The position numbers were made by a program, and so were the translations under genes. From positions 9,056,001 to 9,120,000 of the forward strand of contig OZ244999.1 of the NCBI GenBank assembly GCA_965223265.1: a DNA stretch of 64,000 nucleotides. The letters are read 5' to 3'. Below, one piece after another: positions 1 to 64,000 of this stretch; position 1 is the first letter of the stretch, and the number at the start of each line of letters is the position of its first letter. Source of the stretch: Planctomycetota bacterium. Lineage in GTDB: Bacteria > Planctomycetota > UBA8108 > SXIK01. Below the pieces are notes generated by a model. The model searched no databases. It was not told where the DNA came from and saw only the letters and a program-made list of their open reading frames with translations.

Positions 1-195
1 GGTGGGCAAGTGATCGGCGCGACCGATCGTTGGGCAGCGGAGGCGACCGAGCGGCCGGTACACTTCCAAGAAGTGCTGGCGACGCTTTATCACAACGTCG
101 GCATCGACGTCAATTCGACGACGGTTCCGGACCTCTCCGGGCGGCCTCAGTATCTCGTCGACGAGGCGAGGCAGCCGTTGCCGGAGCTCGTCTGA
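1..195 (+). CDS. DUF1501-family protein, C-terminal fragment (5' truncated by window)
   Basis: Frame open from base 1: GGQVIGATD...PVHFQEVLATLYHNVGID...DLSGRPQYLV...PLPELV, the typical C-terminus of planctomycete DUF1501 proteins. Confidence 0.8.
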   Translation, partial: GGQVIGATDRWAAEATERPVHFQEVLATLYHNVGIDVNSTTVPDLSGRPQYLVDEARQPLPELV

Positions 196-253
196 GTGTC
201 GACCGCCATCCGCACAAGCCGCTGACGGACCTCAGGACGCTGCGGTCGGCGTT

Positions 254-1252
254 CTAAGTGGTGCTGGCGCCAGTGAGAATCCTCGTGACGATCTTGGGGC
301 CTTCGTAGATCAGGCCCGTGTAGAGCTCGACGAGTTCGGCACCCGCCTGGCGCTTCTCCTGATAGTCGGCGGCGGTGAATACGCCACCGACACCGACGAT
401 CGTTAGGGCGCCGTGGCACTCGTCGCGAATCATGCGCACGACTTCTGTGCTACGCATCGTGAGGGGTTTTCCGCTCAATCCTCCTGACTCGGTGAGTTCG
501 ATGCTGGAGTGATCGATCGTCGTGTTCGTCGCGACGATGCCGCTGAGCTCAACGTCTCGAGCGAGCGCGACGATCGCCCGAATGTCTTGCGAGCTGAGGT
601 CGGGCGCGATCTTCACCAAGAGCGGCTTCGCCGCACGGTTTTCGTGTTGAAGGAGTTCGAGGATCGGTTTGAGTCGGTCCGGCGATTGGAGGTCTCGCAG
701 TCCGGGGGTGTTCGGAGAGCTGACGTTGACGACGAAGAAATCGGCGAGATCGTAAAGCTGCCGGAACGAGTAGAGATAGTCAGTCGCGGCGTCTTCGATT
801 GTCGTGACGCGCGACTTGCCGATGTTGGCTCCAATGACGAAGCCGTCGTCAGGAAATCGTTGGCGATATTGGCGCAGCCGAGCAGCGATCACATCCGCAC
901 CGTCGTTTGGGAAGCCGAGCCGGTTGACGAGCCCACGTTCCCGGCGGCAGCGAAAAAGGCGGGGCCGGGGATTGCCGGGCTGGGGGTGCCGAGTGGCCGT
1001 GCCGATCTCAACGAATCCGAAGCCGAGCGCTTTCCATGCCCGGAGCGCGATTGCGTTTTTGTCGAAACCGGCTGCCAGACCGAGGCGATTGCGAAACGTT
1101 AGGTTCCACAGTTGCAACGGATCGCGCGGCGCCTCGGCCGTGCCAATCACCGCGCCGAAACCAGGTTGGGAGAGCAGGCGCAGAGCGGCGTGGTGCGCAG
1201 TCTCTGGGTTGAGGCCGAAGAGAATCGGGCGGAGAACCCGGGAGTAGAGCAT
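254..1252 (-). CDS. pyrD: Quinone-dependent dihydroorotate dehydrogenase (class 2)
   Basis: Motifs PETAH, GLAAGFDKN, QPGNPRPRLFR, NRLGFPNDG, NIGKS, NVSSPNTPGLR, KIAPDL, TNTT, GGLSGKP. Confidence 0.97.
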   Translation of the reverse strand: MLYSRVLRPILFGLNPETAHHAALRLLSQPGFGAVIGTAEAPRDPLQLWNLTFRNRLGLAAGFDKNAIALRAWKALGFGFVEIGTATRHPQPGNPRPRLFRCRRERGLVNRLGFPNDGADVIAARLRQYRQRFPDDGFVIGANIGKSRVTTIEDAATDYLYSFRQLYDLADFFVVNVSSPNTPGLRDLQSPDRLKPILELLQHENRAAKPLLVKIAPDLSSQDIRAIVALARDVELSGIVATNTTIDHSSIELTESGGLSGKPLTMRSTEVVRMIRDECHGALTIVGVGGVFTAADYQEKRQAGAELVELYTGLIYEGPKIVTRILTGASTT

Positions 1253-1667
1253 GGGGCGAGTCGACCTGAGTGTGGAGCCGTCCGGAACGATCGTGATTGG
1301 CTCCTCACTATAGAAGCTAACTCAGTTCCTGCAAAGAGGTTGCTCGTCCGTCGAGTCCGCCTGCAGTCGGCGACTGTGCCCGAGACCTCTACCGTGCACG
1401 AAGATGGTGGGCACGATTCGGGCTGGAGCGCCGTTTTTTCTTCAGATTCTTCTCGACGACGAGTTACTCTATTTGCTCGGAGCGTCTCCGCTCTGTCGAC
1501 TCTCGGCGGCGGTTGGCGCCGGATGTATGGGGCCCATACATCCAACAACGAGGTCTCTGGTTAGCTACGTACCCTTCATCTCGATACCAAGTTATCGAAC
1601 GGCGCTCTCACGGATTGACACCGCTCGAGTTCGCCGCTCTCGACTCTCTTTTTCCGAGGAGGTTCAC

Positions 1668-4600
1668 ATGCGTTGGATTCCTTTGAGCGCTGTCGCTATT
1701 GCTTGTTTTCTAGCGGCACCACTTGCCGCTGGAGAATCGTGCTGCGCGAAGCTCGCACAGGCGCAGAAGAGTGTTGACGCTCTTTTGGCCAAGTGGCAGC
1801 AAGCCGTGGGCTCTCTCGACGCGGACCAGCAGCGAAGCGCTGCCAGCGAGTTCGCGGAGGTAGCGAAGTCTTGCCCGATCGGTTCCCGAGTCCGGCGGAG
1901 TGTTTTCATTGCGCACGATGCATTGGCCGCGGCTGCTAAAGCAGACGAGGAGTGCAGGGCCGCTTGCGCCAAGAAAGAAAAAGGTGAGGTGTGCGCGAAG
2001 TTGGCTGCTGCTGCCAAGGCGCGCTCGCAGCTGATCGGCTCGCTGAAGACGCTGGCGGCGCACGCTGCGTCGGGGCTTGGTCAGAACGAATCATTGGCAG
2101 CCGTCGCCAAGGGTGATGCCGCGTGTGCGAAGAGCAAAGCGGTAGCAGGGAAGGGCTTCTGCGCCAAGAGCGCCGAGAAGCTTGCCACAGCGATTCGCGG
2201 CGAGTCTTGCCAGAAGAAGGGTGCGAAGCTTCTGTTGTCGGAGGTTGAAGGACTGAGCTGTGCGAAGAGCGCCGAGAAGCTCGTTGCTGCGGTTCAGGCT
2301 GCAGGCTGCGCAAAGTCGGGCGGGAAGCTAATCAAGGCGAAGGTCGATGAGCTTGCTGGCGTGAAGGCTTGCGCGAAGAAGAGCGAGGCCTGCGCCAAGA
2401 GCAAAGCTGTAGCTGCGAAGGGTTTCTGCGCCAAGAGCGCGGAGAAGCTTGCGGCGGCGATCCGCGGCGAAGCCTGTCAGAAGAAGGGAGCGAAGCTCCT
2501 TCTCTCTGAGGTTGAGGGTTTGAGCTGCGCGAAGAGTGCCGAGAAGCTTGTCGCTGCGGTTCAGGCTGCAGGCTGCGCAAAGTCGGGCGGGAAGCTAATC
2601 AAGGCGAAGGTCGATGAGCTTGCTGGCGTGAAGGCTTGCGCGAAGAAGAGCGAGGCCTGCGCCAAGAGCAAAGCTGTAGCTGCGAAGGGTTTCTGCGCCA
2701 AGAGCGCGGAGAAGCTTGCGGCGGCGATCCGCGGCGAAGCCTGTCAGAAGAAGGGAGCGAAGCTCCTTCTCTCTGAGGTTGAGGGTTTGAGCTGCGCGAA
2801 GAGTGCCGAGAAGCTTGTCGCTGCGGTGAAGTCAGCAGGCTGCGAGAAGTCAGCTGGGAAGCTGATCAAGGCGAAGGTCGATGAGCTTGCTGGCGTGAAG
2901 GCTTGCGCGAAGAAGAGCGAGGCCTGCGCCAAGAGCAAGGCTGTAGCTGCGAAGGGCTTCTGTGCCAAGAGCGCCGAGAAGCTTGCCACAGCGATTCGCG
3001 GCGAGTCTTGCCAGAAGAAGGGCGCGAAGCTTCTGTTGTCGGAGGTTGAAGGACTGAGCTGCGCGAAGAGCGCCGAGAAGCTCGTTGCTGCGGTGAAGTC
3101 AGCAGGCTGCGAGAAGTCAGCCGGGAAGCTGATCAAGGCGAAGGTCGATGAGCTTGCTGGCGTGAAGGCTTGCGCGAAGAAGAGCGAAGCCTGCGCCAAG
3201 AGCAAAGCTGTAGCTGCGAAGGGTTTCTGCGCCAAGAGCGCGGAGAAGCTTGCGGTGGCGATCCGCGGCGAAGCCTGTCAGAAGAAGGGAGCGAAGCTCC
3301 TTCTCTCTGAGGTTGAGGGCTTGAACTGCGCGAAGAGTGCCGAGACGCTTGTCGCCGCGGTGAAATCAGCAGGCTGCGCGAAGTCAGCCGGGAAGTTGAT
3401 CACGGCGAAGGTCGATGAGCTTGCCTGTGTGAAAGCCTGCGCGAAGAAGAGCGAAGCCTGCGCCAAGAGCAAGGCTGTAGCTGCGAAGGGTTTCTGCGCC
3501 AAGAGCGCCGAGAAGCTTGCGGCGGCGATCCGCGGCGAAGCCTGTCAGAAGAAGGGAGCGAAGCTCCTTCTCTCTGAGGTTGAGGGCTTGAGCTGCGCGA
3601 AGAGCGCCGAGAAGCTCGTTGCTGCGGTGAAATCGGCAGGCTGCGAGAAGTCAGCCGGGAAGCTGATCAAGGCGAAGGTTGATGAGCTTGCCGGCGTGAA
3701 GGCTTGCGCGAAGAAGAGCGAAGCCTGCGCCAAGAGCAAGGCTGTAGCTGCGAAGGGTTTCTGCGCCAAGAGCGCCGAGAAGCTTGCGGCGGCGATCCGC
3801 GGCGAAGCCTGTCAGAAGAAGGGAGCGAAGCTTCTTCTCTCTGAGGTTGAAGGACTGAGCTGCGCGAAGAGTGCCGAGAATCTTGTCGCTGCGGTGAAGT
3901 CAGCAGGCTGCGAGAAGTCAGCCGGGAAGCTGATCAAGGCGAAGGTCGATGAGCTTGCCTGTGTGAAAGCCTGCGCGAAGAAGAGCGAAGCCTGCGCCAA
4001 GAGCAAGGCTGTAGCTGCGAAGGGTTTCTGCGCCAAGAGCGCCGAGAAGCTTGCGGCGGCGATCCGCGGCGAAGCCTGTCAGAAGAAGGGAGCGAAGCTC
4101 CTTCTCTCTGAGGTTGAGGGCTTGAGCTGCGCGAAGAGCGCCGAGAAGCTCGTTGCTGCGGTGAAATCGGCAGGCTGCGAGAAGTCAGCCGGGAAGCTGA
4201 TCAAGGCGAAGGTTGATGAGCTTGCCGGCGTGAAGGCTTGCGCGAAGAAGAGCGAAGCCTGCGCCAAGAGCAAGGCTGTAGCTGCGAAGGGTTTCTGCGC
4301 CAAGAGCGCCGAGAAGCTTGCGGCGGCGATCCGCGGCGAAGCCTGTCAGAAGAAGGGAGCGAAGCTTCTTCTCTCTGAGGTTGAAGGACTGAGCTGCGCG
4401 AAGAGTGCCGAGAATCTTGTCGCTGCGGTGAAGTCAGCAGGCTGCGAGAAGTCAGCCGGGAAGCTGATCAAGGCGAAGGTCGATGAGCTTGCCTGTGTGA
4501 AAGCCTGCGCGAAGAAGAGCGAAGCCTGCGCCAAGAGCAAGGCTGTAGCTGCGAAGGGTTTCTGCGCCAAGAGCGCCGAGAAGCTTGCGGCGGCGATCCG

Positions 4601-5186
4601 CGGCGAAGCCTGTCAGAAGAAGGGAGCGAAGCTCCTTCTCTCTGAGGTTGAGGGCTTGAGCTGCGCGAAGAGCGCCGAGAAGCTCGTTGCTGCGGTGAAA
4701 TCGGCAGGCTGCGAGAAGTCAGCCGGGAAGCTGATCAAGGCGAAGGTCGATGAGCTTGCTGGCGTGAAGGCTTGCGCGAAGAAGCAAGGAAAGTCCGCCT
4801 GCGCCAAGTCGGTTGCCGCTCGCGCGCGTTCTCTCCTGGCTGAACTCGACGGCGCTCCCGCCGAGTTTGCAGCGCTCTCTGAAGCGAAGCGCGGCGAGAT
4901 CTACGCTGGTGTTCACCGCGTCATGGGAAGCAATGCGGCCGCAGCTCTCGTGCCCGAGACGATCATGACCCTTGCGCATGGCTTGGAAGCCCTGACGGCT
5001 GCCGATCAAGCCATGCTGAAGGCGCTCGAGACTCAGGAAGCGATCCGCAAGATGGTGACGCCCGAGATGGAGAGCAAGTTCCGCACCAATGCCGAGGCTC
5101 TCCGCGAGACCAGCGCGCTTCTGCAGAAGGCAGTCGCTGTGATCGAAAGATCGAAAGAGTCTGCCGAGAAGCGAGCTGACGATTGA
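1668..5186 (+). CDS. Secreted Cys/Lys/Ala-rich tandem-repeat protein (~1172 aa)
   Basis: ATG at 1668 follows GAGGAGG RBS; signal peptide MRWIPLSAVAIACFLAAPLAA; ten 89-aa repeats; terminator downstream. The ORF-track start at 1404 is probably too far upstream. Confidence 0.85.
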   Translation: MRWIPLSAVAIACFLAAPLAAGESCCAKLAQAQKSVDALLAKWQQAVGSLDADQQRSAASEFAEVAKSCPIGSRVRRSVFIAHDALAAAAKADEECRAACAKKEKGEVCAKLAAAAKARSQLIGSLKTLAAHAASGLGQNESLAAVAKGDAACAKSKAVAGKGFCAKSAEKLATAIRGESCQKKGAKLLLSEVEGLSCAKSAEKLVAAVQAAGCAKSGGKLIKAKVDELAGVKACAKKSEACAKSKAVAAKGFCAKSAEKLAAAIRGEACQKKGAKLLLSEVEGLSCAKSAEKLVAAVQAAGCAKSGGKLIKAKVDELAGVKACAKKSEACAKSKAVAAKGFCAKSAEKLAAAIRGEACQKKGAKLLLSEVEGLSCAKSAEKLVAAVKSAGCEKSAGKLIKAKVDELAGVKACAKKSEACAKSKAVAAKGFCAKSAEKLATAIRGESCQKKGAKLLLSEVEGLSCAKSAEKLVAAVKSAGCEKSAGKLIKAKVDELAGVKACAKKSEACAKSKAVAAKGFCAKSAEKLAVAIRGEACQKKGAKLLLSEVEGLNCAKSAETLVAAVKSAGCAKSAGKLITAKVDELACVKACAKKSEACAKSKAVAAKGFCAKSAEKLAAAIRGEACQKKGAKLLLSEVEGLSCAKSAEKLVAAVKSAGCEKSAGKLIKAKVDELAGVKACAKKSEACAKSKAVAAKGFCAKSAEKLAAAIRGEACQKKGAKLLLSEVEGLSCAKSAENLVAAVKSAGCEKSAGKLIKAKVDELACVKACAKKSEACAKSKAVAAKGFCAKSAEKLAAAIRGEACQKKGAKLLLSEVEGLSCAKSAEKLVAAVKSAGCEKSAGKLIKAKVDELAGVKACAKKSEACAKSKAVAAKGFCAKSAEKLAAAIRGEACQKKGAKLLLSEVEGLSCAKSAENLVAAVKSAGCEKSAGKLIKAKVDELACVKACAKKSEACAKSKAVAAKGFCAKSAEKLAAAIRGEACQKKGAKLLLSEVEGLSCAKSAEKLVAAVKSAGCEKSAGKLIKAKVDELAGVKACAKKQGKSACAKSVAARARSLLAELDGAPAEFAALSEAKRGEIYAGVHRVMGSNAAAALVPETIMTLAHGLEALTAADQAMLKALETQEAIRKMVTPEMESKFRTNAEALRETSALLQKAVAVIERSKESAEKRADD
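2120..4790 (+). repeat. Intragenic tandem repeat, 267-bp unit, ~10 copies
   Basis: GFCAKSAEKL occurs 10 times; antisense ORF boundaries at 3278, 3545, 3812, 4079, 4346 and 4613 are spaced exactly 267 bp apart. Confidence 0.97.
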
Positions 5187-5210
5187 CACTCTGCTGACTC
5201 TCTGGCAGAT

Positions 5211-5249
5211 AACGGGCGCGAGTCGTTTCACGGCTCGCGCCCGTTTTTT
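5211..5249 (+). terminator. Rho-independent terminator
   Basis: AACGGGCGCGAGTCG-TTTCA-CGGCTCGCGCCCGTT followed by a T-run, ~25 nt after the repeat-protein stop. Confidence 0.85.
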
Positions 5250-5317
5250 CGTTTGGTGGGGGACACTCCATCACTAAGATGCGCGGCGATCGGGCACGCA
5301 TCGAGCAAGGAGCTAGA

Positions 5318-6595
5318 ATGGACGCGTTGAGACGTCGGGAGACGATTGGGGTCCGTGTGGGAAAGGTGCAGGTAGGCGGTGGAGCGCCGATCGTCGTCCA
5401 GTCGATGGCGAACACCGACACCGCAGATGTGGAGACGACGACGATCCAGGTGATGGAACTAGCCGAGGCCGGCTCTGAGCTCGTCCGTATCACGGTCAAC
5501 AACAACGCGGCGGCAAAGGCCGTCCCAGAGATCCGGAAGCGCCTGGACGATGCAGGCTGCGCCGTGCCCCTCATTGGTGACTTCCACTACAACGGCCATC
5601 AGCTTTTGCGCGCCTACCCTGCGTGCGCGCTCGCACTCGATAAGTACCGCATCAATCCAGGTAACGTGGGCAGCGGCAAGCGTCGTGACGAGCAGTTCGC
5701 GACGATCTGTGAAGTGGCGATCGAGAACAACAAGCCCGTCCGCATCGGTGTCAATGCGGGCAGCCTCGATCAAGAGCTCGTCATGCGAAAGATGCAGGAG
5801 AACACCGACCAGGAGCTTGGCCTCGATTCCGAAGGCATCCTCAGCGAGTGCATGGTGATCTCAGCTCTGCAGTCGACGGAGATGGCGCTTGAGTGCGGTC
5901 TCCGTGAAGACCAAATCATTATTTCCTGCAAGATTTCCCAACCGCGGCATCTGATCACTCTTTATCGGGAGCTGGCGTCAAAGACGCGGCAACCTCTCCA
6001 CCTTGGACTCACCGAGGCGGGAATGGGGATCAAGGGGTGCGTTTGGTCCGCGACGTGTATGGGTATTCTGCTTCATGAAGGAATTGGCGACACCATTCGT
6101 GTCTCCTTGACTCCCAAGCCGGGTGGCGATCGCCGCGAAGAGGTTTACGCCGCGCAGGAAATCCTCCAATCCCTCGGGCTGCGCGCATTCGCGCCGAGCG
6201 TCACGGCTTGCCCCGGTTGTGGCCGCACCACGAGCACCGTGTTTCAAGAGCTGGCGGAGGAAATCCAGGCGTACGTTCGCGACCGTATGAGCGAGTGGAA
6301 GAAACAGTACGAAGGCGTCGAGGAATTAACACTCGCAGTCATGGGCTGCGTCGTCAACGGACCCGGAGAAAGCCGTGCTGCAAACATCGGCATTAGTCTA
6401 CCGGGCACAGGCGAGGAGCCTACATGCCCCGTCTATATCGACGGCAAACGCGTCAAGAATCTGAAGGGTTCCCCTGAGGAGCTAGCGCGGGAGTTTCGTC
6501 AGCTCGTCGACGACTACGTCGTCGCCAAGTATCCACCGGCGACTCCAACGGCTGCGATCGATGGCGAGCAAGAACGGCGCAGAGTGCGTCAGTAG
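5318..6595 (+). CDS. ispG: (E)-4-hydroxy-3-methylbut-2-enyl-diphosphate synthase (flavodoxin-dependent)
   Basis: [70 protein letters not shown]; AAGGAG RBS before ATG 5318. Confidence 0.97.
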
Positions 6596-6642
6596 AGGTT
6601 CAAACGTCGCCGAAGGCCACATCCCAGAAGGCTGGATTCAGC

Positions 6643-7884
6643 TCACTCTCCCTGGCATCGCCGGATAGCGCGACCGAAGCGCTCCGCCGCTGCCGGCAAG
6701 TCGTGGCTCGGAAGGTAGCCGAAGCTGAGCCGCACTTTGTTGTTGCCACCGCCTGCGTAGCAGAGATCGCCGGGGACGTAGACGACTTTTTCCTTGAGAC
6801 ACGTCTCAAAAAACTCAGAGGTGGCGCTGGTGTCAAAACCGGGAGGAGCCGTCAACCAAAGATACAAACCGCCGGAAGTGTTCTCCCAGTGCCAGCCGTC
6901 CTCGCGGATTCCACTTGCTATGATTGCATCCTGCAGAACGTCCCGTTTGGCCAGGTAGGAAGGGCGGAGGTGTTTGAGGAATGCTTCGTAGGTCCCGCGT
7001 CCTATCGCTTCCTCGACAATAGCCTGCGCGAGATTCGACGTGCCGAAATCCTGGGCGCGTTTCAGATCGAGAACCCGCTCCCGTAGCGCCGTATGTCGGG
7101 TGAGCAAGTAGCCGACTTTGATGCCGGTTGCGAACGTTTTCGTGAACGTCCCCACGACGATCACGGGACGATCCTCGTGATCTTTCTCGAGAAGCGTCGG
7201 GGCGGGCCACGGATCTGAAAAGTAGAAATCGCGATACGCTATGTCCTCGATCACCGCGGCGCGCACGTCTCGCGCCTTCATTACGGCCGCCAGTGCTTGC
7301 TTCTGCGAAGTATCCAGGCTCAAGCAGCTCGGATTCGAGTAGTAGCTGACAAGGTAGACTGCACGGACTCGGTCGAGGTCGCCGCTTTTCGACAGGTGAT
7401 CGAAAAAGTCGTCGAGTGGCGCGGCGTCGAGCCGATCGTCTCGATGAGGAAGGCTGATCGCTCGCACACCGAGAGTCTCGAGAACGTCGAGAAAAACGAA
7501 GTACGTTGGGGACTCGACGAGAACGATATCACCCGGCCGGCAGAGCGCCTGGACGGCGAGAAAGAGTGCTTGCTGCGAACCGTTTGTTACCAAGACGTCG
7601 TCGACTTCGATGCCGCCAGGATCCACTTGACACGCATGATCTTGCTCAGAAACGTAGTCGCAGATCAGACCGCGGAGCTTCTGCCGCCCTGCCGGAAAGC
7701 CGTACTGGAGAACCTCGCGCACTTTCCTCTTTCCCAAGAGGTCGTCCACAATTTCTCTCACGGAATCGATCGGCAACAGGTCGTTGTCAGTGAATCCCGC
7801 CGCCAACGAGAGCAGCCCTGGGACTTCGAGCGCACGCCGCATGAGGGATGCGACGTTGATCTTTGGGTTCGTTTCGGAATGCAT
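6643..7884 (-). CDS. PLP-dependent aminotransferase, class I/II (LysN/MocR-like, no HTH)
   Basis: LQYG, TNGSQQAL, ESPTYF, NPS, EDIAY, GTFTKTFATGIKVGY (PLP lysine), GGLYLW, RLSF. Confidence 0.9.
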   Translation of the reverse strand: MHSETNPKINVASLMRRALEVPGLLSLAAGFTDNDLLPIDSVREIVDDLLGKRKVREVLQYGFPAGRQKLRGLICDYVSEQDHACQVDPGGIEVDDVLVTNGSQQALFLAVQALCRPGDIVLVESPTYFVFLDVLETLGVRAISLPHRDDRLDAAPLDDFFDHLSKSGDLDRVRAVYLVSYYSNPSCLSLDTSQKQALAAVMKARDVRAAVIEDIAYRDFYFSDPWPAPTLLEKDHEDRPVIVVGTFTKTFATGIKVGYLLTRHTALRERVLDLKRAQDFGTSNLAQAIVEEAIGRGTYEAFLKHLRPSYLAKRDVLQDAIIASGIREDGWHWENTSGGLYLWLTAPPGFDTSATSEFFETCLKEKVVYVPGDLCYAGGGNNKVRLSFGYLPSHDLPAAAERFGRAIRRCQGE

Positions 7885-8146
7885 ATGCGCTAGACCATTG
7901 TCGAGTGGCGATGTTACACCGGGACGGGAGCGACCCGCTACTGGCGGCGCGACCGATCCCGAATTGTGAGGAGAGCGGCAGGGTTGCCGCTATCGAATCT
8001 ACGGGCGCCGCCCGACCAGAGAGAGTCAGCCCTGACCGGTGTTTCAGGCGTCGGCGCGCGCCGAGCTTGAAATGTACGTGTGCGTTCAGCGGCTTTGTCT
8101 CTATGGCCGATATATCGACTGAGAGGGTTCGTCCAAATAAGAGCGA

Positions 8147-9271
8147 ATGCAATCGCTAGGTACCCACACTGTGCCCGACCAGCCGCACATCTCCATCGTC
8201 TATCTCTCGTATCACTCAGAGCCGTATCTCGATGAGTTCGTCGAATCGGTGCGTCGACTCACCTACCCATTCGAGCGGCTCGAGCTGGTTGTTGTCGATA
8301 ACCCGCACCCAGATCATGGCAGCTCGATGCGGGCACTTGAAGAGCGTCTGGGACCGCTTTCCGGGAAGTCCTTTCCACGGGTGAAACTGTTGCCGCAAAC
8401 GAAGAATCGCGGATTCGCCCACGGCATGAATGTGGGGATTGCCTACGCCTTGCAGCGTGGGAGCGAGTACGTGTACCTGCACAACGACGATGGGCTCATG
8501 GCACCCGGCGCCTTGGAGCCTCTTGTCGAGGCGATGGCGGCCGACGACTCGGTCGGAGCCGCTCAGTCCCTCATTCTTCTTCACCCGGAGACTCATCTGG
8601 TCAACAGTGCTGGTAACGTTCTTCATTTCTGTTTCTTCGGCTACTGCGACCAGTACCGCCAACCGGCGGACGAAATCGAACTGCCGGCGGTCAAGGAGGT
8701 GGGCTTCGCGAGCGGTGCGGCGCTGCTTTGCCGCGCGGAACTCCTACAACAGTTCGGTGGCTTCGACGAGGACCTGGCGCTTTACTGCGAGGATCTTGAG
8801 TATTCCTGTCGGCTGCGCTTGCAGGGTTACAAGAGTGTCGTCGTGCGGGATTCGCACTTTTTTCACAAGTATCGATTCGATCGCAATACGGCGAAATTCT
8901 ACTGGCTGGAGCGTAACCGCCACGCAGTCATGCTCATGATGCTTCGCGCCCCGACGCTCGTGCTACTGGCGCCTATGGTTTTGCTACTGGAGCTCGCTCT
9001 CATAGCGTTCGCCTGGCGCCACGGGTGGTTGAGCCTACGTCTGCGGGTCTATGCCCATTGGCTGAGGTGGAAGAACTGCAGGCTCTGGCTGAGGAAGCGA
9101 CGACGATTACAACGAACTCGCACGTGTTCCGATCGCAGCTTGCTGGAAATTGCAACCGCGCGACTTGAGTTTCACGAGCAGACGGTCAGAAGCCCGCTAC
9201 TTCGCTACGTCGGCAACCCGATTCTCTCGTTCTACTACTACGCGGTCATTCGTACGCTTGTGTGGTGGTAG
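8147..9271 (+). CDS. Glycosyltransferase family 2
   Basis: VVVDN, NRGFAHGMNVG, LHNDD, SGAALL, GGFDE, EDLEYS..R motifs; hydrophobic C-terminus. Confidence 0.9.
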   Translation: MQSLGTHTVPDQPHISIVYLSYHSEPYLDEFVESVRRLTYPFERLELVVVDNPHPDHGSSMRALEERLGPLSGKSFPRVKLLPQTKNRGFAHGMNVGIAYALQRGSEYVYLHNDDGLMAPGALEPLVEAMAADDSVGAAQSLILLHPETHLVNSAGNVLHFCFFGYCDQYRQPADEIELPAVKEVGFASGAALLCRAELLQQFGGFDEDLALYCEDLEYSCRLRLQGYKSVVVRDSHFFHKYRFDRNTAKFYWLERNRHAVMLMMLRAPTLVLLAPMVLLLELALIAFAWRHGWLSLRLRVYAHWLRWKNCRLWLRKRRRLQRTRTCSDRSLLEIATARLEFHEQTVRSPLLRYVGNPILSFYYYAVIRTLVWW

Positions 9272-9326
9272 TGTCGTTGAGGGTGTGGTGTCACACATGG
9301 CTGCACCCGTCGAATTCTAATTCACC

Positions 9327-10283
9327 CTACAGAAAGAGATCCTGAGCCAGTGACTTCCACCCGCGCGAGTACCGTCCGTAGTGACGGGTCAACATCTCGT
9401 GCATGACTCGCGGGAGGCGGCGGGACTGACGCATTCTGGCTTTGGCGTGAAAGTGACGGATTTTGTCCTCGAGCGCGTCAAGAATCGCTGGATCGCGCAC
9501 CCGGTCTCGGCTTTGCTGCAGGCGATCGAGCGCTAGAAAGTAGTCGAGCGCGGTTCCAAGAAAAGTGGCTGTGCCCTGTTGTCGAGCAACGTTGATTTTC
9601 TCGCGTAGTGTGGTCTTCTTGCCGCCAAGCTGTTGACCTGGGTGCTGTCGATACTCGATCAGCGGCGAAGCGATCGGCGTTCCGACTGCGACGCAGCTCA
9701 ATAGCAGGCCAATCCATCCATCTTGTACCCAACTCGATGGGATAGGCAGGAGGAGATCTCGAAACGATGCTCGAAAGGCAAGGGTTGCTCCGGTGACGAC
9801 GTTGTATCGAAGAAGAACGGAGACGCCGCTGCCGCTTTGAAACATTCGCTGCTGGCGTCGCGTGAAACCTACTGCCTCCCAAAGGCGATAGCCGAGAGCT
9901 TGTCTGTGGAGATCGACGACGAGTGCGTCAGAGAAGACGAACGCAGCGTCGGGACGAGCTCGAAATTCGGCCTCGAGTCGAGACAGTTTCTGCGGTAGCC
10001 AGACGTCGTCTTGGTCACACAGCGCAACGATCTCTCCGTCGCAAAGCGATATCGCGCGTTCAAAGTTTTTGGTTGAGCCCAGATTCTCTGGATTGGCAAA
10101 GATGCGTACAGGTACCGCGGCTTTGGCTCTGAACGACTCTGCGATCGTGAGCGTCGCATCCGTCGATCCATCGTCACAGATCACGATTTCGTCTGGCGGT
10201 CGAGTCTGAGAAGCGATGCTGGCCAGTTGGAGCTCGAGGAATGCCGCGCCGTTGTAGGTGCACAGGGCAACGGAGATTTTCAT
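9327..10283 (-). CDS. Glycosyltransferase family 2
   Basis: ISVALCTYNG, CDDGSTD, NLGSTKNF, CDQDDVW, VTGAT, YRQH. Confidence 0.93.
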   Translation of the reverse strand: MKISVALCTYNGAAFLELQLASIASQTRPPDEIVICDDGSTDATLTIAESFRAKAAVPVRIFANPENLGSTKNFERAISLCDGEIVALCDQDDVWLPQKLSRLEAEFRARPDAAFVFSDALVVDLHRQALGYRLWEAVGFTRRQQRMFQSGSGVSVLLRYNVVTGATLAFRASFRDLLLPIPSSWVQDGWIGLLLSCVAVGTPIASPLIEYRQHPGQQLGGKKTTLREKINVARQQGTATFLGTALDYFLALDRLQQSRDRVRDPAILDALEDKIRHFHAKARMRQSRRLPRVMHEMLTRHYGRYSRGWKSLAQDLFL

Positions 10284-10444
10284 TCGGAGTTGCTCAGCTT
10301 TATCAACCTGTCGTTGCCCGTGCCGTTATCAGTTCATGCCGAGTGTTCACCGCATCAAGCGGTACCGACGATAACTGCTGATGAAATCGGCTCCGCGTTG
10401 TTGGCGCGTTCATCGAAACTTTCCGACTCGAGCGTTCTGAGCTC

Positions 10445-11179
10445 ATGAGAAGTCTCATCGTCGTCCCGGCGTACAACGAAGAAAGCTCGCTCCCTTCGAC
10501 CCTTGCAAGTCTGCAAGCGGTCCCAGAGTGGTTCGACATCTTGGTCGTGAACGACGGCTCCACGGATTCCACGGGGAAGGTTGCGGAGTCCTTCGCGGCT
10601 TCGAGTCCAAGAACCGTTCATGTGGTTCATTTGGTCGACAACTGCGGCATCGGTGCGGCTGTCCAGACCGGATTTGTTTTTGCGGCCCAGACGCAGCGTT
10701 ACCGCTACGTCGTTCAATTCGACGCCGACGGTCAGCACGAGGCGGAGTTCGTCCAAAAGCTCGTGCAAGAGTGCGAGCGACGTGGGCTCGATTTGTGCAT
10801 AGGATCGCGGTTCTTGGCGAGCGATGAAGGGGGCTTTCGCTCGACGCGGATTCGACGTATAGGCATTCAGTTCTTTTGCAGACTGGTTGCCGTATTGACG
10901 GGTACACGGGTGACCGACCCAACAAGCGGCCTGCGCTGCAGTGGGCCGCGGGCTTGGCGTGCGTTTGCCAATCGTTACCCGGACGACTATCCAGAGCCGG
11001 AATCCCTTTTCTGGTGTCTCCGCAATCGTCTGTCAATCGCGGAGATACCGGTGCGCATGGCGGCTCGGCGTGGCGGCGTCACTTCGATCGGTTGCCTATC
11101 TAGTGGCTACTACATGGCGAAAGTTACCTTGGCGATCCTCTTCGATCGTCTCAGACGCAGAGAGTTTCCAGCGACGTGA
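10445..11179 (+). CDS. GT2 glycosyltransferase, polyprenol-phosphate glycosyltransferase (DPM1-like)
   Basis: VPAYNEE, VNDGSTD, GIGAAVQTG, FDADGQH, GSRF, DPTSG, YPEPE; overlaps the DUF2304 gene (GTGA). Confidence 0.9.
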   Translation: MRSLIVVPAYNEESSLPSTLASLQAVPEWFDILVVNDGSTDSTGKVAESFAASSPRTVHVVHLVDNCGIGAAVQTGFVFAAQTQRYRYVVQFDADGQHEAEFVQKLVQECERRGLDLCIGSRFLASDEGGFRSTRIRRIGIQFFCRLVAVLTGTRVTDPTSGLRCSGPRAWRAFANRYPDDYPEPESLFWCLRNRLSIAEIPVRMAARRGGVTSIGCLSSGYYMAKVTLAILFDRLRRREFPAT

Positions 11180-11601
11180 ATGCCGAGCTCTTTATGTTGA
11201 TCGGTGGTGTCACCAGCTTCGCGTTGACGCTCCACTGGGTGCGTAGCCGCGAGTTGCGAGAGAAGTATGCCGTCGGCTGGATTTTCGTTGCGGCTCTGCT
11301 GCTCCTTTGCGGTTTGTTTCCACGTTCGATCATGGCCCTTGCCGACGCCTCGAGGCTGAGCTATCCCGCCGCTGTACTGTTCCTGGCTTTGGCACTCATC
11401 TACGCGTTTTCCTTCTCTGTTTCTGCGTCGCTCACGCGTCATCACAGACGGAGCCAAAGGCTCATTCAACGGGTTGCTCTCCTAGAGGAGCGTCTCCGCT
11501 GCCTCGAGCGAAACCGTGACGAGGTGTCGTCGCCGCCCCCGCGACGTGGCGAGTCAGATGAAAACTGCTCAGAGAGTCGCAAGTTGGACGCGATCGTGTG
11601 A
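11176..11601 (+). CDS. DUF2304-family membrane protein
   Basis: LREKYAVGW, three hydrophobic segments, YP motif, C-terminal LIQRVALLE coiled coil; usual partner of DPM1-like GT2. Confidence 0.8.
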   Translation: MNAELFMLIGGVTSFALTLHWVRSRELREKYAVGWIFVAALLLLCGLFPRSIMALADASRLSYPAAVLFLALALIYAFSFSVSASLTRHHRRSQRLIQRVALLEERLRCLERNRDEVSSPPPRRGESDENCSESRKLDAIV

Positions 11602-11610
11602 GCGCCGGCG

Positions 11611-13602
11611 TTACTCCGCGAGGGTGCTCTCGCCGCGGGGCTTGTCGATCCAGACCTGACGTTCTCGGCGCAAAGCGTCTCGACTAAGCTCAGACAACTC
11701 TGCCCCTAGAAACTCCGTCGCCGCATCGAGGAAGGCCGCAGCCGCCGCGTTCCCCGCTCTCTTCGCTTCGTGATTTGCAGTCGTACGGATCCGGCCGATC
11801 GCTGCTGGCTCGTCTGCGATCCCAAGCAACGCGCGGGCGAATCTCAATTGGGTCGGGGCAGGAAGACGACCACCGACCTCGGCTCGCTCGAAATGCTCCA
11901 CGGCGGCGGAGAACTCTCCTTGGCTCACAAGTGCGAGCGCCAGGTTGTTGTGAGCCGGCCAATATCGTGGCCGGACCTCGAGGGCTCGTCGGTAGAACGC
12001 AATGGCTTCTGGGACGTTTCCCTTCTCCAGCTCGGCAGCTCCGGCGCTGACGTGAACTCGAATCGAGCGAGGTTGTATACGCAACGCACGCCGGTAGTGG
12101 TGGAGAGCTTCGTCAAGGTCACCGGCGGTGTGTAGGCTGGCGCCGTAATTGAAGTGATAGACGGCGAGAGGTTTGAGTGACGACGCATCTGAGTTCAAGA
12201 CAGCTCGACGATAGCACTCACGCGCTCGATGGGTGTCGCCACTGTTGGTCAGGAGGACACCGAGCTCGTTGTAGGCGCGGGAGTTCGTCGGGTTGACCTC
12301 AAGCGCCTGTGACCACAGAGCGAACGGCTCTGCGTAGACGGTGTTGCGTGCGTGGGTCAAGCACACGAACGTGGCGGTGACCGCACAGACGAATGCGGCG
12401 CCGGTCGCATAAAGCGTTCGCGCTCCCAGCCGCCTTGAGAGGTACTCTAAGAGGTAGTGGCTGACTCCAACAACGATCGCCGTGACGGGGATCAACGCTA
12501 AGTACATACGATGCTCGACTGCTATGTCGGCGATCGGAACAACACTCGAGCTAGGCGCCAAAAGTATGAAGAAGATCAGCACGAGTGCGCTCGTGCGTGG
12601 CACTCTTCGCACTGCGAGGACGGAAAGGGAGAGCACGAGAAGGAGTGGAAGCCCCGCTGCCATCACGCGCAATGGATCGTAGCAGACCGGCCATTGATAA
12701 TCGATACACAGGGGGGCAGGCCAGAAAACCTGTTTTAGGTAGTGGACGATGACGGTCGCTTGAGTGAGGAAGTACTCGGACCCCGTGAAGGGAAGGCTAC
12801 CTGCTCCGACGGAGCTGGTCGACACGGCCAAGGCATGTGGTGAACTTCGGTAGAAGAAGAACCAACTACTCATGAGCCCGATGAAAAGCGGTGTTTGGTG
12901 GCGCAGCAGCTGCGACCATGTTCGCGTCAGGAACGCACGATGGAGGATCAACGTAACGACTGGGATCGTCACGGCGGATTCCTTCGTACCGACTGCAAGC
13001 CAGCAGCTAAACGTAGCAGCCGCGAACCAAAACCACGCTCTGCCGCCCGTAGCGCCGCGAGCCGCGCAGTACAGCGACAGCAGATAGAAGAGCCCCATCA
13101 GGGACTCAGAGCGTTGGATGACGTAAGTGACGCTTTGCGTTTGTAAGGGGTGAACCAGCCAGAGAGCCGCTATGGCCAACGACAGAGTCGTCGTCGCGGA
13201 ATCTGAAATGACAACACTCGGGGTCTCTCCTGGCCCTTTTGCGCGGAGGATTGTCGCGTCGTTGCGAAAGGGGGCTGCGGCCAGTAGGCGTCGCGTTAGG
13301 AGAAAGAGGACAATCCCAGCGCTGACATGGATCGCTATGTTTGTGACGTGGTAGCCCGCAACGCTGAGTTTCGAAACCGCATAGTTCAACGCAAGCGACA
13401 GATTGAGAATCGGTCGATTGCCCCCGAGAAGGTGTTTGAACTCCGGGTCGCGAATCGTATCGTTCTCGACAATCCAAGGTATGTCGTCGAAAACGAACGG
13501 TACATGTAGCGAGTTACCGTAGGCCAACGATCCGAGAAGGGTTAAGAAGAGGACCGGTGCAGTCGCTGAGTCTTTTCGGAAGGGCCGGCAATGTGCTGTC
13601 AT
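11611..13602 (-). CDS. TMTC-like membrane protein (putative GT-C glycosyltransferase) with C-terminal TPRs
   Basis: PFVFDD, RP...SLALNY, YHVTNIAIH, HPLQTQSVTYVIQRSE, KE, EHRMYL, RN..Y.....LW, followed by TPR repeats. Confidence 0.85.
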   Translation of the reverse strand: MTAHCRPFRKDSATAPVLFLTLLGSLAYGNSLHVPFVFDDIPWIVENDTIRDPEFKHLLGGNRPILNLSLALNYAVSKLSVAGYHVTNIAIHVSAGIVLFLLTRRLLAAAPFRNDATILRAKGPGETPSVVISDSATTTLSLAIAALWLVHPLQTQSVTYVIQRSESLMGLFYLLSLYCAARGATGGRAWFWFAAATFSCWLAVGTKESAVTIPVVTLILHRAFLTRTWSQLLRHQTPLFIGLMSSWFFFYRSSPHALAVSTSSVGAGSLPFTGSEYFLTQATVIVHYLKQVFWPAPLCIDYQWPVCYDPLRVMAAGLPLLLVLSLSVLAVRRVPRTSALVLIFFILLAPSSSVVPIADIAVEHRMYLALIPVTAIVVGVSHYLLEYLSRRLGARTLYATGAAFVCAVTATFVCLTHARNTVYAEPFALWSQALEVNPTNSRAYNELGVLLTNSGDTHRARECYRRAVLNSDASSLKPLAVYHFNYGASLHTAGDLDEALHHYRRALRIQPRSIRVHVSAGAAELEKGNVPEAIAFYRRALEVRPRYWPAHNNLALALVSQGEFSAAVEHFERAEVGGRLPAPTQLRFARALLGIADEPAAIGRIRTTANHEAKRAGNAAAAAFLDAATEFLGAELSELSRDALRRERQVWIDKPRGESTLAE

Positions 13603-13824
13603 GATCGTCAGTGTTCGTCACTTCGACGGGAGCCCGCCGTTCACAGAAACGCACTACTTCAACAAGGCCGTAGAATCACGCGAGGTAACAGATCAATCGG
13701 CTTGACCGCGAGACAGCTGTGGTTATTGTAGCGGCAGGGTCTGAGGTCTCCTCGACGATCCAAACGCCAACACTCAGCACCCAACACTCATCACAACGTG
13801 CAGTACATTTTTCGGAGAGCTCTC

Positions 13825-15378
13825 ATGGCGTACTCCTTGCGTCGCTGCGTTCTGTGGGGATTTCTCGCCCTGTTGTTGACCCGGGCGTCAGAAGTGTCGG
13901 CGCTTCCCGCTACCGCCAAGGTGAATCTGCGCACGGTCGACGCTTCAGGTGAGGTGTTACCGGCACGAGTTCACCTGGTCGACGCGGAGGGAAAGGCTGT
14001 CGAGCCGGATGGTTGGCCGTTTTATCGTGACCACTTCAACTTTGACGGCGACGCCGTGCTGGACCTTCCCGTGGGCGAATACCGATTCACGATCGAGCGC
14101 GGCCCCGAGTATCGGAGAGCAACCGGCACGATTTCCGTCGCGGACGATTCGCGGGGGCCTGAGACCGTCGTCCTCCATCGGCTGACCGACCTCAACCGTC
14201 GTGGGTGGTGGTGTGGGGATGTTCACATCCATCGTGACCCTGAAGTCGTGCCACTTCTTATGGCGTCTGAGGACCTGAACGTCGGCCCGATTCTGACAGT
14301 ATGGAACCAGCGCAACCATTGGTCGAACCGCGAACTCCCCGGCCAACTCGTTCAAGAAGTAGGCGAGAACCGTTGGATCCATTTGCTGGCGTGCGAGGAC
14401 GAAAGAAAAGGCGGCGCCCTGCTCTATTTCAACTTGTCCAGTCCACTAGACTTTCGAGGCGACGGCGGCGAGTATCCGTCGCCGCTGAAGAATCTCACCA
14501 TTGCCCGCAAGCTTGCTGGCGCGTGGATCGATATCGAAAAGCCGTTCTGGTGGGATGTGCCGACGTGGGTGGCAACCGGCAGAATCGATTCTATTGGGCT
14601 CGCCAACAACCATATGTGTCGCAGTCGAATGTTCGAATCAGAGGCGTGGGGAAGGCCTCGCGACGTCACCCGCCTGCCTCCTCCGCGGGGCAACGGGTTT
14701 TTCACGCAGGAACTCTATTACCGGCTTCTCAACTGTGGTTTTCGAATTTCACCGTCCGCAGGATCTGCGTCGGGGGTGCTACCGAATCCCGTTGGGTACA
14801 ATCGAGTTTACGTCTATCTGGGCGACTCACCGTCTTATGAGGCATGGTGGCGTGGTCTGAAGGTCGGTCGCAGTTTCGTCACGAACGGCCCCCTGCTTCT
14901 TGTTAACGCCAACGGAAAACTACCCGGTAGCGTTTTTCAGGTTGGCGAGAATCTGGGCGTCGAAATCGATGTTCAGGTACTGAGTAACGATTCGATCGAT
15001 CGGGTGGAACTCGTCGTCGATGGCAACATCGCGTCGGTCGACAAGCCGAACGAAGAGGGAAAAGTCGCATTCAAGACCTCGTTCAAGACTTCCGGTTGGT
15101 TTCTTGTCAGAGTGATCGCCTCGGTTTCTGAGACATTTCGATTCGCGAGTACCGCGCCGTTCTATGTAGAAGTTGCTGGCAAGAAGAGTTCGCCGCGGCG
15201 CGAAGATGTTCAATACTTCATCGACTGGATCGAGGAGAGGATGCAGCAGATTGAAGGACGCTCGACAAAGGAGTTCGGGCCCTTCAACCGTGAGAGTGCG
15301 CTCCGACTTCTTGGTGTTTTGAAGCCGCACGAAGAGGCATTGCTCACATTTCGAACCCTCCTGGAAAGATCCATATAG
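13825..15378 (+). CDS. Secreted CehA/McbA-family (PHP-like) metallohydrolase
   Basis: Signal peptide; ERGPEY, WWCGDVHIHR, YYRLLNCG, SAGSASG, PVGYNRVY, GRSFVTNGP. Confidence 0.8.
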   Translation: MAYSLRRCVLWGFLALLLTRASEVSALPATAKVNLRTVDASGEVLPARVHLVDAEGKAVEPDGWPFYRDHFNFDGDAVLDLPVGEYRFTIERGPEYRRATGTISVADDSRGPETVVLHRLTDLNRRGWWCGDVHIHRDPEVVPLLMASEDLNVGPILTVWNQRNHWSNRELPGQLVQEVGENRWIHLLACEDERKGGALLYFNLSSPLDFRGDGGEYPSPLKNLTIARKLAGAWIDIEKPFWWDVPTWVATGRIDSIGLANNHMCRSRMFESEAWGRPRDVTRLPPPRGNGFFTQELYYRLLNCGFRISPSAGSASGVLPNPVGYNRVYVYLGDSPSYEAWWRGLKVGRSFVTNGPLLLVNANGKLPGSVFQVGENLGVEIDVQVLSNDSIDRVELVVDGNIASVDKPNEEGKVAFKTSFKTSGWFLVRVIASVSETFRFASTAPFYVEVAGKKSSPRREDVQYFIDWIEERMQQIEGRSTKEFGPFNRESALRLLGVLKPHEEALLTFRTLLERSI

Positions 15379-15419
15379 CCTCTCAATAGACAACCCTTAG
15401 ACTTGCAAGGAGTTCGTTC

Positions 15420-16448
15420 ATGCACCTTCTGAGAGTCCCTACTACCTACTCACTCTTTGCCGCCGCGCTTTTCGTTGCTGTGTCATTGCATGACCACGTA
15501 GAGGCTGGACTGCGCATCTATTGGTGCGACGTTGAGGGGGGGGCGGCGACATTGATCGTAAGTCCTGAAGGTGAATCGATCCTGGTTGACGCCGGACTCC
15601 CGGGCGAGCGTGACCCGTCTCGAATCGTCAAGGTTGCGACCGAGCACGCGAAAGTGGAGGCGATCGATCACATGGTCGTCACTCACTTCGATACGGATCA
15701 CTTCGGCGGCGTCGCAGACCTTTCGAAGTTGATCCCCATTCATCGGGTCTACGACCCCGGTCTGCCAGAGGACTCAAGTTCGGATTTGCTGCAGAATTAC
15801 CTCAAGGCAACTGAAGGAAAACGAACAGTGCTCAAGCCCGGCGACCGTCTCCCGCTGGCCGGAGGAGGAGACTCTGCACTTGAGGTGCTCTGCATAGCGG
15901 CCCAGCAGCAGTTCTTGTCGGCGTCGGCCCCAGCGAACGACGAGATTTGCGAGACACACAAACCGAAGGAAGCCGATTTGACTCAGAACGCGAACAGCAC
16001 GGTGCTCTTGTTCACCGTGGGGTCCTTCCGATTCCTCGACGCAGCTGACTTGACGTGGGAGCTGGAGAAAAAGCTTGTTTGCCCAGTGAACTTGATTGGA
16101 TCTGTGGACGTCTTTCAAGTGAATCACCACGGGTTGGACAGCAGCAACAACCCAGTGCTTGTTACCAGCGTGCAACCAACCGTCGCGGTAATGAATAACG
16201 GCGTTAGTAAGGGCTGCGCTACCGAGACCGTTGCGACGCTTCGCAGTATCTCATCGATTCAAGCGGTTTATCAGCTACACCGAAATCTTCCTGTGGGGGG
16301 CAACACTCCACCGGACTACATCGCCAACCTCGTCGCGGACTGTCAGGCGGATCACGTTGAACTCGAGGTGTCTCCTGACACGACTTCCTTCACCGTCCGG
16401 GTTCCTTCTCGCGGGCACTCGCAGATCTATTCCGTGAAGGGGCGTTGA
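15420..16448 (+). CDS. Secreted metallo-beta-lactamase-fold hydrolase (ComEC/Rec2-like)
   Basis: DVEGGAATLIVSP, THFDTDHFGG, NANS, NHHG; signal peptide. Confidence 0.88.
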   Translation: MHLLRVPTTYSLFAAALFVAVSLHDHVEAGLRIYWCDVEGGAATLIVSPEGESILVDAGLPGERDPSRIVKVATEHAKVEAIDHMVVTHFDTDHFGGVADLSKLIPIHRVYDPGLPEDSSSDLLQNYLKATEGKRTVLKPGDRLPLAGGGDSALEVLCIAAQQQFLSASAPANDEICETHKPKEADLTQNANSTVLLFTVGSFRFLDAADLTWELEKKLVCPVNLIGSVDVFQVNHHGLDSSNNPVLVTSVQPTVAVMNNGVSKGCATETVATLRSISSIQAVYQLHRNLPVGGNTPPDYIANLVADCQADHVELEVSPDTTSFTVRVPSRGHSQIYSVKGR

Positions 16449-16549
16449 AGAGCCAGCCGGCGCCACACTGACCGTACGTTCTGATATCACTCTACTCTCG
16501 TGCTCCCTTTCGCTCCTTCGAGCCGGGCGAATCTACGATAAGTAGAGTT

Positions 16550-19500
16550 ATGAACGTATCCGCACCCACGCGACCGCAGCCACCGCCGGTCGAGAGTCAA
16601 CACCTTATCAACCAGCGATACGCGGTCGAGAGGCAACTCGGCCGAGGCGGGATGGGGACTGTCTACTTGGTGCGTGACTTGCGCCACCACGGCGCCTTGC
16701 GAGCGTTGAAGCAAGTACGTTCTGGGCCGAGTAGTGAACAGAACACAGTCACGTTGCGCAATGAGTTTCTCGCCCTGAGTCGTCTCCACCATCCGAATCT
16801 CATGCGGGTGCACGACTTCGGAGTGGATCGGCGTTGTGAGTCGGCCTTCTTCACGTGTGAATTTCTCGAAGGCGTCAGTTGGCTTGCAGCCCAGAAGAAA
16901 TGGGCGAAGGCAGGGCAGTTCGAGAATCTCGTCGCAACAACGATTCACGTCCTCCGTGCGCTCGAGTTTGTTCACAGCTGTGGCTTTGTGCACAGCGACA
17001 TGAAGCCCGACAATGTCGTGATCTGCACTGCTACCGAGGGCGCGTCCGCGGTCGTCGCCAAGCTGATCGATTTCGGTTTGGCGAAGCGCGAGCGTCAAAG
17101 CAGCGGAAAGAAGATTCTTGGAACGCCCTACTACGTGGCGCCCGAAACGATCCTCGGCTACCCGGTGGATCGCCGTTCGGATCTCTACTCGCTTGGGGTC
17201 GTGCTGTATCAACTTGTCACTGGCTCGCCGCCCTTCGTCGGCGAAGACAATCTGACGATTCTCAAGAGCCACGTAGAGCACCCCGCACCCGATCCGTGTC
17301 TGAAGAACGCGGCCGTGCCCTCCGTGTTTGGTGGCATCATCCGACGGCTCCTGGCAAAGAAGGCCGACGATCGATTTCAAAGCGCTGCGGAGGTGGTTGA
17401 AGCCATCAACGCCGCTGGGCTGGACGATGCATCTCTTGAGACCGAAGAGACCGTCAAAGCGTACCTTCGACGCGGATGGCTTGGGGGGCGGGAGAGCGAA
17501 CTTCGCTTCCTACTCGAGGTGACTCGAGAGGCGGTGACACCGAAAAACGATACTGAAGCCTCTGCGTCGAAGGGGCGCTCTAACCCGTTTCGTCGTCGTA
17601 CTCCAAAGGCACCAGGAAATGTGTCAGTGCCGGCTGGCCGCTGTGTGCTCGTTCGCGCGCGGCATGGTAGTGGCAGTCGGCAGTTGCTCGATCGAGTTCG
17701 CGCGGCGGTACAAATCGATGGCGTGACGGTTGTCGATGTGCAGTGCGGAGGTGGAGCTGAGGACGGTATAGACGATTTGAGGCGCTTGCTCGACGGCGTC
17801 GTCGAGTGTGACGCCGATAGTGTTATCAGTTCGGCCAAGGCTGCCGCCCGAGTTGTCGGTGCGATAGGAGAAGTCGACCGAGACACTTCGAAGGTGCAGC
17901 TGCGCGAAGCTCTCAGCGTGTTGGCGTCGGCTGTTTTTGCGGCCAGCAGTGAGCGGCCGATCGTGCTTTTCCTCCGGGACCTATCCGCTGCTAGCCTACC
18001 GATCGTCTGGGTACTGCGTGCCCTCCTACATCTGGCGGCATCCGGGGATGGCAACGTGCACTTTCTTTTAGTTGCCACGCTTTCAGACCACATCGACTCT
18101 CAGGGCGAGGCGTTCTCTCAGCTCGCTCTCGATCGTGAGTTTCGACGCAGCGTCGCTGAAATGAAGGTTTCTGCGCTTTCGCGAGAGGGGGTCGATCGTG
18201 CGATTCGGAGTGTGTTCGGTAACTTGAAGCACGATGCGGCGTTTTTGAGTGCAGTGCATGAAGAGAGTGATGGAGACATCCGTGTCGTCATTAGGATTTT
18301 GTCGGTGCTTTTCCAGCAAGGAAGAATCATCCGACGAGCGCGTGGCTGGTCCTTGAGTGAAGACTTTGATGTCGTAGCCATACCAGGCAAGGTTCGCAGT
18401 GAACTGCGGCAGAAGCTCCGCCGCCTCCCCGAAACTGCGCGCAACGTCGCAGCAGCACTTGCGTGCATGCGAACGACGTACGATCTCCCGGTTGCATCGG
18501 AGGCTGCAGGACTCGATGCGGAGGAATCTCAGTCGATTCTAGCTACGCTTCTGGAGGCTGGGATCCTGAACATTGTCGAAGAGGGAGGTTCGGGCACGCA
18601 GTACGCTTTCGCGCACAACGGCGCGAAGAGCCTTCTTTATGGCTCCATTGCGAGCGACAGGCGTGGAGAGGTTCACGAGCGCCTGGGGCGACTCTTCGAA
18701 CGGTTCGGGAAGGAGCGCCACTCGCTTGACTATCGCGAGCTCGCCCATCACTACTTGCGAGCAAGAAACCGGAGAAAGGCGATCGAGTATGCGATCGAAG
18801 CGGCGCGGGACTACGCCCGCGAACATCGATTCGTCGACGCGGTTGCGACGTACGAGAAGATCCTCGGTTTGTTGACGGACGACGACCAAGCGCCGCGTTT
18901 CTTGGTTCGCCGCGAAATGGCTGCGCTGAAACTCGTCGCCGGAGACTATCAGCGCGCAGCGTCTCTCTTTGGGGAATGCGTCGCGGAGGGTCGAGGGGAA
19001 GGCCGGGATCTGTTCGACCCGGGTCATGTTCTCGCTGCAGAGATCGGACTTGCCCGCGCTGCTACGACGCTCGGTGATGTGGACACAGCCGTCGCGACTC
19101 TCAAGCATCTGTCCACTCTTGAACTTGACGCTGGACTACAGGCTCGAGTCGAGATCGAGCGTGCGGTCCTGTGGCTGAGCCAGGATCGGTTCGTCGAGGC
19201 GCTACGATGTTGCCGTGAAGCGCTTGGTTTGTTGACGGCGGAAGAGCACCCGATGTTGTGCTCCGAAGCCTTGTCGCTCAGCGCAGAGAGCCTCTGTGGT
19301 TTGAACGACCGACAATCGGCTGAGGATTGTTGCCAGCATGCATTGCGGCTAATCGAAGGGTTAAGAGACGAACGCAATTGGGCCCAGAGCGCCTACATCC
19401 GCTCACGACTCTACTTTTTTCGTCGTCGGTATCCGGAGAGCTTGGAGCAGCTAGATTTGGCTCTGAGCCTTTGGAGGGAACTTCGAGCTTACGATAGGCA

Positions 19501-20704
19501 GGCTGAGTGTCTCGCTCATATTGGGGAAATGCTTTGCGTCATGGGACAGTCGAATGAGGCGGAGGCGCGGTTGAAGAAGTCGCGTGCGGTGTTCAGACGC
19601 ACGCGAAACCGACGCGCGACCTTGCATGCGCTCACGTCTCTTGGAGAGGCGAAGCGGTCGCTTGGAAAGCACCGCGAAGCGCGAAGGGTTCTGTCGGACG
19701 CGATCGATCTGGCGCGGAAGTTGGGCTGCGCTGAAGGGGTACGACGTGCTGAAGTCGCAATGGCCGAGACCTATCTCGACGTGGGGAGGTTCTCCGCGAT
19801 GAGTCGCCATCTTCACGATTCGTCCGGAGGTGAGGACTCGAGGACACAAAACGGCTTGCGTCGGTGTCACCTGTCAAGTATAGCCGCGCGGCAAATGGGC
19901 GAGATGGAACCAGCAATTCGGTCGGCTGAGAGGGGACTGCAAATTGCGAGAGAGGTCAGTGAACCGCTCAGCGAGGCTATGTTTCTCCATGAGGCGGCGC
20001 TGTGCCGATACGTTTTAGGTCAGCGACGCCAAGCTGGAAAGCATGTGGCGTCGCTGCTGCGTCTTGGCGAGAGCTACGGATTTGACAGGTGGAGTGGGAA
20101 CGGCAGAATCGTCGAGGCCCTCTTGCACGAGGCGGACGATCGACCAGAAGCTGCGGACAGCTCGTACGCCTACGCTACAGAAGATCTGCGCCGATCGGGT
20201 GATGAAAAGAGTTTGTGTAGGCTCTATCTCGAATTCGGGGTCTTTTGTCTGCGGCGCGGCGACTTTGAGCAAGCGTATCTGAACATCCAGGAAGGCTCGT
20301 ACTTGGCGGAGAAGCTTCAATCGAGATTCCTCATGTGTCGATTTCTTTGGGCGACGGCGCATATGAACCGCTCTGTGGCCGGCGCGCCGAGTGACGAATC
20401 AATGGAGCAGTTGAGGCGAACTCACAAGCAGGCCACTGAAGTTGGCTTCTCCGAGTTAGCGTGGAGAATCGAGTGCGACCTAGGACTTTGGCTCAACGAG
20501 CGAGGCGAGTCAGATCAGGCTGTGGTCAGCTTCAATCAGGCTTTGACGGCTGCAGAGGAAGTTGTTCGAAAGTTGCCGCCAGCGTGGCGGCACACCTATC
20601 TGCACGGCGCCCATGGTTCCGAGCTCAGAGAGGCGTTGAACGTCTTGCCCTCGCTGAAGGGCCGGGCGCCCACCGTCGGTTCTGTCTTGGGGCTAGCCGA
20701 GTAA
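16550..20704 (+). CDS. Ser/Thr protein kinase fused to a degenerate AAA/STAND NTPase and TPR repeats
   Basis: GRGGMGTVY, ALK, HSDMKPDN, DFG, GTPYYVAPE, DLYSLG; GRESEL; YAFAH; long TPR-like helical C-terminus. Confidence 0.9.
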   Translation: MNVSAPTRPQPPPVESQHLINQRYAVERQLGRGGMGTVYLVRDLRHHGALRALKQVRSGPSSEQNTVTLRNEFLALSRLHHPNLMRVHDFGVDRRCESAFFTCEFLEGVSWLAAQKKWAKAGQFENLVATTIHVLRALEFVHSCGFVHSDMKPDNVVICTATEGASAVVAKLIDFGLAKRERQSSGKKILGTPYYVAPETILGYPVDRRSDLYSLGVVLYQLVTGSPPFVGEDNLTILKSHVEHPAPDPCLKNAAVPSVFGGIIRRLLAKKADDRFQSAAEVVEAINAAGLDDASLETEETVKAYLRRGWLGGRESELRFLLEVTREAVTPKNDTEASASKGRSNPFRRRTPKAPGNVSVPAGRCVLVRARHGSGSRQLLDRVRAAVQIDGVTVVDVQCGGGAEDGIDDLRRLLDGVVECDADSVISSAKAAARVVGAIGEVDRDTSKVQLREALSVLASAVFAASSERPIVLFLRDLSAASLPIVWVLRALLHLAASGDGNVHFLLVATLSDHIDSQGEAFSQLALDREFRRSVAEMKVSALSREGVDRAIRSVFGNLKHDAAFLSAVHEESDGDIRVVIRILSVLFQQGRIIRRARGWSLSEDFDVVAIPGKVRSELRQKLRRLPETARNVAAALACMRTTYDLPVASEAAGLDAEESQSILATLLEAGILNIVEEGGSGTQYAFAHNGAKSLLYGSIASDRRGEVHERLGRLFERFGKERHSLDYRELAHHYLRARNRRKAIEYAIEAARDYAREHRFVDAVATYEKILGLLTDDDQAPRFLVRREMAALKLVAGDYQRAASLFGECVAEGRGEGRDLFDPGHVLAAEIGLARAATTLGDVDTAVATLKHLSTLELDAGLQARVEIERAVLWLSQDRFVEALRCCREALGLLTAEEHPMLCSEALSLSAESLCGLNDRQSAEDCCQHALRLIEGLRDERNWAQSAYIRSRLYFFRRRYPESLEQLDLALSLWRELRAYDRQAECLAHIGEMLCVMGQSNEAEARLKKSRAVFRRTRNRRATLHALTSLGEAKRSLGKHREARRVLSDAIDLARKLGCAEGVRRAEVAMAETYLDVGRFSAMSRHLHDSSGGEDSRTQNGLRRCHLSSIAARQMGEMEPAIRSAERGLQIAREVSEPLSEAMFLHEAALCRYVLGQRRQAGKHVASLLRLGESYGFDRWSGNGRIVEALLHEADDRPEAADSSYAYATEDLRRSGDEKSLCRLYLEFGVFCLRRGDFEQAYLNIQEGSYLAEKLQSRFLMCRFLWATAHMNRSVAGAPSDESMEQLRRTHKQATEVGFSELAWRIECDLGLWLNERGESDQAVVSFNQALTAAEEVVRKLPPAWRHTYLHGAHGSELREALNVLPSLKGRAPTVGSVLGLAE

Positions 20705-21006
20705 GTCCCCGAGTCGATTGGCTGCAAATGTCCGGGGCAGTCCTCGACGCTGCGAGTGGCGTCGGTCGACGCATCAAGCATGTGAATTCTTTCTCCACCT
20801 TCGTTCTCTTTCGTTCAAAGAATAGAAGAGGAATCGAACAGAAGAGAACAGAGACAATGAAGGCCGGAGTCGGAACCCCATTGCTGCAGAAAAGAAGCGC
20901 TTGGTGCGATGACTTCACCGTGCCTGTCGAGCGGGCGCGCGAAATATGCAAGTGGGGCCTGGTTCGTCGAGCCCAACGCCGCGCCGCTTCGTCGCAAGCG
21001 CCAGCG

Positions 21007-22740
21007 TCAGAACGTAGGCTCTTCAGACTCCTCCATGATACTTTCGAGCTCCGTGAGTACTTGCGTCTCACCTGTCTCTTCCGCGTCGTCTGGGTCCCGC
21101 TCATGGAGGTCTTCGTTCTCCAGGCCGAAGTCTGCATCGGCATCGATGACTTGCGTGCTCCCGAAATCGCTGCTGTCATCTAGCTCGGCCACGACTTGTG
21201 TGTCCAAGGAGTTGTTCTCGGCCGGCAACGCGATCTCCCGGGTATCGTCCTTCGTTTGCCCAAGAGGTTCGAGGACGGCCGTGTCCGAAAAATCGTCGAC
21301 TGGTTGCGCCTCGGGTTCGTCTGGCTGCGGACGTCGCTCAGGTGTCGGGGGAGTTCTTGCTGGGGACTTCGGCGCCACGTCTTCCGGTGTCGCGGGAGCG
21401 AAGAGAGCTTCGCCGACGACACCTATGACAGCCGTTTCGGCGAAACTATCCTCCCGAGCCTGAGTCGGCAGCGAGGTTGGAGGTTTTGCCTCAACGCGCT
21501 TCTTCGGCGGTGTGACCTCCGCAGTAGCTGACGCGCGTTGCTTCGAGGCGGACGTGACCGGTTCCGGTGGGTTTTGGGGTGCGAGGTGGTTCGCTTTGGG
21601 TCGCACGGGAACGGTCGAGACCGTCGCGCTTCGGCGGTGTGGTTCAATCAGCTCGTCCGAAGCCACTTCTTTCGCCCGAGACTCCTCGGTGCCCGATTGA
21701 CGCTGAACCGGGGCGTCGTCTGACATCCAGGCGAGCGGCTCGACTTTCTCATCCTTTGCGGCGGTCGACTCGGCCGCTCGAGCTGTTTGTTGTTGCTCAG
21801 ATTCGAATTCGAGGTCTGTCTCGTCGACACCGGTCACCGCGCAGTCCTCTTCGTCATCGCCTGAGGCATCGTACGTCGTCTCGAGTACGGGAGCTGGTGC
21901 TTCAGCGGTTTCGTCGTCGTCGGGTGCTAGCTCTTGAGCGGCGCTTCTGGGCGCTGCGGAGGTGCTACGCTGACGAAGAAGTAGGAAAGCGCCAATCCCG
22001 AGCGCCCCAGACACTGCGAAGAGGGCAAAGATGAGCGCGATGATTTGCGTCGTCGTAAAGCCAGAAACGTCTTGCGCAGCCTTTTGTTGTATCGACTTTG
22101 GCTCCGAGTAAGAGTCCTCCCTTGTCTCCCCGTCTGCGATTTCGTTGCCGGTGTTCGGACTAGGAGGTAGACGTTCCGTGCGCCGGTTCTGGGTTCGGCT
22201 GTTCCAGATCTGGATCGATTTCCGAGCCCGTTCACGCACCAACTGATCCTTGAGATCGGAAAGAACCTGGCTCACCTCGGAAGCGTCAATCGAGTTGAGT
22301 AGATCTGCATCTTCTGGAAAATCTCTGCGACTTCCGATTTCGAGTAAAGTCTTCGTGAGAAGCGACCGGATCTCGTCGTACGATCGCTGCAGACGGTCAT
22401 AGTTGCGTTCGGTTTGATGGAGTTGTTCCTCGAGAGATGTCTTCTCGCTGACCAGACGATCGACGTCGCGCTCTCGGACGGCCAATTGGGCCGAGCATTG
22501 GTTGGCGTCCTGCTGATGGGCTTGGCTGTTGAATCGGTGGGTGTTCAGCTCCTTCGCCAGCTGCTCTGACTCTTTGAGCGCATTGACGAGTGCTTCCTGC
22601 TTTTTTTGGTTCTCCTTGCGCAGCTCCTTATTCTCTCTGTCCATGACAGAGATCAGGCGTGGTGTCGCGCAGGAAGGAATCAAAAGGATGAAGCCGACCG
22701 CCAACGTGTAAGTTAGGCGTCGCGAGATCGTTGTACACAT
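21007..22740 (-). CDS. Hypothetical membrane protein: lipoprotein-like signal, coiled coil, single TM, acidic/Pro-rich tail
   Basis: LLIPSC lipobox-like motif; heptad-rich region; TM IIALIFALFAVSGALGIGAFLLL; low-complexity tail. Confidence 0.75.
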   Translation of the reverse strand: MCTTISRRLTYTLAVGFILLIPSCATPRLISVMDRENKELRKENQKKQEALVNALKESEQLAKELNTHRFNSQAHQQDANQCSAQLAVRERDVDRLVSEKTSLEEQLHQTERNYDRLQRSYDEIRSLLTKTLLEIGSRRDFPEDADLLNSIDASEVSQVLSDLKDQLVRERARKSIQIWNSRTQNRRTERLPPSPNTGNEIADGETREDSYSEPKSIQQKAAQDVSGFTTTQIIALIFALFAVSGALGIGAFLLLRQRSTSAAPRSAAQELAPDDDETAEAPAPVLETTYDASGDDEEDCAVTGVDETDLEFESEQQQTARAAESTAAKDEKVEPLAWMSDDAPVQRQSGTEESRAKEVASDELIEPHRRSATVSTVPVRPKANHLAPQNPPEPVTSASKQRASATAEVTPPKKRVEAKPPTSLPTQAREDSFAETAVIGVVGEALFAPATPEDVAPKSPARTPPTPERRPQPDEPEAQPVDDFSDTAVLEPLGQTKDDTREIALPAENNSLDTQVVAELDDSSDFGSTQVIDADADFGLENEDLHERDPDDAEETGETQVLTELESIMEESEEPTF

Positions 22741-23084
22741 CTGTGACGGTTACGCATCAGTCTCGGGTAAGAGCATTGCGCAGAAGTATACAACACTGCG
22801 GGCGCGGTGGCGTCCGACGAGCGCCGAGTGGCCGAGTAGAACAAGTTTCCCAAGTCTTGAAGTCGAAACTGCTTGAAGAAGAGCCTCTCAGTGAACTCGA
22901 TCCCTCCCTCGGCTTTTTCGTTGGGAGTCGAGGTCAAGTGATTGGGACTTGTCCTACGATAAAGAGGTGGATCGTCCGACGGCGAGCGTACCGAGTCTGG
23001 ACAACACACGTTATGGGATGCTTGCGGTTCTGACAGCGGCTGCGCCAGGCATACTCTTGAGTTTCTCATCCACACCACGGCAGT

Positions 23085-25781
23085 GTGGCAATCGTCGTAG
23101 TCAGCGACGGGTCAGACGTGAGTCGAACGCGAAGCCCTTTGTCATCGAGGAAGTCTCTGGCAACCAGCGCGCTTGTCGTGGCCGGTGCATCGTGGTTCTT
23201 GGGGATTAGCTCGGTCGGCCGAGCAGTTGACGGTCCGCTCTACGATGTTCTGTTGAGGAGCCGTAATCGCTTGCGCACTCAACCGGCCGCGGTCGTCGTG
23301 GTCGAGGTGCCGCCGGAGCGCCGTGACGATGCGAGGTTCGTGGCCAAGCTCACGCGAGACGTGGCAGCACTCTCGCCAGCGGGCATCGCATTCGTGGAAC
23401 CCCTAACGAGCGACCCTGAGGCGTATCGTTTCGAAAGTTCCACGGTTGTTCCGATCATCTTGGGGCAACCCATCGCGTCCGATCCGTTTACACCTCACCT
23501 TAAGCGACTCAAGCCTCTTCCCGCAACGCTGGTTGGTGCGCCTCACATGCAGTTCGGCGCTACTGGCGTGCCAAGCACGAGCGGCGGTGTAGTGAGGGAG
23601 CAGCACAGAAAGATCTCAACGAATGAGGAAGTTCACTTGACACTCGAGGCGGTGATTGCGGCCGCAGAGGGCATCGTGTCTCCCGTGGGTGAACCATCTT
23701 TTCTCGTGAGTTTCAGAGGATCTGGCGGATCTCTTCCAACGCTGCAAGCGGGCCAACTGGAGAATCTTGCTAGCAGCATCATCGAAGGTCGATGGGTGTT
23801 GATTGGGATCGCTGACGATCCCTACACGCCTCGATTGACAGTGCCAACTTCCTCGTCCATGTCGCGACTGGAGTACTACGGCCACAGCGCGAATACACTC
23901 TTGACGAATTCAGAAATAGTTTTGTTGCCAAATATCGCGCGCGTTGCAGTGTTGATACTCTTGGCGTTGGTCGTCAGTTCGTGCGTCAGACGTTTCGAGA
24001 TCCGCATCTCTTCTTGGATTGCGATTGGAACCGTCGGCTCGATTCTCCTGGCCGGGTTTTCACTGTTTGTGCTCTTCGGAATCTGGTCGCCGGTCTTAGA
24101 AGTCGCGACTTGTGCAGGAGTTCTCTACGTCTCCGGACTTCGGCAACGCGCCGCAGACGCGACTCGAGCTACGAAGGATCTGATCGCCGATGCGTCTAGT
24201 CATCTTCAAGAACGTTATTGGGCCTCGAGTTTGTACAGCACTAAATCAACGTGGACTCTGATCGCGCATCTCATCAATCAGACACTTGACGTCAATCGAG
24301 TTATTTTTCTCGAAGCCAACACCGACACACACCGGCTCACCGAGATCGTCGCTCTGAACTCCTCGCTCGGTGACATTGTAGAAGCCCGGAGAGATTATCG
24401 ACGGTCGCCGTACGTCGATGCGATCGACAATAAGGGGCCGATCAAGGTGAAATCGTACCTAGCAGCCAAAGATGAAGAGGAGATCCAGTTTCTTTGCCCG
24501 TTGATGTTCTCCGGTCGTCTACTTGGTTTTTGGGCGTTAGGAATTGATGGAGAACGACTGAGCTCTGATGCGAATTTTTATTCCATTCTTCGGGACTACA
24601 CGCTTCGGATTAGCGAACTCCTGTATCACTACCAAAGCATCTCTAAATCAGTTGAGATTTCGCGCGAGGAATTCGCTTTTGGGGCTGTCTTCGAATCACT
24701 TCGATCGACTCTCGATCTGCTTCAGTATCGTCTAGAGACCGTCGAGGTGTCCTTCAACAAGATCAGCTCCGGAATTCTTGTGTTCGACGTGTTTGGGCGG
24801 TTGCTGCAAAGCAATCGGCAGATGGATGAGATTCTCAACAAGGAGGGAATCAACGACACTGATTTCACCGCGTTGGACGTACTCATTGCTCTGAGCGACC
24901 TGGATATCGCTCGATGCCGCGATATTCTGCGCCGCGTCATCGTTGATAATTCTCCAACGACGTTGCCCGTTCGACTGCGCTCGGCCTCTACTTCGAGGTT
25001 CATCGTTCATCTCAAACCTCTATCAGAGGAAAAGTCGGCGGAGGGAGCATTCATTGGGCGGGTGGGGGCGAAGAGCATCTTGTTCGAGCTGGTCGATACG
25101 ACTGCGGCGTCGAAAATCGGTGAGATGAAATCTAGATTGACTGACAAATTGGGCGTGCAGATTCGAGAGGAGCTTGCGTCCATTGAAATGGCCGCGTCGC
25201 TTCTTGAGCGAGGATCACGGGCGCAGGACGTTCGAGATAATCTTCACTCAACGATTAGAACTCGAGTTGGAAGAGCGATATCGACTGTCACAGAGTGCCG
25301 GCAGTTTTTGAACATCAACCGCGACCTGGGCGATCTTCAGAGATTTCCGGTCGATCTGAGGCCTTCCATCCGTGAGGCGACCGAGCTCGTGAGTCGTTTG
25401 GCACAGGAGCGGGGCCTGCGGCTCGAGGTGACTCAGCCAAATTTTGTTAGCTTCGTGCTGGCGTCCTCAAGTGCTTTAACCAAAGTGATCGCCTCGATTC
25501 TTCGCCTTCTGTGCCAGGACGCAACGGATCATTCCGTTGTCTCGATTCGACTGGAAGAGGGAGAGTTCGACCTGCAGCTGAGCCTTGAGAACGTAGGGTT
25601 CGGGATTCCCGACGAGATCATGCAGGAGTACGTGCATGGGAGCGAACAGGGAAGTTCATCCGAGATGGAGGAGATTCAGAGCGCGACGCGACGCATCGAG
25701 TCTTGGGGCGGAACCTTGGAGGCGACGAGCGGAGTTGGGATTGGCATGCGCTTTAGTCTTCGTTTGGCAAAGTTCCTGTAA
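23085..25781 (+). CDS. CHASE2 sensor with GAF/PAS-like regions and a degenerate histidine-kinase-like C-terminus
   Basis: LYD, GVVR, GRWVLIG CHASE2-like motifs; three TMs after the sensor; SGILVFDVFGRLLQSN PAS-like; GGTLEATSGVGIGMRFSLRL HATPase-like end. Start codon uncertain. Confidence 0.75.
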   Translation: MAIVVVSDGSDVSRTRSPLSSRKSLATSALVVAGASWFLGISSVGRAVDGPLYDVLLRSRNRLRTQPAAVVVVEVPPERRDDARFVAKLTRDVAALSPAGIAFVEPLTSDPEAYRFESSTVVPIILGQPIASDPFTPHLKRLKPLPATLVGAPHMQFGATGVPSTSGGVVREQHRKISTNEEVHLTLEAVIAAAEGIVSPVGEPSFLVSFRGSGGSLPTLQAGQLENLASSIIEGRWVLIGIADDPYTPRLTVPTSSSMSRLEYYGHSANTLLTNSEIVLLPNIARVAVLILLALVVSSCVRRFEIRISSWIAIGTVGSILLAGFSLFVLFGIWSPVLEVATCAGVLYVSGLRQRAADATRATKDLIADASSHLQERYWASSLYSTKSTWTLIAHLINQTLDVNRVIFLEANTDTHRLTEIVALNSSLGDIVEARRDYRRSPYVDAIDNKGPIKVKSYLAAKDEEEIQFLCPLMFSGRLLGFWALGIDGERLSSDANFYSILRDYTLRISELLYHYQSISKSVEISREEFAFGAVFESLRSTLDLLQYRLETVEVSFNKISSGILVFDVFGRLLQSNRQMDEILNKEGINDTDFTALDVLIALSDLDIARCRDILRRVIVDNSPTTLPVRLRSASTSRFIVHLKPLSEEKSAEGAFIGRVGAKSILFELVDTTAASKIGEMKSRLTDKLGVQIREELASIEMAASLLERGSRAQDVRDNLHSTIRTRVGRAISTVTECRQFLNINRDLGDLQRFPVDLRPSIREATELVSRLAQERGLRLEVTQPNFVSFVLASSSALTKVIASILRLLCQDATDHSVVSIRLEEGEFDLQLSLENVGFGIPDEIMQEYVHGSEQGSSSEMEEIQSATRRIESWGGTLEATSGVGIGMRFSLRLAKFL

Positions 25782-26541
25782 CCTCGAATTTCGCCATTCG
25801 CGCCGGCCTGGCCGGACGAGTTTCGCGGGGATTCAGAGCCTTTTCGACTTCTTTGTTCCCTGAGAACCCTTGTGCATGTTCAAAAACTCCCGTCCGGCCC
25901 TTCGGGAACGCCAGGAGCGCCGATGCCTGCGCCCGTCCTCCGCCACGACCCGAGCGGGATCGCGTAGTCGTCGCTCCTTGGCCTCGACGCTCCTGGCGTT
26001 CCCAGGCTCGAAGCACTTTTTCAACGGGCTGGTAAAGCAGTCGCTCGAGGCGCTCTGACCTGGACGTGGACGGAAACCGGACGCCAAAGATTCTCGGCAA
26101 GGCGCGGGGCGGTTTCCACGAAGAGGTGGCGAGTCCTGACGTTCTTGTTCCCTTTCAGCGCAGCCGTGATCTGTTATCGGCAACGCTCGTCGTTCACGTA
26201 CTCGTGCGCGTCGAGCCGATACTTCGAACGTGACTTCATCTCTTAGCTAGTACTTTCTATGAGTTCCGTCGCGAGACGCTCAGGCTCGTGTTGTGACAAG
26301 TTGTGAGCGTCCGATGTCGCTGTCTCGAAACGAGTTGCAGGCCACGACGCGCCAGCACTCAACACCGAACTGACGCTTGTGACATGACGGCACGACCTCT
26401 GCGTCGTGGTGGGAGCTCGGAGGGAGTACGCGCTGGCGTCGACGGCCATGGCATGCGATCGCCGTCGACTATGCGCACGTGTTTGGAGTCTCTCCGTGCA
26501 CACGGCAGGTTTCGTTGTAGCCCAAGGTGTAAAGCAAAGCG

Positions 26542-26946
26542 ATGGCGAAGGGTCGAGTTCTCGTGGTTGATGACGATTTGGACTACGCCAAGCTGTTGGC
26601 ACTAGGGCTCGAGGATTGTGACTACGAAGTCGCCGTCGTCAGCAATGGCGCAGAAGCGCTGAAGCGGATGCCGGAGTTTCAACCATCCTACGTCGTCGTG
26701 GACACCCTCATGCCCGTGATGGACGGCCTCGAGTTCGCTCGCGAGGTTAAGGGCGACGGGAGTTCAATCGTCGCGCTTGTGATGCTCAGTTCGATCGACG
26801 AACGAGCTACCGCCGTGGAATCAATCCTTGCCGGCGTTCAAGAAGTTCTCGTCAAACCCGTCGGCATCGAGGTCGTCGTGGAAGCGCTTGACAGAGCAAA
26901 AGTCCGAGCGGAGGCGCAGCTCTTGAAGGAGGCTTCGCCGGAGTAG
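26542..26946 (+). CDS. Single-domain response regulator (receiver)
   Basis: VLVVDDD, DTLMPVMDG (phospho-Asp), MLSS, LVKP. Confidence 0.92.
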   Translation: MAKGRVLVVDDDLDYAKLLALGLEDCDYEVAVVSNGAEALKRMPEFQPSYVVVDTLMPVMDGLEFAREVKGDGSSIVALVMLSSIDERATAVESILAGVQEVLVKPVGIEVVVEALDRAKVRAEAQLLKEASPE

Positions 26947-26950
26947 CTCG

Positions 26951-29900
26951 ATGTGGAAACTCGATATCTTTCCAGACACTGGGCTGTCGGAGTCAGTCGT
27001 TACCACGGTTTGGGTTGGCGTCTGGGTGATCAGCCTCTTGAATTTGCGATTCGGGTGGACGTACTCCGGTCTCGTGATTCCTGGCTATATCGTGCCGCTA
27101 CTGATCATCAAGCCGTGGAGTGCTTTGGTGGTCGGCTTGGAGGGAGTGATCACGTATTTGATCGTGTGGGCGTTTTCGGAGAAGTGCTCGGAATCGGGAT
27201 GGTGGTCCAATCTGTTCGGCCGCGACCGTTTTCTTGCTCTCGTTTTGGTGAGTATTTGCGTACGCATTCTCTTCGACGGCTACTTGCTACCCCTCTTCTG
27301 TGATCTGGCTGAGCTCTTTATTCCTCTTCGAATCGACTTCAGGTTAAGCCTTCACAGTTTCGGATTGATCATCGTTTCGCTCATTGCGAATCAATTCTGG
27401 AAGCCTGGATTGCGCCGAGGGATCGCTCCGTTTGCAGTAACACTCGCTGCGACGTTCTTGCTGGTTCAATACGTGCTCATACCATTTACGAATTTCAGCA
27501 TCAGCAAGCTGGAGTTCATGTATGAGGATATCTCAGCTTCGCTCCTGGCCAGTCCCAAGGCCTACATCATCCTGATCACGACGGCGTTCATGGCGTCGAG
27601 GATGAATCTACACTACGCCTGGGACTACAACGGGATTTTGATCCCCTCACTGTTGGCTTTGCAGTGGTACGAGCCTTTAAAGATCGCGACGTCGTTCATC
27701 GAGGCGTTCGCGATTTACTTCATAGGATCACTGTGTTTGCGCTTGCCTGTATTGAAAGATTCGACGATCGAAGGCGCACGAAAACTTCTCCTCTTCTTCA
27801 GTATTTCTTTTATCTACAAACTCATCATTGGTCACGTCTGTGACTGGTTTCACGTTCAGGTGCGGGTATCCGATCTCTATGGATTTGGCTATCTACTACC
27901 GACATTGATGGCTGTCAAAATGCATGACAAGGGGATCATGGCGAGATTGACCCGCGCGACGCTACAGACCTCGCTGACAGCGGCGGGGACTGCAAGCGTA
28001 ATCGGTTTTGTCCTGACATTGATTCCCGTCGGATTCTCGGAGTCGCACGCAGATTTGAGTATCTCTGAGGTTCCGGAGCGAGCTTGGAGCTTGCGAGAGG
28101 AGGTTCAGAGGGTCAAGGAGAACGCCTATTCACCGACAGTGAGTCGCCGAGCGGAGTTGCCTCTACCCCGAGAGTTGGCGGCGTTCTCTGAGGGATTAGA
28201 TCGCCTGAAGTCGTATCTCGCGGGACGCTCTCACGTCGAGCTCGATCGCGCTCGCAAAGCCTTTGGGGCGACCAACTACGAGGTGCTGCTACTTGAGGAT
28301 CGATACATCGTCGTACGTGAGAAACCACCGGAGAGAGGGTGGGGATTCTACTGTTTCGACCTCATGGCGAAGGACGGGCTGGTCATCGAGGTGCCGAGGC
28401 CGTTGGCGGAGTGGGGAACCCTGGAATCAGCGGCGTATTTGATGAGCTATCTCGATGGTGGTGCACTGGCGGTGTCGACTGCGGAACAAGGCAACAATGC
28501 GCACGGCCGACGGGAGTCGTTGGTAGCTTTTCGAACCATGCTCGGTGCATTTCATCGGCGCTGGGATCCCCGAAACATTCTGCAGGTAAGAGGGTATACC
28601 GTCGGTTCGGTGAGGGGCCTCTATGGTCGCCGAGTCGAGGTGGACGACCTCGGGACGCTGGACATTCCCTCTAGCCTGTGGATCAAACGCAGTATACCGT
28701 CGGGACTGACGATCCGCGGTGTGGAGAACGTCGTCCGGGAGCTGACAGTCGAATGGCGTGAACCGTCGTGGCGAAACCCACTACGTGAACGATCTCATGC
28801 CGGCTTTGCAGAACTCTATCTCCATCGTTCGGACCGTCGACGTCTACTGGCGCGATATCACGTCGGTGTTGAGCGTGTCGGAACGCTTGATCGGTACCGA
28901 GCAAGTGAGGGGTATTTGTGGCGGGAGGTTCTTTCGACCCGCAGCGACCGCAGCGGTTGGCGTTCGGAGGCGATCGAGGCTCCGAGCGTCGAAATGCTTC
29001 TGTTTTTCGATCAAGAGATCGTTGGCCCGTTAGCATCTCTCGTGCAGAGGACTTCGAGGGGTGAGATCTCCTCGGAAGAAGTCTCTGAGGAGTTGATCAC
29101 GATCGGCGCGGCTGCAACACCGGTTGGATATGCCGTGCAAAAATTCACGGACGTTTCTGACGGCAGTGAATTCTTGATTCTGTATGAGCGTGAAGACGAC
29201 GCGTGGCGTGGCTGGGGAACCTACGTATTCCGACTCGGTGAGAGTTCCGATTTTTCCGTCCACGTCCCCAAGCCCTCCTCTGAGAAGGGAACGCTAGAGT
29301 TCTCGCTTGCCCTTTTCCATCGGCTGAACGCTAGCTTCCTGCTCATCTCAGGAAGTGATGGAGGTAGTGACGGACGCGAGCGAGTCGACGTAAGCAAAGA
29401 GCGTCTGACCCTGTTCAACCTCACGCACCAGGTGATCCTCCGTACGCTGAACGTTCATAGACATCTGGCCGTTCAAGTGCGCGCGTTTAGCTATCGAAAC
29501 GTGCCAAGCTCGGTACCTGCGGATTGTCTACTGGGTTTCGCACCAGGGGCTGCGAACGGTGGTGGTGTCGGACGCCTGGGGCTCCGACTTCTCGAACAGC
29601 TCGAGTCTCAGGGGAGGCGCGTTCGAGTGATTTCAGGCGAAGAGGAGACCTTGGGCTACGATGCACGCTCGAGCGTGCAGTCGGGTTACCTCACCAGCAC
29701 GAAGGAGAAAGAGTTCGCCGTGCTCTGGCTCTCTCCTCTGTTGCGCTCAGCGTTTCCCGCGGCAACGACGTTGCAACGTCAAACCGAGCAGTTTGAAGCC
29801 GTGGGTATTCCAACAGAGATCGGTGACCTCGAAGAGATCATTGCTGCGTATGAGGTTGATCAATCGCCGGACGGAGTTCCGAAGCGGTTGCTAGAGATTG

Positions 29901-30181
29901 TTGGTGCGTATCAAAGAACGCAGAATCTCAACTGCCTTGTCGCGTTGATCGAACTGTGGCCTGACTTCTCGTTTCGCCGCGTCGTCGACAGTCGCTCAGG
30001 GGGGGCATTCGTTCTCGTCGCGGTCGACGGGAAGCTGCTACCGAGAGTTTTGAGCCTGTCCTTGACGCTCGACGGAGGTGCGCCAGGATTACTCGAAACA
30101 GTAACGCTACACGACCAAAAGTGGGCGTGGTCTTCGTCGCCGAGAGGGTTCTTGTTGGAGAAGCGTGACGATGAAGATTAG
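26951..30181 (+). CDS. PgsC/CapC-family poly-gamma-glutamate biosynthesis membrane protein with a large C-terminal extension
   Basis: GWTYSGLVIPGYI matches the CapC GLVVPGY motif; LFGRDRF; IIVSLIANQFWKPG; second copy at WDYNGILIPSLLAL; ~700-aa soluble tail. Confidence 0.78.
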   Translation: MWKLDIFPDTGLSESVVTTVWVGVWVISLLNLRFGWTYSGLVIPGYIVPLLIIKPWSALVVGLEGVITYLIVWAFSEKCSESGWWSNLFGRDRFLALVLVSICVRILFDGYLLPLFCDLAELFIPLRIDFRLSLHSFGLIIVSLIANQFWKPGLRRGIAPFAVTLAATFLLVQYVLIPFTNFSISKLEFMYEDISASLLASPKAYIILITTAFMASRMNLHYAWDYNGILIPSLLALQWYEPLKIATSFIEAFAIYFIGSLCLRLPVLKDSTIEGARKLLLFFSISFIYKLIIGHVCDWFHVQVRVSDLYGFGYLLPTLMAVKMHDKGIMARLTRATLQTSLTAAGTASVIGFVLTLIPVGFSESHADLSISEVPERAWSLREEVQRVKENAYSPTVSRRAELPLPRELAAFSEGLDRLKSYLAGRSHVELDRARKAFGATNYEVLLLEDRYIVVREKPPERGWGFYCFDLMAKDGLVIEVPRPLAEWGTLESAAYLMSYLDGGALAVSTAEQGNNAHGRRESLVAFRTMLGAFHRRWDPRNILQVRGYTVGSVRGLYGRRVEVDDLGTLDIPSSLWIKRSIPSGLTIRGVENVVRELTVEWREPSWRNPLRERSHAGFAELYLHRSDRRRLLARYHVGVERVGTLDRYRASEGYLWREVLSTRSDRSGWRSEAIEAPSVEMLLFFDQEIVGPLASLVQRTSRGEISSEEVSEELITIGAAATPVGYAVQKFTDVSDGSEFLILYEREDDAWRGWGTYVFRLGESSDFSVHVPKPSSEKGTLEFSLALFHRLNASFLLISGSDGGSDGRERVDVSKERLTLFNLTHQVILRTLNVHRHLAVQVRAFSYRNVPSSVPADCLLGFAPGAANGGGVGRLGLRLLEQLESQGRRVRVISGEEETLGYDARSSVQSGYLTSTKEKEFAVLWLSPLLRSAFPAATTLQRQTEQFEAVGIPTEIGDLEEIIAAYEVDQSPDGVPKRLLEIVGAYQRTQNLNCLVALIELWPDFSFRRVVDSRSGGAFVLVAVDGKLLPRVLSLSLTLDGGAPGLLETVTLHDQKWAWSSSPRGFLLEKRDDED

Positions 30182-32639
30182 GTACACTCGCACTGCAGCG
30201 ATTCTCCGTGTCACTTCGGTTGCTTTATGTGCTTCCCTTCTCGCTATCAAACTTGGCGGTGCGGCCCGTATCCCCAGCGTTGATTCGGTTGATCCGACAA
30301 GAGCGTCGAGCTCGACAGCATACGCGCTCCAGCTCGACGAGTGGGTCAAGTTCGATGTGAAGTTGGGTCGCCCTGAGGTCAAGCTCGTCACCAACGCCAT
30401 CGTCAACAGCTCCCGGATCGGACGCCGCGGTGACGTTCGATATGCCGTGGACTATCGCATCACCGATTCCGAGGGACAGTTCCTTGAGGAGGGGCGCCAT
30501 TGGATGATGTCACGGAGTAGCGCTCTGGCTACGACCGACGGCAGACGACGCTGGAAGTTTGTCAAAGGTCCTGGTCGTGAGGTCCTACAGAATCGCTCGT
30601 TTGTGATTCAAACTCGAGACGTTCCGCGAGCTGCCGAAGTGGCTGTGCGCCTCGGAAAGAAAGAGGAGGATACCGAGGCAATCTTTGTGCGCGGGTTCGT
30701 CAAAGATCTCGTGCCTCCATACCGTGCGAAATACCTATGGCACCGGTTGGCGCAAAACAAGCGCCAACTGCTAGCGAGGAGAAATGTCTACTCGGCAGAT
30801 CTATTGACGGACTTCGAGAAGGAGAACCTCCTGCGAAATCGATGGGTCGCGATCCCCCCGATTGACGACGCCGCTTCGGCCGTCCGCGAGAGGTTGTTTA
30901 CGGTCGTCTATCGTTCGGCCGAGGATGACCAAGACTTAGCGGACAGCTCTTCATTCGTGCATCTCCAGCCAGAGATCGTCGAAGTCATAAGGATTCCTCC
31001 TCAATCCGAGTCTCTCGTCATGTCGGTGCGAGTTGGGGAGGAGAGCAGTCCGGAGCAGCCGAGACTTTGGTGCCGATGGAGGGATGTCGACAATGACGAA
31101 ATTGTGGAAGAAGAGATCGAAATCGTCAGCTCACCGATCCGCATTGAGCGACGAGTCAGAGGGTCGACTTTGGAGCTCCGCGGAAATCATGTGTTTGGCC
31201 TACAAGTTCAGGCGTTGTCGGGAAAGGAGAGGAGAGTTCTCTTCCCAGAGCGGGAACGAGTGCGAGCCTACCGTCCCCTCGGCAACGTCCCTCTTGAGTT
31301 TGACACTGTTCTGCACTGGAGAGACTCGACGCCGTTTCGCATACATCTTCGGGTTCTGCGTTCGGAAGAGTCCTCGGCACTTCGCGAAGTGGTCGCTGTC
31401 AACTACGAGCTGATCGCCCTCGATCGTCGCGTCATGGGGCGTGGTTCGCTCATACACAGCGGCGCGATCAGCAAGTACGCAAGTGTGAAAATCGGTGGCG
31501 AGTGGATACCAGTCAGCGATCGTTCAATTCACTACTTGACCGTCCCGCATGGTTGTCACTTCGTGCGCCTATCAAGCCCGGTCGATGGGTTGCTCGTGTC
31601 TGTTGCGACACGACCCAATGACCTGCCGTTACGCAGAACCGTGCCTAAACCGATTCACGAGGACGTACAGACGGGGTCGTCGCTGGGCGTCGGCCGCAAT
31701 TGGTTTTCGATCTATCCCTCGAACGCTGGCGATCTCATCAAGCGAGGTCGAGAAGTCTTCGTCACGGTGCGCCCACGACCGAAGTCGGACGTTGTCGATA
31801 CAACAGTATCTTACCAATCGAAGACGCTCCACCCAACTACGATCGCAACTGGGACCGATGTACTTGTGAGGTCCAAACCGGCGTCATCCGGTCCGTTGGA
31901 TCTTTACCGTTTCTACGAACTGACGTGCGGGGACGAGCGGGAGATCGTTTGTCAGGACGCACGTCATCCGCCGCCCCTCGAAATCCTCGTGATTCGCCCG
32001 CGTGCCACTGCGGGCATCATAGAGGTTCTGCTGCACGGGGAGTCAGTCAAGCAGGCAGTCACGCTGACGCGTAGCTCCTATTTTACGTTGGAAGAAGTCT
32101 CGCGCGGATCGGCATCGTTGCGTGTCGATTGCAGCGGTGGAGGTCGAGTTTTTATGCGCGGTTGTGTCGACCCTGACGCAGACGTCTGGAGAAAACGACG
32201 CGTTTATCGTTTGGGTCCTTCCAGCCCACTTGGCTATCGGGTGGCGAAACGGACGGCGGGAACTGAACGTATTAGATTCTCCGCGTTGCAATCACTTGAC
32301 GTCGGATCGCCGTTGGTCGTACGGGTATCCATCCAAGGCTTTCAGAGGACTTCACCTTCAGCCTGGGGTTCATGGACGGCGAAAGAACGAGTCGTGACCC
32401 TTGGGTTCGGGGCGGAGGCGGGCGCTCTCGGCATCGAGACGGATGAGGGCGAGGAGTTTGCAGCTCAAAGTTTCACCGTGTCGCTTGGAGATGATGTCCC
32501 TCCTGGAAGTTACGACGTCCAGGTTAGCGTCGTCGAAGGAGAACCATCTTGGTTCGGAGCTCGACATCTGGTCGAGAGGAATTCGCAGGGAAGCAGTGTG
32601 CGAACTCGCCGTGACCGGTCGACGGGGGGGGCACGATGA
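30165..32639 (+). CDS. Hypothetical exported beta-rich protein (PGA locus)
   Basis: Long ORF overlapping both neighbours; N-terminal hydrophobic signal/anchor; beta-strand-rich sequence. Confidence 0.7.
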   Translation: MTMKIRYTRTAAILRVTSVALCASLLAIKLGGAARIPSVDSVDPTRASSSTAYALQLDEWVKFDVKLGRPEVKLVTNAIVNSSRIGRRGDVRYAVDYRITDSEGQFLEEGRHWMMSRSSALATTDGRRRWKFVKGPGREVLQNRSFVIQTRDVPRAAEVAVRLGKKEEDTEAIFVRGFVKDLVPPYRAKYLWHRLAQNKRQLLARRNVYSADLLTDFEKENLLRNRWVAIPPIDDAASAVRERLFTVVYRSAEDDQDLADSSSFVHLQPEIVEVIRIPPQSESLVMSVRVGEESSPEQPRLWCRWRDVDNDEIVEEEIEIVSSPIRIERRVRGSTLELRGNHVFGLQVQALSGKERRVLFPERERVRAYRPLGNVPLEFDTVLHWRDSTPFRIHLRVLRSEESSALREVVAVNYELIALDRRVMGRGSLIHSGAISKYASVKIGGEWIPVSDRSIHYLTVPHGCHFVRLSSPVDGLLVSVATRPNDLPLRRTVPKPIHEDVQTGSSLGVGRNWFSIYPSNAGDLIKRGREVFVTVRPRPKSDVVDTTVSYQSKTLHPTTIATGTDVLVRSKPASSGPLDLYRFYELTCGDEREIVCQDARHPPPLEILVIRPRATAGIIEVLLHGESVKQAVTLTRSSYFTLEEVSRGSASLRVDCSGGGRVFMRGCVDPDADVWRKRRVYRLGPSSPLGYRVAKRTAGTERIRFSALQSLDVGSPLVVRVSIQGFQRTSPSAWGSWTAKERVVTLGFGAEAGALGIETDEGEEFAAQSFTVSLGDDVPPGSYDVQVSVVEGEPSWFGARHLVERNSQGSSVRTRRDRSTGGAR

Positions 32640-33568
32640 GAGCCTCTCGTGTGCTCACCGAAGCGAGACGCAGCTCGCGACAGTGCTCTCTTGCACTCGT
32701 GGCGGCGGTTCTGTTGATTGGCGTCGCTGTTGAATCGTCGAGTTCTGATGCCGAGATTGGTGACCTCGTCAAACGTCGCGCCGAGGCACCGATGCTACGT
32801 CGTGTCGAGCGTCCAGAATTGGCGAAAGCGGAGCTGCTCTTTCATTCAATACTGAGCCAAGGTTGGAGCGCTCAAGTTAGTCGTCTTTGCGCGGAACTCG
32901 ACCTGAACATCATGAGAGTTCAGCAACACGGCGAAGGTTTTCTAGTCGTCGAAGAAGACGAGAGTCGTCGAGAGGGTCGTGGCCTCTTTGTTTTTCGCAG
33001 CACGGCAACTGAGCCGGTTTTCTTGCAGGCGCCTCACGCGTTTTTTGATCTTCGCACCGACGAAGTCGCGACACGGATGTTTCTTCGTACTCGCTGTGCG
33101 GTCGCAGCTTGGAATACGTGTCGGAGAGATGCGCGCGTTGTCGGGTCACAGCGCGTGGCGGATCTGTGCCGTCTCGACGCAACGTACTGGCAGGCGTTGA
33201 CAAGAGCCTTTGCACGCGCCTACCGGAGAGGCACGGTGGTGCAATTGCATGGATTCAGTCCCAGCCAGCGTTCAACGGTCGAAGCGAAACAGTATGAGTT
33301 GATTTTGAGCCGAGGAACGCGCTCTGGACATGAGGATCTGCTTGGAGTGAAAGCCTGCTTCGGAGAGAAAGTGCGGCTGCGCACCGCTGTCTTTCCCGTC
33401 GACGTTGAGGAACTTGGAGGGACGCGCAACGTTCAAGGGCGACTGCTCCGGAGCGTCGGAACAGGTTTTGTCCACGTCGAGATGAGTCCGAACGCCCGGA
33501 AACGCTTGATCACAGACGACGCACTCCTCGAGTGTTTCGCGCGATGCCTCATGGAGGTCGCAAGGTGA
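32636..33568 (+). CDS. Exported putative Zn hydrolase, PghP/gamma-PGA-hydrolase-like
   Basis: Signal peptide; QAPHAFFD, VQLHGF, LGGTRN, HVEMSPNAR parallel the APHGGGIE/LHG/LAG..N/QLEIS...R motifs of PghP-family enzymes; ATGA overlap with the upstream gene. Confidence 0.55.
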   Translation: MRASRVLTEARRSSRQCSLALVAAVLLIGVAVESSSSDAEIGDLVKRRAEAPMLRRVERPELAKAELLFHSILSQGWSAQVSRLCAELDLNIMRVQQHGEGFLVVEEDESRREGRGLFVFRSTATEPVFLQAPHAFFDLRTDEVATRMFLRTRCAVAAWNTCRRDARVVGSQRVADLCRLDATYWQALTRAFARAYRRGTVVQLHGFSPSQRSTVEAKQYELILSRGTRSGHEDLLGVKACFGEKVRLRTAVFPVDVEELGGTRNVQGRLLRSVGTGFVHVEMSPNARKRLITDDALLECFARCLMEVAR

Positions 33569-36500
33569 GGCGTGGCAGCGGGGGTATCGCACTCTTCTGC
33601 TTGATTGCGCTTGCGCGCCTCTATGGCGATGACTCCATCCGTATCGGAGACGGTTTGGATACGTCTCGATTTCCTACACGGTGGGACAACGTCGAGGGTG
33701 CGCCGTGGCTGGTTGGAGGGCCCTCTCCGAAGTGGGACGCTTCGCTGCGATTTCACGTGTTCCGCCTGCGCCCACATGAGGTCGTCGTCCTTCATGTCCC
33801 GATCGACCGGCTGTTACGTGTGGTTTTCCCAGGTATCACGCAACGATCGCACATCGAAGTCACGATCGATGGTGGCTCAGGGATGGAGATCCCGCAAGCA
33901 GGCGTGCAAGGTGACGATGGCTCGTGGTTCTTTCCGACTCGACGCTTTGGCAGTCATCTCTTCAGGTTGAGGAGTACGGACAACAAGAGTCGAAATGTCG
34001 CTGTGTTTGTAGGACGCGCGGATACCACTTTCACTCGACAGCTTGCTATGGGATCGTCGACGCTCGGTAGCGACCCGGTGCGCCTGCGTCGCGAAGGAGA
34101 GCTGATCGGTCGACGGTATTGGCGTCTTGGTCCAGGTAAGCCGATTCGTGTGAGGGTGCAAGGTGGTGGAGAGCTGAGTCTGCTCACGCGTTTCGAGTTT
34201 CCGCAATCTGAGTCGAGTCGCCAACAGTCCTACCGCATTTCCATCGAAGGTGCTGAAGATCCCAACGGGTTCGAAGTGCAGACTGTCCCTGACTCGGTTC
34301 CCACGTGGGTTGACGGTCGTCCTGTCTGCGTCGGCACGTCAAAGGTCACTCGATTTCTTGTGAACTCCTCGGTTCGAGAGATCACGCTGAGAGCGAGTCG
34401 AAACGTCTGGTGTCGATTGTTTCGGTCTGACGATTCGGTCTATTTCGCTGCGGCGAACCGGTCGCAGCACAGTCGACCTTCCGATCTCACGTCGTTGTCC
34501 CTTGGGGACGCCCCTTCTGTTGAGTCCGTTGGCAGCATCAGCGAGAGCTTTCGGTTTGCGAGTGTCCCGGCGACGGTTTTCGAGGCGATCCGTGGGGCTG
34601 AGCCGGCGGACCTACAGATTGCCGCAGCGTACTTCAGGGCGATGGCGACCTCCTTTGCCGTTGACGCGGACAGTCGTCGTCTGGCACGTTCCTGGTATGA
34701 ACGGCTGACAAGGCGGCGTCATCATTTGCCGCGTCACATGGCTGCGGGACGACAGATCGACTGGCGCTCGTACGTGATCCGAAACGCGCGCCCCGCGGGT
34801 GACGAATCGACGTCTACCAAAGTCGCCAAAGAGCAGTTCGCCGCGGCACTCACAAGTCTTGGGAGCGGAGCTTTTGCCGTTGTCCCCGAGACTCAAGCCA
34901 GGGCGGACGAGTATCATGTCGGTGCTCGTGATACAGGGGTTTGGCTGCGCTTAGTAGCCCGACAGGAGTCTCAAGGCGCGGAGTTCTGGCTACAGGCGGA
35001 TGACCAACCTCCCGTGCTCATTCGCTGCTCCACTCGCTTGCCGGCGAGGTGGCAGCGGACGTCGACGTCATTTGACGCAGCGGCGTCCCTCGTCGTGCAT
35101 GGCAATGGTCGGTGGAATCCGCTCGATATCCACGCTGCGCTCAGTCAGTACCAGCGTCCACACGCTTTCGTCGAGGTGTGGCACGGCGAGTATTTCTGCG
35201 TCGCAGGCGTGCGAACGATCAAGTTGTGGCGAGACGAAGGCGCTGCTCCAGTCGCCGTCTCCGTGCAGTCACGATCTGGGGCACCCATCGTGCCAACAGA
35301 GTCGGAGTTTCTTGACGAGCTGGAGAAGTGGAGAAGGAATGCCCCGCCAGGGGAGAGCTTGCTGCCGTATCTGCAGCGTTTGTGGGCGGCGCGCGAAAGG
35401 AACATCTCAGACGAGTCAACTGCTTCAGCCGGTGCCTTGAACGAAGTTCTTGCTTGGATTGACGCAAGCTGCGACGACGACGTCGGGGGCGTCCACGTCA
35501 ATCCACCGAGGAAGTACGTCTTTTCGGACATCGACCATTCGAGCTCCGAGGAGATCGAGTCTAACGCGATGGCTGCGGAGCAGACTGGGGACTGGCTGCG
35601 AGCACTCGAGCATTGGACCGATGCGTTCCGGCAGGCCGACCCCGTGCGTCGGCGACGAATCGACCTGGCACGGCTGAGATGTCTTTTGGAATTGGGAGAA
35701 CATTGGTTCGCGGAAGAGCAGATGCTAGGAATCGTACAATCGTCACGAGATTTCGTGCTGCGTGACGCGGTGAGGAACCGCTTGCTTGACCACGTCCGGG
35801 CATCCGGGAACGTGCGAAAAGAGCATCGACTGATCGCCTCCTTTCTGTGCCGAAGTAGTGACACCGATCTCGTCTCACGAATGGTCGAATTGAGCGCCGA
35901 GCGCGGAGCGACTCGACGAGCGCTGTCGCTCGGCCTAATTCTCCCCGCATGGAAGCAGCCCGTCGAAATCTTACTGAGGTCTGCCTACGAAGAACAGTGG
36001 TGGGACACCTTCGAGGCATTTCTACCCCTGCTTGAAAGCGAGAGCGCATCGTATTGGCGGGGAATCAGACTCGCCACGCAGGGGGCGTACGAGGGTGCGA
36101 TCGACCGCCTAAATCAGGGAGGTCCGCGTGGGCAAGAGTTGGCGAGCTTCGTGAGCTCTGCTCTCGCTGTCAGACGCAGCCTCAACGCCACCGATTTGGA
36201 GACACGTGTCCGTGGAGTGGGGCAATGGTTGAAACTCGAAGCCAGTCGTCCGGGTCCTCGACGTTGGCGCAGCGCCAGTGACTTGATTGCCGAGTTCGCC
36301 TCCAGTTGTGTTATCGAAACTCTGGACCAGCGCGTCCGAACGCTCTGGTTCGTCGCTGACTCGGACAGGAAGGTCAAGTTGCAAGTGTTCGGCCCGACAC
36401 GCCTGAGGGTCCGGTCGCGACGATTGTACGGAGTCGAACGAACCGATGCGGAGGATAGTTGGCTCACAGTGGACGACGGATCGAAGCGGCGAGTCTTCCC

Positions 36501-38940
36501 GTTGAACGTGACCAGGCCAAGTGATTCGACGCGACTTCCAGGCCAACCCGAAGTGCGCCCAGGACTCGAACAAGAGTTCGTATTCGTCGTCGATTCCGGC
36601 TTGCACACCTTTGAAATTGGAAGCACGAGTCCGCTAGCGATCAGGGTCTACGAGGAAGAAGCGAGCCTTCGCTTTGGTATTCTTCCGCGTGTGACTGACG
36701 AGGCGATGCAGTTGAGTCTCGCGGACCCAGCTGTTGTCGACAGTGGCGAATTGATCGTCACAGGACAAAGAGTTGAAGGAATTACACAGGACAAGGTGGT
36801 GCGCGGAGCGCTGTACCGAATCCCGCCGATTGGCGTCAGTCGCTCTCGCCGGACCGACTCGGACCCCATCCTTTCTGATCTCCGTCAGGAATTCGGTGCG
36901 TCTTCAGGCGTCACGGAGACCGAGGACGAGAGAGTGGTTCGTGAGCTGCTGGCGCGAAGTGTTGGAGATCATCGGGAAACAATCGTGAGTCTCCAGTCAC
37001 GGCTTGAGATCGACGCCGAAGAGCGCCTCCGTTCTTTGGCATACGTTGCCGAGCACGACGGCAGACTAAGGGACGGCGCTGTGGCGGTGGGTTTCGAGGT
37101 GATGAATCGAGAACGAGATGATCCGAGGCTTCGCTCCATTTGGTCTCGACTCCGTCGCGGTTATTCGTGGCAGCGAGTGGTGACGTTGAATGGCAGTGCC
37201 GGCATTAGGACGCTCCCGCTCGATGGGTGGCGACCCGAGTCGCCGGGGCTCCGGGTTCGGTCGCAGTTCTTGCGGTCGATGGAACGAGGCGAGACGTTGC
37301 TCCTCGGCACCGATGCTCTTCTCGTCACTGTGCGACAGCGGCAACCAACTTCGTTGAAGTTGCGCGTTGCCGCTGAGGCCGTAAGATTTCGACCGGTCGA
37401 AGTGACCTGGGTGCGGTACGAGCTCAACGATTGGGAGAGCCACGAGGTGTATCTGTCGAAAGAGACTCCGCGACGCGAGATCGTCCTGCCGATTCCAGCG
37501 GGCGAGCATCGCGTGCGCATCAGTGCCGTGTCGCCGGTGACAAATCAGTTTATCGCGGTGAAGGTGGTCGGGATCGAGACGTCGTCTGACCATGACCTGT
37601 CCGTTGTCGGCGGCTCAGAGTCCCAGCATCCAACGCGCAATTTTCATGTGGCTTCCACGGAGAGCCCAATCCGGCTGACGGTCGTAGGGCCTAAATGCGT
37701 ACGGATCGACGAGCAGCGTGGAGGCGGTACGGTGACGAGTTATCGCATCGTAACGAAAGAGATCGAAGAGATTGTGCTGCGGCCGCGAGGCGACGAGAAG
37801 GAGGCTTTGTTCAGGCTGTTTGAATTGAGCGCTAAGCCGTCAGCGCAACAGGAAGCACCGGAGATTGCTCGAGAAGAGGAACCAGAGGACTTGCCACCGC
37901 CTCAGCTCAATCCAAGACTTCGGCTAGGAGTTGATTCAGAGTCAGAAGTTAGCGTCACTGACGGCATTGAACTGGGAGGGCAAGAAGACGGAACTCTGAG
38001 CCTCGCTATCAAGGCCGAGCGGCGTCGGATGTTTGAGGAAGATGGTGACGTCATCATCGTCGCCGAGCAGTTCGTCGAGCTCGATGCGGTTCATCGCAAG
38101 CAGGCCGATTCACTGCCCGCTCACTTCGAAACGGGGCTCTTGGGTCGTCGCCGAGAGCGAGGAGGACCGACGATCGGCGCCTGGGAGAGGATCCGGTACG
38201 CGCCTGACTGGCTGCCCGTCACGTTGGGTGCGCAGGGGGAGGTCTTTGCCCAATGGCCGAGTGGCGATCCGATAGTTCCGTCAGGGCCACTCGAGTGGTC
38301 CTATAAGGTCGAAGCGGGCGCGTCTCGGCAGGTGCCGTTTAGTCTCAACGCGTTCATGTTACCGTCAGTGCGAGTCTTCGGTCGACACCTGAGTCTTTCT
38401 GATAAATCTCGCTTTGATCCGGGCGACCTAGATCAGGACGTCTTTTCCGAATTCAAGTACGACCACCGCTACGGACTCAAACTGTCCGATACATTCACAT
38501 ATCGTCCCTGGATCGACACACAGTGGCGGATGCGCGCCTCCGTCACTACGAATGAGGACTTCAATGTCTTTCGCCCCGATAGTGTTCGATACTCCGTCGA
38601 CTGGGGGCAGTACTTGGCTGGCTTTCAGATCGATGTGGGGTACCAGCTGACTTACTTCTTTGACGACTCAGATCGCAGCAACAGTCGGACCCGTCACAGC
38701 GTCAGCTTGCAGGCTACTCATGATGTTTGGAGTAACGTTGAACATCGTCTGGAAATCGGAGGGGTGTTTCGTCAAGACTTCCCAGAAGATCGCAGTACCG
38801 GAATGGTTTTTCTCGCGATCCACTTCGGAAAGGGTCGAGGGTATCGAGATTTTCGCCCGGGGGAGGTCGATTTCGTCGGCCTGAGGGAGCGGCGGATTCC
38901 AGACCGAGGTTTGAATCGCCTTGCCACGCAAAGAGACTGA
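33565..38940 (+). CDS. Very large exported protein with beta-sandwich modules, TPRs and a probable C-terminal outer-membrane beta-barrel
   Basis: GTG 33565 overlaps the upstream TGA and follows GGAGG; signal peptide; central TPR-like helices; last ~300 aa show alternating amphipathic beta-strands with aromatic residues. Confidence 0.7.
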   Translation: MRRGSGGIALFCLIALARLYGDDSIRIGDGLDTSRFPTRWDNVEGAPWLVGGPSPKWDASLRFHVFRLRPHEVVVLHVPIDRLLRVVFPGITQRSHIEVTIDGGSGMEIPQAGVQGDDGSWFFPTRRFGSHLFRLRSTDNKSRNVAVFVGRADTTFTRQLAMGSSTLGSDPVRLRREGELIGRRYWRLGPGKPIRVRVQGGGELSLLTRFEFPQSESSRQQSYRISIEGAEDPNGFEVQTVPDSVPTWVDGRPVCVGTSKVTRFLVNSSVREITLRASRNVWCRLFRSDDSVYFAAANRSQHSRPSDLTSLSLGDAPSVESVGSISESFRFASVPATVFEAIRGAEPADLQIAAAYFRAMATSFAVDADSRRLARSWYERLTRRRHHLPRHMAAGRQIDWRSYVIRNARPAGDESTSTKVAKEQFAAALTSLGSGAFAVVPETQARADEYHVGARDTGVWLRLVARQESQGAEFWLQADDQPPVLIRCSTRLPARWQRTSTSFDAAASLVVHGNGRWNPLDIHAALSQYQRPHAFVEVWHGEYFCVAGVRTIKLWRDEGAAPVAVSVQSRSGAPIVPTESEFLDELEKWRRNAPPGESLLPYLQRLWAARERNISDESTASAGALNEVLAWIDASCDDDVGGVHVNPPRKYVFSDIDHSSSEEIESNAMAAEQTGDWLRALEHWTDAFRQADPVRRRRIDLARLRCLLELGEHWFAEEQMLGIVQSSRDFVLRDAVRNRLLDHVRASGNVRKEHRLIASFLCRSSDTDLVSRMVELSAERGATRRALSLGLILPAWKQPVEILLRSAYEEQWWDTFEAFLPLLESESASYWRGIRLATQGAYEGAIDRLNQGGPRGQELASFVSSALAVRRSLNATDLETRVRGVGQWLKLEASRPGPRRWRSASDLIAEFASSCVIETLDQRVRTLWFVADSDRKVKLQVFGPTRLRVRSRRLYGVERTDAEDSWLTVDDGSKRRVFPLNVTRPSDSTRLPGQPEVRPGLEQEFVFVVDSGLHTFEIGSTSPLAIRVYEEEASLRFGILPRVTDEAMQLSLADPAVVDSGELIVTGQRVEGITQDKVVRGALYRIPPIGVSRSRRTDSDPILSDLRQEFGASSGVTETEDERVVRELLARSVGDHRETIVSLQSRLEIDAEERLRSLAYVAEHDGRLRDGAVAVGFEVMNRERDDPRLRSIWSRLRRGYSWQRVVTLNGSAGIRTLPLDGWRPESPGLRVRSQFLRSMERGETLLLGTDALLVTVRQRQPTSLKLRVAAEAVRFRPVEVTWVRYELNDWESHEVYLSKETPRREIVLPIPAGEHRVRISAVSPVTNQFIAVKVVGIETSSDHDLSVVGGSESQHPTRNFHVASTESPIRLTVVGPKCVRIDEQRGGGTVTSYRIVTKEIEEIVLRPRGDEKEALFRLFELSAKPSAQQEAPEIAREEEPEDLPPPQLNPRLRLGVDSESEVSVTDGIELGGQEDGTLSLAIKAERRRMFEEDGDVIIVAEQFVELDAVHRKQADSLPAHFETGLLGRRRERGGPTIGAWERIRYAPDWLPVTLGAQGEVFAQWPSGDPIVPSGPLEWSYKVEAGASRQVPFSLNAFMLPSVRVFGRHLSLSDKSRFDPGDLDQDVFSEFKYDHRYGLKLSDTFTYRPWIDTQWRMRASVTTNEDFNVFRPDSVRYSVDWGQYLAGFQIDVGYQLTYFFDDSDRSNSRTRHSVSLQATHDVWSNVEHRLEIGGVFRQDFPEDRSTGMVFLAIHFGKGRGYRDFRPGEVDFVGLRERRIPDRGLNRLATQRD

Positions 38941-41900
38941 GAGCAAGCCTGTTTACCTTCTGCTGGTGCGTGGTCTCAATCGATACCAACGCCAGTTGAA
39001 CCGCGCGCTCTTGGAGCGACTCTGTCGTGAATTCGACAAGCGGCCACGCGTCGCAGATCTGCGGCGCGGGTCTAGGGACGCTTCACTTCTGGTCTACAGC
39101 CTCTTCGCATTTCTGCAGGCAAAGCTCAGCGAGACGTTGACGACACTTCAGGATCTCCGTCGGCGTTACAATGAGTTCGCGAAACGTATCGGGAGAGCCG
39201 CGACGCTCAATGAGCGTGAGCGGCAAGTCCTTGAGTTCTCCCGAGATCTTGGTGCCGATCGCAAGACACTTCGCGGTGACAAGAGGGCGTTGAGTCGGTA
39301 CTTCGATGGCGAGGCGGTTACGGATCGTTTCAAGCGCCGTTGTGGCGAAGCCGAGCGGATGCTCTGTTTCGCGCTCGACCGACTTGCCGTGATCGGTGAG
39401 ATCGCAATCAACAAGGAACTGAATCGTGCTAAGAAGAAGGATGCCTGGGAACGTCTTGGTATTGAAGAATTGCTGCAGCAGTTCTGGACATACGACGGCG
39501 ACGCACGTGTCCGCGTTGCGGCGTTTCGTTGTCTCTCGCGGCTGCTGTCGGCTTTACCTGAAGGGGAAAAACAGGGCTGCGTCGCACAGACGACGCTTCA
39601 GTTTATCTATCGATCAGCGATGCACCAGCGACAGAGTGTTTGGCTTCAGTGCGCCGCGCTATCGCTCCTTGAAAACGTCTCGGGGGATTCTCTCTTTCGC
39701 GTGCTGCGGCAGCGGCTTCACAACCCAGGCGACCAGGCGGACGATATCTTTGTCCGCAAGCATGCGGCGATCATGGCGGCTCGAAATGTCGGTCGACTTC
39801 CGTCGTTGATCACGACGATTGAGCAAGTGCTCCAAGACCCGAGCCCGTACGTCCGACAGGGTCTCGCGCGGTCTCTCGGGAAGTATCCGCATGTCGATTC
39901 GGTTGCAATTCTTTGCCCGCTCGTTCATGACGACAAGTGCCATCAAGTGCGTGCTGCCGCAGTCTTGGCCATTGGTGACATAGTGCTTGAAGCGCCGTTT
40001 CAGGAAGAGGCACTGCGCAGATTGATACAGTCCCTCCGGGAAGAGCAACATGAGTTTGTCCTGCGGACGGTTCTACAAGTTTGCCAAAATATGACACATG
40101 ATCTCGGTGGTGTCCTTCCTGTGGAATGGTGGTGGGAATTCTACGAAGATCTGGAGCGCTTGCATGTTTCGGCCGACAGTGTGTCGGTGCGGCGCTGGGC
40201 AGCGCAGGCGCGCGACGTGGTCTGGTCCCGGATCGAACCGGAGGCGATGGCGCTCAGTGCGATCTGCCACGACGCTCTGCGTGGACTTCGGACGGGAGCA
40301 ACTCATAGAGTTCCGGCGCGGCTCGTCGATACGTACGATGAAGAGTCTCTTGGCCGATCACTTGCGACGGCCGTGACGCTCGACCATGGACTGGATGTGC
40401 GCCGGATTTGGAACGGATACAGTGTTACTCGCGGACAGCTGTTTCAGTTTCGCTTGTGGCGATTTCTCTATGAGGTGCGACACGCGTCCCCCGACAAGAG
40501 ACAGGCGCACAGCCACATGGTCGGGAGATACTTTGACGGTGAGCTACGAATTCCGTCCACCGTCCTCGCAGAACTCGCCCAAACGAAGGTGCCTGGCGAA
40601 CCACTCTTTCTGCCGGAAGAGAGCGGTTGGCGACCCTACCTCCCCCTTGTCGATGACGTGATTGCGTCAGCCCAGCACAGGTTTCGAGGCCGTGCCACCA
40701 GAATTTATACGAGCGAGGGAATCACTACCGTTCAGCCTCCTTCTTCGCTCCTTCGACGCCTTGCCGCGCTCTACCGACTTTCTACTCGCTATCCAGAATA
40801 TGCTCGTTTGCGGAATTGGCGTGAAGGATCGCAGGTGAAAGCGGACGGGTATGTGAGGTCTCTCGAGGATCTTGGATTCTCGATTCAGATCAACCCCTAT
40901 CGAGGTCGCAAAGGACGTGGCGACACCCGTGTGGACCCGAAGGTAGAGAGGTTCTTTCCAGCGATATCGCTCGCTCCTCTGGTAGATCTCTGGTCCGAAC
41001 TGCGCGAGTATTTCTTTTCTGTTTTCGACAACTCGATTCAGGAGCTCATCCTTTTCTCGGGTGGGGTGTCAACTTACTTCGTTGGCAAACACATCCTCTC
41101 GAACGTAAGAATTCGTCGTAGTCGGAGCAGGATTCCACTGATCGTCGGTGGGTGGGGCACTCGCGGCAAGTCGGGTACAGAGAGACTCAAGGCGGCACTC
41201 TTCAGCGCACTTGGACATAGTATGGTGTCGAAAACGACCGGGTGCGAAGCGATGTTTCTGTACTCGCATGCGTTCGGGCAAACGAAGGAACTGTTTCTCT
41301 TTCGACCTTACGACAAAGCGACGATTTGGGAGCAGAGCAATCTTCTACGTCTGGCTTCCCAACTAGAAGGAGAGGTTTTTCTTTGGGAATGCATGGCTTT
41401 GACTCCCGCGTATGTGCGCATTCTTCAGCAGCGCTGGATGCAAGACGACATATCGACGATCACGAACACCTATCCCGATCATGAAGATCTTCAGGGACCC
41501 GCAGGCTTCAATATTCCCGAGGTGATGACGCTTTTCATCCCGCGCCGATCGACACTCATCACAACTGAAGAGGTTATGCTGCCGATTCTCTCGGAGGCTG
41601 CCAAGGACCAGGAAACCCGAGTGCAGCCTGTCACCTGGTTGGAGGCGGGTCTACTCACGGACGACGTTCTCGCTCGTTTTCCGTACGAGGAGCACCCGAA
41701 CAACATCGCCCTCGTCATGGCCCTCGCCGAGGAGCTCGGGGTCGATCCGGACTTCGCCCTCAAGGAGATGGCAGACCGGGTGGTTGCCGATCTCGGCGTA
41801 CTCAAGGTCTACCCCGTTTCCCGCGTAGAGGGTCGATATCTCGAGTTCACTAATGGCATGTCAGCCAACGAGCGTCACGGGTGTCTCGGCAACTGGACGC

Positions 41901-43165
41901 GACTCTCCTTTGACACTCAGGACGCCTACGAAAGTCCTGGCGTGTGGGTCACGACCGTCGTCAATAATCGCGCAGACCGTGTGCCGCGTTCACGCGTCTT
42001 TTCGCGCATTTTGGTTGAAGACGTCTCCGCTGACCTGCATTTTCTGATAGGCAACAACCTGAACGGGCTTGTTGGCTACATCGCGGAAGCCTGGGAGCAG
42101 TACCATTCCGAGTTTACGCTGTGGCCATCGGGTGCGTCTAATGAGATGGCTAAGAATAACTTCTTGGAGCAGGCACGTCGTTTACGAGTGCCTTGTGAAG
42201 AGAAGGATGTCCTCGACCGATTGCGCGCGATGATTCCCGCGGAACGTTTGACGGCTGAGGTGAAGAGCGATCTGGAGAGCATGTGGCGGCACCCGATCGA
42301 GCTTCGTGACCGGCTGGTGACCGGCGGCAAGGTGGATTACGTCGACGCAGTGATCAGTTGGCTCGAGAGACTCACAGAGCAGCTCGACGCACTGCGAGAC
42401 TGCGTCAAGAGAATTGAAACGGCGACCACTGATCGTGCACAAGTCGATCAGGACGCCGAGCGTTTGCTCTGGTCGTGGTTCAAATCTAAGCTTGTGGTCG
42501 TTGAAGACTACTACACACCAGGCGATCAATTAGTCTTTCGAATCGCTAGCGAGACGCCTCCGAACTACCGCAATCGCGTGCTCGGGATGCAAAACATCAA
42601 GGGCACGGGGCTGGATTTCGTCTATCGATGGCAGGCTTGGGACGCTTGCTACAAGGCGAGTCAGGACGCGGTAAGTAGTGATCCAGCAGTGGCGCAGCGA
42701 GGGGTGAATGCGTTGGCCGAATTCCACGATTGGGGGCTCCTCTGCGAGGATCGAATGCGACATGTTCTCAGCGAACTGGAGCGCGCGAAGGCTTCACAGA
42801 GTGAGGGCTTTCATGCTCAAGTGTCGCTGGTTGCCTCGGATTTCGAGCGGACGATTCGCAGTGTGCGGGATTCTCTAGGGAGCGGGACATCGGGGCAGAG
42901 TGGGATGTTCGCTTCCGTCGTCGCAACGCTCGAGGCGTTCTTCGATGCGGGAGACGCGGTGCGCAGACGAAAGATGGCAGATCGTATCTATCGGGATCTA
43001 GCCAACGAGCGCATCGGGTACGACCGAGCAGCTCAAGAGTTGCTCGCGATCATCAAACGGCAGAAGGGTGGTTGGCTCGCAAAGAGAATTCAGGGCTTCC
43101 ATGAATATAGTTCGAGAACGGTTAGGAAGCTTCTCGCCCAGATGAAGTCGTTAGGTTTTCGGTGA
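38921..43165 (+). CDS. HEAT-repeat protein fused to a CapB/PgsB-like poly-gamma-glutamate synthase (Mur-ligase fold)
   Basis: HEAT repeats (DARVRVAA, DPSPYVRQ, CHQVRAAA); GTRGKS P-loop, KTTG, ATIWEQ, ECMAL.P, ITNTYPDHEDLQGP, EHPNN, NGMSANE, NNRADRVPRS, MQNIKG. Confidence 0.85.
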   Translation: MPRKETESKPVYLLLVRGLNRYQRQLNRALLERLCREFDKRPRVADLRRGSRDASLLVYSLFAFLQAKLSETLTTLQDLRRRYNEFAKRIGRAATLNERERQVLEFSRDLGADRKTLRGDKRALSRYFDGEAVTDRFKRRCGEAERMLCFALDRLAVIGEIAINKELNRAKKKDAWERLGIEELLQQFWTYDGDARVRVAAFRCLSRLLSALPEGEKQGCVAQTTLQFIYRSAMHQRQSVWLQCAALSLLENVSGDSLFRVLRQRLHNPGDQADDIFVRKHAAIMAARNVGRLPSLITTIEQVLQDPSPYVRQGLARSLGKYPHVDSVAILCPLVHDDKCHQVRAAAVLAIGDIVLEAPFQEEALRRLIQSLREEQHEFVLRTVLQVCQNMTHDLGGVLPVEWWWEFYEDLERLHVSADSVSVRRWAAQARDVVWSRIEPEAMALSAICHDALRGLRTGATHRVPARLVDTYDEESLGRSLATAVTLDHGLDVRRIWNGYSVTRGQLFQFRLWRFLYEVRHASPDKRQAHSHMVGRYFDGELRIPSTVLAELAQTKVPGEPLFLPEESGWRPYLPLVDDVIASAQHRFRGRATRIYTSEGITTVQPPSSLLRRLAALYRLSTRYPEYARLRNWREGSQVKADGYVRSLEDLGFSIQINPYRGRKGRGDTRVDPKVERFFPAISLAPLVDLWSELREYFFSVFDNSIQELILFSGGVSTYFVGKHILSNVRIRRSRSRIPLIVGGWGTRGKSGTERLKAALFSALGHSMVSKTTGCEAMFLYSHAFGQTKELFLFRPYDKATIWEQSNLLRLASQLEGEVFLWECMALTPAYVRILQQRWMQDDISTITNTYPDHEDLQGPAGFNIPEVMTLFIPRRSTLITTEEVMLPILSEAAKDQETRVQPVTWLEAGLLTDDVLARFPYEEHPNNIALVMALAEELGVDPDFALKEMADRVVADLGVLKVYPVSRVEGRYLEFTNGMSANERHGCLGNWTRLSFDTQDAYESPGVWVTTVVNNRADRVPRSRVFSRILVEDVSADLHFLIGNNLNGLVGYIAEAWEQYHSEFTLWPSGASNEMAKNNFLEQARRLRVPCEEKDVLDRLRAMIPAERLTAEVKSDLESMWRHPIELRDRLVTGGKVDYVDAVISWLERLTEQLDALRDCVKRIETATTDRAQVDQDAERLLWSWFKSKLVVVEDYYTPGDQLVFRIASETPPNYRNRVLGMQNIKGTGLDFVYRWQAWDACYKASQDAVSSDPAVAQRGVNALAEFHDWGLLCEDRMRHVLSELERAKASQSEGFHAQVSLVASDFERTIRSVRDSLGSGTSGQSGMFASVVATLEAFFDAGDAVRRRKMADRIYRDLANERIGYDRAAQELLAIIKRQKGGWLAKRIQGFHEYSSRTVRKLLAQMKSLGFR

Positions 43166-43239
43166 GTTCAGCACCCAGCAGGCGCATGAGATCTCGGCTG
43201 CAGTTGTGAGGCGCCGGCTGTTTCGTCTGCCTGTAGTGT

Positions 43240-45390
43240 TTACGGACAGACGGCTTCGTCGATTTCCGGTGTCAGCGACTTGACCGAAAAGATAATGTCG
43301 GCGAAGTCATGGTTTGACCCTTTGACCAATGAGAGGTCCTCGAAGGCGAAGATTGCGAGTGGACCCGGTGTGACGACAACTTCACTCGCGCCGCTCGCCG
43401 TTCTACCGCGCGCGCTGACGAACGAGAGAGCTTGATCAAAGCCACCCGGATTCAGGGAGCGAAGAGTGAACAGCGGCTGGAGAGGGTGTGCTGGATTCGT
43501 TTGGTACTGTGCGAGGGAGCGATTCGGGACGATGAAAAACGCGACCGCGTGACCGCTCGGCGGCGTGACGTTGAATACGCTTTCGCCGGGGGCGATCTCG
43601 TCGCGGTCACACCCAGGACCACTGCCAAGGTCTTTCGTATTTGTGAAAACGTTTGTCGCAGACAGGGAAAGCAGAGCTTCTGCAGCGCTCGCCGGCGGTG
43701 ATTCCGCTGGAAACGTAAAATACCCTACGTCACTCGAGTAGCACGCTTCTTTGAACACGAACTCGACTTCGAACGAGTTGCCGGAAATGCCATCGAGTCC
43801 ATGCACTTCGACTCCATCTTCGTAGTCACCCGTGAGAAAATCATGTAGTTCGCTACTTCGGATGCGTTTCCCTTGCGGGTCTGTAAGATGGCTGCGCTGC
43901 GACACAGTGACAGAGTCCGATTGTAGTTCTGCGATCTCTTCGTTTGTAAGCGTCGGGAGAACGTCGCTCGAGATCACTCGAACTTCGAGCGTTTCCGAGA
44001 GGACCCGCTCAATGTCCCCCGAAAATGCTCGCAGGGTGACGTCGATTCTGTGGATGACGTTGCCATGTTCGTCCACGTCTCCGTTTGAACTCACCGGAAC
44101 AAGAGCCGAGAAGAATCCATCCGGCAAGAGCGAGACGTCGATGGGATCTGTGTCGAGTGTGAGGTTCTTGATGTCGACGCTAAGAAGGGAGGCGAGTGGC
44201 TTTCCGCAGATCGCGTCGCGTAGTTGGTCGATCTGTGAGATGTTTTCATAGTGGCCGCCGCCGCAGACCGCCACGCAGTGGGGAAGCGTAGTGCGTGGGC
44301 GGTTGGTGTCGGAGGCAGGAATGATCGAGAACGCGAAGAGCTGAGCTTCTACACTCCCGAGGGCTTCCGCTGCGGTCACCGCCGCTTCACGATCAGCGCT
44401 GCTCTGCGTTAGATTTGAATCGCTCGTATTACGTGGAATGCCGTGTGACGTTGGAATACCGTCGCTGAGAAAGAGGACTGTGCGGTAGGGATGCGGAATC
44501 TCAGGAGCCGGATCTTCCGAAGCGACCTCGCTGGCCGCATCACTCAAAGCGAGATCTTCGAACAGACCGCGTGCGACTCCCAAAGCGGCCTCGTAGTTTG
44601 TGCCACCGAATGGGGTGCCAAGGTTGCCGAGGGCAGCGAGCCAGTCGTCCTTGTCAGACGAGAACCCCTGAACGATGTCGGCGTTGTCGTTGAACTGGAC
44701 GATGGCGACTCGAGTTGCGCTTGGATCCAGATTGGAAAGGAGGCAGTGCGTTGCCTCGATTTCTGCTTCTAGCACTGAATCTATCTGACCGTCTTGATCG
44801 ACGTCGAAAGCATCTCGAGAGGTACTTCCGGAGCGGTCTAAGACGACAACCAAATCGAGCTGGTAACTCGCGGTGTTCGCGAGCCGCGCGTAGCCCTCCA
44901 CGAGAACACTTGGCGTCGCGCACGATGCGGAAACGGAGTGGAGCTTGCCGCTTTCGGGCGCGGTCACCGTGAGAGTGGGATCCAAGGATGACTCGAGAAG
45001 CTCGACGTTGAAACGTTCACCGCTTGCGACATCTAGCGGCAACTCAATCGGGTCGTATCCTGGCGCAACGACGCTGATGCTCCGCGTCGCCACCGCTCGC
45101 GCTGCGTGGAATGAGCTCGCCTCAGCGCCCGATTCTGTCGCCAGGCTGGGGTCGTTCACAAAGAACTTGCCAGATGCATCTGTGACCGTCGTCGACTCGA
45201 TTCCGTCGATCGATACGTGGGCGCCCGGAATCGGGTCGCCGTCGCCGTCGACGACAGTGCCGGCGTATTGCCCCAATTCTGGCGTTGAGGTAACGGGGCC
45301 GTTGTCTCCTCCGCCCCCGCCGCTACAGCCTGCCACTGCAAGAGTCAAAACGGTGGCGCAAAGAACATCGCGGCGACAACTGCGCATCAC
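43240..45390 (-). CDS. Lipoprotein with carboxypeptidase-regulatory-like, vWA and DUF4114-like domains
   Basis: AVAGC lipobox plus Gly linker; GTVVDGDGDPIPGA; MIDAS DRSGS/GGTNY/LSDG; C-terminal AFEDL...DFADIIF. Confidence 0.82.
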   Translation of the reverse strand: MMRSCRRDVLCATVLTLAVAGCSGGGGGDNGPVTSTPELGQYAGTVVDGDGDPIPGAHVSIDGIESTTVTDASGKFFVNDPSLATESGAEASSFHAARAVATRSISVVAPGYDPIELPLDVASGERFNVELLESSLDPTLTVTAPESGKLHSVSASCATPSVLVEGYARLANTASYQLDLVVVLDRSGSTSRDAFDVDQDGQIDSVLEAEIEATHCLLSNLDPSATRVAIVQFNDNADIVQGFSSDKDDWLAALGNLGTPFGGTNYEAALGVARGLFEDLALSDAASEVASEDPAPEIPHPYRTVLFLSDGIPTSHGIPRNTSDSNLTQSSADREAAVTAAEALGSVEAQLFAFSIIPASDTNRPRTTLPHCVAVCGGGHYENISQIDQLRDAICGKPLASLLSVDIKNLTLDTDPIDVSLLPDGFFSALVPVSSNGDVDEHGNVIHRIDVTLRAFSGDIERVLSETLEVRVISSDVLPTLTNEEIAELQSDSVTVSQRSHLTDPQGKRIRSSELHDFLTGDYEDGVEVHGLDGISGNSFEVEFVFKEACYSSDVGYFTFPAESPPASAAEALLSLSATNVFTNTKDLGSGPGCDRDEIAPGESVFNVTPPSGHAVAFFIVPNRSLAQYQTNPAHPLQPLFTLRSLNPGGFDQALSFVSARGRTASGASEVVVTPGPLAIFAFEDLSLVKGSNHDFADIIFSVKSLTPEIDEAVCP

Positions 45391-45466
45391 ACCTCCTCAC
45401 GCACGGCGCATTCGAGCCGACGTCAGAAGGATAGGATGGGTTTCCGGAACGCGCAAACGTGCACGC

Positions 45467-46720
45467 CTATCGTCCCGCACGGCAGATTTCGAGCCAGGCC
45501 GCTGCGGCGCACGTTTTTTTGGGAGCCAGGAGCGGAATAACCCGGCGAGAAACTGGCGCTCCCACCTCCTTTCCGAAGGCGAGCCGGACGCTGTCGACTC
45601 CGTCCGGAGCGTACTTCTGTGCAAATGCGCGTGCAACGCATCCGAACGTCAGGCGCGCATTGATCTCTCCGAGCGGCATCAGTCGAGTGCAGCCGTCGTC
45701 GGTGTGGTAGCGCCACGCGTCGATACCGAAGGGGCCGCGATAGCCAGCATCGTGCAGTCGATGACCGACGGTCGCGGCGGATTCGCGCAAAGTCGATCGC
45801 TCCTCCTCCGACGCCGCCTCAGTGTCTCTGGTGGCGACCAATTCGATCGCCTGCAGTTGGCCCCGAGGACTGACGATTTGCCGGTGAATGCTGAACAACT
45901 CGATGCGATTCTCGGTGACGACTCCGCAGATGCCGAAGTCGACGCTCCGGCGCATCCACGGTTCAAAGACGAGCTCGCCGCAGTTTTCGAGCAAGCGCTC
46001 AATACGTCGCGCCGACTCATTTTCGAGAGCGTGGCCGCGCCCGCGCAGTCGGTCTCTGCCGGCGGTGGAGAATGCTGCTTTCACGACCCACTCGCGGTGT
46101 CGAGAGATTCTGTCCGGGCCGGATTTCAGATGGTTGGAGAGTTCCGCGAGAGTACGAATCAGCCTCGTGCCCGGCAGTCCGATGCCCAACTCGTCGGCGA
46201 GGCGAACCGCGAATCCACGGTGCTGCACTCGCGCGACGACTTCCGGTGGTGCTGCGGGGCAGTTCCAAACGAGTTTGCTGATGTCCTCGCTTGAGTTGCC
46301 GACGCTCGGCGCCGCCGCGGGAGCCTCCAGAGAGGTCGCGTCCCCCTGGGCATTGCTCGCTGGAGCAGTGTTTGCCGTCTCCACATGCTTTGAGACGCCG
46401 CAAAGCGGCGCGGTTCTCGCCGTCATTCCCCACGCAGTGGTTTTCGCTGCCGGAACCAGATCGTCGAACGGCTCACACTCGAGGATTGGTCGTGCCAGAG
46501 AGGGCGCCGGCAGGACGCAGCTGGGGTGGACTTTCTCGGCGGTCCAAAGGCGATCGGCGTCGCTTGAGAGGAAGACCCGAAGAAGCGTCGCGTAGGCCGA
46601 GATGCGGTCGACAACGTGCCGCGGCAATTTCACCTGGTTCGTCAGGCTCGATGCCGTCGACGACGTCTGCGTGCGCAACTCGATTTCGAACTCCAAGTTG
46701 CCGAGGATGCGACGGCTCAC
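45467..46720 (-). CDS. ATP-grasp-fold protein
   Basis: AWG, WVVKAAFSTAGRDR, VFEPW, GYRGPFGIDA, EINARLTFG; starts 3 nt after the DUF455 stop. Confidence 0.75.
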   Translation of the reverse strand: MSRRILGNLEFEIELRTQTSSTASSLTNQVKLPRHVVDRISAYATLLRVFLSSDADRLWTAEKVHPSCVLPAPSLARPILECEPFDDLVPAAKTTAWGMTARTAPLCGVSKHVETANTAPASNAQGDATSLEAPAAAPSVGNSSEDISKLVWNCPAAPPEVVARVQHRGFAVRLADELGIGLPGTRLIRTLAELSNHLKSGPDRISRHREWVVKAAFSTAGRDRLRGRGHALENESARRIERLLENCGELVFEPWMRRSVDFGICGVVTENRIELFSIHRQIVSPRGQLQAIELVATRDTEAASEEERSTLRESAATVGHRLHDAGYRGPFGIDAWRYHTDDGCTRLMPLGEINARLTFGCVARAFAQKYAPDGVDSVRLAFGKEVGAPVSRRVIPLLAPKKTCAAAAWLEICRAGR

Positions 46721-46723
46721 GAT

Positions 46724-47551
46724 CTACTCGCGCGACTCTTTCTTCGAGCTAGAGTGGAGGTCGTGTCTCCGGTCCGACGTCCGGAGCGCTTCGACGAACT
46801 CGTCGTCGAGCCCGGCGGCTCTGCGACCCTCCGAATGGAAAGTCGTACCTCGAGCCAGTGAGAGTCTAAGTGGCCAGGCTACGTTTTCCTTGTAGGTGTC
46901 CAATGGAGACCGGTCTCTGTCCTTGAGTCTCAGAAGCCACGTCCACCCGAAGCGTACGTGTTCGATTTCGTCTGCATGAATCTGCTGAAAGAGAGCAGAC
47001 GATCCAGCATCGTCGGCCTCCTCAGCCGCGGCGGCGTACTCAAGGCTGTGGTCCAAATTCGCGTTTTCGAACGTTAGAGACATCGCGCAGACAAATTCGA
47101 TCGGCGTGTGGACGTGTTCGATCTTGTTCCAAAAATATCCCGTGACAGGGTAGTCGCCAAGGTGTCGGCCGAAATGATTCAGCCTCGCGATGTACATGCG
47201 GCAGTGTCGCTGTTCGTCGAAGAGCACACGGACGAGCCCGCTACGAAATTCCACCGGCGCGCTGGGGAAGGCCAGCAAGGCCCAGGCGAAGAGCTCAGCG
47301 GCTTGAAGCTCATGATTGGCCAGAGCGTGCAGTATCTTCGCACGCTGTCCAACGTGCTGCATGCCGGCGAGCGATGGGACTCTAGTGCGCTGTCCGGCGC
47401 TCGCAATCATCAAGTTCGACGGGCGGCCCGGCGTCGCGATGCGCAGCGGGGTTCCAGGGTCGTTATCGGTCAATGGAGTTTTCGGACCCGAAAGCTTCTC
47501 TTCGAGATTGTCGCACTCGATGACGTGACGAGCAAACGAGCGAACTTCCAT
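46724..47551 (-). CDS. Ferritin-like diiron protein, DUF455 family
   Basis: PGRP, LHALANHELQA, DEQRH, FENANLD, DEIEHVRFG; start placed at ATG 47551. Confidence 0.85.
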   Translation of the reverse strand: MEVRSFARHVIECDNLEEKLSGPKTPLTDNDPGTPLRIATPGRPSNLMIASAGQRTRVPSLAGMQHVGQRAKILHALANHELQAAELFAWALLAFPSAPVEFRSGLVRVLFDEQRHCRMYIARLNHFGRHLGDYPVTGYFWNKIEHVHTPIEFVCAMSLTFENANLDHSLEYAAAAEEADDAGSSALFQQIHADEIEHVRFGWTWLLRLKDRDRSPLDTYKENVAWPLRLSLARGTTFHSEGRRAAGLDDEFVEALRTSDRRHDLHSSSKKESRE

Positions 47552-47833
47552 TCTGTAGGCACTTTGCGAGTTGTGTGAATGATTCGTGAAGAGGCATCCG
47601 GCGCGATGCCTTTGCCTCAGCAATCCCCCGAGAAGCCCGATTCTCGGGGGAGATGTTACTCTTCGAAGCGTATGCAGTTCGCCTGAAAAAATGTGTTCGT
47701 TTTGAAACCCCTTGGTTCGCGGCACGGCATCGCCACCGGAGATCACGGTTGGCGTAATGGCGGATGACCGGGGCCGGCGTAGCGGTCGGCCATCGCTCCA
47801 CGACCACGTAGGGAATCATCGTCGAGGTGGAAT

Positions 47834-48244
47834 ATGTGCCCCAGCTGCGGCAAGCCACTGATAGCCCTCGAGTTTGAAGGAATCGAGATCGATCACTGCA
47901 CGTCTTGTCTGGGCACGTGGCTCGATGCCGGCGAGCTCGAGGACATGACGCGACTTGCGGGAGTGGAGCCAGGTGAGCTCTCACGAGCTATGGACACGGC
48001 AGTCAGCCATCGCCGCGGGGACAAAAAGTGTCCGCGTTGCGAGCGTCGGCTCGACTTGATCGCCGTGCATGAGGGCGCCGAGATCGAGCTCGATCGATGC
48101 CCGCATGGACACGGGCTCTGGTTTGACCAGGGAGAGTTGAAGGAAATCATCTCGACGGCCGCGGGAGACGAAGAAGCTTCGGTGGCTCGTTTCTTCGCTG
48201 AAATCTATAGATCTGAACTCACAGTCCACGACAGAGGAGAATGA
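47834..48244 (+). CDS. Tandem zf-TFIIB zinc-ribbon protein
   Basis: CPSC...EIDHCTSCLGTWLDAGEL and CPRC...LDRCPHGHGLWFDQGEL. Confidence 0.88.
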   Translation: MCPSCGKPLIALEFEGIEIDHCTSCLGTWLDAGELEDMTRLAGVEPGELSRAMDTAVSHRRGDKKCPRCERRLDLIAVHEGAEIELDRCPHGHGLWFDQGELKEIISTAAGDEEASVARFFAEIYRSELTVHDRGE

Positions 48245-48245
48245 A

Positions 48246-48812
48246 ATGGACGGAACTCTCATCGGTATTCTAGTCTTCGTTGCGTTCGTCGTCGCGCTCA
48301 TGGCTTGGTTCGTCCTTGACTACAACACGATCATCAAGCTGCGCAACCACCTCAAGAACGCATGGTCGCAAATTGACGTGCAACTCAAGCGTCGACATGA
48401 CCTCATTCCCAATCTCGTGGAAACAGTCAAAGGTTACGCCTCACACGAGAAAGAGACCCTGGAGAACGTCATAAAGGCTCGTGCCAGCGCCACGCAGGCA
48501 ACCGGAGTCGCGGATCAGTCCAAAGCTGAGAGCGCTCTCGGTAATGCGCTGGGTCGTCTTCTCATGGTCGCCGAGTCCTACCCGGACCTGCAGGCAAACG
48601 AGAACTTTCTCGCCCTTCAGGAAGAGTTGACTTCTACGGAGAACAAGATCGGTTTCTCCCGGCAACACTTCAACGACAGCGTCATGCGCTTCAACACCAA
48701 GATCCAAAGCATTCCATCGAACATCATCGCTGGCGTCTTTGGTTTCAAAGACGAAAAGTTCTTCGAACTCGAGGATCAGAAGGAGCGCGAGTCTCCGAAG
48801 GTTGCCTTCTAG
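48246..48812 (+). CDS. lemA: LemA family protein
   Basis: AWSQIDVQLKRRHDLIPNLVETVKGYASHE, AESYPDLQANENFLALQEELTSTENKI. Confidence 0.96.
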   Translation: MDGTLIGILVFVAFVVALMAWFVLDYNTIIKLRNHLKNAWSQIDVQLKRRHDLIPNLVETVKGYASHEKETLENVIKARASATQATGVADQSKAESALGNALGRLLMVAESYPDLQANENFLALQEELTSTENKIGFSRQHFNDSVMRFNTKIQSIPSNIIAGVFGFKDEKFFELEDQKERESPKVAF

Positions 48813-49045
48813 TCGATGCTTCATGAGCACATCGCGAACGAGAAGAGGAAAGAAACGTTCGGAGAGCAAGTGTCGCAGTAGAGAACCTGTTGAGTTGCGA
48901 AACGAGACTTTCTACCCGGTTCTCCGTCGCCTTCTTCGTTCTTGTTCAAAGTCTCCGAGACCATCAATGCGGATTCGAACAAAGAGGCGGGCGCTCGAGC
49001 CTGGGCTGCTAGCGTCCGTCCTATCTACTTAGTCGGTGGAGTCCC

Positions 49046-50536
49046 ATGTGGGATGCGATTGAAGCCAATCAACGACGCTCGGTAATTCTGATCAGCCTGA
49101 TGGGGGTGATCTTGGTCGGGCTCGGCGCGCTGTTCGGTCACGTGTTGAGCCCCGAGTACGGGCTCATCTTTGGACCACTCGTTGCGGTCTCGCTGTGGGG
49201 TGGTTTGTGCGTTTTAGCCTTTTACCAGGGGGATCAACTGCTCCTCCTCTCGGCCGGTGCGCACGCGATCGAAAAGGCGGATTGCCCTAGACTTTGGAAC
49301 ACGGTCGAAGAAATGACGATTGCTGCGGGTTTGCCGCGCATGCCCAAGGTGTATATCGTCGATCAAAACGCACCGAATGCCTTCGCAACCGGTCGATCCC
49401 CTGAGAATTCAGTGGTAGCTGTGACGACAGGCCTTCTGAAGATTCTTGACCGCGACGAGCTGCAAGGGGTCGTCGCTCACGAGATCGGCCACATCAAGAA
49501 TCAAGACGTACGGTTCATGACCCATGCGAGTGTTCTGCTGGGATCGATCGTCCTCCTGTCGGACGCGTTTCTCAAGTACACGCTATTCAGCGGATCGCGT
49601 CGCCGCCTTTCTCGTGGCAACGGCAAGTCTCAAATGGCGATGGTGGTCGTTGCTGTCATCGCAGCAATCCTTGCGCCTATCTTCGCGCGTCTTCTTTTCT
49701 TCGCGTGCTCGCGCAAACGCGAATTCCTGGCCGACGCTTCCGCTGCGCGTTTCACACGCTACCCGGATGGTCTCGCTTCTGCTCTTGAGAAAATCGCTGC
49801 AGGCGCCGGGCGAGCGAAGGATATCAGCAAGGCTGTCGCGCCTCTCTACATCGTCAACCCGCTCGAGTGTCGCGCCACGGGGTCGCGAGCCTTGTCGACG
49901 CACCCGCCGACCGACCAGAGAATCAAGATCCTACGGAGCATGGGAGGACGTGCGGGTTACGTTGACTACGAATCGGCGTTTCGCAGCGTTAGCGGGAGTG
50001 GCACGAGGTGCCTCGGGCTCCGCGCACTGAGCGGCGAGAAGAGCATGAAGGCTCGTGCGGCGTCGAAACCGCAGAAGGAGCAGCGCGAGGAGCTGATCGA
50101 ACGGATGAGCGAAGTCGTCAACATTGTCGACCGACTTGCTGACTTCCTTCTCATCGCATGTGCTTGTGGCATGAAGATGAAGCTGCCTCCAGAGTATGAC
50201 AAGGATGCGGTCACTTGTCCGCGGTGTGGCTGTGGCCATGCGGTTCCGACGGCAGAAGCGGCCAAGAGCGACGAGGCGTCCGACGATGGATCTCCAAAAG
50301 ATGCTGATGGTTGCGCCAACGAGAAGACTTCTTCCGCATCCGGACCTGGGGATGTTCCGTTTCAGTATCGCCGCCAAGGGCAAGCGTGGGAGTCGTTTCG
50401 TTGCCCGTGTAGTCGGACCATGCAAGTCAGTCCCAGCCTCTCGGCGCGGTTTCTCAAGTGTCGCAGCTGTGGTCAGCGCATAGAGATTCTAGAGCCTGAG
50501 AAAGAAGCCACAGAACTCGGCACTCCTGCAAGCTGA
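49046..50536 (+). CDS. htpX: HtpX/M48 zinc metalloprotease with two C-terminal zinc ribbons
   Basis: PNAFATG, GVVAHEIGH, SRKREFLADA, STHPP; tail with CACG..CPRCG and CPCS..CRSCG. Confidence 0.9.
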   Translation: MWDAIEANQRRSVILISLMGVILVGLGALFGHVLSPEYGLIFGPLVAVSLWGGLCVLAFYQGDQLLLLSAGAHAIEKADCPRLWNTVEEMTIAAGLPRMPKVYIVDQNAPNAFATGRSPENSVVAVTTGLLKILDRDELQGVVAHEIGHIKNQDVRFMTHASVLLGSIVLLSDAFLKYTLFSGSRRRLSRGNGKSQMAMVVVAVIAAILAPIFARLLFFACSRKREFLADASAARFTRYPDGLASALEKIAAGAGRAKDISKAVAPLYIVNPLECRATGSRALSTHPPTDQRIKILRSMGGRAGYVDYESAFRSVSGSGTRCLGLRALSGEKSMKARAASKPQKEQREELIERMSEVVNIVDRLADFLLIACACGMKMKLPPEYDKDAVTCPRCGCGHAVPTAEAAKSDEASDDGSPKDADGCANEKTSSASGPGDVPFQYRRQGQAWESFRCPCSRTMQVSPSLSARFLKCRSCGQRIEILEPEKEATELGTPAS

Positions 50537-50542
50537 CGGTTT

Positions 50543-52183
50543 TCAGCGCCGATTGGACGCCGGTACTCCTGCGTGACGACTGCGATTGAGGAGGCCGAAA
50601 ACGAATCCGATCGCGAGGCCGCTCAAGTGGGCTTCGCCGCTGACCGCCCGGTGCGTGACGTCGAAGAGACATTGGAATGCGACGACAACGACGATCAAGA
50701 TGAAATTGGTGCGTGCGAGTCGTGACTTTTCGGCGAGCCACGTTTTCAAGAGCAGGGCACCCGCGGCGCCGACCAGGCTGAAGATCGCACCGGATGCGCC
50801 TACTAGTATGCGATCGGACTGGAGGAGGAACCAGACCACCCCCGACCCGGTGCCCGCCAACATGTAGAGGGAGAAAAACGACAGTCTGCCGAGCCGTTTC
50901 TCGACGAACGGGCCGATCGCCCAGAGTGCGAGCATGTTGCTGGCGATGTGAAACAGACCATAGTGCAGAAAAACAAACGTGAAGAGGCGCCAAATTTCCC
51001 CGGCCCTAACGGCGGCTGTGTCGAGCGCACCGAGTCGCTCGAGCGTTTGAATGTCGGTGCTGCCGCGACCGAACACCGCCGCGATCAACTCGAGGGGCGC
51101 AAGCTGTTTTAGCGTCTCGATGTTGGTGAGAGCGCTGACGACAATCTCGGCCGAGAAAACCAGGAGATTCAGCGTCAAGATCGCGTTTGTCACCCACGCG
51201 TGGTGCCGAAGGTACGAGGCGAGAAGTGTCGAGCGGTCCTCTCGGAGCTGGTCGGCATCGGCGCCGTCGACGATCGCCGCTAACTCGGCCGATAGCTCCA
51301 CGCCGTGGGAGTCTTCCGCCTGAGCGATACGGTCTTCGATCGCGGTGCGGTTGAGGGGATCGGCCGTGGCGAGAAGACTGGATAGATCGACGACGCCATC
51401 TCGGTGACCGCCCGTAAGCTTTGCGGTAGCCAGCCAGAAATCTTTGGAGAGCGCTGGGTAGTCCATGAGGACGGTTTGCAGCAGCCGCTGTACCGCCTGC
51501 GGACGGCCACAAAACGCAAAGAGGAATAGATACGCGGCGCCGCGCGTCTCTCGATTCACACGAAAGTTCGTGATTGTCTGGCGATAGTGCGCAAACTCGC
51601 GGATGAGGCGCTCCGTGTTTCCAGTTTCCCCGAGGGATCGCAAGAACAGCGTTAGGGCTACTGGGTCTTCGCGACCCTGTCTCTCGTTGAGCTGCGTTTC
51701 GAGCAGCGCGAGGATCTCATCCCACTTCTGCTCGAGCCGAAGGCGCTGAAGGCGCGCCGAGAGAGCAGACGGGTGGTCGAGTGTCTCGAGGCGCTTCAAA
51801 TGTTCGATCGCCTGTTCCGGTTTCCCCGCTTTCGCGAGCTCGGCACCTCGAAAGATCTCTCGCTGTTGCTCCAGACCTCGCGCCAGCCTGATCCGAATGA
51901 GAAGATCGAGAAGCCTGCCGGCTTTGCCATACTCCTGGGCGTTGAGGTGCCGTGAAACTCGCCGCAGCACGAGCGCCGGAAAGAGAATGAGGACAACCCA
52001 CGCGGCGAAGACGATCGGCAGTGCACTGTTGCCAAAGAGGGTCAGGGCTGCGATCGCGACGGCCACCACGATCAAAGCGGGTACGTCGACGCGCCGCCCT
52101 CGCCGTCTCTGTAGGACACGTACGAGAAGTGCCGCTCCAATCATCAGGACGATGAGAGTGCTGACGTCTTCGAAGTTGATCAG
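50543..52183 (-). CDS. Rhomboid intramembrane serine protease with N-terminal TM and TPR-like region
   Basis: WRLFT, FLHYGLFHIASN, GASG (catalytic Ser), AHLSG. Start uncertain (CTG 52183 or ATG 52144); the ORF-track extension overlaps the upstream gene. Confidence 0.88.
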   Translation of the reverse strand: MINFEDVSTLIVLMIGAALLVRVLQRRRGRRVDVPALIVVAVAIAALTLFGNSALPIVFAAWVVLILFPALVLRRVSRHLNAQEYGKAGRLLDLLIRIRLARGLEQQREIFRGAELAKAGKPEQAIEHLKRLETLDHPSALSARLQRLRLEQKWDEILALLETQLNERQGREDPVALTLFLRSLGETGNTERLIREFAHYRQTITNFRVNRETRGAAYLFLFAFCGRPQAVQRLLQTVLMDYPALSKDFWLATAKLTGGHRDGVVDLSSLLATADPLNRTAIEDRIAQAEDSHGVELSAELAAIVDGADADQLREDRSTLLASYLRHHAWVTNAILTLNLLVFSAEIVVSALTNIETLKQLAPLELIAAVFGRGSTDIQTLERLGALDTAAVRAGEIWRLFTFVFLHYGLFHIASNMLALWAIGPFVEKRLGRLSFFSLYMLAGTGSGVVWFLLQSDRILVGASGAIFSLVGAAGALLLKTWLAEKSRLARTNFILIVVVVAFQCLFDVTHRAVSGEAHLSGLAIGFVFGLLNRSRHAGVPASNRR

Positions 52184-52283
52184 AGCTTGACCTCTGGCGC
52201 GGGACGGTTGTTCTTCAGGGGAGATCGTCTGCTGAGGTCGCTCATAGGCGTCGAGTTCTGTAAGGCGTTGGCTTCGGTCTGCT

Positions 52284-53675
52284 TCATGGGCTCGTTTCGC
52301 GACGGAGATCGACGCAAACAAGGCGTGAACCGTCGCGCGCGTACAGGCGCCCATATGCGAGCGCCGTGTAGGCTCGAACCTCGCCGGGCAGAATCTTTGC
52401 GCTCTGTTTGAGGTTGTAGCCTGCCGGATCTGCGGCAACGCGGCGCAGCTCTCCACTCTCCATGACGAAGAGGAGATCGCTCCCAGCGAGCGTCACACTG
52501 CCGCTGCCAAAACGATCGGCTGTCCAGCGGACCTCGCCCGTCGCGAACTCGACGCACCGCAAACGGGGCGTCGACTCCTGTCGGCCGTCGAGACCATAGA
52601 GAAAGCCGTCTCTAGCTACGCTTGTAAGATAATGATTCGAGAGGATTTCGTCGCCGGACCAGACCTTCTCGAGCCCGGAGGCGGTGACACGCGAGACCAC
52701 TCCTCCAGTTCGGTAGCTGGCCGAGATGAATACGTGATCAGCGACGACGATGGGCGTTGCGGCGTTGACCGAGGCATGGAGGCGTGCTCGCCACTTGAAC
52801 TGATCGCGGATTCGGCCATCGGTCGGGTCGACGTCGACAAGTCCGTGCCGCGTAAAGAAGAAGACATGACGCTCCCCAGCGATGGTTGCGCCGACCGGTG
52901 ACGAGTAGCTGGCCTCGTGATCGCCGGCTTTCCATCGCAGTTCGCCCGTTGCGCTATCGAGTGCCACGATGCTGTTGCCGTCGTCTCCGCCAGCGTTGAG
53001 TAGAACCAGATCCTTCTCAACCAGCGGAGAACACGCCGCACCGAAAAATCCTTGCGGAACGTTAAATTTCCCGTGAACGTCGACTCTCCACAGCTTCCGG
53101 CCATCCTTGGTGTCAACCGCGTGAAGAATGCCTCCAGCGCCGAGAGCATAAACTCTCCCTGCATCCACGGTCGGTGTTGCGCGTGGGCCGTTGTTGAATC
53201 CGTAGCGATCCTTGTAGTTCGACGCATAGGCGAAGCTCCATCGCTCCTCCCCGGAGCCAGCGTCGAGCGCCAGAATCTCTTCTTGATCGTCGCGCCGGTG
53301 AAAGACAAGGAGCGTATCGCCGGCGACAACTGGAGCGCTGTAACCTTCGCCGATCGCGTGCTTCCAAACAGTCTTCGGACCGCCTTCAGTCCAAGTAGCG
53401 GCGACATCCTTCCCCGTGTAGGTGGAGTTTCGCAGTGGGCCGAGATGCTGCGGCCAATCGTGTGCCGCGAGTTTGCCGGGCGACTGTAGAAGGAACGCCG
53501 CGGCGAAGAGGAAAGCGCTGGAAAGGAAAGCTGGCAAACGGTGATTTCTTTTGGGGAAGACGCTGCCGCTATTGGTCCCTAATGGATGACGGCAGTGGCG
53601 CAGTCCATGCGACAGAGTCCTTTGGTCGCGGCGCGGACTCGAGACGTTAGAGAGACTGGCTGCTAAGAAGACCAT
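52284..53675 (-). CDS. PQQ-binding-like beta-propeller repeat protein
   Basis: DWPQHLGP.RN, GEGYS, GPRATP, SYSSP, repeated G...W motifs. Start uncertain (53537-53675). Confidence 0.88.
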   Translation of the reverse strand: MVFLAASLSNVSSPRRDQRTLSHGLRHCRHPLGTNSGSVFPKRNHRLPAFLSSAFLFAAAFLLQSPGKLAAHDWPQHLGPLRNSTYTGKDVAATWTEGGPKTVWKHAIGEGYSAPVVAGDTLLVFHRRDDQEEILALDAGSGEERWSFAYASNYKDRYGFNNGPRATPTVDAGRVYALGAGGILHAVDTKDGRKLWRVDVHGKFNVPQGFFGAACSPLVEKDLVLLNAGGDDGNSIVALDSATGELRWKAGDHEASYSSPVGATIAGERHVFFFTRHGLVDVDPTDGRIRDQFKWRARLHASVNAATPIVVADHVFISASYRTGGVVSRVTASGLEKVWSGDEILSNHYLTSVARDGFLYGLDGRQESTPRLRCVEFATGEVRWTADRFGSGSVTLAGSDLLFVMESGELRRVAADPAGYNLKQSAKILPGEVRAYTALAYGRLYARDGSRLVCVDLRRETSP

Positions 53676-53844
53676 GCCTCGACTGTAGCCGCGAAACTTC
53701 GACTTCTCAAGCGGTGCCTGGGGGTTCCGGCGACGGCGGTGTGCACACCTCAGCGGGCGTCGCCTTCGCGCGTCGACAGTCGAGGTGGCGGGGGCCGCAC
53801 TTACGACGGACCCCCTGACCCGTTCTTTCCGTCTCGGTAACGAA

Positions 53845-55749
53845 TCACTTGAAATCGATGTCGCTGCCGCCTTTCTCGAGCCAAGCGAACTCACCTTCAG
53901 TGATCCGCTGCGCCAGTTTGTAGCCGGCGCGATCCGAGTTCTTCCGCACACCCTTGAAGTTGGCCTCAATGCGCTGTTTGGCGTGCTCGCAAAACAAGGC
54001 CGCGAGGTCGATGACTCCTTCGTTTGCCTTGGCGTCGGCACGGTCGAGCGCGTCGGCACGCGAGCAAGAGGCTGCCATCGCGAACAGCTCGGTGCCGATC
54101 TCGACGTAGCGCGCCAGCAAAGATTGGCGCTTCTCGAGTCCTGCCTGGTGCACGTTCATAGCGTGAAAGAGGCTTCGCGCCAAGCGACGGGTCGTCTTGT
54201 CAATGTACTTGAGATGCGGCGCTAGCGCCCGATGCGCGTGGAAGCCACGACTCAACGGATTCCAGAGGCTCGGGTACCAGTGTGCATAGTGGAGTCCGGC
54301 CTTGAAAAAGCTTGCGATCCTTTTGAGTATTGGAGCGCGTGGATTGAGCAAGTCTCCAGCACGCCGCAAGTGGGGATCCAGTGCCTCGCGTGCGAGGAAA
54401 AGCCGCATGATTTCGCTGGTGCCTTCGAAGATCATATTGATGCGGCAGTCGCGCATGAAGCGCTCGATCGGAACGCCTTTTTCCCCACGAGCGCGCAGCG
54501 ACTGAGCTGTCTCATAGCCGCGGCCGCTACGAATCTGCACAGTTTCGTTGATGATGTCCCAAGAGACTTCGGAGCAGAACATCTTGCACATCGCCGCCTC
54601 GAGACGAATGTCAGCTTGTCCGCGATCGACCAGCGCGGCGGTGTAGAGCGAGATCGCCTCCTGAGCGAAGGTATGTGAGGCGATGAACGCCACCTTCTGG
54701 GCGATGGCATCATGTTTGCCGATGTTCGCGCCCCATTGCTCGCGTTCTTTGGCAAATTCGCGCGCGATGCGCAGGCACACCTTGCTCGCGCCAGTGCACG
54801 CCGCAGGTAGGGTGAGACGTCCGGTGTTCAGAGTCGTCAGCGCGACGCGAAGCCCTTTCCCTTCGGCGAAAATGATGTTCTCGCGTGGCACTTTGACGTT
54901 CGTAAAGCGGATGATGCCATTGTAAAGCGCCTTGAGCCCCATGAAACGGCAGCGCGTGACGATTTCGACGCCTGGCATGTCGCGCTCGACGATGAATGCC
55001 GTGATCTGCTTGCGTTCCTTGCCGCGAACAATCTTCGGTGGCGTCTTTGCCATGACGACGAACAGGCCCGCTTTCAGACCGTTCGTGCACCACAGTTTCT
55101 CCCCGTTGAGGACAAAGTGTTCGCCGTCCTCGGTCGGCTCGGCGTGAGTCGACATGTTCGCCGGATCCGACCCCACTTCGTCCTCGGTCAGTGCAAACGC
55201 GGAGATCTCGCCCTTGGCGAGGCGGGGAAAGAAGCGTTTCTTTTGGTCGTCCGTGCCGAAAAGCTTGAGCGGCTGGGGAACGCCGATACTCTGATGTGCG
55301 GACATCAAGGCACCCGTGTTGCCACAGTAGCTCGCCGCGAACATGGCTCCACGGCTATAGTTGGTCTGCGAAAGTCCGAGGCCGCCGTACTCTTTCGGGA
55401 TCTTGATGCCGAACGCGCCGAGCTTCGCGAGAGCGTCGATTGCCTCCTGCGGAATCTCGCCGGTCGCATCGACCTCGTCGGGGTCAATCTTCTGTTCGAG
55501 AATCTTTCGGAGCTCAGCGACGAATTCGTCACCGAGCTTCGCATCCTCTGCGTCCTGCAGCGGGTAGGGCAGGACGAGATCGTCACGGAATCGGCCCATG
55601 AAGAGCTCTAGGGCGAAACTCGGAAACGCCCACTCTGATTCACGAGCGGCTTCGGTGACCTCGAGCGCCTGACGCTTGCCCTCGGTCATGTTGGAGGTGT
55701 CGATTTTCAGCTCTTCTTCGGCGGGGGCTTGGGTCGTTTCAGGACTCAT
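53845..55749 (-). CDS. Acyl-CoA dehydrogenase (ACAD9/VLCAD-like)
   Basis: HQSIG, FALTE...GSDP, NGEKLWCTNG, LNTGR, REQWG, GRGYE, RINMIFEGTSEI; GAGGTG RBS before ATG 55749. Confidence 0.95.
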   Translation of the reverse strand: MSPETTQAPAEEELKIDTSNMTEGKRQALEVTEAARESEWAFPSFALELFMGRFRDDLVLPYPLQDAEDAKLGDEFVAELRKILEQKIDPDEVDATGEIPQEAIDALAKLGAFGIKIPKEYGGLGLSQTNYSRGAMFAASYCGNTGALMSAHQSIGVPQPLKLFGTDDQKKRFFPRLAKGEISAFALTEDEVGSDPANMSTHAEPTEDGEHFVLNGEKLWCTNGLKAGLFVVMAKTPPKIVRGKERKQITAFIVERDMPGVEIVTRCRFMGLKALYNGIIRFTNVKVPRENIIFAEGKGLRVALTTLNTGRLTLPAACTGASKVCLRIAREFAKEREQWGANIGKHDAIAQKVAFIASHTFAQEAISLYTAALVDRGQADIRLEAAMCKMFCSEVSWDIINETVQIRSGRGYETAQSLRARGEKGVPIERFMRDCRINMIFEGTSEIMRLFLAREALDPHLRRAGDLLNPRAPILKRIASFFKAGLHYAHWYPSLWNPLSRGFHAHRALAPHLKYIDKTTRRLARSLFHAMNVHQAGLEKRQSLLARYVEIGTELFAMAASCSRADALDRADAKANEGVIDLAALFCEHAKQRIEANFKGVRKNSDRAGYKLAQRITEGEFAWLEKGGSDIDFK

Positions 55750-56207
55750 TCTCACCTCTTCCGGTTGGGTGGAGGACCGACGTGTCGATCGGATTGAGGT
55801 CTTGTCTTGGTTGTAGAATAACGCCGCAGACCGCAGATCTCGACGGTCCCAGAGGGCTTTTTGGGAACTCCACCCGTCGTTGACTGTCGAGTACGCGCTT
55901 CCTTCATTTCGAGCGCTGGGGATCTCCGACTTGAGCCCGCTTTTGTGCTGTCCGGTTTCTGGCCCCCGCGCCGGCGAGAAATGACGGCAAGAAACGCTCT
56001 TGACTCCGTGAATCGCACGCCGTTGGCGACGTTCGAGCCGCGTCGGCATCCTCGCACATGGTGAACTACGCGAGCCACCGCGTCTCGAAAGGTCGCTACT
56101 GAAGGGCTCTTCGCCGCTCTTGCGCGTTCCTTCTTGCTGGCGTTGGGGTCAGAAACTGAGGTAGGGGCTTTTCTCTCGTGCCGTACCTCGGTTTAATCTA
56201 AGGTTCC

Positions 56208-56540
56208 ATGATGCGCCAACAGGAAGACGAAGCCGAACGCCCTGATGATCCCGTCTACCTCAACGGTCGACGTGAAGCGATCACCACACTCGTTATCTGG
56301 GCCGTTTTCGGGATCTATACTCTGACCTACTGTTACTTGAACGGGTATGTTTGCGACCCGGCCACGATCGGCACGGTTTTCGGCGTCCCCGACTGGGTCT
56401 TTTGGGGTGTGTTCGTGCCGTGGGTCGCCGCCATTCCCGTCTCGTGTTGGTTCGCTTTCGTCGTCATGAAAGATGATCCGCTCGGCGACGAAGGGGACGA
56501 AAACGCTCACCCAGCTGCAAGCGAGGGTGATGATGTTTGA
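56208..56540 (+). CDS. DUF997/YhdT-like small membrane protein (symporter partner)
   Basis: RREA, two TMs, GVPDWVFWG, MKDDPL; overlaps the SSS gene. Confidence 0.8.
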   Translation: MMRQQEDEAERPDDPVYLNGRREAITTLVIWAVFGIYTLTYCYLNGYVCDPATIGTVFGVPDWVFWGVFVPWVAAIPVSCWFAFVVMKDDPLGDEGDENAHPAASEGDDV

Positions 56541-58503
56541 GCACGGCGAAGCTGCGATCAGTTTCTTGTGTTACACCCTAGCCGTTTTTGTGCTGGCGAT
56601 TCTGTCGCACCAACTCCTGCAGAAGAAGTCCTTCCTGAAGGAGTATTTTATCGGCAGCCGTGGACTCGGCGTTTGGGCACTGGCGATGAGCTACGCCGCC
56701 ACCAGTGCCAGCGGCGGCAGCTTCACCGGCTTCCCGGCGCTGATCCACACACATGGTTGGGTTTTGGCGCTTTGGATCTCGAGCTACATGGTCGTACCTA
56801 TCTGCGCCATGGGAATGCTCGGCAAACGGATCAATCACATGGCGCGCAAGACGGGGGCGATCACGGTTCCCGATCTGCTGCGCGACCGGTTCCAAAGCCC
56901 CGCGCTCGGAATCCTGTCGAGCCTCTTTCTGGTCGCGTTTCTCGCCTTCAACTTGGTAGCGCAGTTCAAGGCTGGCGCGGTCATCATCGAAAAGCTCGTT
57001 GGCGACGTAGAACTCTACAAAAGAGCCGCGTCAGGTCTCGAGTGGATGCCGGCCGTTTTTTCCTTCGTCGGCGAAAGACCGGAAGGTAGCTACTGCCTGG
57101 CACTCCTTATCTTCGCCGTAGCCGTTGTTGGCTACACAGTGTACGGCGGCTTTCGTGCGGTCGTGTGGACGGACGTGCTCCAAGGCATTGTCATGTTCTT
57201 CGGTGTTCTGATCCTTCTCGGCTGCACGCTGGGGAGGCTCGATAACGGTCTCGAAGGAGTCACCCGTGATCTCGCACGGCATCGTTTCGCGATCGCAAGC
57301 CTCGCGTATGATCGTAGTCAGGGTTCGGGCGAAGAGAACTTCCTGAGAGTGCCCGCGGCGTCGCGTCTCGACGTCCGAGTCCCGAGTGCTGGAGGCAGTG
57401 AACAGCGCTGGGCCCTGCGCCTCGAGAAACCCGCGATGTTCGAGTGGGGCGAAGATCCGGAGTCGGCGAACGTCGTTGAGGTTGACGTCGACGTTCGCAT
57501 CCTGCCGACGTTTACCGATCCGGCAGCGTTTCCCCAATCGCTGCCAGCCGCCGCCAAGATTGTCCTGTTGCCGCCGCGGGAAGGCGCTGCTGAACAGTCA
57601 ACGTTGAGCGCCGTGCGCGTGACGGCGATCGTTTCCAAGCCAGAACACTCGTTCGTTTCGGCTCCTGGCTTCGGCGGCGAGCTAGGTTTCCTGCCGTTTT
57701 CAATCGCCATCTCGTTTTTCGTCATGTGGGCGATCTCGGGCACGGGTCAGCCGACGACGATGGTGCGATTGATGGCGTTTTCGAACACCCAAGTCCTGCG
57801 GCGTGCGGTCTTCAGCGTCTCGATCTACTACACGCTCATCTATATTCCTCTAGTGATCATCTTTGTCTGCTCGCGATACATCCTCGAACCGCTCGAGCGC
57901 CCCGACGAGGCCATGGCCGCGATGGTGCTCGAGGTTGTTCCCGGCTGGCTTGGCGGCGTGATCATGGCTGCTCCGTTCGCGGCCATCATGTCAACGGTCG
58001 ACAGCTTCCTGCTCGCGATCGCTTCTGGTCTGGTGCGCGACATCTATCAGCGGAGCATCAATCCGCACGCTTCGCCGCAGACGCTGCGCCGCCTGAGCTA
58101 TTTGACGACGCTGTTCATCGGCGTGGTTGTCTTCTTCGGGGCGCTGAATCCGCCGCGTTTTCTTCAGTACATCATCATCACGACGAGTTCCGTGCTCAGT
58201 TCGACATTTCTTTTCCCGATCTTTTTCGGGCTCTATTGGAAGCGGATGAATCGGGTTGGGGCGCTGTGCGGCATGATCATTGGTGGTGGCGTCTGCTTCG
58301 CGTTTTTCGCTCTGAGCTGGGCGGGATACAGCCCTCAGAATCTCGGCGGCTTCGCCCCCGTCGTCTGGGGTTTCGTTGCCTCAGTCGTTAGCTGCGTCGT
58401 CGGCAGTTTGATTTCAGCGCCGCCGCCGCGTTCACTCGTTAACTTCTACTTCGCTGCTCCAGCAAGTCGCTCGTCGTCGCAACCGACGAACGGCGACGCG
58501 TGA
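56530..58503 (+). CDS. Sodium:solute symporter (PanF-like) with an extracytoplasmic insertion
   Basis: EYFIGSR, SGGSFTGFP, DRF.S, GGFRAVVWTD..QG, AAIMSTVDS; about 13 TMs. Confidence 0.9.
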   Translation: MMFEHGEAAISFLCYTLAVFVLAILSHQLLQKKSFLKEYFIGSRGLGVWALAMSYAATSASGGSFTGFPALIHTHGWVLALWISSYMVVPICAMGMLGKRINHMARKTGAITVPDLLRDRFQSPALGILSSLFLVAFLAFNLVAQFKAGAVIIEKLVGDVELYKRAASGLEWMPAVFSFVGERPEGSYCLALLIFAVAVVGYTVYGGFRAVVWTDVLQGIVMFFGVLILLGCTLGRLDNGLEGVTRDLARHRFAIASLAYDRSQGSGEENFLRVPAASRLDVRVPSAGGSEQRWALRLEKPAMFEWGEDPESANVVEVDVDVRILPTFTDPAAFPQSLPAAAKIVLLPPREGAAEQSTLSAVRVTAIVSKPEHSFVSAPGFGGELGFLPFSIAISFFVMWAISGTGQPTTMVRLMAFSNTQVLRRAVFSVSIYYTLIYIPLVIIFVCSRYILEPLERPDEAMAAMVLEVVPGWLGGVIMAAPFAAIMSTVDSFLLAIASGLVRDIYQRSINPHASPQTLRRLSYLTTLFIGVVVFFGALNPPRFLQYIIITTSSVLSSTFLFPIFFGLYWKRMNRVGALCGMIIGGGVCFAFFALSWAGYSPQNLGGFAPVVWGFVASVVSCVVGSLISAPPPRSLVNFYFAAPASRSSSQPTNGDA

Positions 58504-58650
58504 CGCGCCGGGTGTTGTGAGGGTGTCGGCGTAGCGACGAGGCGCACCGACCGACGCGATCCATGGCCTGAGTGCTGCGCTTGAAGCGTGACGGGCAGGT
58601 GACACTCTGGGTAATACCGCGCGATGATCGCCGCCAGCGATCGATGATGG

Positions 58651-59244
58651 TCACTCGAGATCGAGGAACTCACGCTTGAGTGCGTTCCAGCGCTTCTGGG
58701 ATTTCTTGCCCCACTTCTCGAACTTACGGTCGATCTTTGCGACCTTACGTTCCTGCCACAACCGACCAGAGCTTTTGCCATAGAACTTGTCGGCGACGCA
58801 AATGATCTTCTCCTCGAGCGAGACCGGACACAGGTCGCGAGCAGGTAATGGTAGACCCTTGTTCTCGATCTCCTCGGCGGTCAAGCCGCTGCCGGTATGG
58901 CGTTCGCAGACGAGCGCGTGCTTTGGCAGCCCTTCCTTCTCGAGGGTCTTTCGTCCAAGAACTCCGTGCATGAGATATGGCTCGGAGCCATGACAGCCGA
59001 TTTCGGGCGCATCGCACTCACGGATGCCAATGTCGTGCAGCAGCGCAGCCTCACGGATGAATTCAAGGTCGAGCTCGGCGTCGGGTTCGACCTTACTGTA
59101 CCAGTGCGCGATGGAGAGTGCTTTCTGAGCCACCAACACGGAGTGGACAACGATGATTTCGTGCGCTTCGGAATCGACCGGATAGTACTTTGCAAGAATC
59201 GCCAATGCATCGATCGACAACGTGACTTTGCCTCTCTTTCCCAT
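58651..59244 (-). CDS. HD-domain phosphohydrolase (HDIG-like)
   Basis: HSVLVA, ALLHDIG, HG..G, CERHTG, EEKIICVADKF. Confidence 0.88.
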   Translation of the reverse strand: MGKRGKVTLSIDALAILAKYYPVDSEAHEIIVVHSVLVAQKALSIAHWYSKVEPDAELDLEFIREAALLHDIGIRECDAPEIGCHGSEPYLMHGVLGRKTLEKEGLPKHALVCERHTGSGLTAEEIENKGLPLPARDLCPVSLEEKIICVADKFYGKSSGRLWQERKVAKIDRKFEKWGKKSQKRWNALKREFLDLE

Positions 59245-59296
59245 GTTTCGTTCCCTTCACTTTCCGGTGGTCTATCTCGTCACGCCCGGCGCCTCC

Positions 59297-61201
59297 TCAA
59301 GCGCTCTCGGTCGGGAGCTCCGAATCGAACGGGTCGGATAGCGAGATCCGCCGCAGCGGCGTCAGCTCGACCTCATTCCAGTTGACGCGAAGTGATTGCG
59401 AATCGCTTCGCGTCTTAATGTAGTGAGCCCGCACTCTCGCCCGAGTGTCTGGCGGTGGTGCACTCGTCGCGAGTGCAACCGCGGCCGGTGAAATGAGAGA
59501 GCGGATGTAGTCCTCCCGTTCGAGCTGTCTTTGGTATCCGGACCCACCCAGTTCGTGGAAGCGTAGGTCGATCTTCCAAGTGTTGAAGTAGAGTCTGCGG
59601 AATTTTGCAAAGTCTCCGGCCTGCAGATTCCTCGACCGGATGAGGCGCCTCAGTTTTCGGCGCCGGGTGAATGGTGATCGATGGACAAGATCACCGAGAT
59701 CCCTCGCTCTCGCAGCCGCTTCGACGCCTGCCGACTGCAATAGTTTGCCCCAACTGAAGAAGTCCTTCCAGTTCGTTTCCGACAGCACTGCTTGGTCGAG
59801 AACCGACTTCTTCGCCACCCAATCGAGTGAGTCAGCAAGGCTTTGCTGTTGATTCTCGAGTCTCTCGAGCGTCTCCTCCCACAGATCTATGATCTCGCGG
59901 TGTCGGATGCGGCCCTGCGGTCGACCATCGAAAAAAGTCTTGACGCGTCTTAGGTAGGAACGCTGGAGATTCATTGCTGTTGACGTCTGACCGCTCCGCA
60001 GACGAACCTCTTTCCACGGTCCACCGCGCGCGATTTCACGGAACGCCATGACGGGATTCTTCAAGCGAAGCTCAGCAAACGTCTCTCCTGCTTCGATCAT
60101 CTCCAGGAGGAGAGCAGTAACGCCGACTTTCAGTAGATTCGGGATGTCGGAGAGGTTGGAATCGCCGATCGTGATGGAGAGTTTCTTTTGCTCATCGAAG
60201 AGCGCCGCCGGCGAGTAGAGGAACCCTTTCAGGTCGAACATGGTCTTCGACCGCCCGAACATGATGATCTTCGCTACGCTTGACGTCAGCCGGCTGCGTT
60301 GCGACAGCTCAAAGGTTTCACTCTGAAAATCGAGACGTCCGGCTCCCGTATAGATCTGTCGACTGACGAGAAATGACGTCAAGTCCTTGACGAAAGGCCC
60401 AAAAGCGAGGCGGCTCAAGAGTAACGAATAGAGCTGCACTGGCGGATAGACGATGACCAGGAAGAAGAGCACAGGAATGGCACGAATCGACTCAGCAGTT
60501 CGCGTGCGACCGTCGCGAACCCAAAGATAAATGTGTTCTGCGGCGCGCCGCAGCGGCGGTAGTAGGCGCCCGATCACCAGCGTGGCGGCGCCGAATAGGA
60601 GAACGCAAAGCAGCGTGAAAAACGTCGGAAAGAGAAGCAAAAGGAAGATCGGGGCCGCGAGAATGAGGTACCGCAAGGCCGACCGCGGTGCTCGATGAGA
60701 GACGAGGTAGTTTTCGTGGCAGCCGAATCCGGTCCCAAAGCGATCGACGTTGTTCTTACCGAAGAACAGACGCCCCGGCCAACCGGCTTTCGTCAGCGCT
60801 TCGGCGGACTTGCGGCTGACGTCATCGAGGATTGTGTCGAACGCTTTGGAGTAGCAAACGACGTCCCACGGTGTTCGACACTCGGGTGTTGCTACTTCGA
60901 AGATCGGTGTGTCTTCCTGGCGACGCAGAAAGATTTCCAGGTGCACCTGGCCGCCGTTCTCGAGGAAATACCCGCCCTTCAGACCACTTGCAGGTGCCGA
61001 TTTGCGTCCCTCCAAAAGGCTGCTGTAGAGAACCTTCTCGAGCAGCTCGAAGGGCGCTTGCCTCTGCGGCGTCGCATTCGCGTCTAAATCGTCCGGGACC
61101 TCCGAGCCGACCGCGGGTTCGTAGATGACCGCGACCTCCGTCTCCAACCCGAAAATCCCCCTGCGTTCGTCGCTGGCGGGAAGGGGTTCGCGAGGGGCCA
61201 T
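59297..61201 (-). CDS. PafA/Dop-family (Pup ligase-like) protein with a transmembrane insertion
   Basis: IFGLETE, FLENGG, EVATPEC, KNNVD..G..FGCHENYLV, FLVSRQIYTGAG, LSQR, GDSNLS, LKVGVT, DWVAKK, IDLRFH, PPPDTRA..R, VNWN, LSDPF. Confidence 0.9.
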   Translation of the reverse strand: MAPREPLPASDERRGIFGLETEVAVIYEPAVGSEVPDDLDANATPQRQAPFELLEKVLYSSLLEGRKSAPASGLKGGYFLENGGQVHLEIFLRRQEDTPIFEVATPECRTPWDVVCYSKAFDTILDDVSRKSAEALTKAGWPGRLFFGKNNVDRFGTGFGCHENYLVSHRAPRSALRYLILAAPIFLLLLFPTFFTLLCVLLFGAATLVIGRLLPPLRRAAEHIYLWVRDGRTRTAESIRAIPVLFFLVIVYPPVQLYSLLLSRLAFGPFVKDLTSFLVSRQIYTGAGRLDFQSETFELSQRSRLTSSVAKIIMFGRSKTMFDLKGFLYSPAALFDEQKKLSITIGDSNLSDIPNLLKVGVTALLLEMIEAGETFAELRLKNPVMAFREIARGGPWKEVRLRSGQTSTAMNLQRSYLRRVKTFFDGRPQGRIRHREIIDLWEETLERLENQQQSLADSLDWVAKKSVLDQAVLSETNWKDFFSWGKLLQSAGVEAAARARDLGDLVHRSPFTRRRKLRRLIRSRNLQAGDFAKFRRLYFNTWKIDLRFHELGGSGYQRQLEREDYIRSLISPAAVALATSAPPPDTRARVRAHYIKTRSDSQSLRVNWNEVELTPLRRISLSDPFDSELPTESA

Positions 61202-61424
61202 TGGGTGCGCGCGTTCGAAGATCGTCCTGTTAGGTTCAGGAGCTCAGTCAGGAAGGCAGTCGCCGGGCGTCGTGCCTTCGAGAGGAAGTCGGAGGCCGCG
61301 ACAGGTCCCGGTGCTCACGCGCCATGGGCACACGGGTAACCGCGAGCGATTCGCCGCGCCAGTCACGGCGTTCTCTCTTCACATGGCGACCCGGCTCCTC
61401 TGAGGAGCGCGAACTTGGCCTCAA

Positions 61425-61613
61425 TCACTCAGCGCCGCGTCCGACGTCATAAGCGTAGACGTATGCAGCGGAGTGTTGGTCTGCGTCGGCGAGCATGGCG
61501 CGAATCAGATCACGTCGGGTGCGAACGCCACGGTCGATGACCGAAGCGGGAATTCCGACACTTTCCGCGGACTCTGTGTCCGCAGAACGAACATCCTCGA
61601 CTCTGCCTGCCAT
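61425..61613 (-). CDS. Putative Pup-like modifier protein (62 aa, C-terminal GAE)
   Basis: MAGRVEDVRSADTESAESVGIPASVIDRGVRTRRDLIRAMLADADQHSAAYVYAYDVGRGAE; Pup-like size, C-terminal helix resembling Pup, terminal Glu; upstream of the PafA-like gene on the same strand. Confidence 0.6.
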   Translation of the reverse strand: MAGRVEDVRSADTESAESVGIPASVIDRGVRTRRDLIRAMLADADQHSAAYVYAYDVGRGAE

Positions 61614-61981
61614 AGAATCGCTCGGCGAAACGTTCAATTTCACAAAAAACTCCGAAACGGTTAAGATCCTGCCACAGGTGATTATCTCCAGCAGACCACT
61701 CACGCACAAGGTTTTTCGCGGCCGCACAGAAGGCTGCACGCGCCACATCGACTGAAAAACGCGTCGTCACACCCGAATCGTTCCGCTGCGAACACGCGAG
61801 AATCCGCGAGATTCTCCGGTGTGGCCACTGAGCACGAGCCGTGGTCGGGAGATGGAGACCCCAAGTTGTCGAGTTCGAGAACGCCTAGTAAATCACGAAC
61901 ATTCAGGTGGTCAAGAGCCCAGTAGGTCGATTCTTGGCTTTTGAGGGTTGAGGGCTTTCCTGCGGGAGACGGAGGATCCGG

Positions 61982-62851
61982 ATGCGAGAACGTTGTAGTG
62001 CCGTTGCCCGCGAGCTCCAGGACACCATCACCGAGGAGCTCGAGCGCCTCGATGGGAGCCGTTTTGAGGAGGACCTGTGGGATCGAAGCGGCGGCGGCGG
62101 CGGACGTACCCGCGTGCTGACGGGCGGCGGACTCTTCGAGCGCGCAGGCGTCAATTACTCGTCGGTGCACGGCGAGCTTTCGGACGAGTTCGCCCCCCAA
62201 CTGGCCGGCTCCGGGAAGGAGTTCTTCGCCACCGGGATCTCTCTCGTCCTCCATCCGTCGAACCCTCAAGTCCCCACGGTGCATGCGAACTTTCGATACA
62301 TCGAGAGAGGCGACGCATGGTGGTTTGGGGGCGGCGCTGATCTCACGCCGTACGTCTTTTACGAGGAGGACCCTTGCCATTTCCACTCGACGTGGAAACA
62401 GGTCTGCGACCGCCACGACCCCGAACATTACCCGAGATTCAAGAAGTGGTGCGACGAGTACTTCTTTTTGCCACATCGCGGTGAGTCGCGCGGCGTCGGT
62501 GGAATTTTTTTCGACAACCTGACTGGAGACCGCGATCGGCTGTTCGAATTCTGGAGCGATGCCGGGAGCGCGTTCTTGGACTCTTACGTGCCCATCGTCG
62601 AGCGCCGGCGGCATCTGGAACACAATGAGTCGCAGCGGCGATATCAACTGCTCCGACGTGGCCGCTACGTCGAGTTTAATCTCATGTACGACCGTGGGAC
62701 GATTTTCGGCCTCAAAACGCGAGGTCGGATCGAATCGATCCTAATGTCTCTGCCGCCTCTCGTCGCGTGGGAGTACGACGTGAAGTGGCCACCGGCTAGC
62801 GCTGAGGCGGAGCTTGAAGCCGTGCTGCGTGAGCCCCGCGACTGGGTGTAG
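61982..62851 (+). CDS. hemF: Oxygen-dependent coproporphyrinogen III oxidase
   Basis: GGGGRTRV, FERAGVNYS, HPSNPQVPTVHANFRY, WWFGGGADLTP, CDEYF, RGVGGIFFD, RRGRYVEFNL, ESILMSLP. Confidence 0.97.
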   Translation: MRERCSAVARELQDTITEELERLDGSRFEEDLWDRSGGGGGRTRVLTGGGLFERAGVNYSSVHGELSDEFAPQLAGSGKEFFATGISLVLHPSNPQVPTVHANFRYIERGDAWWFGGGADLTPYVFYEEDPCHFHSTWKQVCDRHDPEHYPRFKKWCDEYFFLPHRGESRGVGGIFFDNLTGDRDRLFEFWSDAGSAFLDSYVPIVERRRHLEHNESQRRYQLLRRGRYVEFNLMYDRGTIFGLKTRGRIESILMSLPPLVAWEYDVKWPPASAEAELEAVLREPRDWV

Positions 62852-63216
62852 GCCGCCTGCACCCGCACCGTCCGGCAGCAGCCTCGAGTCTGGTCATTGC
62901 GCGTCAAGCCCAAGCTCGGGTGCGATCTGCGGCGATCGGTGGGCGCGCGCAGCGGCGGACCTGGCACTTCCAGCGGGCCGGTCGGAAGTTTCGAACAAGC
63001 ACAGCAAAACAGTCCAAAAAGCCTTGGAATCCCGGTAAATTCGTCCGGCCAGGCTGGCACTCAGTCCGAACTCCTTCCGCGAGCGCCGGGGCGGCACGCA
63101 GGATCAAGAGAGGCGAGATGTCTTGCCGACACTTGTTACGTTGGATCCTCCGGAGAACGGGCTGCCGCGCTGAAACCAGATCGAGCGCGGAATCACCTCA
63201 GACCGAGACAAGACGA

Positions 63217-64000
63217 ATGCGTTACCTATCGGGAATTCAACCCTCCGGCACCTTACACCTGGGCAACTATTTTGGCGCCATGCGCCAGCACGTAGCCCGC
63301 CAAGATGAGAACGAGTGCTTCTACTTCATCGCCGACTATCATTCCTTGACGACGGTGCGCGAGCCGGACGTCTTGCGGCAAAACGTCACTGATGCCGTAC
63401 TCGACTACCTTGCGGTTGGACTCGATCCCGACAAGTCGGTGCTGTTTCGCCAGTCCGACGTACCGCAAGTGGTTGAGCTCATGTGGGTCCTCTCGACGCT
63501 GACGTCCATGGGGCTCTTGGAGCGATGCCACAGCTACAAGGATAAGATCGCCAAAGGCATCGAGCCGAGCCACGGGCTCTTCTCGTACCCTGTGTTGATG
63601 GCGGCCGATATTCTCCTCTACGACGCCGAGCGTGTTCCCGTCGGCAAAGACCAAGTGCAGCATCTTGAAGTGACACGCGACATCGCCCAGCGATTCAATC
63701 ACCTCTACGGTGAGACATTGGTGGTCCCCGAGGCGGAGGTCGAGAAGGAGACGGCGGCCGTGCCGGGGGTCGACGGCCAGAAGATGTCGAAGAGTTACGG
63801 CAACACGATCGAGATGTTCACCAGCGAAAAGAAGCTGAAGAAATCGATCATGGCGATCAAAACCGACTCGAAAGGCGTTGACGAACCCAAAGATCCTGAT
63901 GAGAGCACGATTTGCCAACTCTATCGGCTTGTGGCAAAGGACGAGGAGATGGCGGCGATGGAGGCTCGTTTTCGCGAGGGTGGCTATGGCTACGGAGATG
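63217..64000 (+). CDS. trpS: Tryptophan--tRNA ligase (3' truncated by window)
   Basis: MRYLSGIQPSGTLHLGNYFGA (HIGH), YPVLMAADIL, VPVGKDQ.QH, KMSKS; missing from the ORF track because it has no stop in the window. Confidence 0.96.
   Translation, partial: MRYLSGIQPSGTLHLGNYFGAMRQHVARQDENECFYFIADYHSLTTVREPDVLRQNVTDAVLDYLAVGLDPDKSVLFRQSDVPQVVELMWVLSTLTSMGLLERCHSYKDKIAKGIEPSHGLFSYPVLMAADILLYDAERVPVGKDQVQHLEVTRDIAQRFNHLYGETLVVPEAEVEKETAAVPGVDGQKMSKSYGNTIEMFTSEKKLKKSIMAIKTDSKGVDEPKDPDESTICQLYRLVAKDEEMAAMEARFREGGYGYGD

Follow-up and report, generated by a model that had tools for sequence, protein, structure and literature searches.

A conserved gene cassette of diderm bacteria that combines PgsB- and CapC-type proteins with a predicted outer-membrane barrel

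RESULTS

Gene content and layout of the locus

The window analyzed here is a stretch of 64,000 nucleotides from a Planctomycetota bacterium (contig OZ244999.1), and all coordinates refer to it (Table 1). Six co-oriented genes lie tightly packed between positions 26542 and 43165, as the initial annotation had described. From the ORF coordinates, the receiver and the CapC-fusion genes are separated by 4 nt, and the four junctions that follow are overlaps of 17, 4, 37, and 20 nt. The p1802 gene has an alternative start, an ATG four codons after the GTG (giving 1798 aa).

Table 1. Coordinates of the cassette genes and of their domains in the window
Feature	Position	Strand	Length or residues	Description
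CHASE2 membrane sensor	23085..25781	+	898 aa	GHKL ATPase domain (histidine-kinase-like); conserved first cassette gene
Receiver	26542..26946	+	134 aa	CheY-like, single-domain; Response_reg, E 1.7e-20; optional cassette member
CapC fusion	26951..30181	+	1076 aa	Two CapC/PgsC membrane domains, one extra hydrophobic helix, two PghP-like pseudo-hydrolase domains
CapC domain 1	27014..27418	+	residues 22–156	PF14102, 82.4 bits on half protein; TIGR04011, E 1.5e-11
CapC domain 2	27587..27946	+	residues ∼213–332	PF14102, 66.9 bits on half protein; TIGR04011, E 8.5e-9
Pseudo-hydrolase domain 1	28133..28861	+	residues ∼395–637	Homologous to p310 (hhalign)
Pseudo-hydrolase domain 2	28955..29794	+	residues ∼669–948	Homologous to p310 (hhalign)
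p824	30165..32639	+	824 aa	Predicted exported or membrane-anchored; N-terminal hydrophobic segment, residues 10–36
p310	32636..33568	+	310 aa	Predicted exported Zn-amidohydrolase fold; PghP / N-formylglutamate-amidohydrolase-like
p1802	33532..38940	+	1802 aa from GTG	Predicted exported; beta-rich N-terminal 600 aa, helical repeats, beta-sandwiches, C-terminal beta-barrel
TPR-like helical repeats of p1802	35359..36243	+	residues ∼610–904	16 helices in AF2 model
C-terminal beta-barrel of p1802	37945..38931	+	residues ∼1472–1800	16 long strands (DSSP on model)
HEAT-PgsB	38921..43165	+	1414 aa, TTG start	Soluble; HEAT half, PgsB-type amide ligase, conserved C-terminal 300 aa
HEAT repeats	39818..40075	+	residues 300–385	HEAT_2, E 9.5e-12
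PgsB-like ligase domain	41078..42073	+	residues 720–1051	TIGR04012, E 2e-59

Family scans of the 36 window ORFs of at least 120 aa find no member of the CapA, CapD/GGT, or racemase families, so that the absence of these partners, already remarked on in the initial annotation, is upheld for ORFs of that size; CapE (∼47 aa) falls below the size range of the scan. Rfam has no match anywhere in the window, and promoter and terminator scans of 25600–27000 and 43000–43400 returned nothing useful. The upstream 577-aa ORF and the downstream genes of the window (VWA/DUF4114, a 417-aa ORF, and DUF455) are not conserved with the cassette.

The PgsB-type ligase and its CapC-type partner

The ligase domain of HEAT-PgsB matches TIGR04012 with 201.2 bits on the whole protein, below the equivalog cut-off of 222.7, and residues 690–1110 alone reach 205.1 bits (E 1e-60, model positions 10–327 of 380). 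The next-best family is cyanophycin synthetase with 10.7 bits (E 0.098), and there is no match to MurC-F or FolC at E ≤ 10. By these family profile scores (205 vs. 10.7 bits) the domain belongs with PgsB rather than with another family of Mur-type ligases, in agreement with the CapB assignment of the initial annotation. In 25 sequences, the residues G746, T747, R748, G749, K750, and S751 are invariant, as are N849 and D853, H854, E855, and D856; we take G746–S751 to be the nucleotide-binding P-loop and the D853–H854 region to be the DH motif of Mur-type ligases. No hydrophobic segment is found in HEAT-PgsB. More than 1450 homologues of ∼1400 aa were found. Among the shorter homologues listed are ∼720-aa halves of the family.

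The CapC fusion matches PF14102 in two stretches (E 2.8e-39, 134.7 bits on the whole protein), and each CapC half exceeds the Pfam gathering cut-off of 27 bits when taken alone. With TIGR04011, the scores are 65.6 bits for the whole protein and 44.7 and 35.8 for the halves, below the equivalog cut-off of 96.45. The two halves resemble each other weakly (hhalign, probability 14%), though each matches Pfam CapC. Full-length homologues of ∼1080 aa number more than 465. With mean column identities of 55% for the CapC fusion and 52% for HEAT-PgsB, these are the two most conserved proteins of the cassette. Since the PgsB and PgsC matches both fall below the equivalog cut-offs, a changed substrate is possible. 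In the PDB, no structure of PgsB, PgsC, or a Mur ligase is matched by sequence; the sequence matches of HEAT-PgsB, the CapC fusion, p310, and the p310 profile are to designed HEAT/alpha-Rep proteins or due to chance.

Between CapC residues 1–365 and PgsB domain residues 690–1110, complex prediction gives 0.48 (0.48, 0.43, and 0.49 in the separate runs), a value in the range of 0.60 or under where the calibration passes comprise 18 of 157 solved complexes and both of the mismatched pairs that passed. Over its whole range, 116 of 157 solved complexes and 2 of 215 mismatched pairs attain the mark. The best of three controls gives 0.00, contacts agree to at least 89% between the runs, and the partner pLDDT is at least 69. 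These predictions hint at a complex between the two proteins.

A predicted hydrolase and two related domains fused to CapC

Nothing acceptable is found in Pfam or NCBIfam for p824, p310, or p1802, even at permissive E-values. The AF2 model of p310 (pLDDT 90.8, pTM 0.85) has a Zn-amidohydrolase fold like that of PghP and the N-formylglutamate amidohydrolases, and the N-terminal hydrophobic segment of the protein (residues 13–39) points to export. Against the PDB, Foldseek returns 91 matches at E ≤ 1e-3, all of them with folds of Zn peptidases or amidohydrolases. Among them are the γ-PGA hydrolases YndL (5onj, TMt 0.51), PghP (3a9l, TMt 0.54), and 21dc (TMt 0.56), as well as N-formylglutamate amidohydrolases (2q7s, 2odf) and CCP5, which cleaves γ-glutamate. 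The matches are modest (TM 0.3–0.56, with an rmsd of 5.5–5.9 Å to the γ-PGA hydrolase structures), and several other Zn hydrolases have better E-values than PghP. In BFVD, the poly-γ-glutamate hydrolase of a phage (Bobb) stands at rank 3. The hydrolase call made for this gene in the initial annotation thus holds for the modeled fold, with solved γ-PGA hydrolases among the structural matches.

At the level of sequence, the relation to PghP is distant. The Pfam family of PGA hydrolases, PF05908, matches none of 30 p310 members significantly (the best, a single member, at E 0.096), and the p310 profile does not match PghP of phage phiNIT1 significantly (E 0.053 with hhalign; E 0.057 with hmmsearch in a one-sequence search). 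Visual comparison shows three motif blocks in a common order: SPHAGGIEVGT, SFHGY, and VQLEISSAQRR in PghP, and APHAFFDLRT, QLHGF, and VHVEMSPNARKR in p310. The residues of these blocks in PghP are reportedly zinc ligands. In 30 p310 sequences, H134, D138, H205, H280, and E282 are invariant; of these, H134, D138, H205, and E282 may, as judged by eye, be the counterparts of the metal-binding His/acidic/His set and the catalytic Glu of PghP.

The C-terminal part of the CapC fusion contains two domains homologous to p310, detected by hhalign with probabilities of 98.1% (E 8e-14) for domain 1 and 97.0% (E 8.8e-11) for domain 2; the two domains also match each other (99.7%, E 3e-25). In the family of domain 1, the PH of p310 is replaced by PA or PR, and QLHGF by QVRGY. 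The CapC-fused copies are devoid of the His ligands and would be catalytically dead. A conserved basic loop precedes the last CapC helix (K327 and R335 invariant, R332 in at least 90%), and the pseudo-hydrolase domains would lie in the periplasm, a placement suggested by the positive-inside rule and homology.

p824 and the repeat/barrel protein p1802

A profile search with the p824 family finds 1251 representative clusters at E ≤ 1e-3; in the ESM Atlas, p824 leads to unnamed clusters only. Natural fusions of p824 with p310 occur. A 1150-aa relative of p824 (P0419) was rejected as such a fusion; it carries no p310. Residues 263–493 of p824 resemble residues 75–320 of p1802 (hhalign, 89.5%, E 2e-6).

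Residues 603–1802 of p1802 give an AF2 model with a pLDDT of 80.3, which shows helical repeats, beta-sandwiches, and an outer-membrane-type barrel. The "TPR/barrel" label first given to the protein is thereby borne out at the level of the fold. With Foldseek, the TPR domain of AspH is found for the helical region; for the barrel, the matches are OmpG (TMt 0.58–0.67), OprD/Occ proteins, porins, and AlgE, with generic porins matching better than AlgE (at rank 47). BcsC and PgaA are not among the Foldseek matches listed for the model, and the Pfam families BcsC_C, PgaA_barrel, and TPR do not match p1802; in the ESM Atlas, the protein finds clusters of its own family together with weak TPR, BcsC, and PgaA leads (0.81–0.83). 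Two kinds of match were set aside: one to ANR_neg_reg (26 residues, E 0.0022, below the cut-off), and those to Cry-type crystal proteins and a phage fibre at the top of the Foldseek list, which are multi-domain noise (TM ≤ 0.10, rmsd 24–62 Å).

The barrel strands alternate hydrophobic and polar faces. With the lumen and lipid faces assigned from strand periodicity and not from coordinates, the mean charge in the family is +17.9/−12.4 over 93 lumen positions and +3.2/−3.3 over 88 lipid-facing positions. A lumen of net positive charge, as estimated in this way, would suit a polyanion.

Sensor and receiver

The sensor contains a CHASE2 domain (residues 48–296, E 1.8e-7) and a HATPase_c match that lies below the cut-off (residues 797–894, E 0.0012). 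In its DHp-like region, we did not observe a conserved histidine: in no column of residues 516–898 does it reach 30% of the 50 sequences. The receiver has the acidic pocket DDD at residues 10–12, D54, and K105. Compared with two-component systems, D54 and K105 are thus kept in the receiver, whereas the sensor occurs here without a conserved phospho-accepting His.

Conservation of the cassette in other genomes

A collection of 185,579 species genomes was screened for relatives of the CapC fusion. It gave 432 matched stretches, of which 407 were confirmed (407 species genomes). The best 80 of these 407 loci were examined; a neighbor was scored as present by tblastn at E ≤ 1e-5 and counted only among loci with enough flank. 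Among these best 80, the recurrent order is sensor, [receiver], CapC fusion, p824, p310, p1802, and HEAT-PgsB. Relatives are found for p824 in 56/61 loci with enough flank, for p310 in 45/49, for p1802 in 45/48, and for HEAT-PgsB in 38/44. Immediately upstream, and in the same orientation, a sensor relative occurs in 53 of the 59 loci with enough upstream flank, and the receiver is present in 28 of 75. The set of six genes proposed in the initial annotation is therefore corrected in two points: the sensor is a seventh member, and the receiver is optional. A mixed cluster of signaling proteins upstream of the sensor (20 loci) was rejected as a further conserved gene, its members being joined only by generic domains.

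As named in the genome records, all of the best 80 loci belong to diderm lineages, and the same order occurs in Pseudomonadota, Desulfobacterota, Planctomycetota, and others. The synteny survey suggested at the outset thus finds that the accessory genes co-occur with capB and capC, in the same order, across several diderm lineages. Dozens of unrelated genomes share this order, which puts the arrangement far outside what chance would produce. The canonical order is missing in Silicimonas and in five to six loci from giant sulfur bacteria. Cultured hosts of the cassette are Vreelandella salicampi, V. massiliensis, Desulfocicer vacuolatum, Belnapia moabensis, and Silicimonas algicola; by record names, ecologically important groups among the carriers are sulfur-oxidizing symbionts, methanotrophs, nitrifiers, Competibacter and Accumulibacter of wastewater, sulfate reducers, and planctomycetes.

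DISCUSSION

A candidate trans-envelope machine

We propose, with a probability of roughly 0.6, that the cassette encodes a trans-envelope machine that polymerizes an acidic amino acid, most likely γ-linked glutamate, on the inner membrane and exports the chain via an outer-membrane barrel. The soluble HEAT-PgsB would dock on the double-CapC membrane protein and form with it an ATP-dependent synthase, as do PgsB and PgsC in Bacillus. The chain would emerge on the periplasmic side, where the two dead PghP-like domains of the CapC fusion may bind it in place of the missing CapA/PgsA. From there, p824 would lead the chain across the periplasm together with the repeat and sandwich regions of p1802, whose C-terminal barrel would be the exit pore. 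The predicted Zn hydrolase p310 may trim the polymer or clear stray chains, as AlgL, BcsZ, and PgaB do for polysaccharides. The CHASE2 sensor, together with the receiver where present, would set the activity.

The same architecture could serve a product other than γ-PGA, either another, mixed, or branched acidic polyamide or glutamyl chains added to a periplasmic or envelope acceptor. The sub-equivalog scores of both synthase proteins fit such a product, as do the ∼1000 extra residues of the ligase, the lack of a racemase, CapA, or CapD among the 36 ORFs scanned, and the fact that p310 is no nearer to PghP than to N-formylglutamate amidohydrolase, DapE, or M14 carboxypeptidases. On the other hand, PgsB is the sole ligase family matched, by a margin of ∼195 bits, CapC is described only from PGA systems in the Pfam and NCBIfam family descriptions, the structural neighbors of p310 act mostly on amides of acidic amino acids, and the estimated net charge of the barrel lumen is positive. 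We hold a product of this other kind to be unlikely, at about one chance in a handful.

The fate of the polymer can also be read in another way. It might be kept in the periplasm or on the surface, where it could serve, for example, in osmoprotection, in the buffering of metals, or in a sheath, with p1802 acting as an anchor or scaffold instead of a pore. OmpG, the best match of the p1802 barrel, has 14 strands, and ∼1470 of the 1802 residues lie outside the barrel, both of which would agree with retention; a CapD-like anchoring enzyme is absent, though no release factor is known either. Yet a TPR-like region and a C-terminal barrel are joined in one protein, and the lumen-facing residues are polar with a net positive charge. 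A TPR region joined to a C-terminal barrel in a single protein is the construction of the exporters BcsC and PgaA. Retention thus appears to us quite improbable. That the cassette merely takes up and degrades external PGA through its channel and hydrolase, without any synthesis, is very improbable: a barrel in the outer membrane, a hydrolase that looks active, and pseudo-enzyme domains of a binding type would serve such a purpose, but the two most conserved proteins are an ATP-dependent ligase (52%) and CapC (55%), and the conserved block contains neither an inner-membrane importer nor a set of peptidases.

The cassette may stand for a widespread, undescribed trans-envelope class through which diderms export a non-ribosomal polyamide (γ-PGA or a relative), a generalization to which we give even odds. 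The class would comprise four families that have no Pfam or NCBIfam model (p824; the PghP-like hydrolase with its dead CapC-fused copies; the repeat/barrel exporter; and the HEAT-fused PgsB). It would be gated by a CHASE2 pseudokinase and not by c-di-GMP, and by convergence would be the equivalent, for another polymer chemistry, of the machines for alginate, cellulose, and PNAG.

To our knowledge, the way in which γ-PGA leaves the cell is poorly understood, even in Bacillus, and our literature search found no PGA export route for bacteria with two membranes. The cassette offers a concrete and testable model of such export, with a defined gene set and several cultured hosts. If the model is true, a role would be assigned to four large unannotated protein families. 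An anionic polyamide matrix would bear on the biology of biofilms, granules, and sheaths, and on metal binding, in the carriers, and Gram-negative production hosts could possibly be given a native route of PGA secretion.

Comparison with known systems

One of the closest known systems is PgsBCA(E)/CapBCADE of Bacillus, in which, as here, a PgsB-type ATP-dependent amide ligase and a CapC/PgsC partner are encoded in one operon. PgsB and PgsC form the catalytic core of the Bacillus-type synthase, according to PMC4928254. In contrast to Bacillus, the PgsB of the cassette is part of a fusion with a HEAT half of 700 aa and a tail of 300 aa, and lacks a hydrophobic anchor; CapC is present twice, in a protein that also carries two pseudo-hydrolase domains. 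Partners of the CapA/PgsA, CapD, or PgdS type are not found among the 36 ORFs of at least 120 aa, whereas four further conserved genes are present, which we assign tentatively to the second membrane.

PghP/YndL (PF05908) and the N-formylglutamate amidohydrolases have a fold in common with the modeled p310 (3a9l, 5onj, 21dc, 2q7s, 2odf). Compared with PghP, p310 is ∼100 residues longer, begins with a signal-type N terminus, and has an Asp for the Glu of PghP in the first block.

CapB and CapC homologues have been reported before from Planctomycetes and other diderms (PMC5542703); what is new is therefore the machinery for export, together with the fusions, and not the presence of synthase genes. 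The "PGA" model of CapsuleFinder needs only CapB and CapC; the accessible portion of its description gives no outer-membrane route and makes no mention of the fusions, p824, p310, p1802, or the sensor. Fusobacterium nucleatum is named as the first Gram-negative PGA producer in a title cited in PMC4928254. We found no description of such an operon or machine in the literature, although the supplementary tables of PMC5542703 and PMC4497714, outside the search, may list such loci. This agrees with the initial annotation, which knew of no characterized machine for PGA secretion with such a design.

In its layout, the cassette resembles the systems of synthase-dependent exopolysaccharide secretion. 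These are laid out as Alg8/44-AlgK-AlgE-AlgL for alginate, BcsA/B/Z/C for cellulose, PgaABCD for PNAG, and Pel. Their logic is to bring together, in one operon, a synthase in the inner membrane, a polymer hydrolase in the periplasm, a scaffold of helical repeats, and a barrel in the outer membrane, components to which the proteins of the cassette would correspond. The synthase of the cassette, however, is an amide ligase, whereas theirs is a glycosyltransferase, and family scans of the seven cassette genes find no glycosyltransferase, no PilZ or other c-di-GMP receptor, and no GGDEF-type domain. The likeness to Alg, Bcs, Pga, and Pel looks like convergent design rather than membership.

Organization of the cassette

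Between positions 26542 and 43165, the ORF listing of the window contains six ORFs on the plus strand, with a 4-nt gap at the first junction and overlaps of 17, 4, 37, and 20 nt at the following ones. The ORF coordinates, with the domains named by Pfam and NCBIfam, bear out the tight, co-oriented six-gene operon proposed in the initial annotation, which had also noted the absence of capA, capD, and racemase genes; indeed, among the 36 window ORFs of at least 120 aa, there is no Pfam or NCBIfam match to CapA, CapD/GGT, or a racemase. In the window, the sensor and receiver genes are separated by a spacer of 760 nt (25782-26541), in which scans revealed neither a sigma-70-like promoter nor a terminator or Rfam match; in other loci, the two genes abut.

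Coordinates of the cassette genes, of the modeled parts of p1802, and of other genes in the window
Feature	Position	Strand	Assignment and basis
CHASE2 sensor	23085-25781		CHASE2 + GHKL ATPase; directly upstream in most loci
Receiver, 134-aa ORF	26542-26946	+	Response_reg, E 1.7e-20 (Pfam)
CapC fusion, 1076-aa ORF	26951-30181	+	CapC, E 2.8e-39, two stretches (Pfam)
p824, 824-aa ORF	30165-32639	+	Without known family
p310, 310-aa ORF	32636-33568	+	Zn peptidase/amidohydrolase fold (AF2 + Foldseek)
p1802, 1802-aa ORF	33532-38940	+	Helical repeats, sandwiches, barrel (AF2 model of residues 603-1802)
HEAT-PgsB, 1414-aa ORF	38921-43165	+	HEAT_2 (Pfam) + PgsB TIGR04012 (NCBIfam)
p1802, helical repeats	Residues 610-904		AF2 model
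p1802, beta-sandwich	Residues 910-1044		AF2 model
p1802, helical part, partly low-confidence	Between the 910-1044 and 1211-1434 sandwiches		AF2 model
p1802, further sandwiches	Residues 1211-1434		AF2 model
p1802, 16 long strands	Residues 1472-1800		AF2 model
Three genes convergent with the operon end, not conserved with the cassette	43240-47746	-	716-aa VWA/DUF4114/CarboxypepD_reg protein; 417-aa ORF, weak biotin-carboxylase-like match; DUF455 protein
Three family-2 glycosyltransferases + DUF2304 protein, clustered	8147-11601
663-aa TPR protein	11611-13602		Adjoins the glycosyltransferase cluster, on the other strand
1384-aa protein	16550-20704	+	Ser/Thr kinase domain + MalT-like TPR repeats
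634-aa Pup-ligase family protein	59297-61201	-	PF03136, E 6.8e-79

Conservation across genomes

An alignment of 25 CapC fusions was used as query against one genome per species (185,579 species); 432 stretches matched and 407 were confirmed. The best 80 of these 407 loci were examined, each with at most 10 kb of flank per side, by tblastn with the window proteins (E ≤ 1e-5), the same strand and order being required and only loci with enough flank being counted. Among these best 80, the counts were 56 of 61 loci for p824, 45 of 49 for p310, 45 of 48 for p1802, and 38 of 44 for the beginning of HEAT-PgsB. The accessory genes do therefore co-occur, on the same strand and in the same order, with capB/capC. 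Of the six loci without HEAT-PgsB, three break off right behind a long gene for p1802. The Silicimonas locus (L068) has its ligase and sensor genes upstream, inverted, on the opposite strand. The sensor gene immediately precedes the other genes in 53 of 59 loci, and in many loci it ends about 40 nt ahead of the CapC gene. A receiver occurs in 28 of 75 loci and is absent from 47. The window genes flanking the cassette are not conserved with it in the same 80 loci.

Judged by their record titles, these best 80 of 407 loci belong to Pseudomonadota (66), Desulfobacterota-type lineages (10), Planctomycetota (2), Verrucomicrobiota (1), and Campylobacteraceae (1); Vreelandella salicampi is among the cultured carriers. 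Among the matches listed, the closest relatives of the window proteins come from Planctomycetota, so that a planctomycetal origin of the window is probable. In four loci of Parabeggiatoa and Thiomargarita (L024, L035, L064, and L075), the CapC fusion is present and no p824 was found downstream; L075 has an upstream p824 relative on the opposite strand.

The synthase

HEAT-PgsB has more than 1450 homologues (∼1400 aa, 44%-50% identity) and the CapC fusion more than 465 (∼1080 aa, 39%-46% identity). In HEAT-PgsB, HEAT_2 matches at residues 300-385 (Pfam) and PgsB TIGR04012 at residues 720-1051 (NCBIfam, E 2e-59). Taken alone, the ligase domain scores 205 bits with TIGR04012, the sole other family being cyanophycin synthetase with 10.7 bits; by score, the domain sides with PgsB and not with other Mur ligases. 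All 25 aligned sequences of the family share the P-loop and the D-H-E-D motif without variation. Each CapC half of the fusion passes Pfam by itself (82.4 and 66.9 bits vs. a cut-off of 27). Because the TIGR04012 match falls under the NCBI equivalog cut-off of 222.7 bits and the PgsC match does likewise (65.6 vs. 96.45 bits), the window synthase is, as judged from these scores, a divergent branch.

No hydrophobic segment was found in HEAT-PgsB, and its HEAT half and last 300 residues match no other family. Several proteins of ∼720 aa on long contigs (P0261, P0251, P0277, and others) carry the PgsB domain and the C-terminal region only, pointing to a stand-alone gene for the HEAT half in some lineages.

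Sequence searches of a PDB copy gave no PgsB or PgsC structure. The predicted complex between CapC residues 1-365 and ligase residues 690-1110 scores 0.48 (best of three controls, 0.00), with at least 89% contact agreement across runs and a partner pLDDT of at least 69. In calibration, the mark for this score was reached by 116 of 157 solved complexes and by 2 of 215 mismatched pairs, and at 0.60 or below there are just 18 of those 157 complexes plus both mismatches that passed. The prediction lends weak support to a CapC-ligase contact.

The hydrolase and its pseudo-hydrolase copies

The AF2 model of p310 is confident (pLDDT 90.8, pTM 0.85), and its 91 Foldseek matches in the PDB at E ≤ 1e-3 all have the Zn peptidase/amidohydrolase fold, so that the hydrolase named in the initial annotation stands at the level of the fold. 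The matches include DapE, M14 carboxypeptidases (CCP5 among them), aspartoacylase-family proteins, and N-formylglutamate amidohydrolases; the gamma-PGA hydrolases YndL, PghP, and the phage PM1 enzyme have the highest target-normalized TM (0.51-0.56) and the lowest rmsd. In a viral structure library, a phage poly-gamma-glutamate hydrolase comes at rank 3 (Foldseek). PghP and its relatives are described as zinc-dependent gamma-PGA hydrolases in PMC4497714. By sequence, p310 falls outside PF05908, and three motif blocks of p310 and PghP align by eye only. Residues H134, D138, H205, H280, and E282 are among the invariant ones in a 30-protein alignment of p310, the N-terminus of which is hydrophobic.

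In profile-profile comparison, the two C-terminal domains of the CapC fusion match p310 (domain 1, probability 98.1%, E 8e-14; domain 2, 97.0%, E 8.8e-11) and each other (99.7%); by these profiles, both are p310 homologues. In the family alignment, the two p310 His residues are replaced in the CapC-fused copies by Ala or Arg and by Arg, and the domains are probably binding modules, not enzymes. In the window, domain 2 is more degenerate than in relatives: at 29300-29450 (CapC-fusion residues ∼795-815), the family motif AGxHPxANxDGSAD is missing and SGSD--GGSDGRERVD is found, with a two-residue alignment gap.

A periplasmic location of the CapC-fused domains would follow from the conserved basic loop that precedes the last CapC helix (family alignment), the export-type N-terminus of p310, and natural p824+p310 fusions of 1157-1233 aa (P0447, P0466; L071:13179-16655), the C-terminal part of which matches the p310 profile with an hhalign probability of 100%. 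For p824 itself, relatives form 1251 representative clusters at E ≤ 1e-3, of which the top 150 are all orthologue-like; no known family was matched in Pfam, NCBIfam, or the ESM Atlas. Part of p824 is similar to the N-terminal portion of p1802 (hhalign 89.5%, E 2e-6).

A candidate outer-membrane component

The p1802 model covers residues 603-1802 and was built from 38 sequences (pLDDT 80.3, pTM 0.61). In Foldseek searches, the helical part matches the TPR domain of AspH and the strand region matches outer-membrane barrels: OmpG (TMt 0.58-0.67), OprD/Occ proteins, porins, the FimD usher, and, at rank 47, AlgE. On this model, with its helices and 16 strands, the earlier description as a TPR/barrel protein holds. 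The strands have one hydrophobic face and one polar face with a net positive charge; by rough estimate from strand periodicity, the family averages +17.9/-12.4 across 93 positions on the polar face and +3.2/-3.3 across 88 lipid-facing positions. Because p1802 has no match to the Pfam models TPR, BcsC_C, or PgaA_barrel, its likeness to BcsC, PgaA, and AlgK-AlgE is one of design.

Sensor and receiver

In the sensor, the glycine boxes of the ATPase are kept. In a 50-sequence alignment, His stays below 30% of the sequences in every column over window residues 516-898, and the expected H-box site reads Q-(L/I)-R-N-D-x-E-S. One possible reading of the sensor is a pseudokinase with direct action on the synthase; the window receiver, from its sequence, looks intact. 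Upstream of the cassette, Thiodiazotropha loci have a CHASE2-GGDEF-EAL protein and one Chromatiaceae locus has an Hpt-REC-GGDEF protein (coordinates for the two together: L008:2042-4531, L010:865-3435, L015:1385-3031). A link to c-di-GMP is possible in some lineages and is not conserved overall.

Proposed mechanism and relation to known systems

What the analysis shows is which domains are present, how p310 and the modeled part of p1802 fold, which parts are homologous, and that the gene order is conserved; the topology, the roles of the components, the nature of the polymer, and its export are inferences. The cytoplasmic ligase would be seated on a double-CapC platform; in the periplasm, the dead hydrolase domains and p824 would pass on the chain, which p310 would trim and which would exit through the p1802 barrel, the process being under control of the sensor.

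For the PgsB/PgsC core and the role ascribed to PgsA, we follow PMC4928254. Reviews cite the diderm Fusobacterium nucleatum as a PGA producer (reference-list entry in PMC4928254). CapB and CapC homologues in diderms, including Planctomycetes, are already on record in PMC5542703. Full-text searches found, within the literature searched, no description of CapC/PgsB fusions, of the accessory families, or of an outer-membrane route for PGA; within that literature, the earlier statement that no PGA secretion machine of this design has been characterized agrees with ours. For these reasons, we regard the cassette as a PGA-type synthase rebuilt to serve an envelope with two membranes, on a plan like that of synthase-dependent polysaccharide secretion.

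Follow-up and report, generated by a model that had tools for sequence, protein, structure and literature searches.

A conserved pair of a small Glu-ended protein and a PafA/Dop-family ligase in Planctomycetota: a candidate membrane-anchored Pup-type conjugation module

The two-gene locus and its conservation

The window analysed here is a stretch of 64,000 nucleotides of a Planctomycetota genome (contig OZ244999.1), and all positions are counted from its first letter. A reading made previously from the letters alone, which we refer to as the sequence-only reading, had pointed to an ORF of 62 codons located upstream of, and co-oriented with, a PafA/Dop-family gene, the pair being flanked by hemF and the gene of an HD protein; the ORFs and a match to Pfam family PF03136 agree with the first part of this description, and both flanking genes have been found again by family matches. 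The genes of the locus are arranged as follows:

58651..59244, minus strand: HD/HDIG protein gene, flanking the pair
59297..61201, minus strand: ligase gene, 634 aa, PafA/Dop (Pup_ligase) family, glutamine-synthetase-like fold
61202..61424, minus strand: spacer between tag and ligase, 223 nt
61425..61613, minus strand: tag gene, 62 aa and stop, ATG at 61613
61425..61748, minus strand: open frame that contains the tag ORF
61982..62851, plus strand: hemF, oxygen-dependent coproporphyrinogen oxidase, flanking the pair

The tag gene precedes the ligase gene on the same strand, and the spacer that separates them holds no minus-strand terminator-like site; sites of this kind occur only at 60950 and 60392, within the ligase gene. 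As a start of the ligase, the ATG at 61201 is preferable to that of the automated 616-aa call (P0001), which would fall inside the GhExE nucleotide-binding motif.

The comparison of 32 related loci has revealed that the pair is conserved: in 28 of the 31 assessable loci (L021, with only 110 nt upstream, being left out), a small co-oriented ORF is located just before the ligase, with the end G-[G/A]-E or x-G-E. The ORF is missing upstream of the ligase in loci L009, L014 and L018; in the genome of L009, the tag is present on another contig, unlinked to the ligase. Between the stop of the tag and the point where the ligase match begins lie 18 to 380 nt, depending on the locus. Among ORFs of 30 aa or more from the 32 loci, the G[GA]?E end is found in 28 of the 206 that lie within 700 nt upstream of the ligase, on its strand, as against 9 of 1972 elsewhere in the six frames. 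The ligase itself occurs in 33 of 401 sampled Planctomycetota genomes, with a single ligase match in 32 of these 33.

Beyond the pair, an all-against-all comparison of the flanking ORFs of the 32 loci has found no third gene that is conserved beside tag and ligase across lineages; this absence is a point that we add to the published picture. The neighbours vary: hemF occurs at four loci and the HD protein at two, and the list also includes genes for cobalamin adenosyltransferase, DUF72, Sir2 and a TPR-GAF protein. The downstream HD protein has not been counted as part of the system, since it is common to only two loci.

The tag is an acidic, Lys-free protein with the C-terminal end V-G-R-G-A-E, and a called protein of identical sequence (P0140, 62 aa) exists in the public protein collection. 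The alignment of the 28 locus-linked tags defines a signature over residues 32-62, approximately, which consists of Y(-12), [LV](-11), V(-6), G(-3), [GA](-2) and E(-1). An exhaustive profile search has yielded 146 representative relatives of 45-101 aa (clusters at 50% identity), all of which end in Glu and none in Gln: the termini are GGE in 121, GAE in 22, DGE in two and HGE in one, with G at -3 in 143 and Y at -12 in 133. The members that carry names are all called "hypothetical" or "uncharacterized", and the clusters of the ligase are nameless. In the tag's own genome, the tag site is the sole significant match of the profile (E 4e-10; next best 0.04). Separately, the tags of some relatives contain a hydrophobic segment of their own.

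With its 62 residues, its G-A-E end and its place beside a PafA/Dop-family gene, the protein answers to the usual description of a Pup-type tag, i.e. a small protein with a C-terminal Gly-Gly-Gln/Glu next to such a gene. Whole-library scans of Pfam and NCBIfam, which we take to contain a UBact model, have matched 0 of the 28 locus tags, to the Pup and UBact models or to any other; for 140 tag relatives, neither Pup nor UBact is among the matches listed (25 of 33 families), which are scattered chance matches. No Pup chain has been found by the family profile among PDB chains, and an ESM Atlas search with the tag has given no usable match. The tag family thus appears to fall outside the existing Pup and UBact models, which is a further addition to the published picture. 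The description of the tag as divergent and Pup-like stands in respect of its small size, its terminal Glu and its position next to the ligase, while matches to Pup PF05639 and to the UBact model are absent.

The ligase, its active site and its inserts

The features that are located within the ligase gene are the following:

61136..61150, minus strand: GhExE nucleotide-binding motif, G18-L-E20-T-E22 (G18, E20, T21 and E22 invariant in 48 members)
60935..60937, minus strand: Glu89, opposite the catalytic Asp in the alignment with canonical PafA (L-Y-L-D there, V-H-L-E here)
60401..60694, minus strand: putative membrane insert that immediately follows the H-E-N-Y strand, residues about 170-267
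59579..59782, minus strand: second insert, in the C-terminal domain, residues 474-541, about 68 aa, not in canonical PafA

The ligase matches Pup_ligase (PF03136) at E 6.8e-79, with 266.3 bits against a cut-off of 25. Its AF2 model (pLDDT 91.6, pTM 0.91) is closest in Foldseek to Dop (4b0r, E 2.5e-25, target TM 0.79) and to PafA-Pup (4bjr, E 5.8e-25, target TM 0.72-0.74); the next neighbours are YbdK-type (GCS2) glutamate-cysteine ligases (1tt4, E 2.8e-4; 1r8g, E 6.1e-4), followed by glutathione and glutamine synthetases. The carboxylate-amine ligase fold extends to the GCS2/YbdK-type gamma-glutamyl ligases and to glutamine synthetase, but these are much more distant, and their substrates are small molecules rather than a protein tag.

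Fourteen positions, in addition to T21, are invariant in the 48 members, i.e. G18, E20, E22, E89, E102, H162, E163, R281, Q301, R302, D323, K325, D347 and S348, and the active-site positions of the clade are under purifying selection. Besides the fold, the ligase has in common with actinobacterial PafA three motifs (GhExE, H-E-N-Y and G-D-S-N) and the P-P-x-x-T-R-A-R block near its C-terminus. By alignment, the catalytic Asp of PafA and Dop corresponds in this clade to an invariant Glu, a substitution that we also add to the published picture. Glu89 is followed by extra residues, with 23 from the Glu to a conserved Cys as compared with 17 in PafAs (MAFFT alignment); the alpha-loop contains Arg-to-Lys changes and is without the Thr pair that PafA and Dop both conserve, and the conserved N-T-R-D-E-P-H block is replaced by F-D-L-K-G-F-L-Y. 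Given the Asp-to-Glu exchange, the diverged alpha-loop and the altered block, the chemistry of the ligase could differ from that of PafA.

The assignment of the enzyme to either side of the PafA/Dop family is balanced. In NCBIfam it scores 216.3 bits with the PafA model (TIGR03686, cut-off 551.3) and 186.9 with the Dop model (TIGR03688, cut-off 492.3), far below both cut-offs, while canonical PafAs reach 544-768 bits in the same library; among PDB chains, Dop is the better match (138.9 bits for 4b0r, against 120.3 for PafA), so that Dop is the best match in the PDB in both sequence and fold, by a small margin. The G-D-S-N motif is shared with five of six canonical PafAs, the sixth having GDSS, and sets the ligase apart from Dop chains, which have GDAN. 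A Leu before the catalytic position, where Dop has Val (Table 1 of Hecht 2020), a hydrophobic residue after it and Ala104 are likewise PafA-like; the alpha-loop, which discriminates PafA from Dop according to the same paper, is as a whole like neither. The ligase is therefore equally distant from PafA and Dop, and the earlier call of PafA-like rather than Dop-like motifs, in which GDSN holds good, is a weak argument in view of the tied overall similarity and the alpha-loop; it rests mainly on context.

The first insert consists of about 95 hydrophobic residues, without a counterpart in an alignment of six canonical PafAs: it begins after H-E-N-Y-L-V (residue 170, approximately) and stops before the F-L-V-S-R-Q helix. 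The hydropathy scan gives two hydrophobic stretches, 176-213 and 241-267 (38 and 27 residues), separated by an Arg-rich linker at 214-240, and the AF2 model places helices at 173-213, 215-230 and 234-265. Two uncharged runs that are split by a net-positive linker are found in 31 of the 41 parsed members (48 in the family); in these 31, the linker has a median length of 30 residues, with 6 K/R against 1 D/E. The insert on which the sequence-only reading had based a TM-inserted ligase is thus real, and its hydropathy suggests that the ligase is probably inserted into the membrane.

Partners in the genome and the predicted complex

The earlier observation that ARC/Mpa, prcA/prcB and a second PafA/Dop gene are missing from the window has been extended by profile searches to the whole genome (one contig, 9.18 Mb, 91.65% complete). 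Within this assembly there is one Pup_ligase gene and no match to Proteasome PF00227, to Prot_ATP_ID_OB_C (PF16450) or, in six frames, to Pup PF05639; the best match to Mpa/ARC TIGR03689, confined to the AAA module, stays at 146.6 bits, below the cut-off of 504.75. In a genome without Dop, Mpa and 20S, the mark would be unable to feed into a proteasome. Among the 33 ligase-holding Planctomycetota genomes, 18 have a PF00227 match, mostly a single one, a count that may include HslV, which the model also matches in control genomes, and on which we base no conclusion beyond the present genome.

The lack of Dop is in keeping with the tag: as all members of the family end in Glu, there is nothing for a Dop-type enzyme to deamidate and the deamidase step would be unnecessary. 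This had been proposed from the terminal Glu of the 62-aa protein, and it is supported by the 146 relatives and by a genome with a single family member. Actinobacterial PafA-Pup resembles the present pair in that its tag is small, with an end that is rich in Gly and closes with Glu, whereas here Dop, Mpa and 20S are missing, the tag is unmatched by Pup models, the ligase carries the additional inserts of about 95 aa (membrane) and about 68 aa, the catalytic Asp is, by alignment, a Glu, and the alpha-loop has Lys for Arg and lacks the Thr pair. UBact is a Pup-like tag of some Gram-negative phyla, with a terminal Glu/Gln after Gly, encoded by a small gene beside PafA/Dop-family genes; proteasome genes and a pair of PafA/Dop paralogues are present at its loci. 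The pair described here is similar in having a small tag gene beside a PafA/Dop-family gene outside actinobacteria, and different in that its genome has neither proteasome genes nor a second paralogue and in that the tag family is unmatched by the models.

The closest precedent is computational: a membrane-associated Pup ligase with an adjacent, unannotated Pup was predicted in Rhodopirellula baltica and Plesiocystis pacifica (Iyer, Burroughs, Aravind 2008, Biol Direct 3:45). In that paper, the system consists of a PafA-family gene with a TM insert immediately after core strand 4 and, beside it, a small ORF (50-90 aa) whose product ends in G-[EQ]; it is unlinked to proteasome genes, and tagging is proposed to take place at the cytoplasmic face of the membrane, all as in the present case. 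The differences are the organism, the end of the tag (G-A-E here, G-G-E there), the two hydrophobic stretches in place of four clear segments, and a linked membrane-protein gene, reported there, which has no conserved equivalent at the 32 loci. The architecture of tag and ligase is therefore not new, having been described by Iyer et al. 2008; the sequence-only reading had likewise mentioned computationally noted TM-containing PafA homologues. Experimental work on a Pup-type system that is membrane-anchored or from a planctomycete was neither known to that reading nor found by our literature search, which had most subscription journals outside its coverage.

The prediction of the complex places the conserved C-terminal half of the tag on the ligase, with an ipSAE of 0.83 in three runs against 0.00 for the best of three controls; the runs share at least 79% of their contacts, with a partner pLDDT of at least 60. 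Of 80 solved complexes, 58 reach the mark that this complex passes, as do 2 of 110 mismatched pairs; these counts hold only roughly for our analysis, since it used its own alignments. The predicted binding through the C-terminal half of the tag would be a further likeness to PafA-Pup, but a PafA-Pup complex is solved (4bjr), and the result may reflect likeness to this known structure. The predicted contacts join tag residues 32-58 to ligase residues 24-28, 97-100, 150-159, 466-471, 493-497 and 536-565, and residues 493, 496-497 and 536-541 of the second insert would touch the tag. The last four tag residues lie outside the confident contacts, so that docking of the tag on the ligase is predicted for the C-terminal half of the tag and not confidently for its very end.

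A proposed two-gene conjugation module and the alternatives to it

We consider that the pair is a proteasome-independent, membrane-anchored, ATP-dependent Pup-type conjugation module of two genes that works without a deamidase, to which we assign a probability of about two in three. The conservation of the genes, their synteny, the fold, the conserved motifs and a predicted docking that exceeds its controls are established here; the idea of a minimal pair of tag and ligase at the membrane, already put forward from the letters, is supported as far as computation goes by the synteny, the single family member and the controlled complex. That the module uses ATP, how it reacts, what its acceptor is and how it sits in the membrane are inferred. 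The tag would be a cytoplasmic protein with a variable N-terminal part, whose conserved C-terminal 30 residues would dock in a groove of the C-terminal domain of the ligase, and the hydrophobic insert, leaving and re-entering the fold after a strand of the active-site sheet (H-E-N-Y), would hold the ligase at the inner membrane, on its cytoplasmic side. If the enzyme works as PafA does, it would spend ATP on activating the terminal Glu at its side-chain carboxylate, and the tag would then be passed to an amine, most likely that of lysine side chains in proteins of the membrane or close to it. The mark may act in regulation or sorting, or it may hand its substrates over to another machine.

An enzyme that is equidistant from PafA and Dop, and that is present in one copy only in 32 of 33 genomes, could also be a bifunctional, undifferentiated member of the family, which both attaches and removes the tag and makes the mark reversible without a separate Dop. 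In Hecht et al. 2020, a single-copy planctomycete homologue served as the outgroup to the PafA/Dop duplication, and about 20 substitutions suffice to turn Dop into a ligase, both of which are consistent with such an enzyme. No sequence feature that we have seen demonstrates hydrolase activity, however, and the alpha-loop that decides between the two activities resembles neither PafA nor Dop; we regard bifunctionality as rather unlikely, and it would add to the conjugation module rather than replace it.

A different acceptor has a small chance of being correct: instead of a protein lysine, the amine to which the tag is joined may belong to a lipid or a small molecule at the membrane (the head group of an amino-lipid, an envelope precursor or a polyamine, for instance), and the small protein would so become anchored to lipid or envelope. 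The superfamily mostly couples a glutamyl carboxylate to small amines, as the fold neighbours beyond PafA and Dop (GCS2 ligases, glutathione and glutamine synthetases) illustrate; the insert emerges beside the active-site sheet, the active-site residues are unlike those of PafA, and a hydrophobic segment occurs in some relatives' tags. Against this, lysines are the known acceptors of PafA, and no lipid-metabolism gene is conserved beside the pair. If it were true, the Asp-to-Glu and Arg-to-Lys exchanges, the new alpha-loop and the nearby insert would be adaptations of the ligase to a membrane-resident acceptor, and, with the same small chance, the enzyme would be a bacterial counterpart of Atg8 lipidation on a glutamine-synthetase fold.

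It is also improbable, and slightly more so, that no tag is transferred at all and that the small protein regulates or chaperones a membrane-bound enzyme (a glutamyl ligase or hydrolase) that acts on a different substrate, or is merely processed by it. The tag's mismatch with the Pup and UBact models, the replaced catalytic Asp with its diverged alpha-loop, and the four terminal residues that are not confidently placed in the complex would all agree with this; yet a Glu at the end of 146 of 146 tags and a G at -3 in 143 form the pattern that is expected of residues that enter an active site, the nucleotide-binding motifs are conserved, and a regulator would need no free terminal Glu. That the 62-aa ORF is open merely by chance, within a spacer that is rich in GC, as the lack of a Pfam or NCBIfam match and of a visible strong Shine-Dalgarno-like sequence ahead of its ATG might suggest, is next to impossible and is refuted by the conservation of the small ORF, which is common to 28 of 31 loci over a background of 9/1972, shares its C-terminal signature with 146 relatives and is the only significant profile match in its genome (E 4e-10 against 0.04).

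PafA is already used for proximity labelling in PUP-IT, and a membrane-tethered, deamidase-free ligase with an orthogonal tag could serve the same purpose at membranes. The clade of tag and ligase is not rare, with its 33 genomes among the 401 sampled and its 146 tag clusters. To our knowledge, delivery to the actinobacterial proteasome is the one role in which pupylation is understood; a lineage that has kept the tag and one enzyme, placed the enzyme at the membrane and dropped Dop, Mpa and 20S would raise the question of what a Pup-type mark does without a proteasome, and the pair is small enough to be rebuilt in E. coli, so that this question is directly testable.

Gene pair and neighbourhood

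The tag gene and the ligase gene are co-oriented, with the tag gene located upstream and a gap of 223 nt between the two; the sequence-only reading had located and described them correctly:

61613..61425 (-): tag ORF, 62 aa, with its ATG at 61613 in the open frame 61748..61425, C-terminus V-G-R-G-A-E
61201..59297 (-): ligase ORF, 634 aa, Pfam Pup_ligase match (E 6.8e-79)
58651..59244 (-): HD/HDIG protein, downstream of the ligase, TIGR00295-like with a score below the cut-off
upstream of the tag, in divergent orientation: hemF

The public called protein P0140 is identical to the 62-aa tag sequence. The automated call of the ligase (P0001, 616 aa) begins at a TTG that is located 18 codons downstream of the ATG at 61201 (window 61147..61201, -), within the G-L-E-T-E motif; we favour the ATG at 61201, and thus the 634-aa protein, because residues 14-18 are conserved in the family.

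The HD/HDIG gene shares the strand of the ligase, starts 52 nt past the stop codon of the latter and is probably co-transcribed with it in the window; this layout is seen again only at the locus of the closest relative (L006), and the gene is outside the conserved module. An all-against-all comparison of the ORFs that flank the ligase loci has revealed no gene, except the tag, that is conserved beside the ligase across lineages: hemF is a neighbour common to four loci and the HD protein to two, and other lineages have a cobalamin adenosyltransferase, DUF72, Sir2 or a divergent TPR-GAF protein at this place. The module is the tag and ligase pair alone. In their account of Rhodopirellula and Plesiocystis, Iyer, Burroughs and Aravind (2008) describe an unannotated Pup gene that adjoins a Pup ligase, the absence of proteasome linkage for these ligases, and a linked membrane-protein gene; the linked membrane-protein gene of that account was not recovered among the flanking ORFs of our ligase loci.

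Conservation of the tag and its terminal glutamate

Our comparison of the upstream regions covers 32 ligase loci, including that of the window, 31 of which could be judged (L021 has 110 nt upstream only). A small upstream ORF with a G-x-[EQ] end had been proposed as the feature to look for beside homologous membrane-type ligases, and an upstream ORF located on the same strand and ending in G-G-E, G-A-E, D-G-E or H-G-E, hence always in glutamate, occurs in 28 of the 31 loci; from its stop it is 18 to 380 nt to the point where the ligase match begins. No such ORF was found at L009, L014 and L018; the genome of L009 (G374) carries a typical 45-aa tag on another contig (L036, 1498..1635, -) with the end V-P-K-G-A-E, and the linkage of tag and ligase is usual, not obligatory. 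Among ORFs of at least 30 aa, tag-type ends were found in 28 of 206 within the same-strand upstream 700 nt, versus 9 of 1972 elsewhere in the six frames of the same loci.

The 28 locus tags can be aligned over their last ~30 residues, with the consensus I-x-x-D-A-x-x-x-P-x-x-Y-V-x-x-x-x-V-P-G-G-G-E. Their profile, read against 1.84 billion representative proteins (E up to 0.001), yielded 146 proteins of 45-101 aa (median 58), every one of which ends in glutamate (121 G-G-E, 22 G-A-E, 2 D-G-E, 1 H-G-E) and none in glutamine; Tyr -12 is kept in 133, Val -6 in 121, Pro -5 in 119 and Gly -3 in 143. The small ORF is a real, conserved gene, and the free terminal glutamate is the most constrained feature of the tag.

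In the planctomycete family f26, some tags (those of L020, L024, L025 and L033, and also P0227) reach ~100 aa, where an uncharged hydrophobic segment of ~20 residues stands between a conserved N-terminal motif and the usual P-G-G-G-E end; because of this segment, the tag itself may be membrane-anchored in some f26 loci. Other f26 loci have short tags of 51-55 aa; start codons are uncertain in DNA as GC-rich as this.

The ligase, its membrane insert and its predicted complex with the tag

The AF2 model of the ligase, built from 48 family members (pLDDT 91.6, pTM 0.91), is closest to the solved folds of Dop (4b0r, E 2.5e-25, target TM 0.79) and of the PafA-Pup complex (4bjr, E 5.8e-25, target TM 0.72-0.74), with YbdK-type ligases and glutamine synthetases following far behind. 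By sequence similarity, too, PafA and Dop are tied: PDB sequence scores favour Dop (138.9 versus 120.3 bits) and NCBIfam scores favour PafA (216 versus 187, each far under its own cut-off), in agreement with the use of a single-copy planctomycete homologue as outgroup to the PafA/Dop duplication, as stated by Hecht et al. (2020).

Aligned with six canonical PafAs, the ligase keeps G-L-E-T-E, the A-T-P-E-C strand, H-E-N-Y, S-Q-R, G-D-S-N and the P-P-x-x-T-R-A-R block. It differs from them in that the catalytic Asp (L-Y-L-D) aligns with Glu89 (V-H-L-E), followed by extra residues; in ~95 extra residues after H-E-N-Y-L-V; in an alpha-loop region with Lys at two Arg positions and F-D-L-K-G-F-L-Y in place of N-T-R-D-E-P-H; and in ~68 extra residues in the C-terminal domain. 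Its alpha-loop also lacks the Thr pair that Hecht et al. (2020) describe as conserved in both PafA and Dop. Thirteen residues (E20, E22, E89, E102, H162, E163, R281, Q301, R302, D323, K325, D347 and S348) are invariant in the 48-member alignment; the active site is under selection, so the enzyme is very likely active, with a chemistry that need not be identical to that of PafA. The earlier view of the motifs as PafA-like stands for G-D-S-N, where Dop chains have G-D-A-N, but motifs do not settle ligase versus hydrolase; context, i.e. a single enzyme and tags that all end in Glu, decides this better.

The membrane insert is missing from a Pup_ligase group of 572-576 aa (P0064, P0065 and P0066), in which the catalytic Asp is the canonical one and the N-[ST]-R-D-E-P block is retained. 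Like the membrane clade, this group has the ~68-aa C-terminal-domain insert; it also has an N-terminal insert of its own, and may be intermediate between canonical PafA and the membrane clade.

Hydropathy places two hydrophobic stretches in the membrane insert, one of 38 residues (176-213) and one of 27 (241-267), separated by an Arg-rich linker of 26 residues; the helices in the AF2 model are 173-213, 215-230 and 234-265. The plan could be parsed by motif in 41 of the 48 family members, 31 of which have both stretches, with a linker of median 30 residues and 6 K/R versus 1 D/E; in the other 10, the second uncharged run is missing by a crude threshold. Because both insert ends join the cytoplasmic fold, the crossings must be even in number, so each stretch would be a hairpin and the positive linker would be cytoplasmic. 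Iyer et al. (2008) count four transmembrane segments in the membrane-associated ligases; the second stretch seems not long enough to span the membrane twice in full, and may be re-entrant.

A single complex prediction, with the 48-row ligase alignment and a 28-row tag alignment as input, gave an ipSAE of 0.83 in three runs, versus 0.00 for the best of three controls, with contact agreement between runs of at least 79% and partner pLDDT of at least 60; of 80 solved complexes, 58 attain the pass mark, as do 2 of 110 mismatched pairs, and these figures apply only roughly with our own alignments. The confident contacts are predicted for tag residues 32-58, i.e. the conserved part, and for ligase residues 24-28, 97-100, 150-159, 466-471, 493-497 and 536-565, partly within the second, clade-specific insert. 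None of the confident contacts involves the final four residues of the tag. Since the PafA-Pup complex is already solved, the result may reflect likeness to that structure.

Relation to Pup systems, distribution and meaning

The ligase matches Pup_ligase, but the tag matches neither the Pup nor the UBact model: none of the 28 locus tags does so in Pfam/NCBIfam, Pup is absent from the 25 of 33 families listed for 140 tag relatives (each with one member matching), and the tag-family profile found no Pup chain in the PDB. This rules against the tag being Pup by family model. The named database members of the tag family are all 'hypothetical' or 'uncharacterized', one of them from Candidatus Uabimicrobium amorphum; for Rhodopirellula, Iyer et al. 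(2008) report an ORF recovered as a Pup orthologue through PSI-BLAST and HMMer. The tag resembles Pup in its size, its position and its terminus, and also in how it is predicted to bind; it is at most a putative member of the Pup family.

The absence of a proteasome and of a second paralogue, noticed in the window, extends to the whole genome, a single 9.18-Mb contig (91.65% complete): it holds one Pup_ligase gene and no match to Proteasome PF00227, Pup PF05639 or the OB domain PF16450, and the Mpa/ARC model TIGR03689 responds only to generic AAA modules (best 146.6 bits versus a cut-off of 504.75). PF00227, which also picks up HslV in control genomes, still matches nothing in this genome or in the two others of its family; of the 401 Planctomycetota genomes, 183 have a match to it.

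The ligase (E up to 1e-20) is present in 33 of the 401 sampled Planctomycetota genomes, i.e. in 26 of 287 genera, and 32 of the 33 have one copy; within f26, 10 of the 11 genomes have the ligase. In the sample, only G092 has two ligase genes of the membrane type (contigs C337 and C583, E 2.6e-80 and 2.9e-74), which may derive from two organisms because the bin has 8% contamination.

The pair seen in the sequence-only reading is thus confirmed, and its interpretation as a tag and ligase acting at the membrane is supported in silico; it is a further case of a kind that had been predicted computationally, with no experimental follow-up of the prediction of Iyer et al. found in a literature search that misses most subscription journals. 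To the 2008 prediction we add the size of the tag family, the Glu in which all of its members end and its invisibility to Pup and UBact models, the active-site Asp-to-Glu and Arg-to-Lys changes, the second insert predicted to contact the tag, the lack of a conserved third gene, and a predicted docking of tag and ligase that clears its controls.
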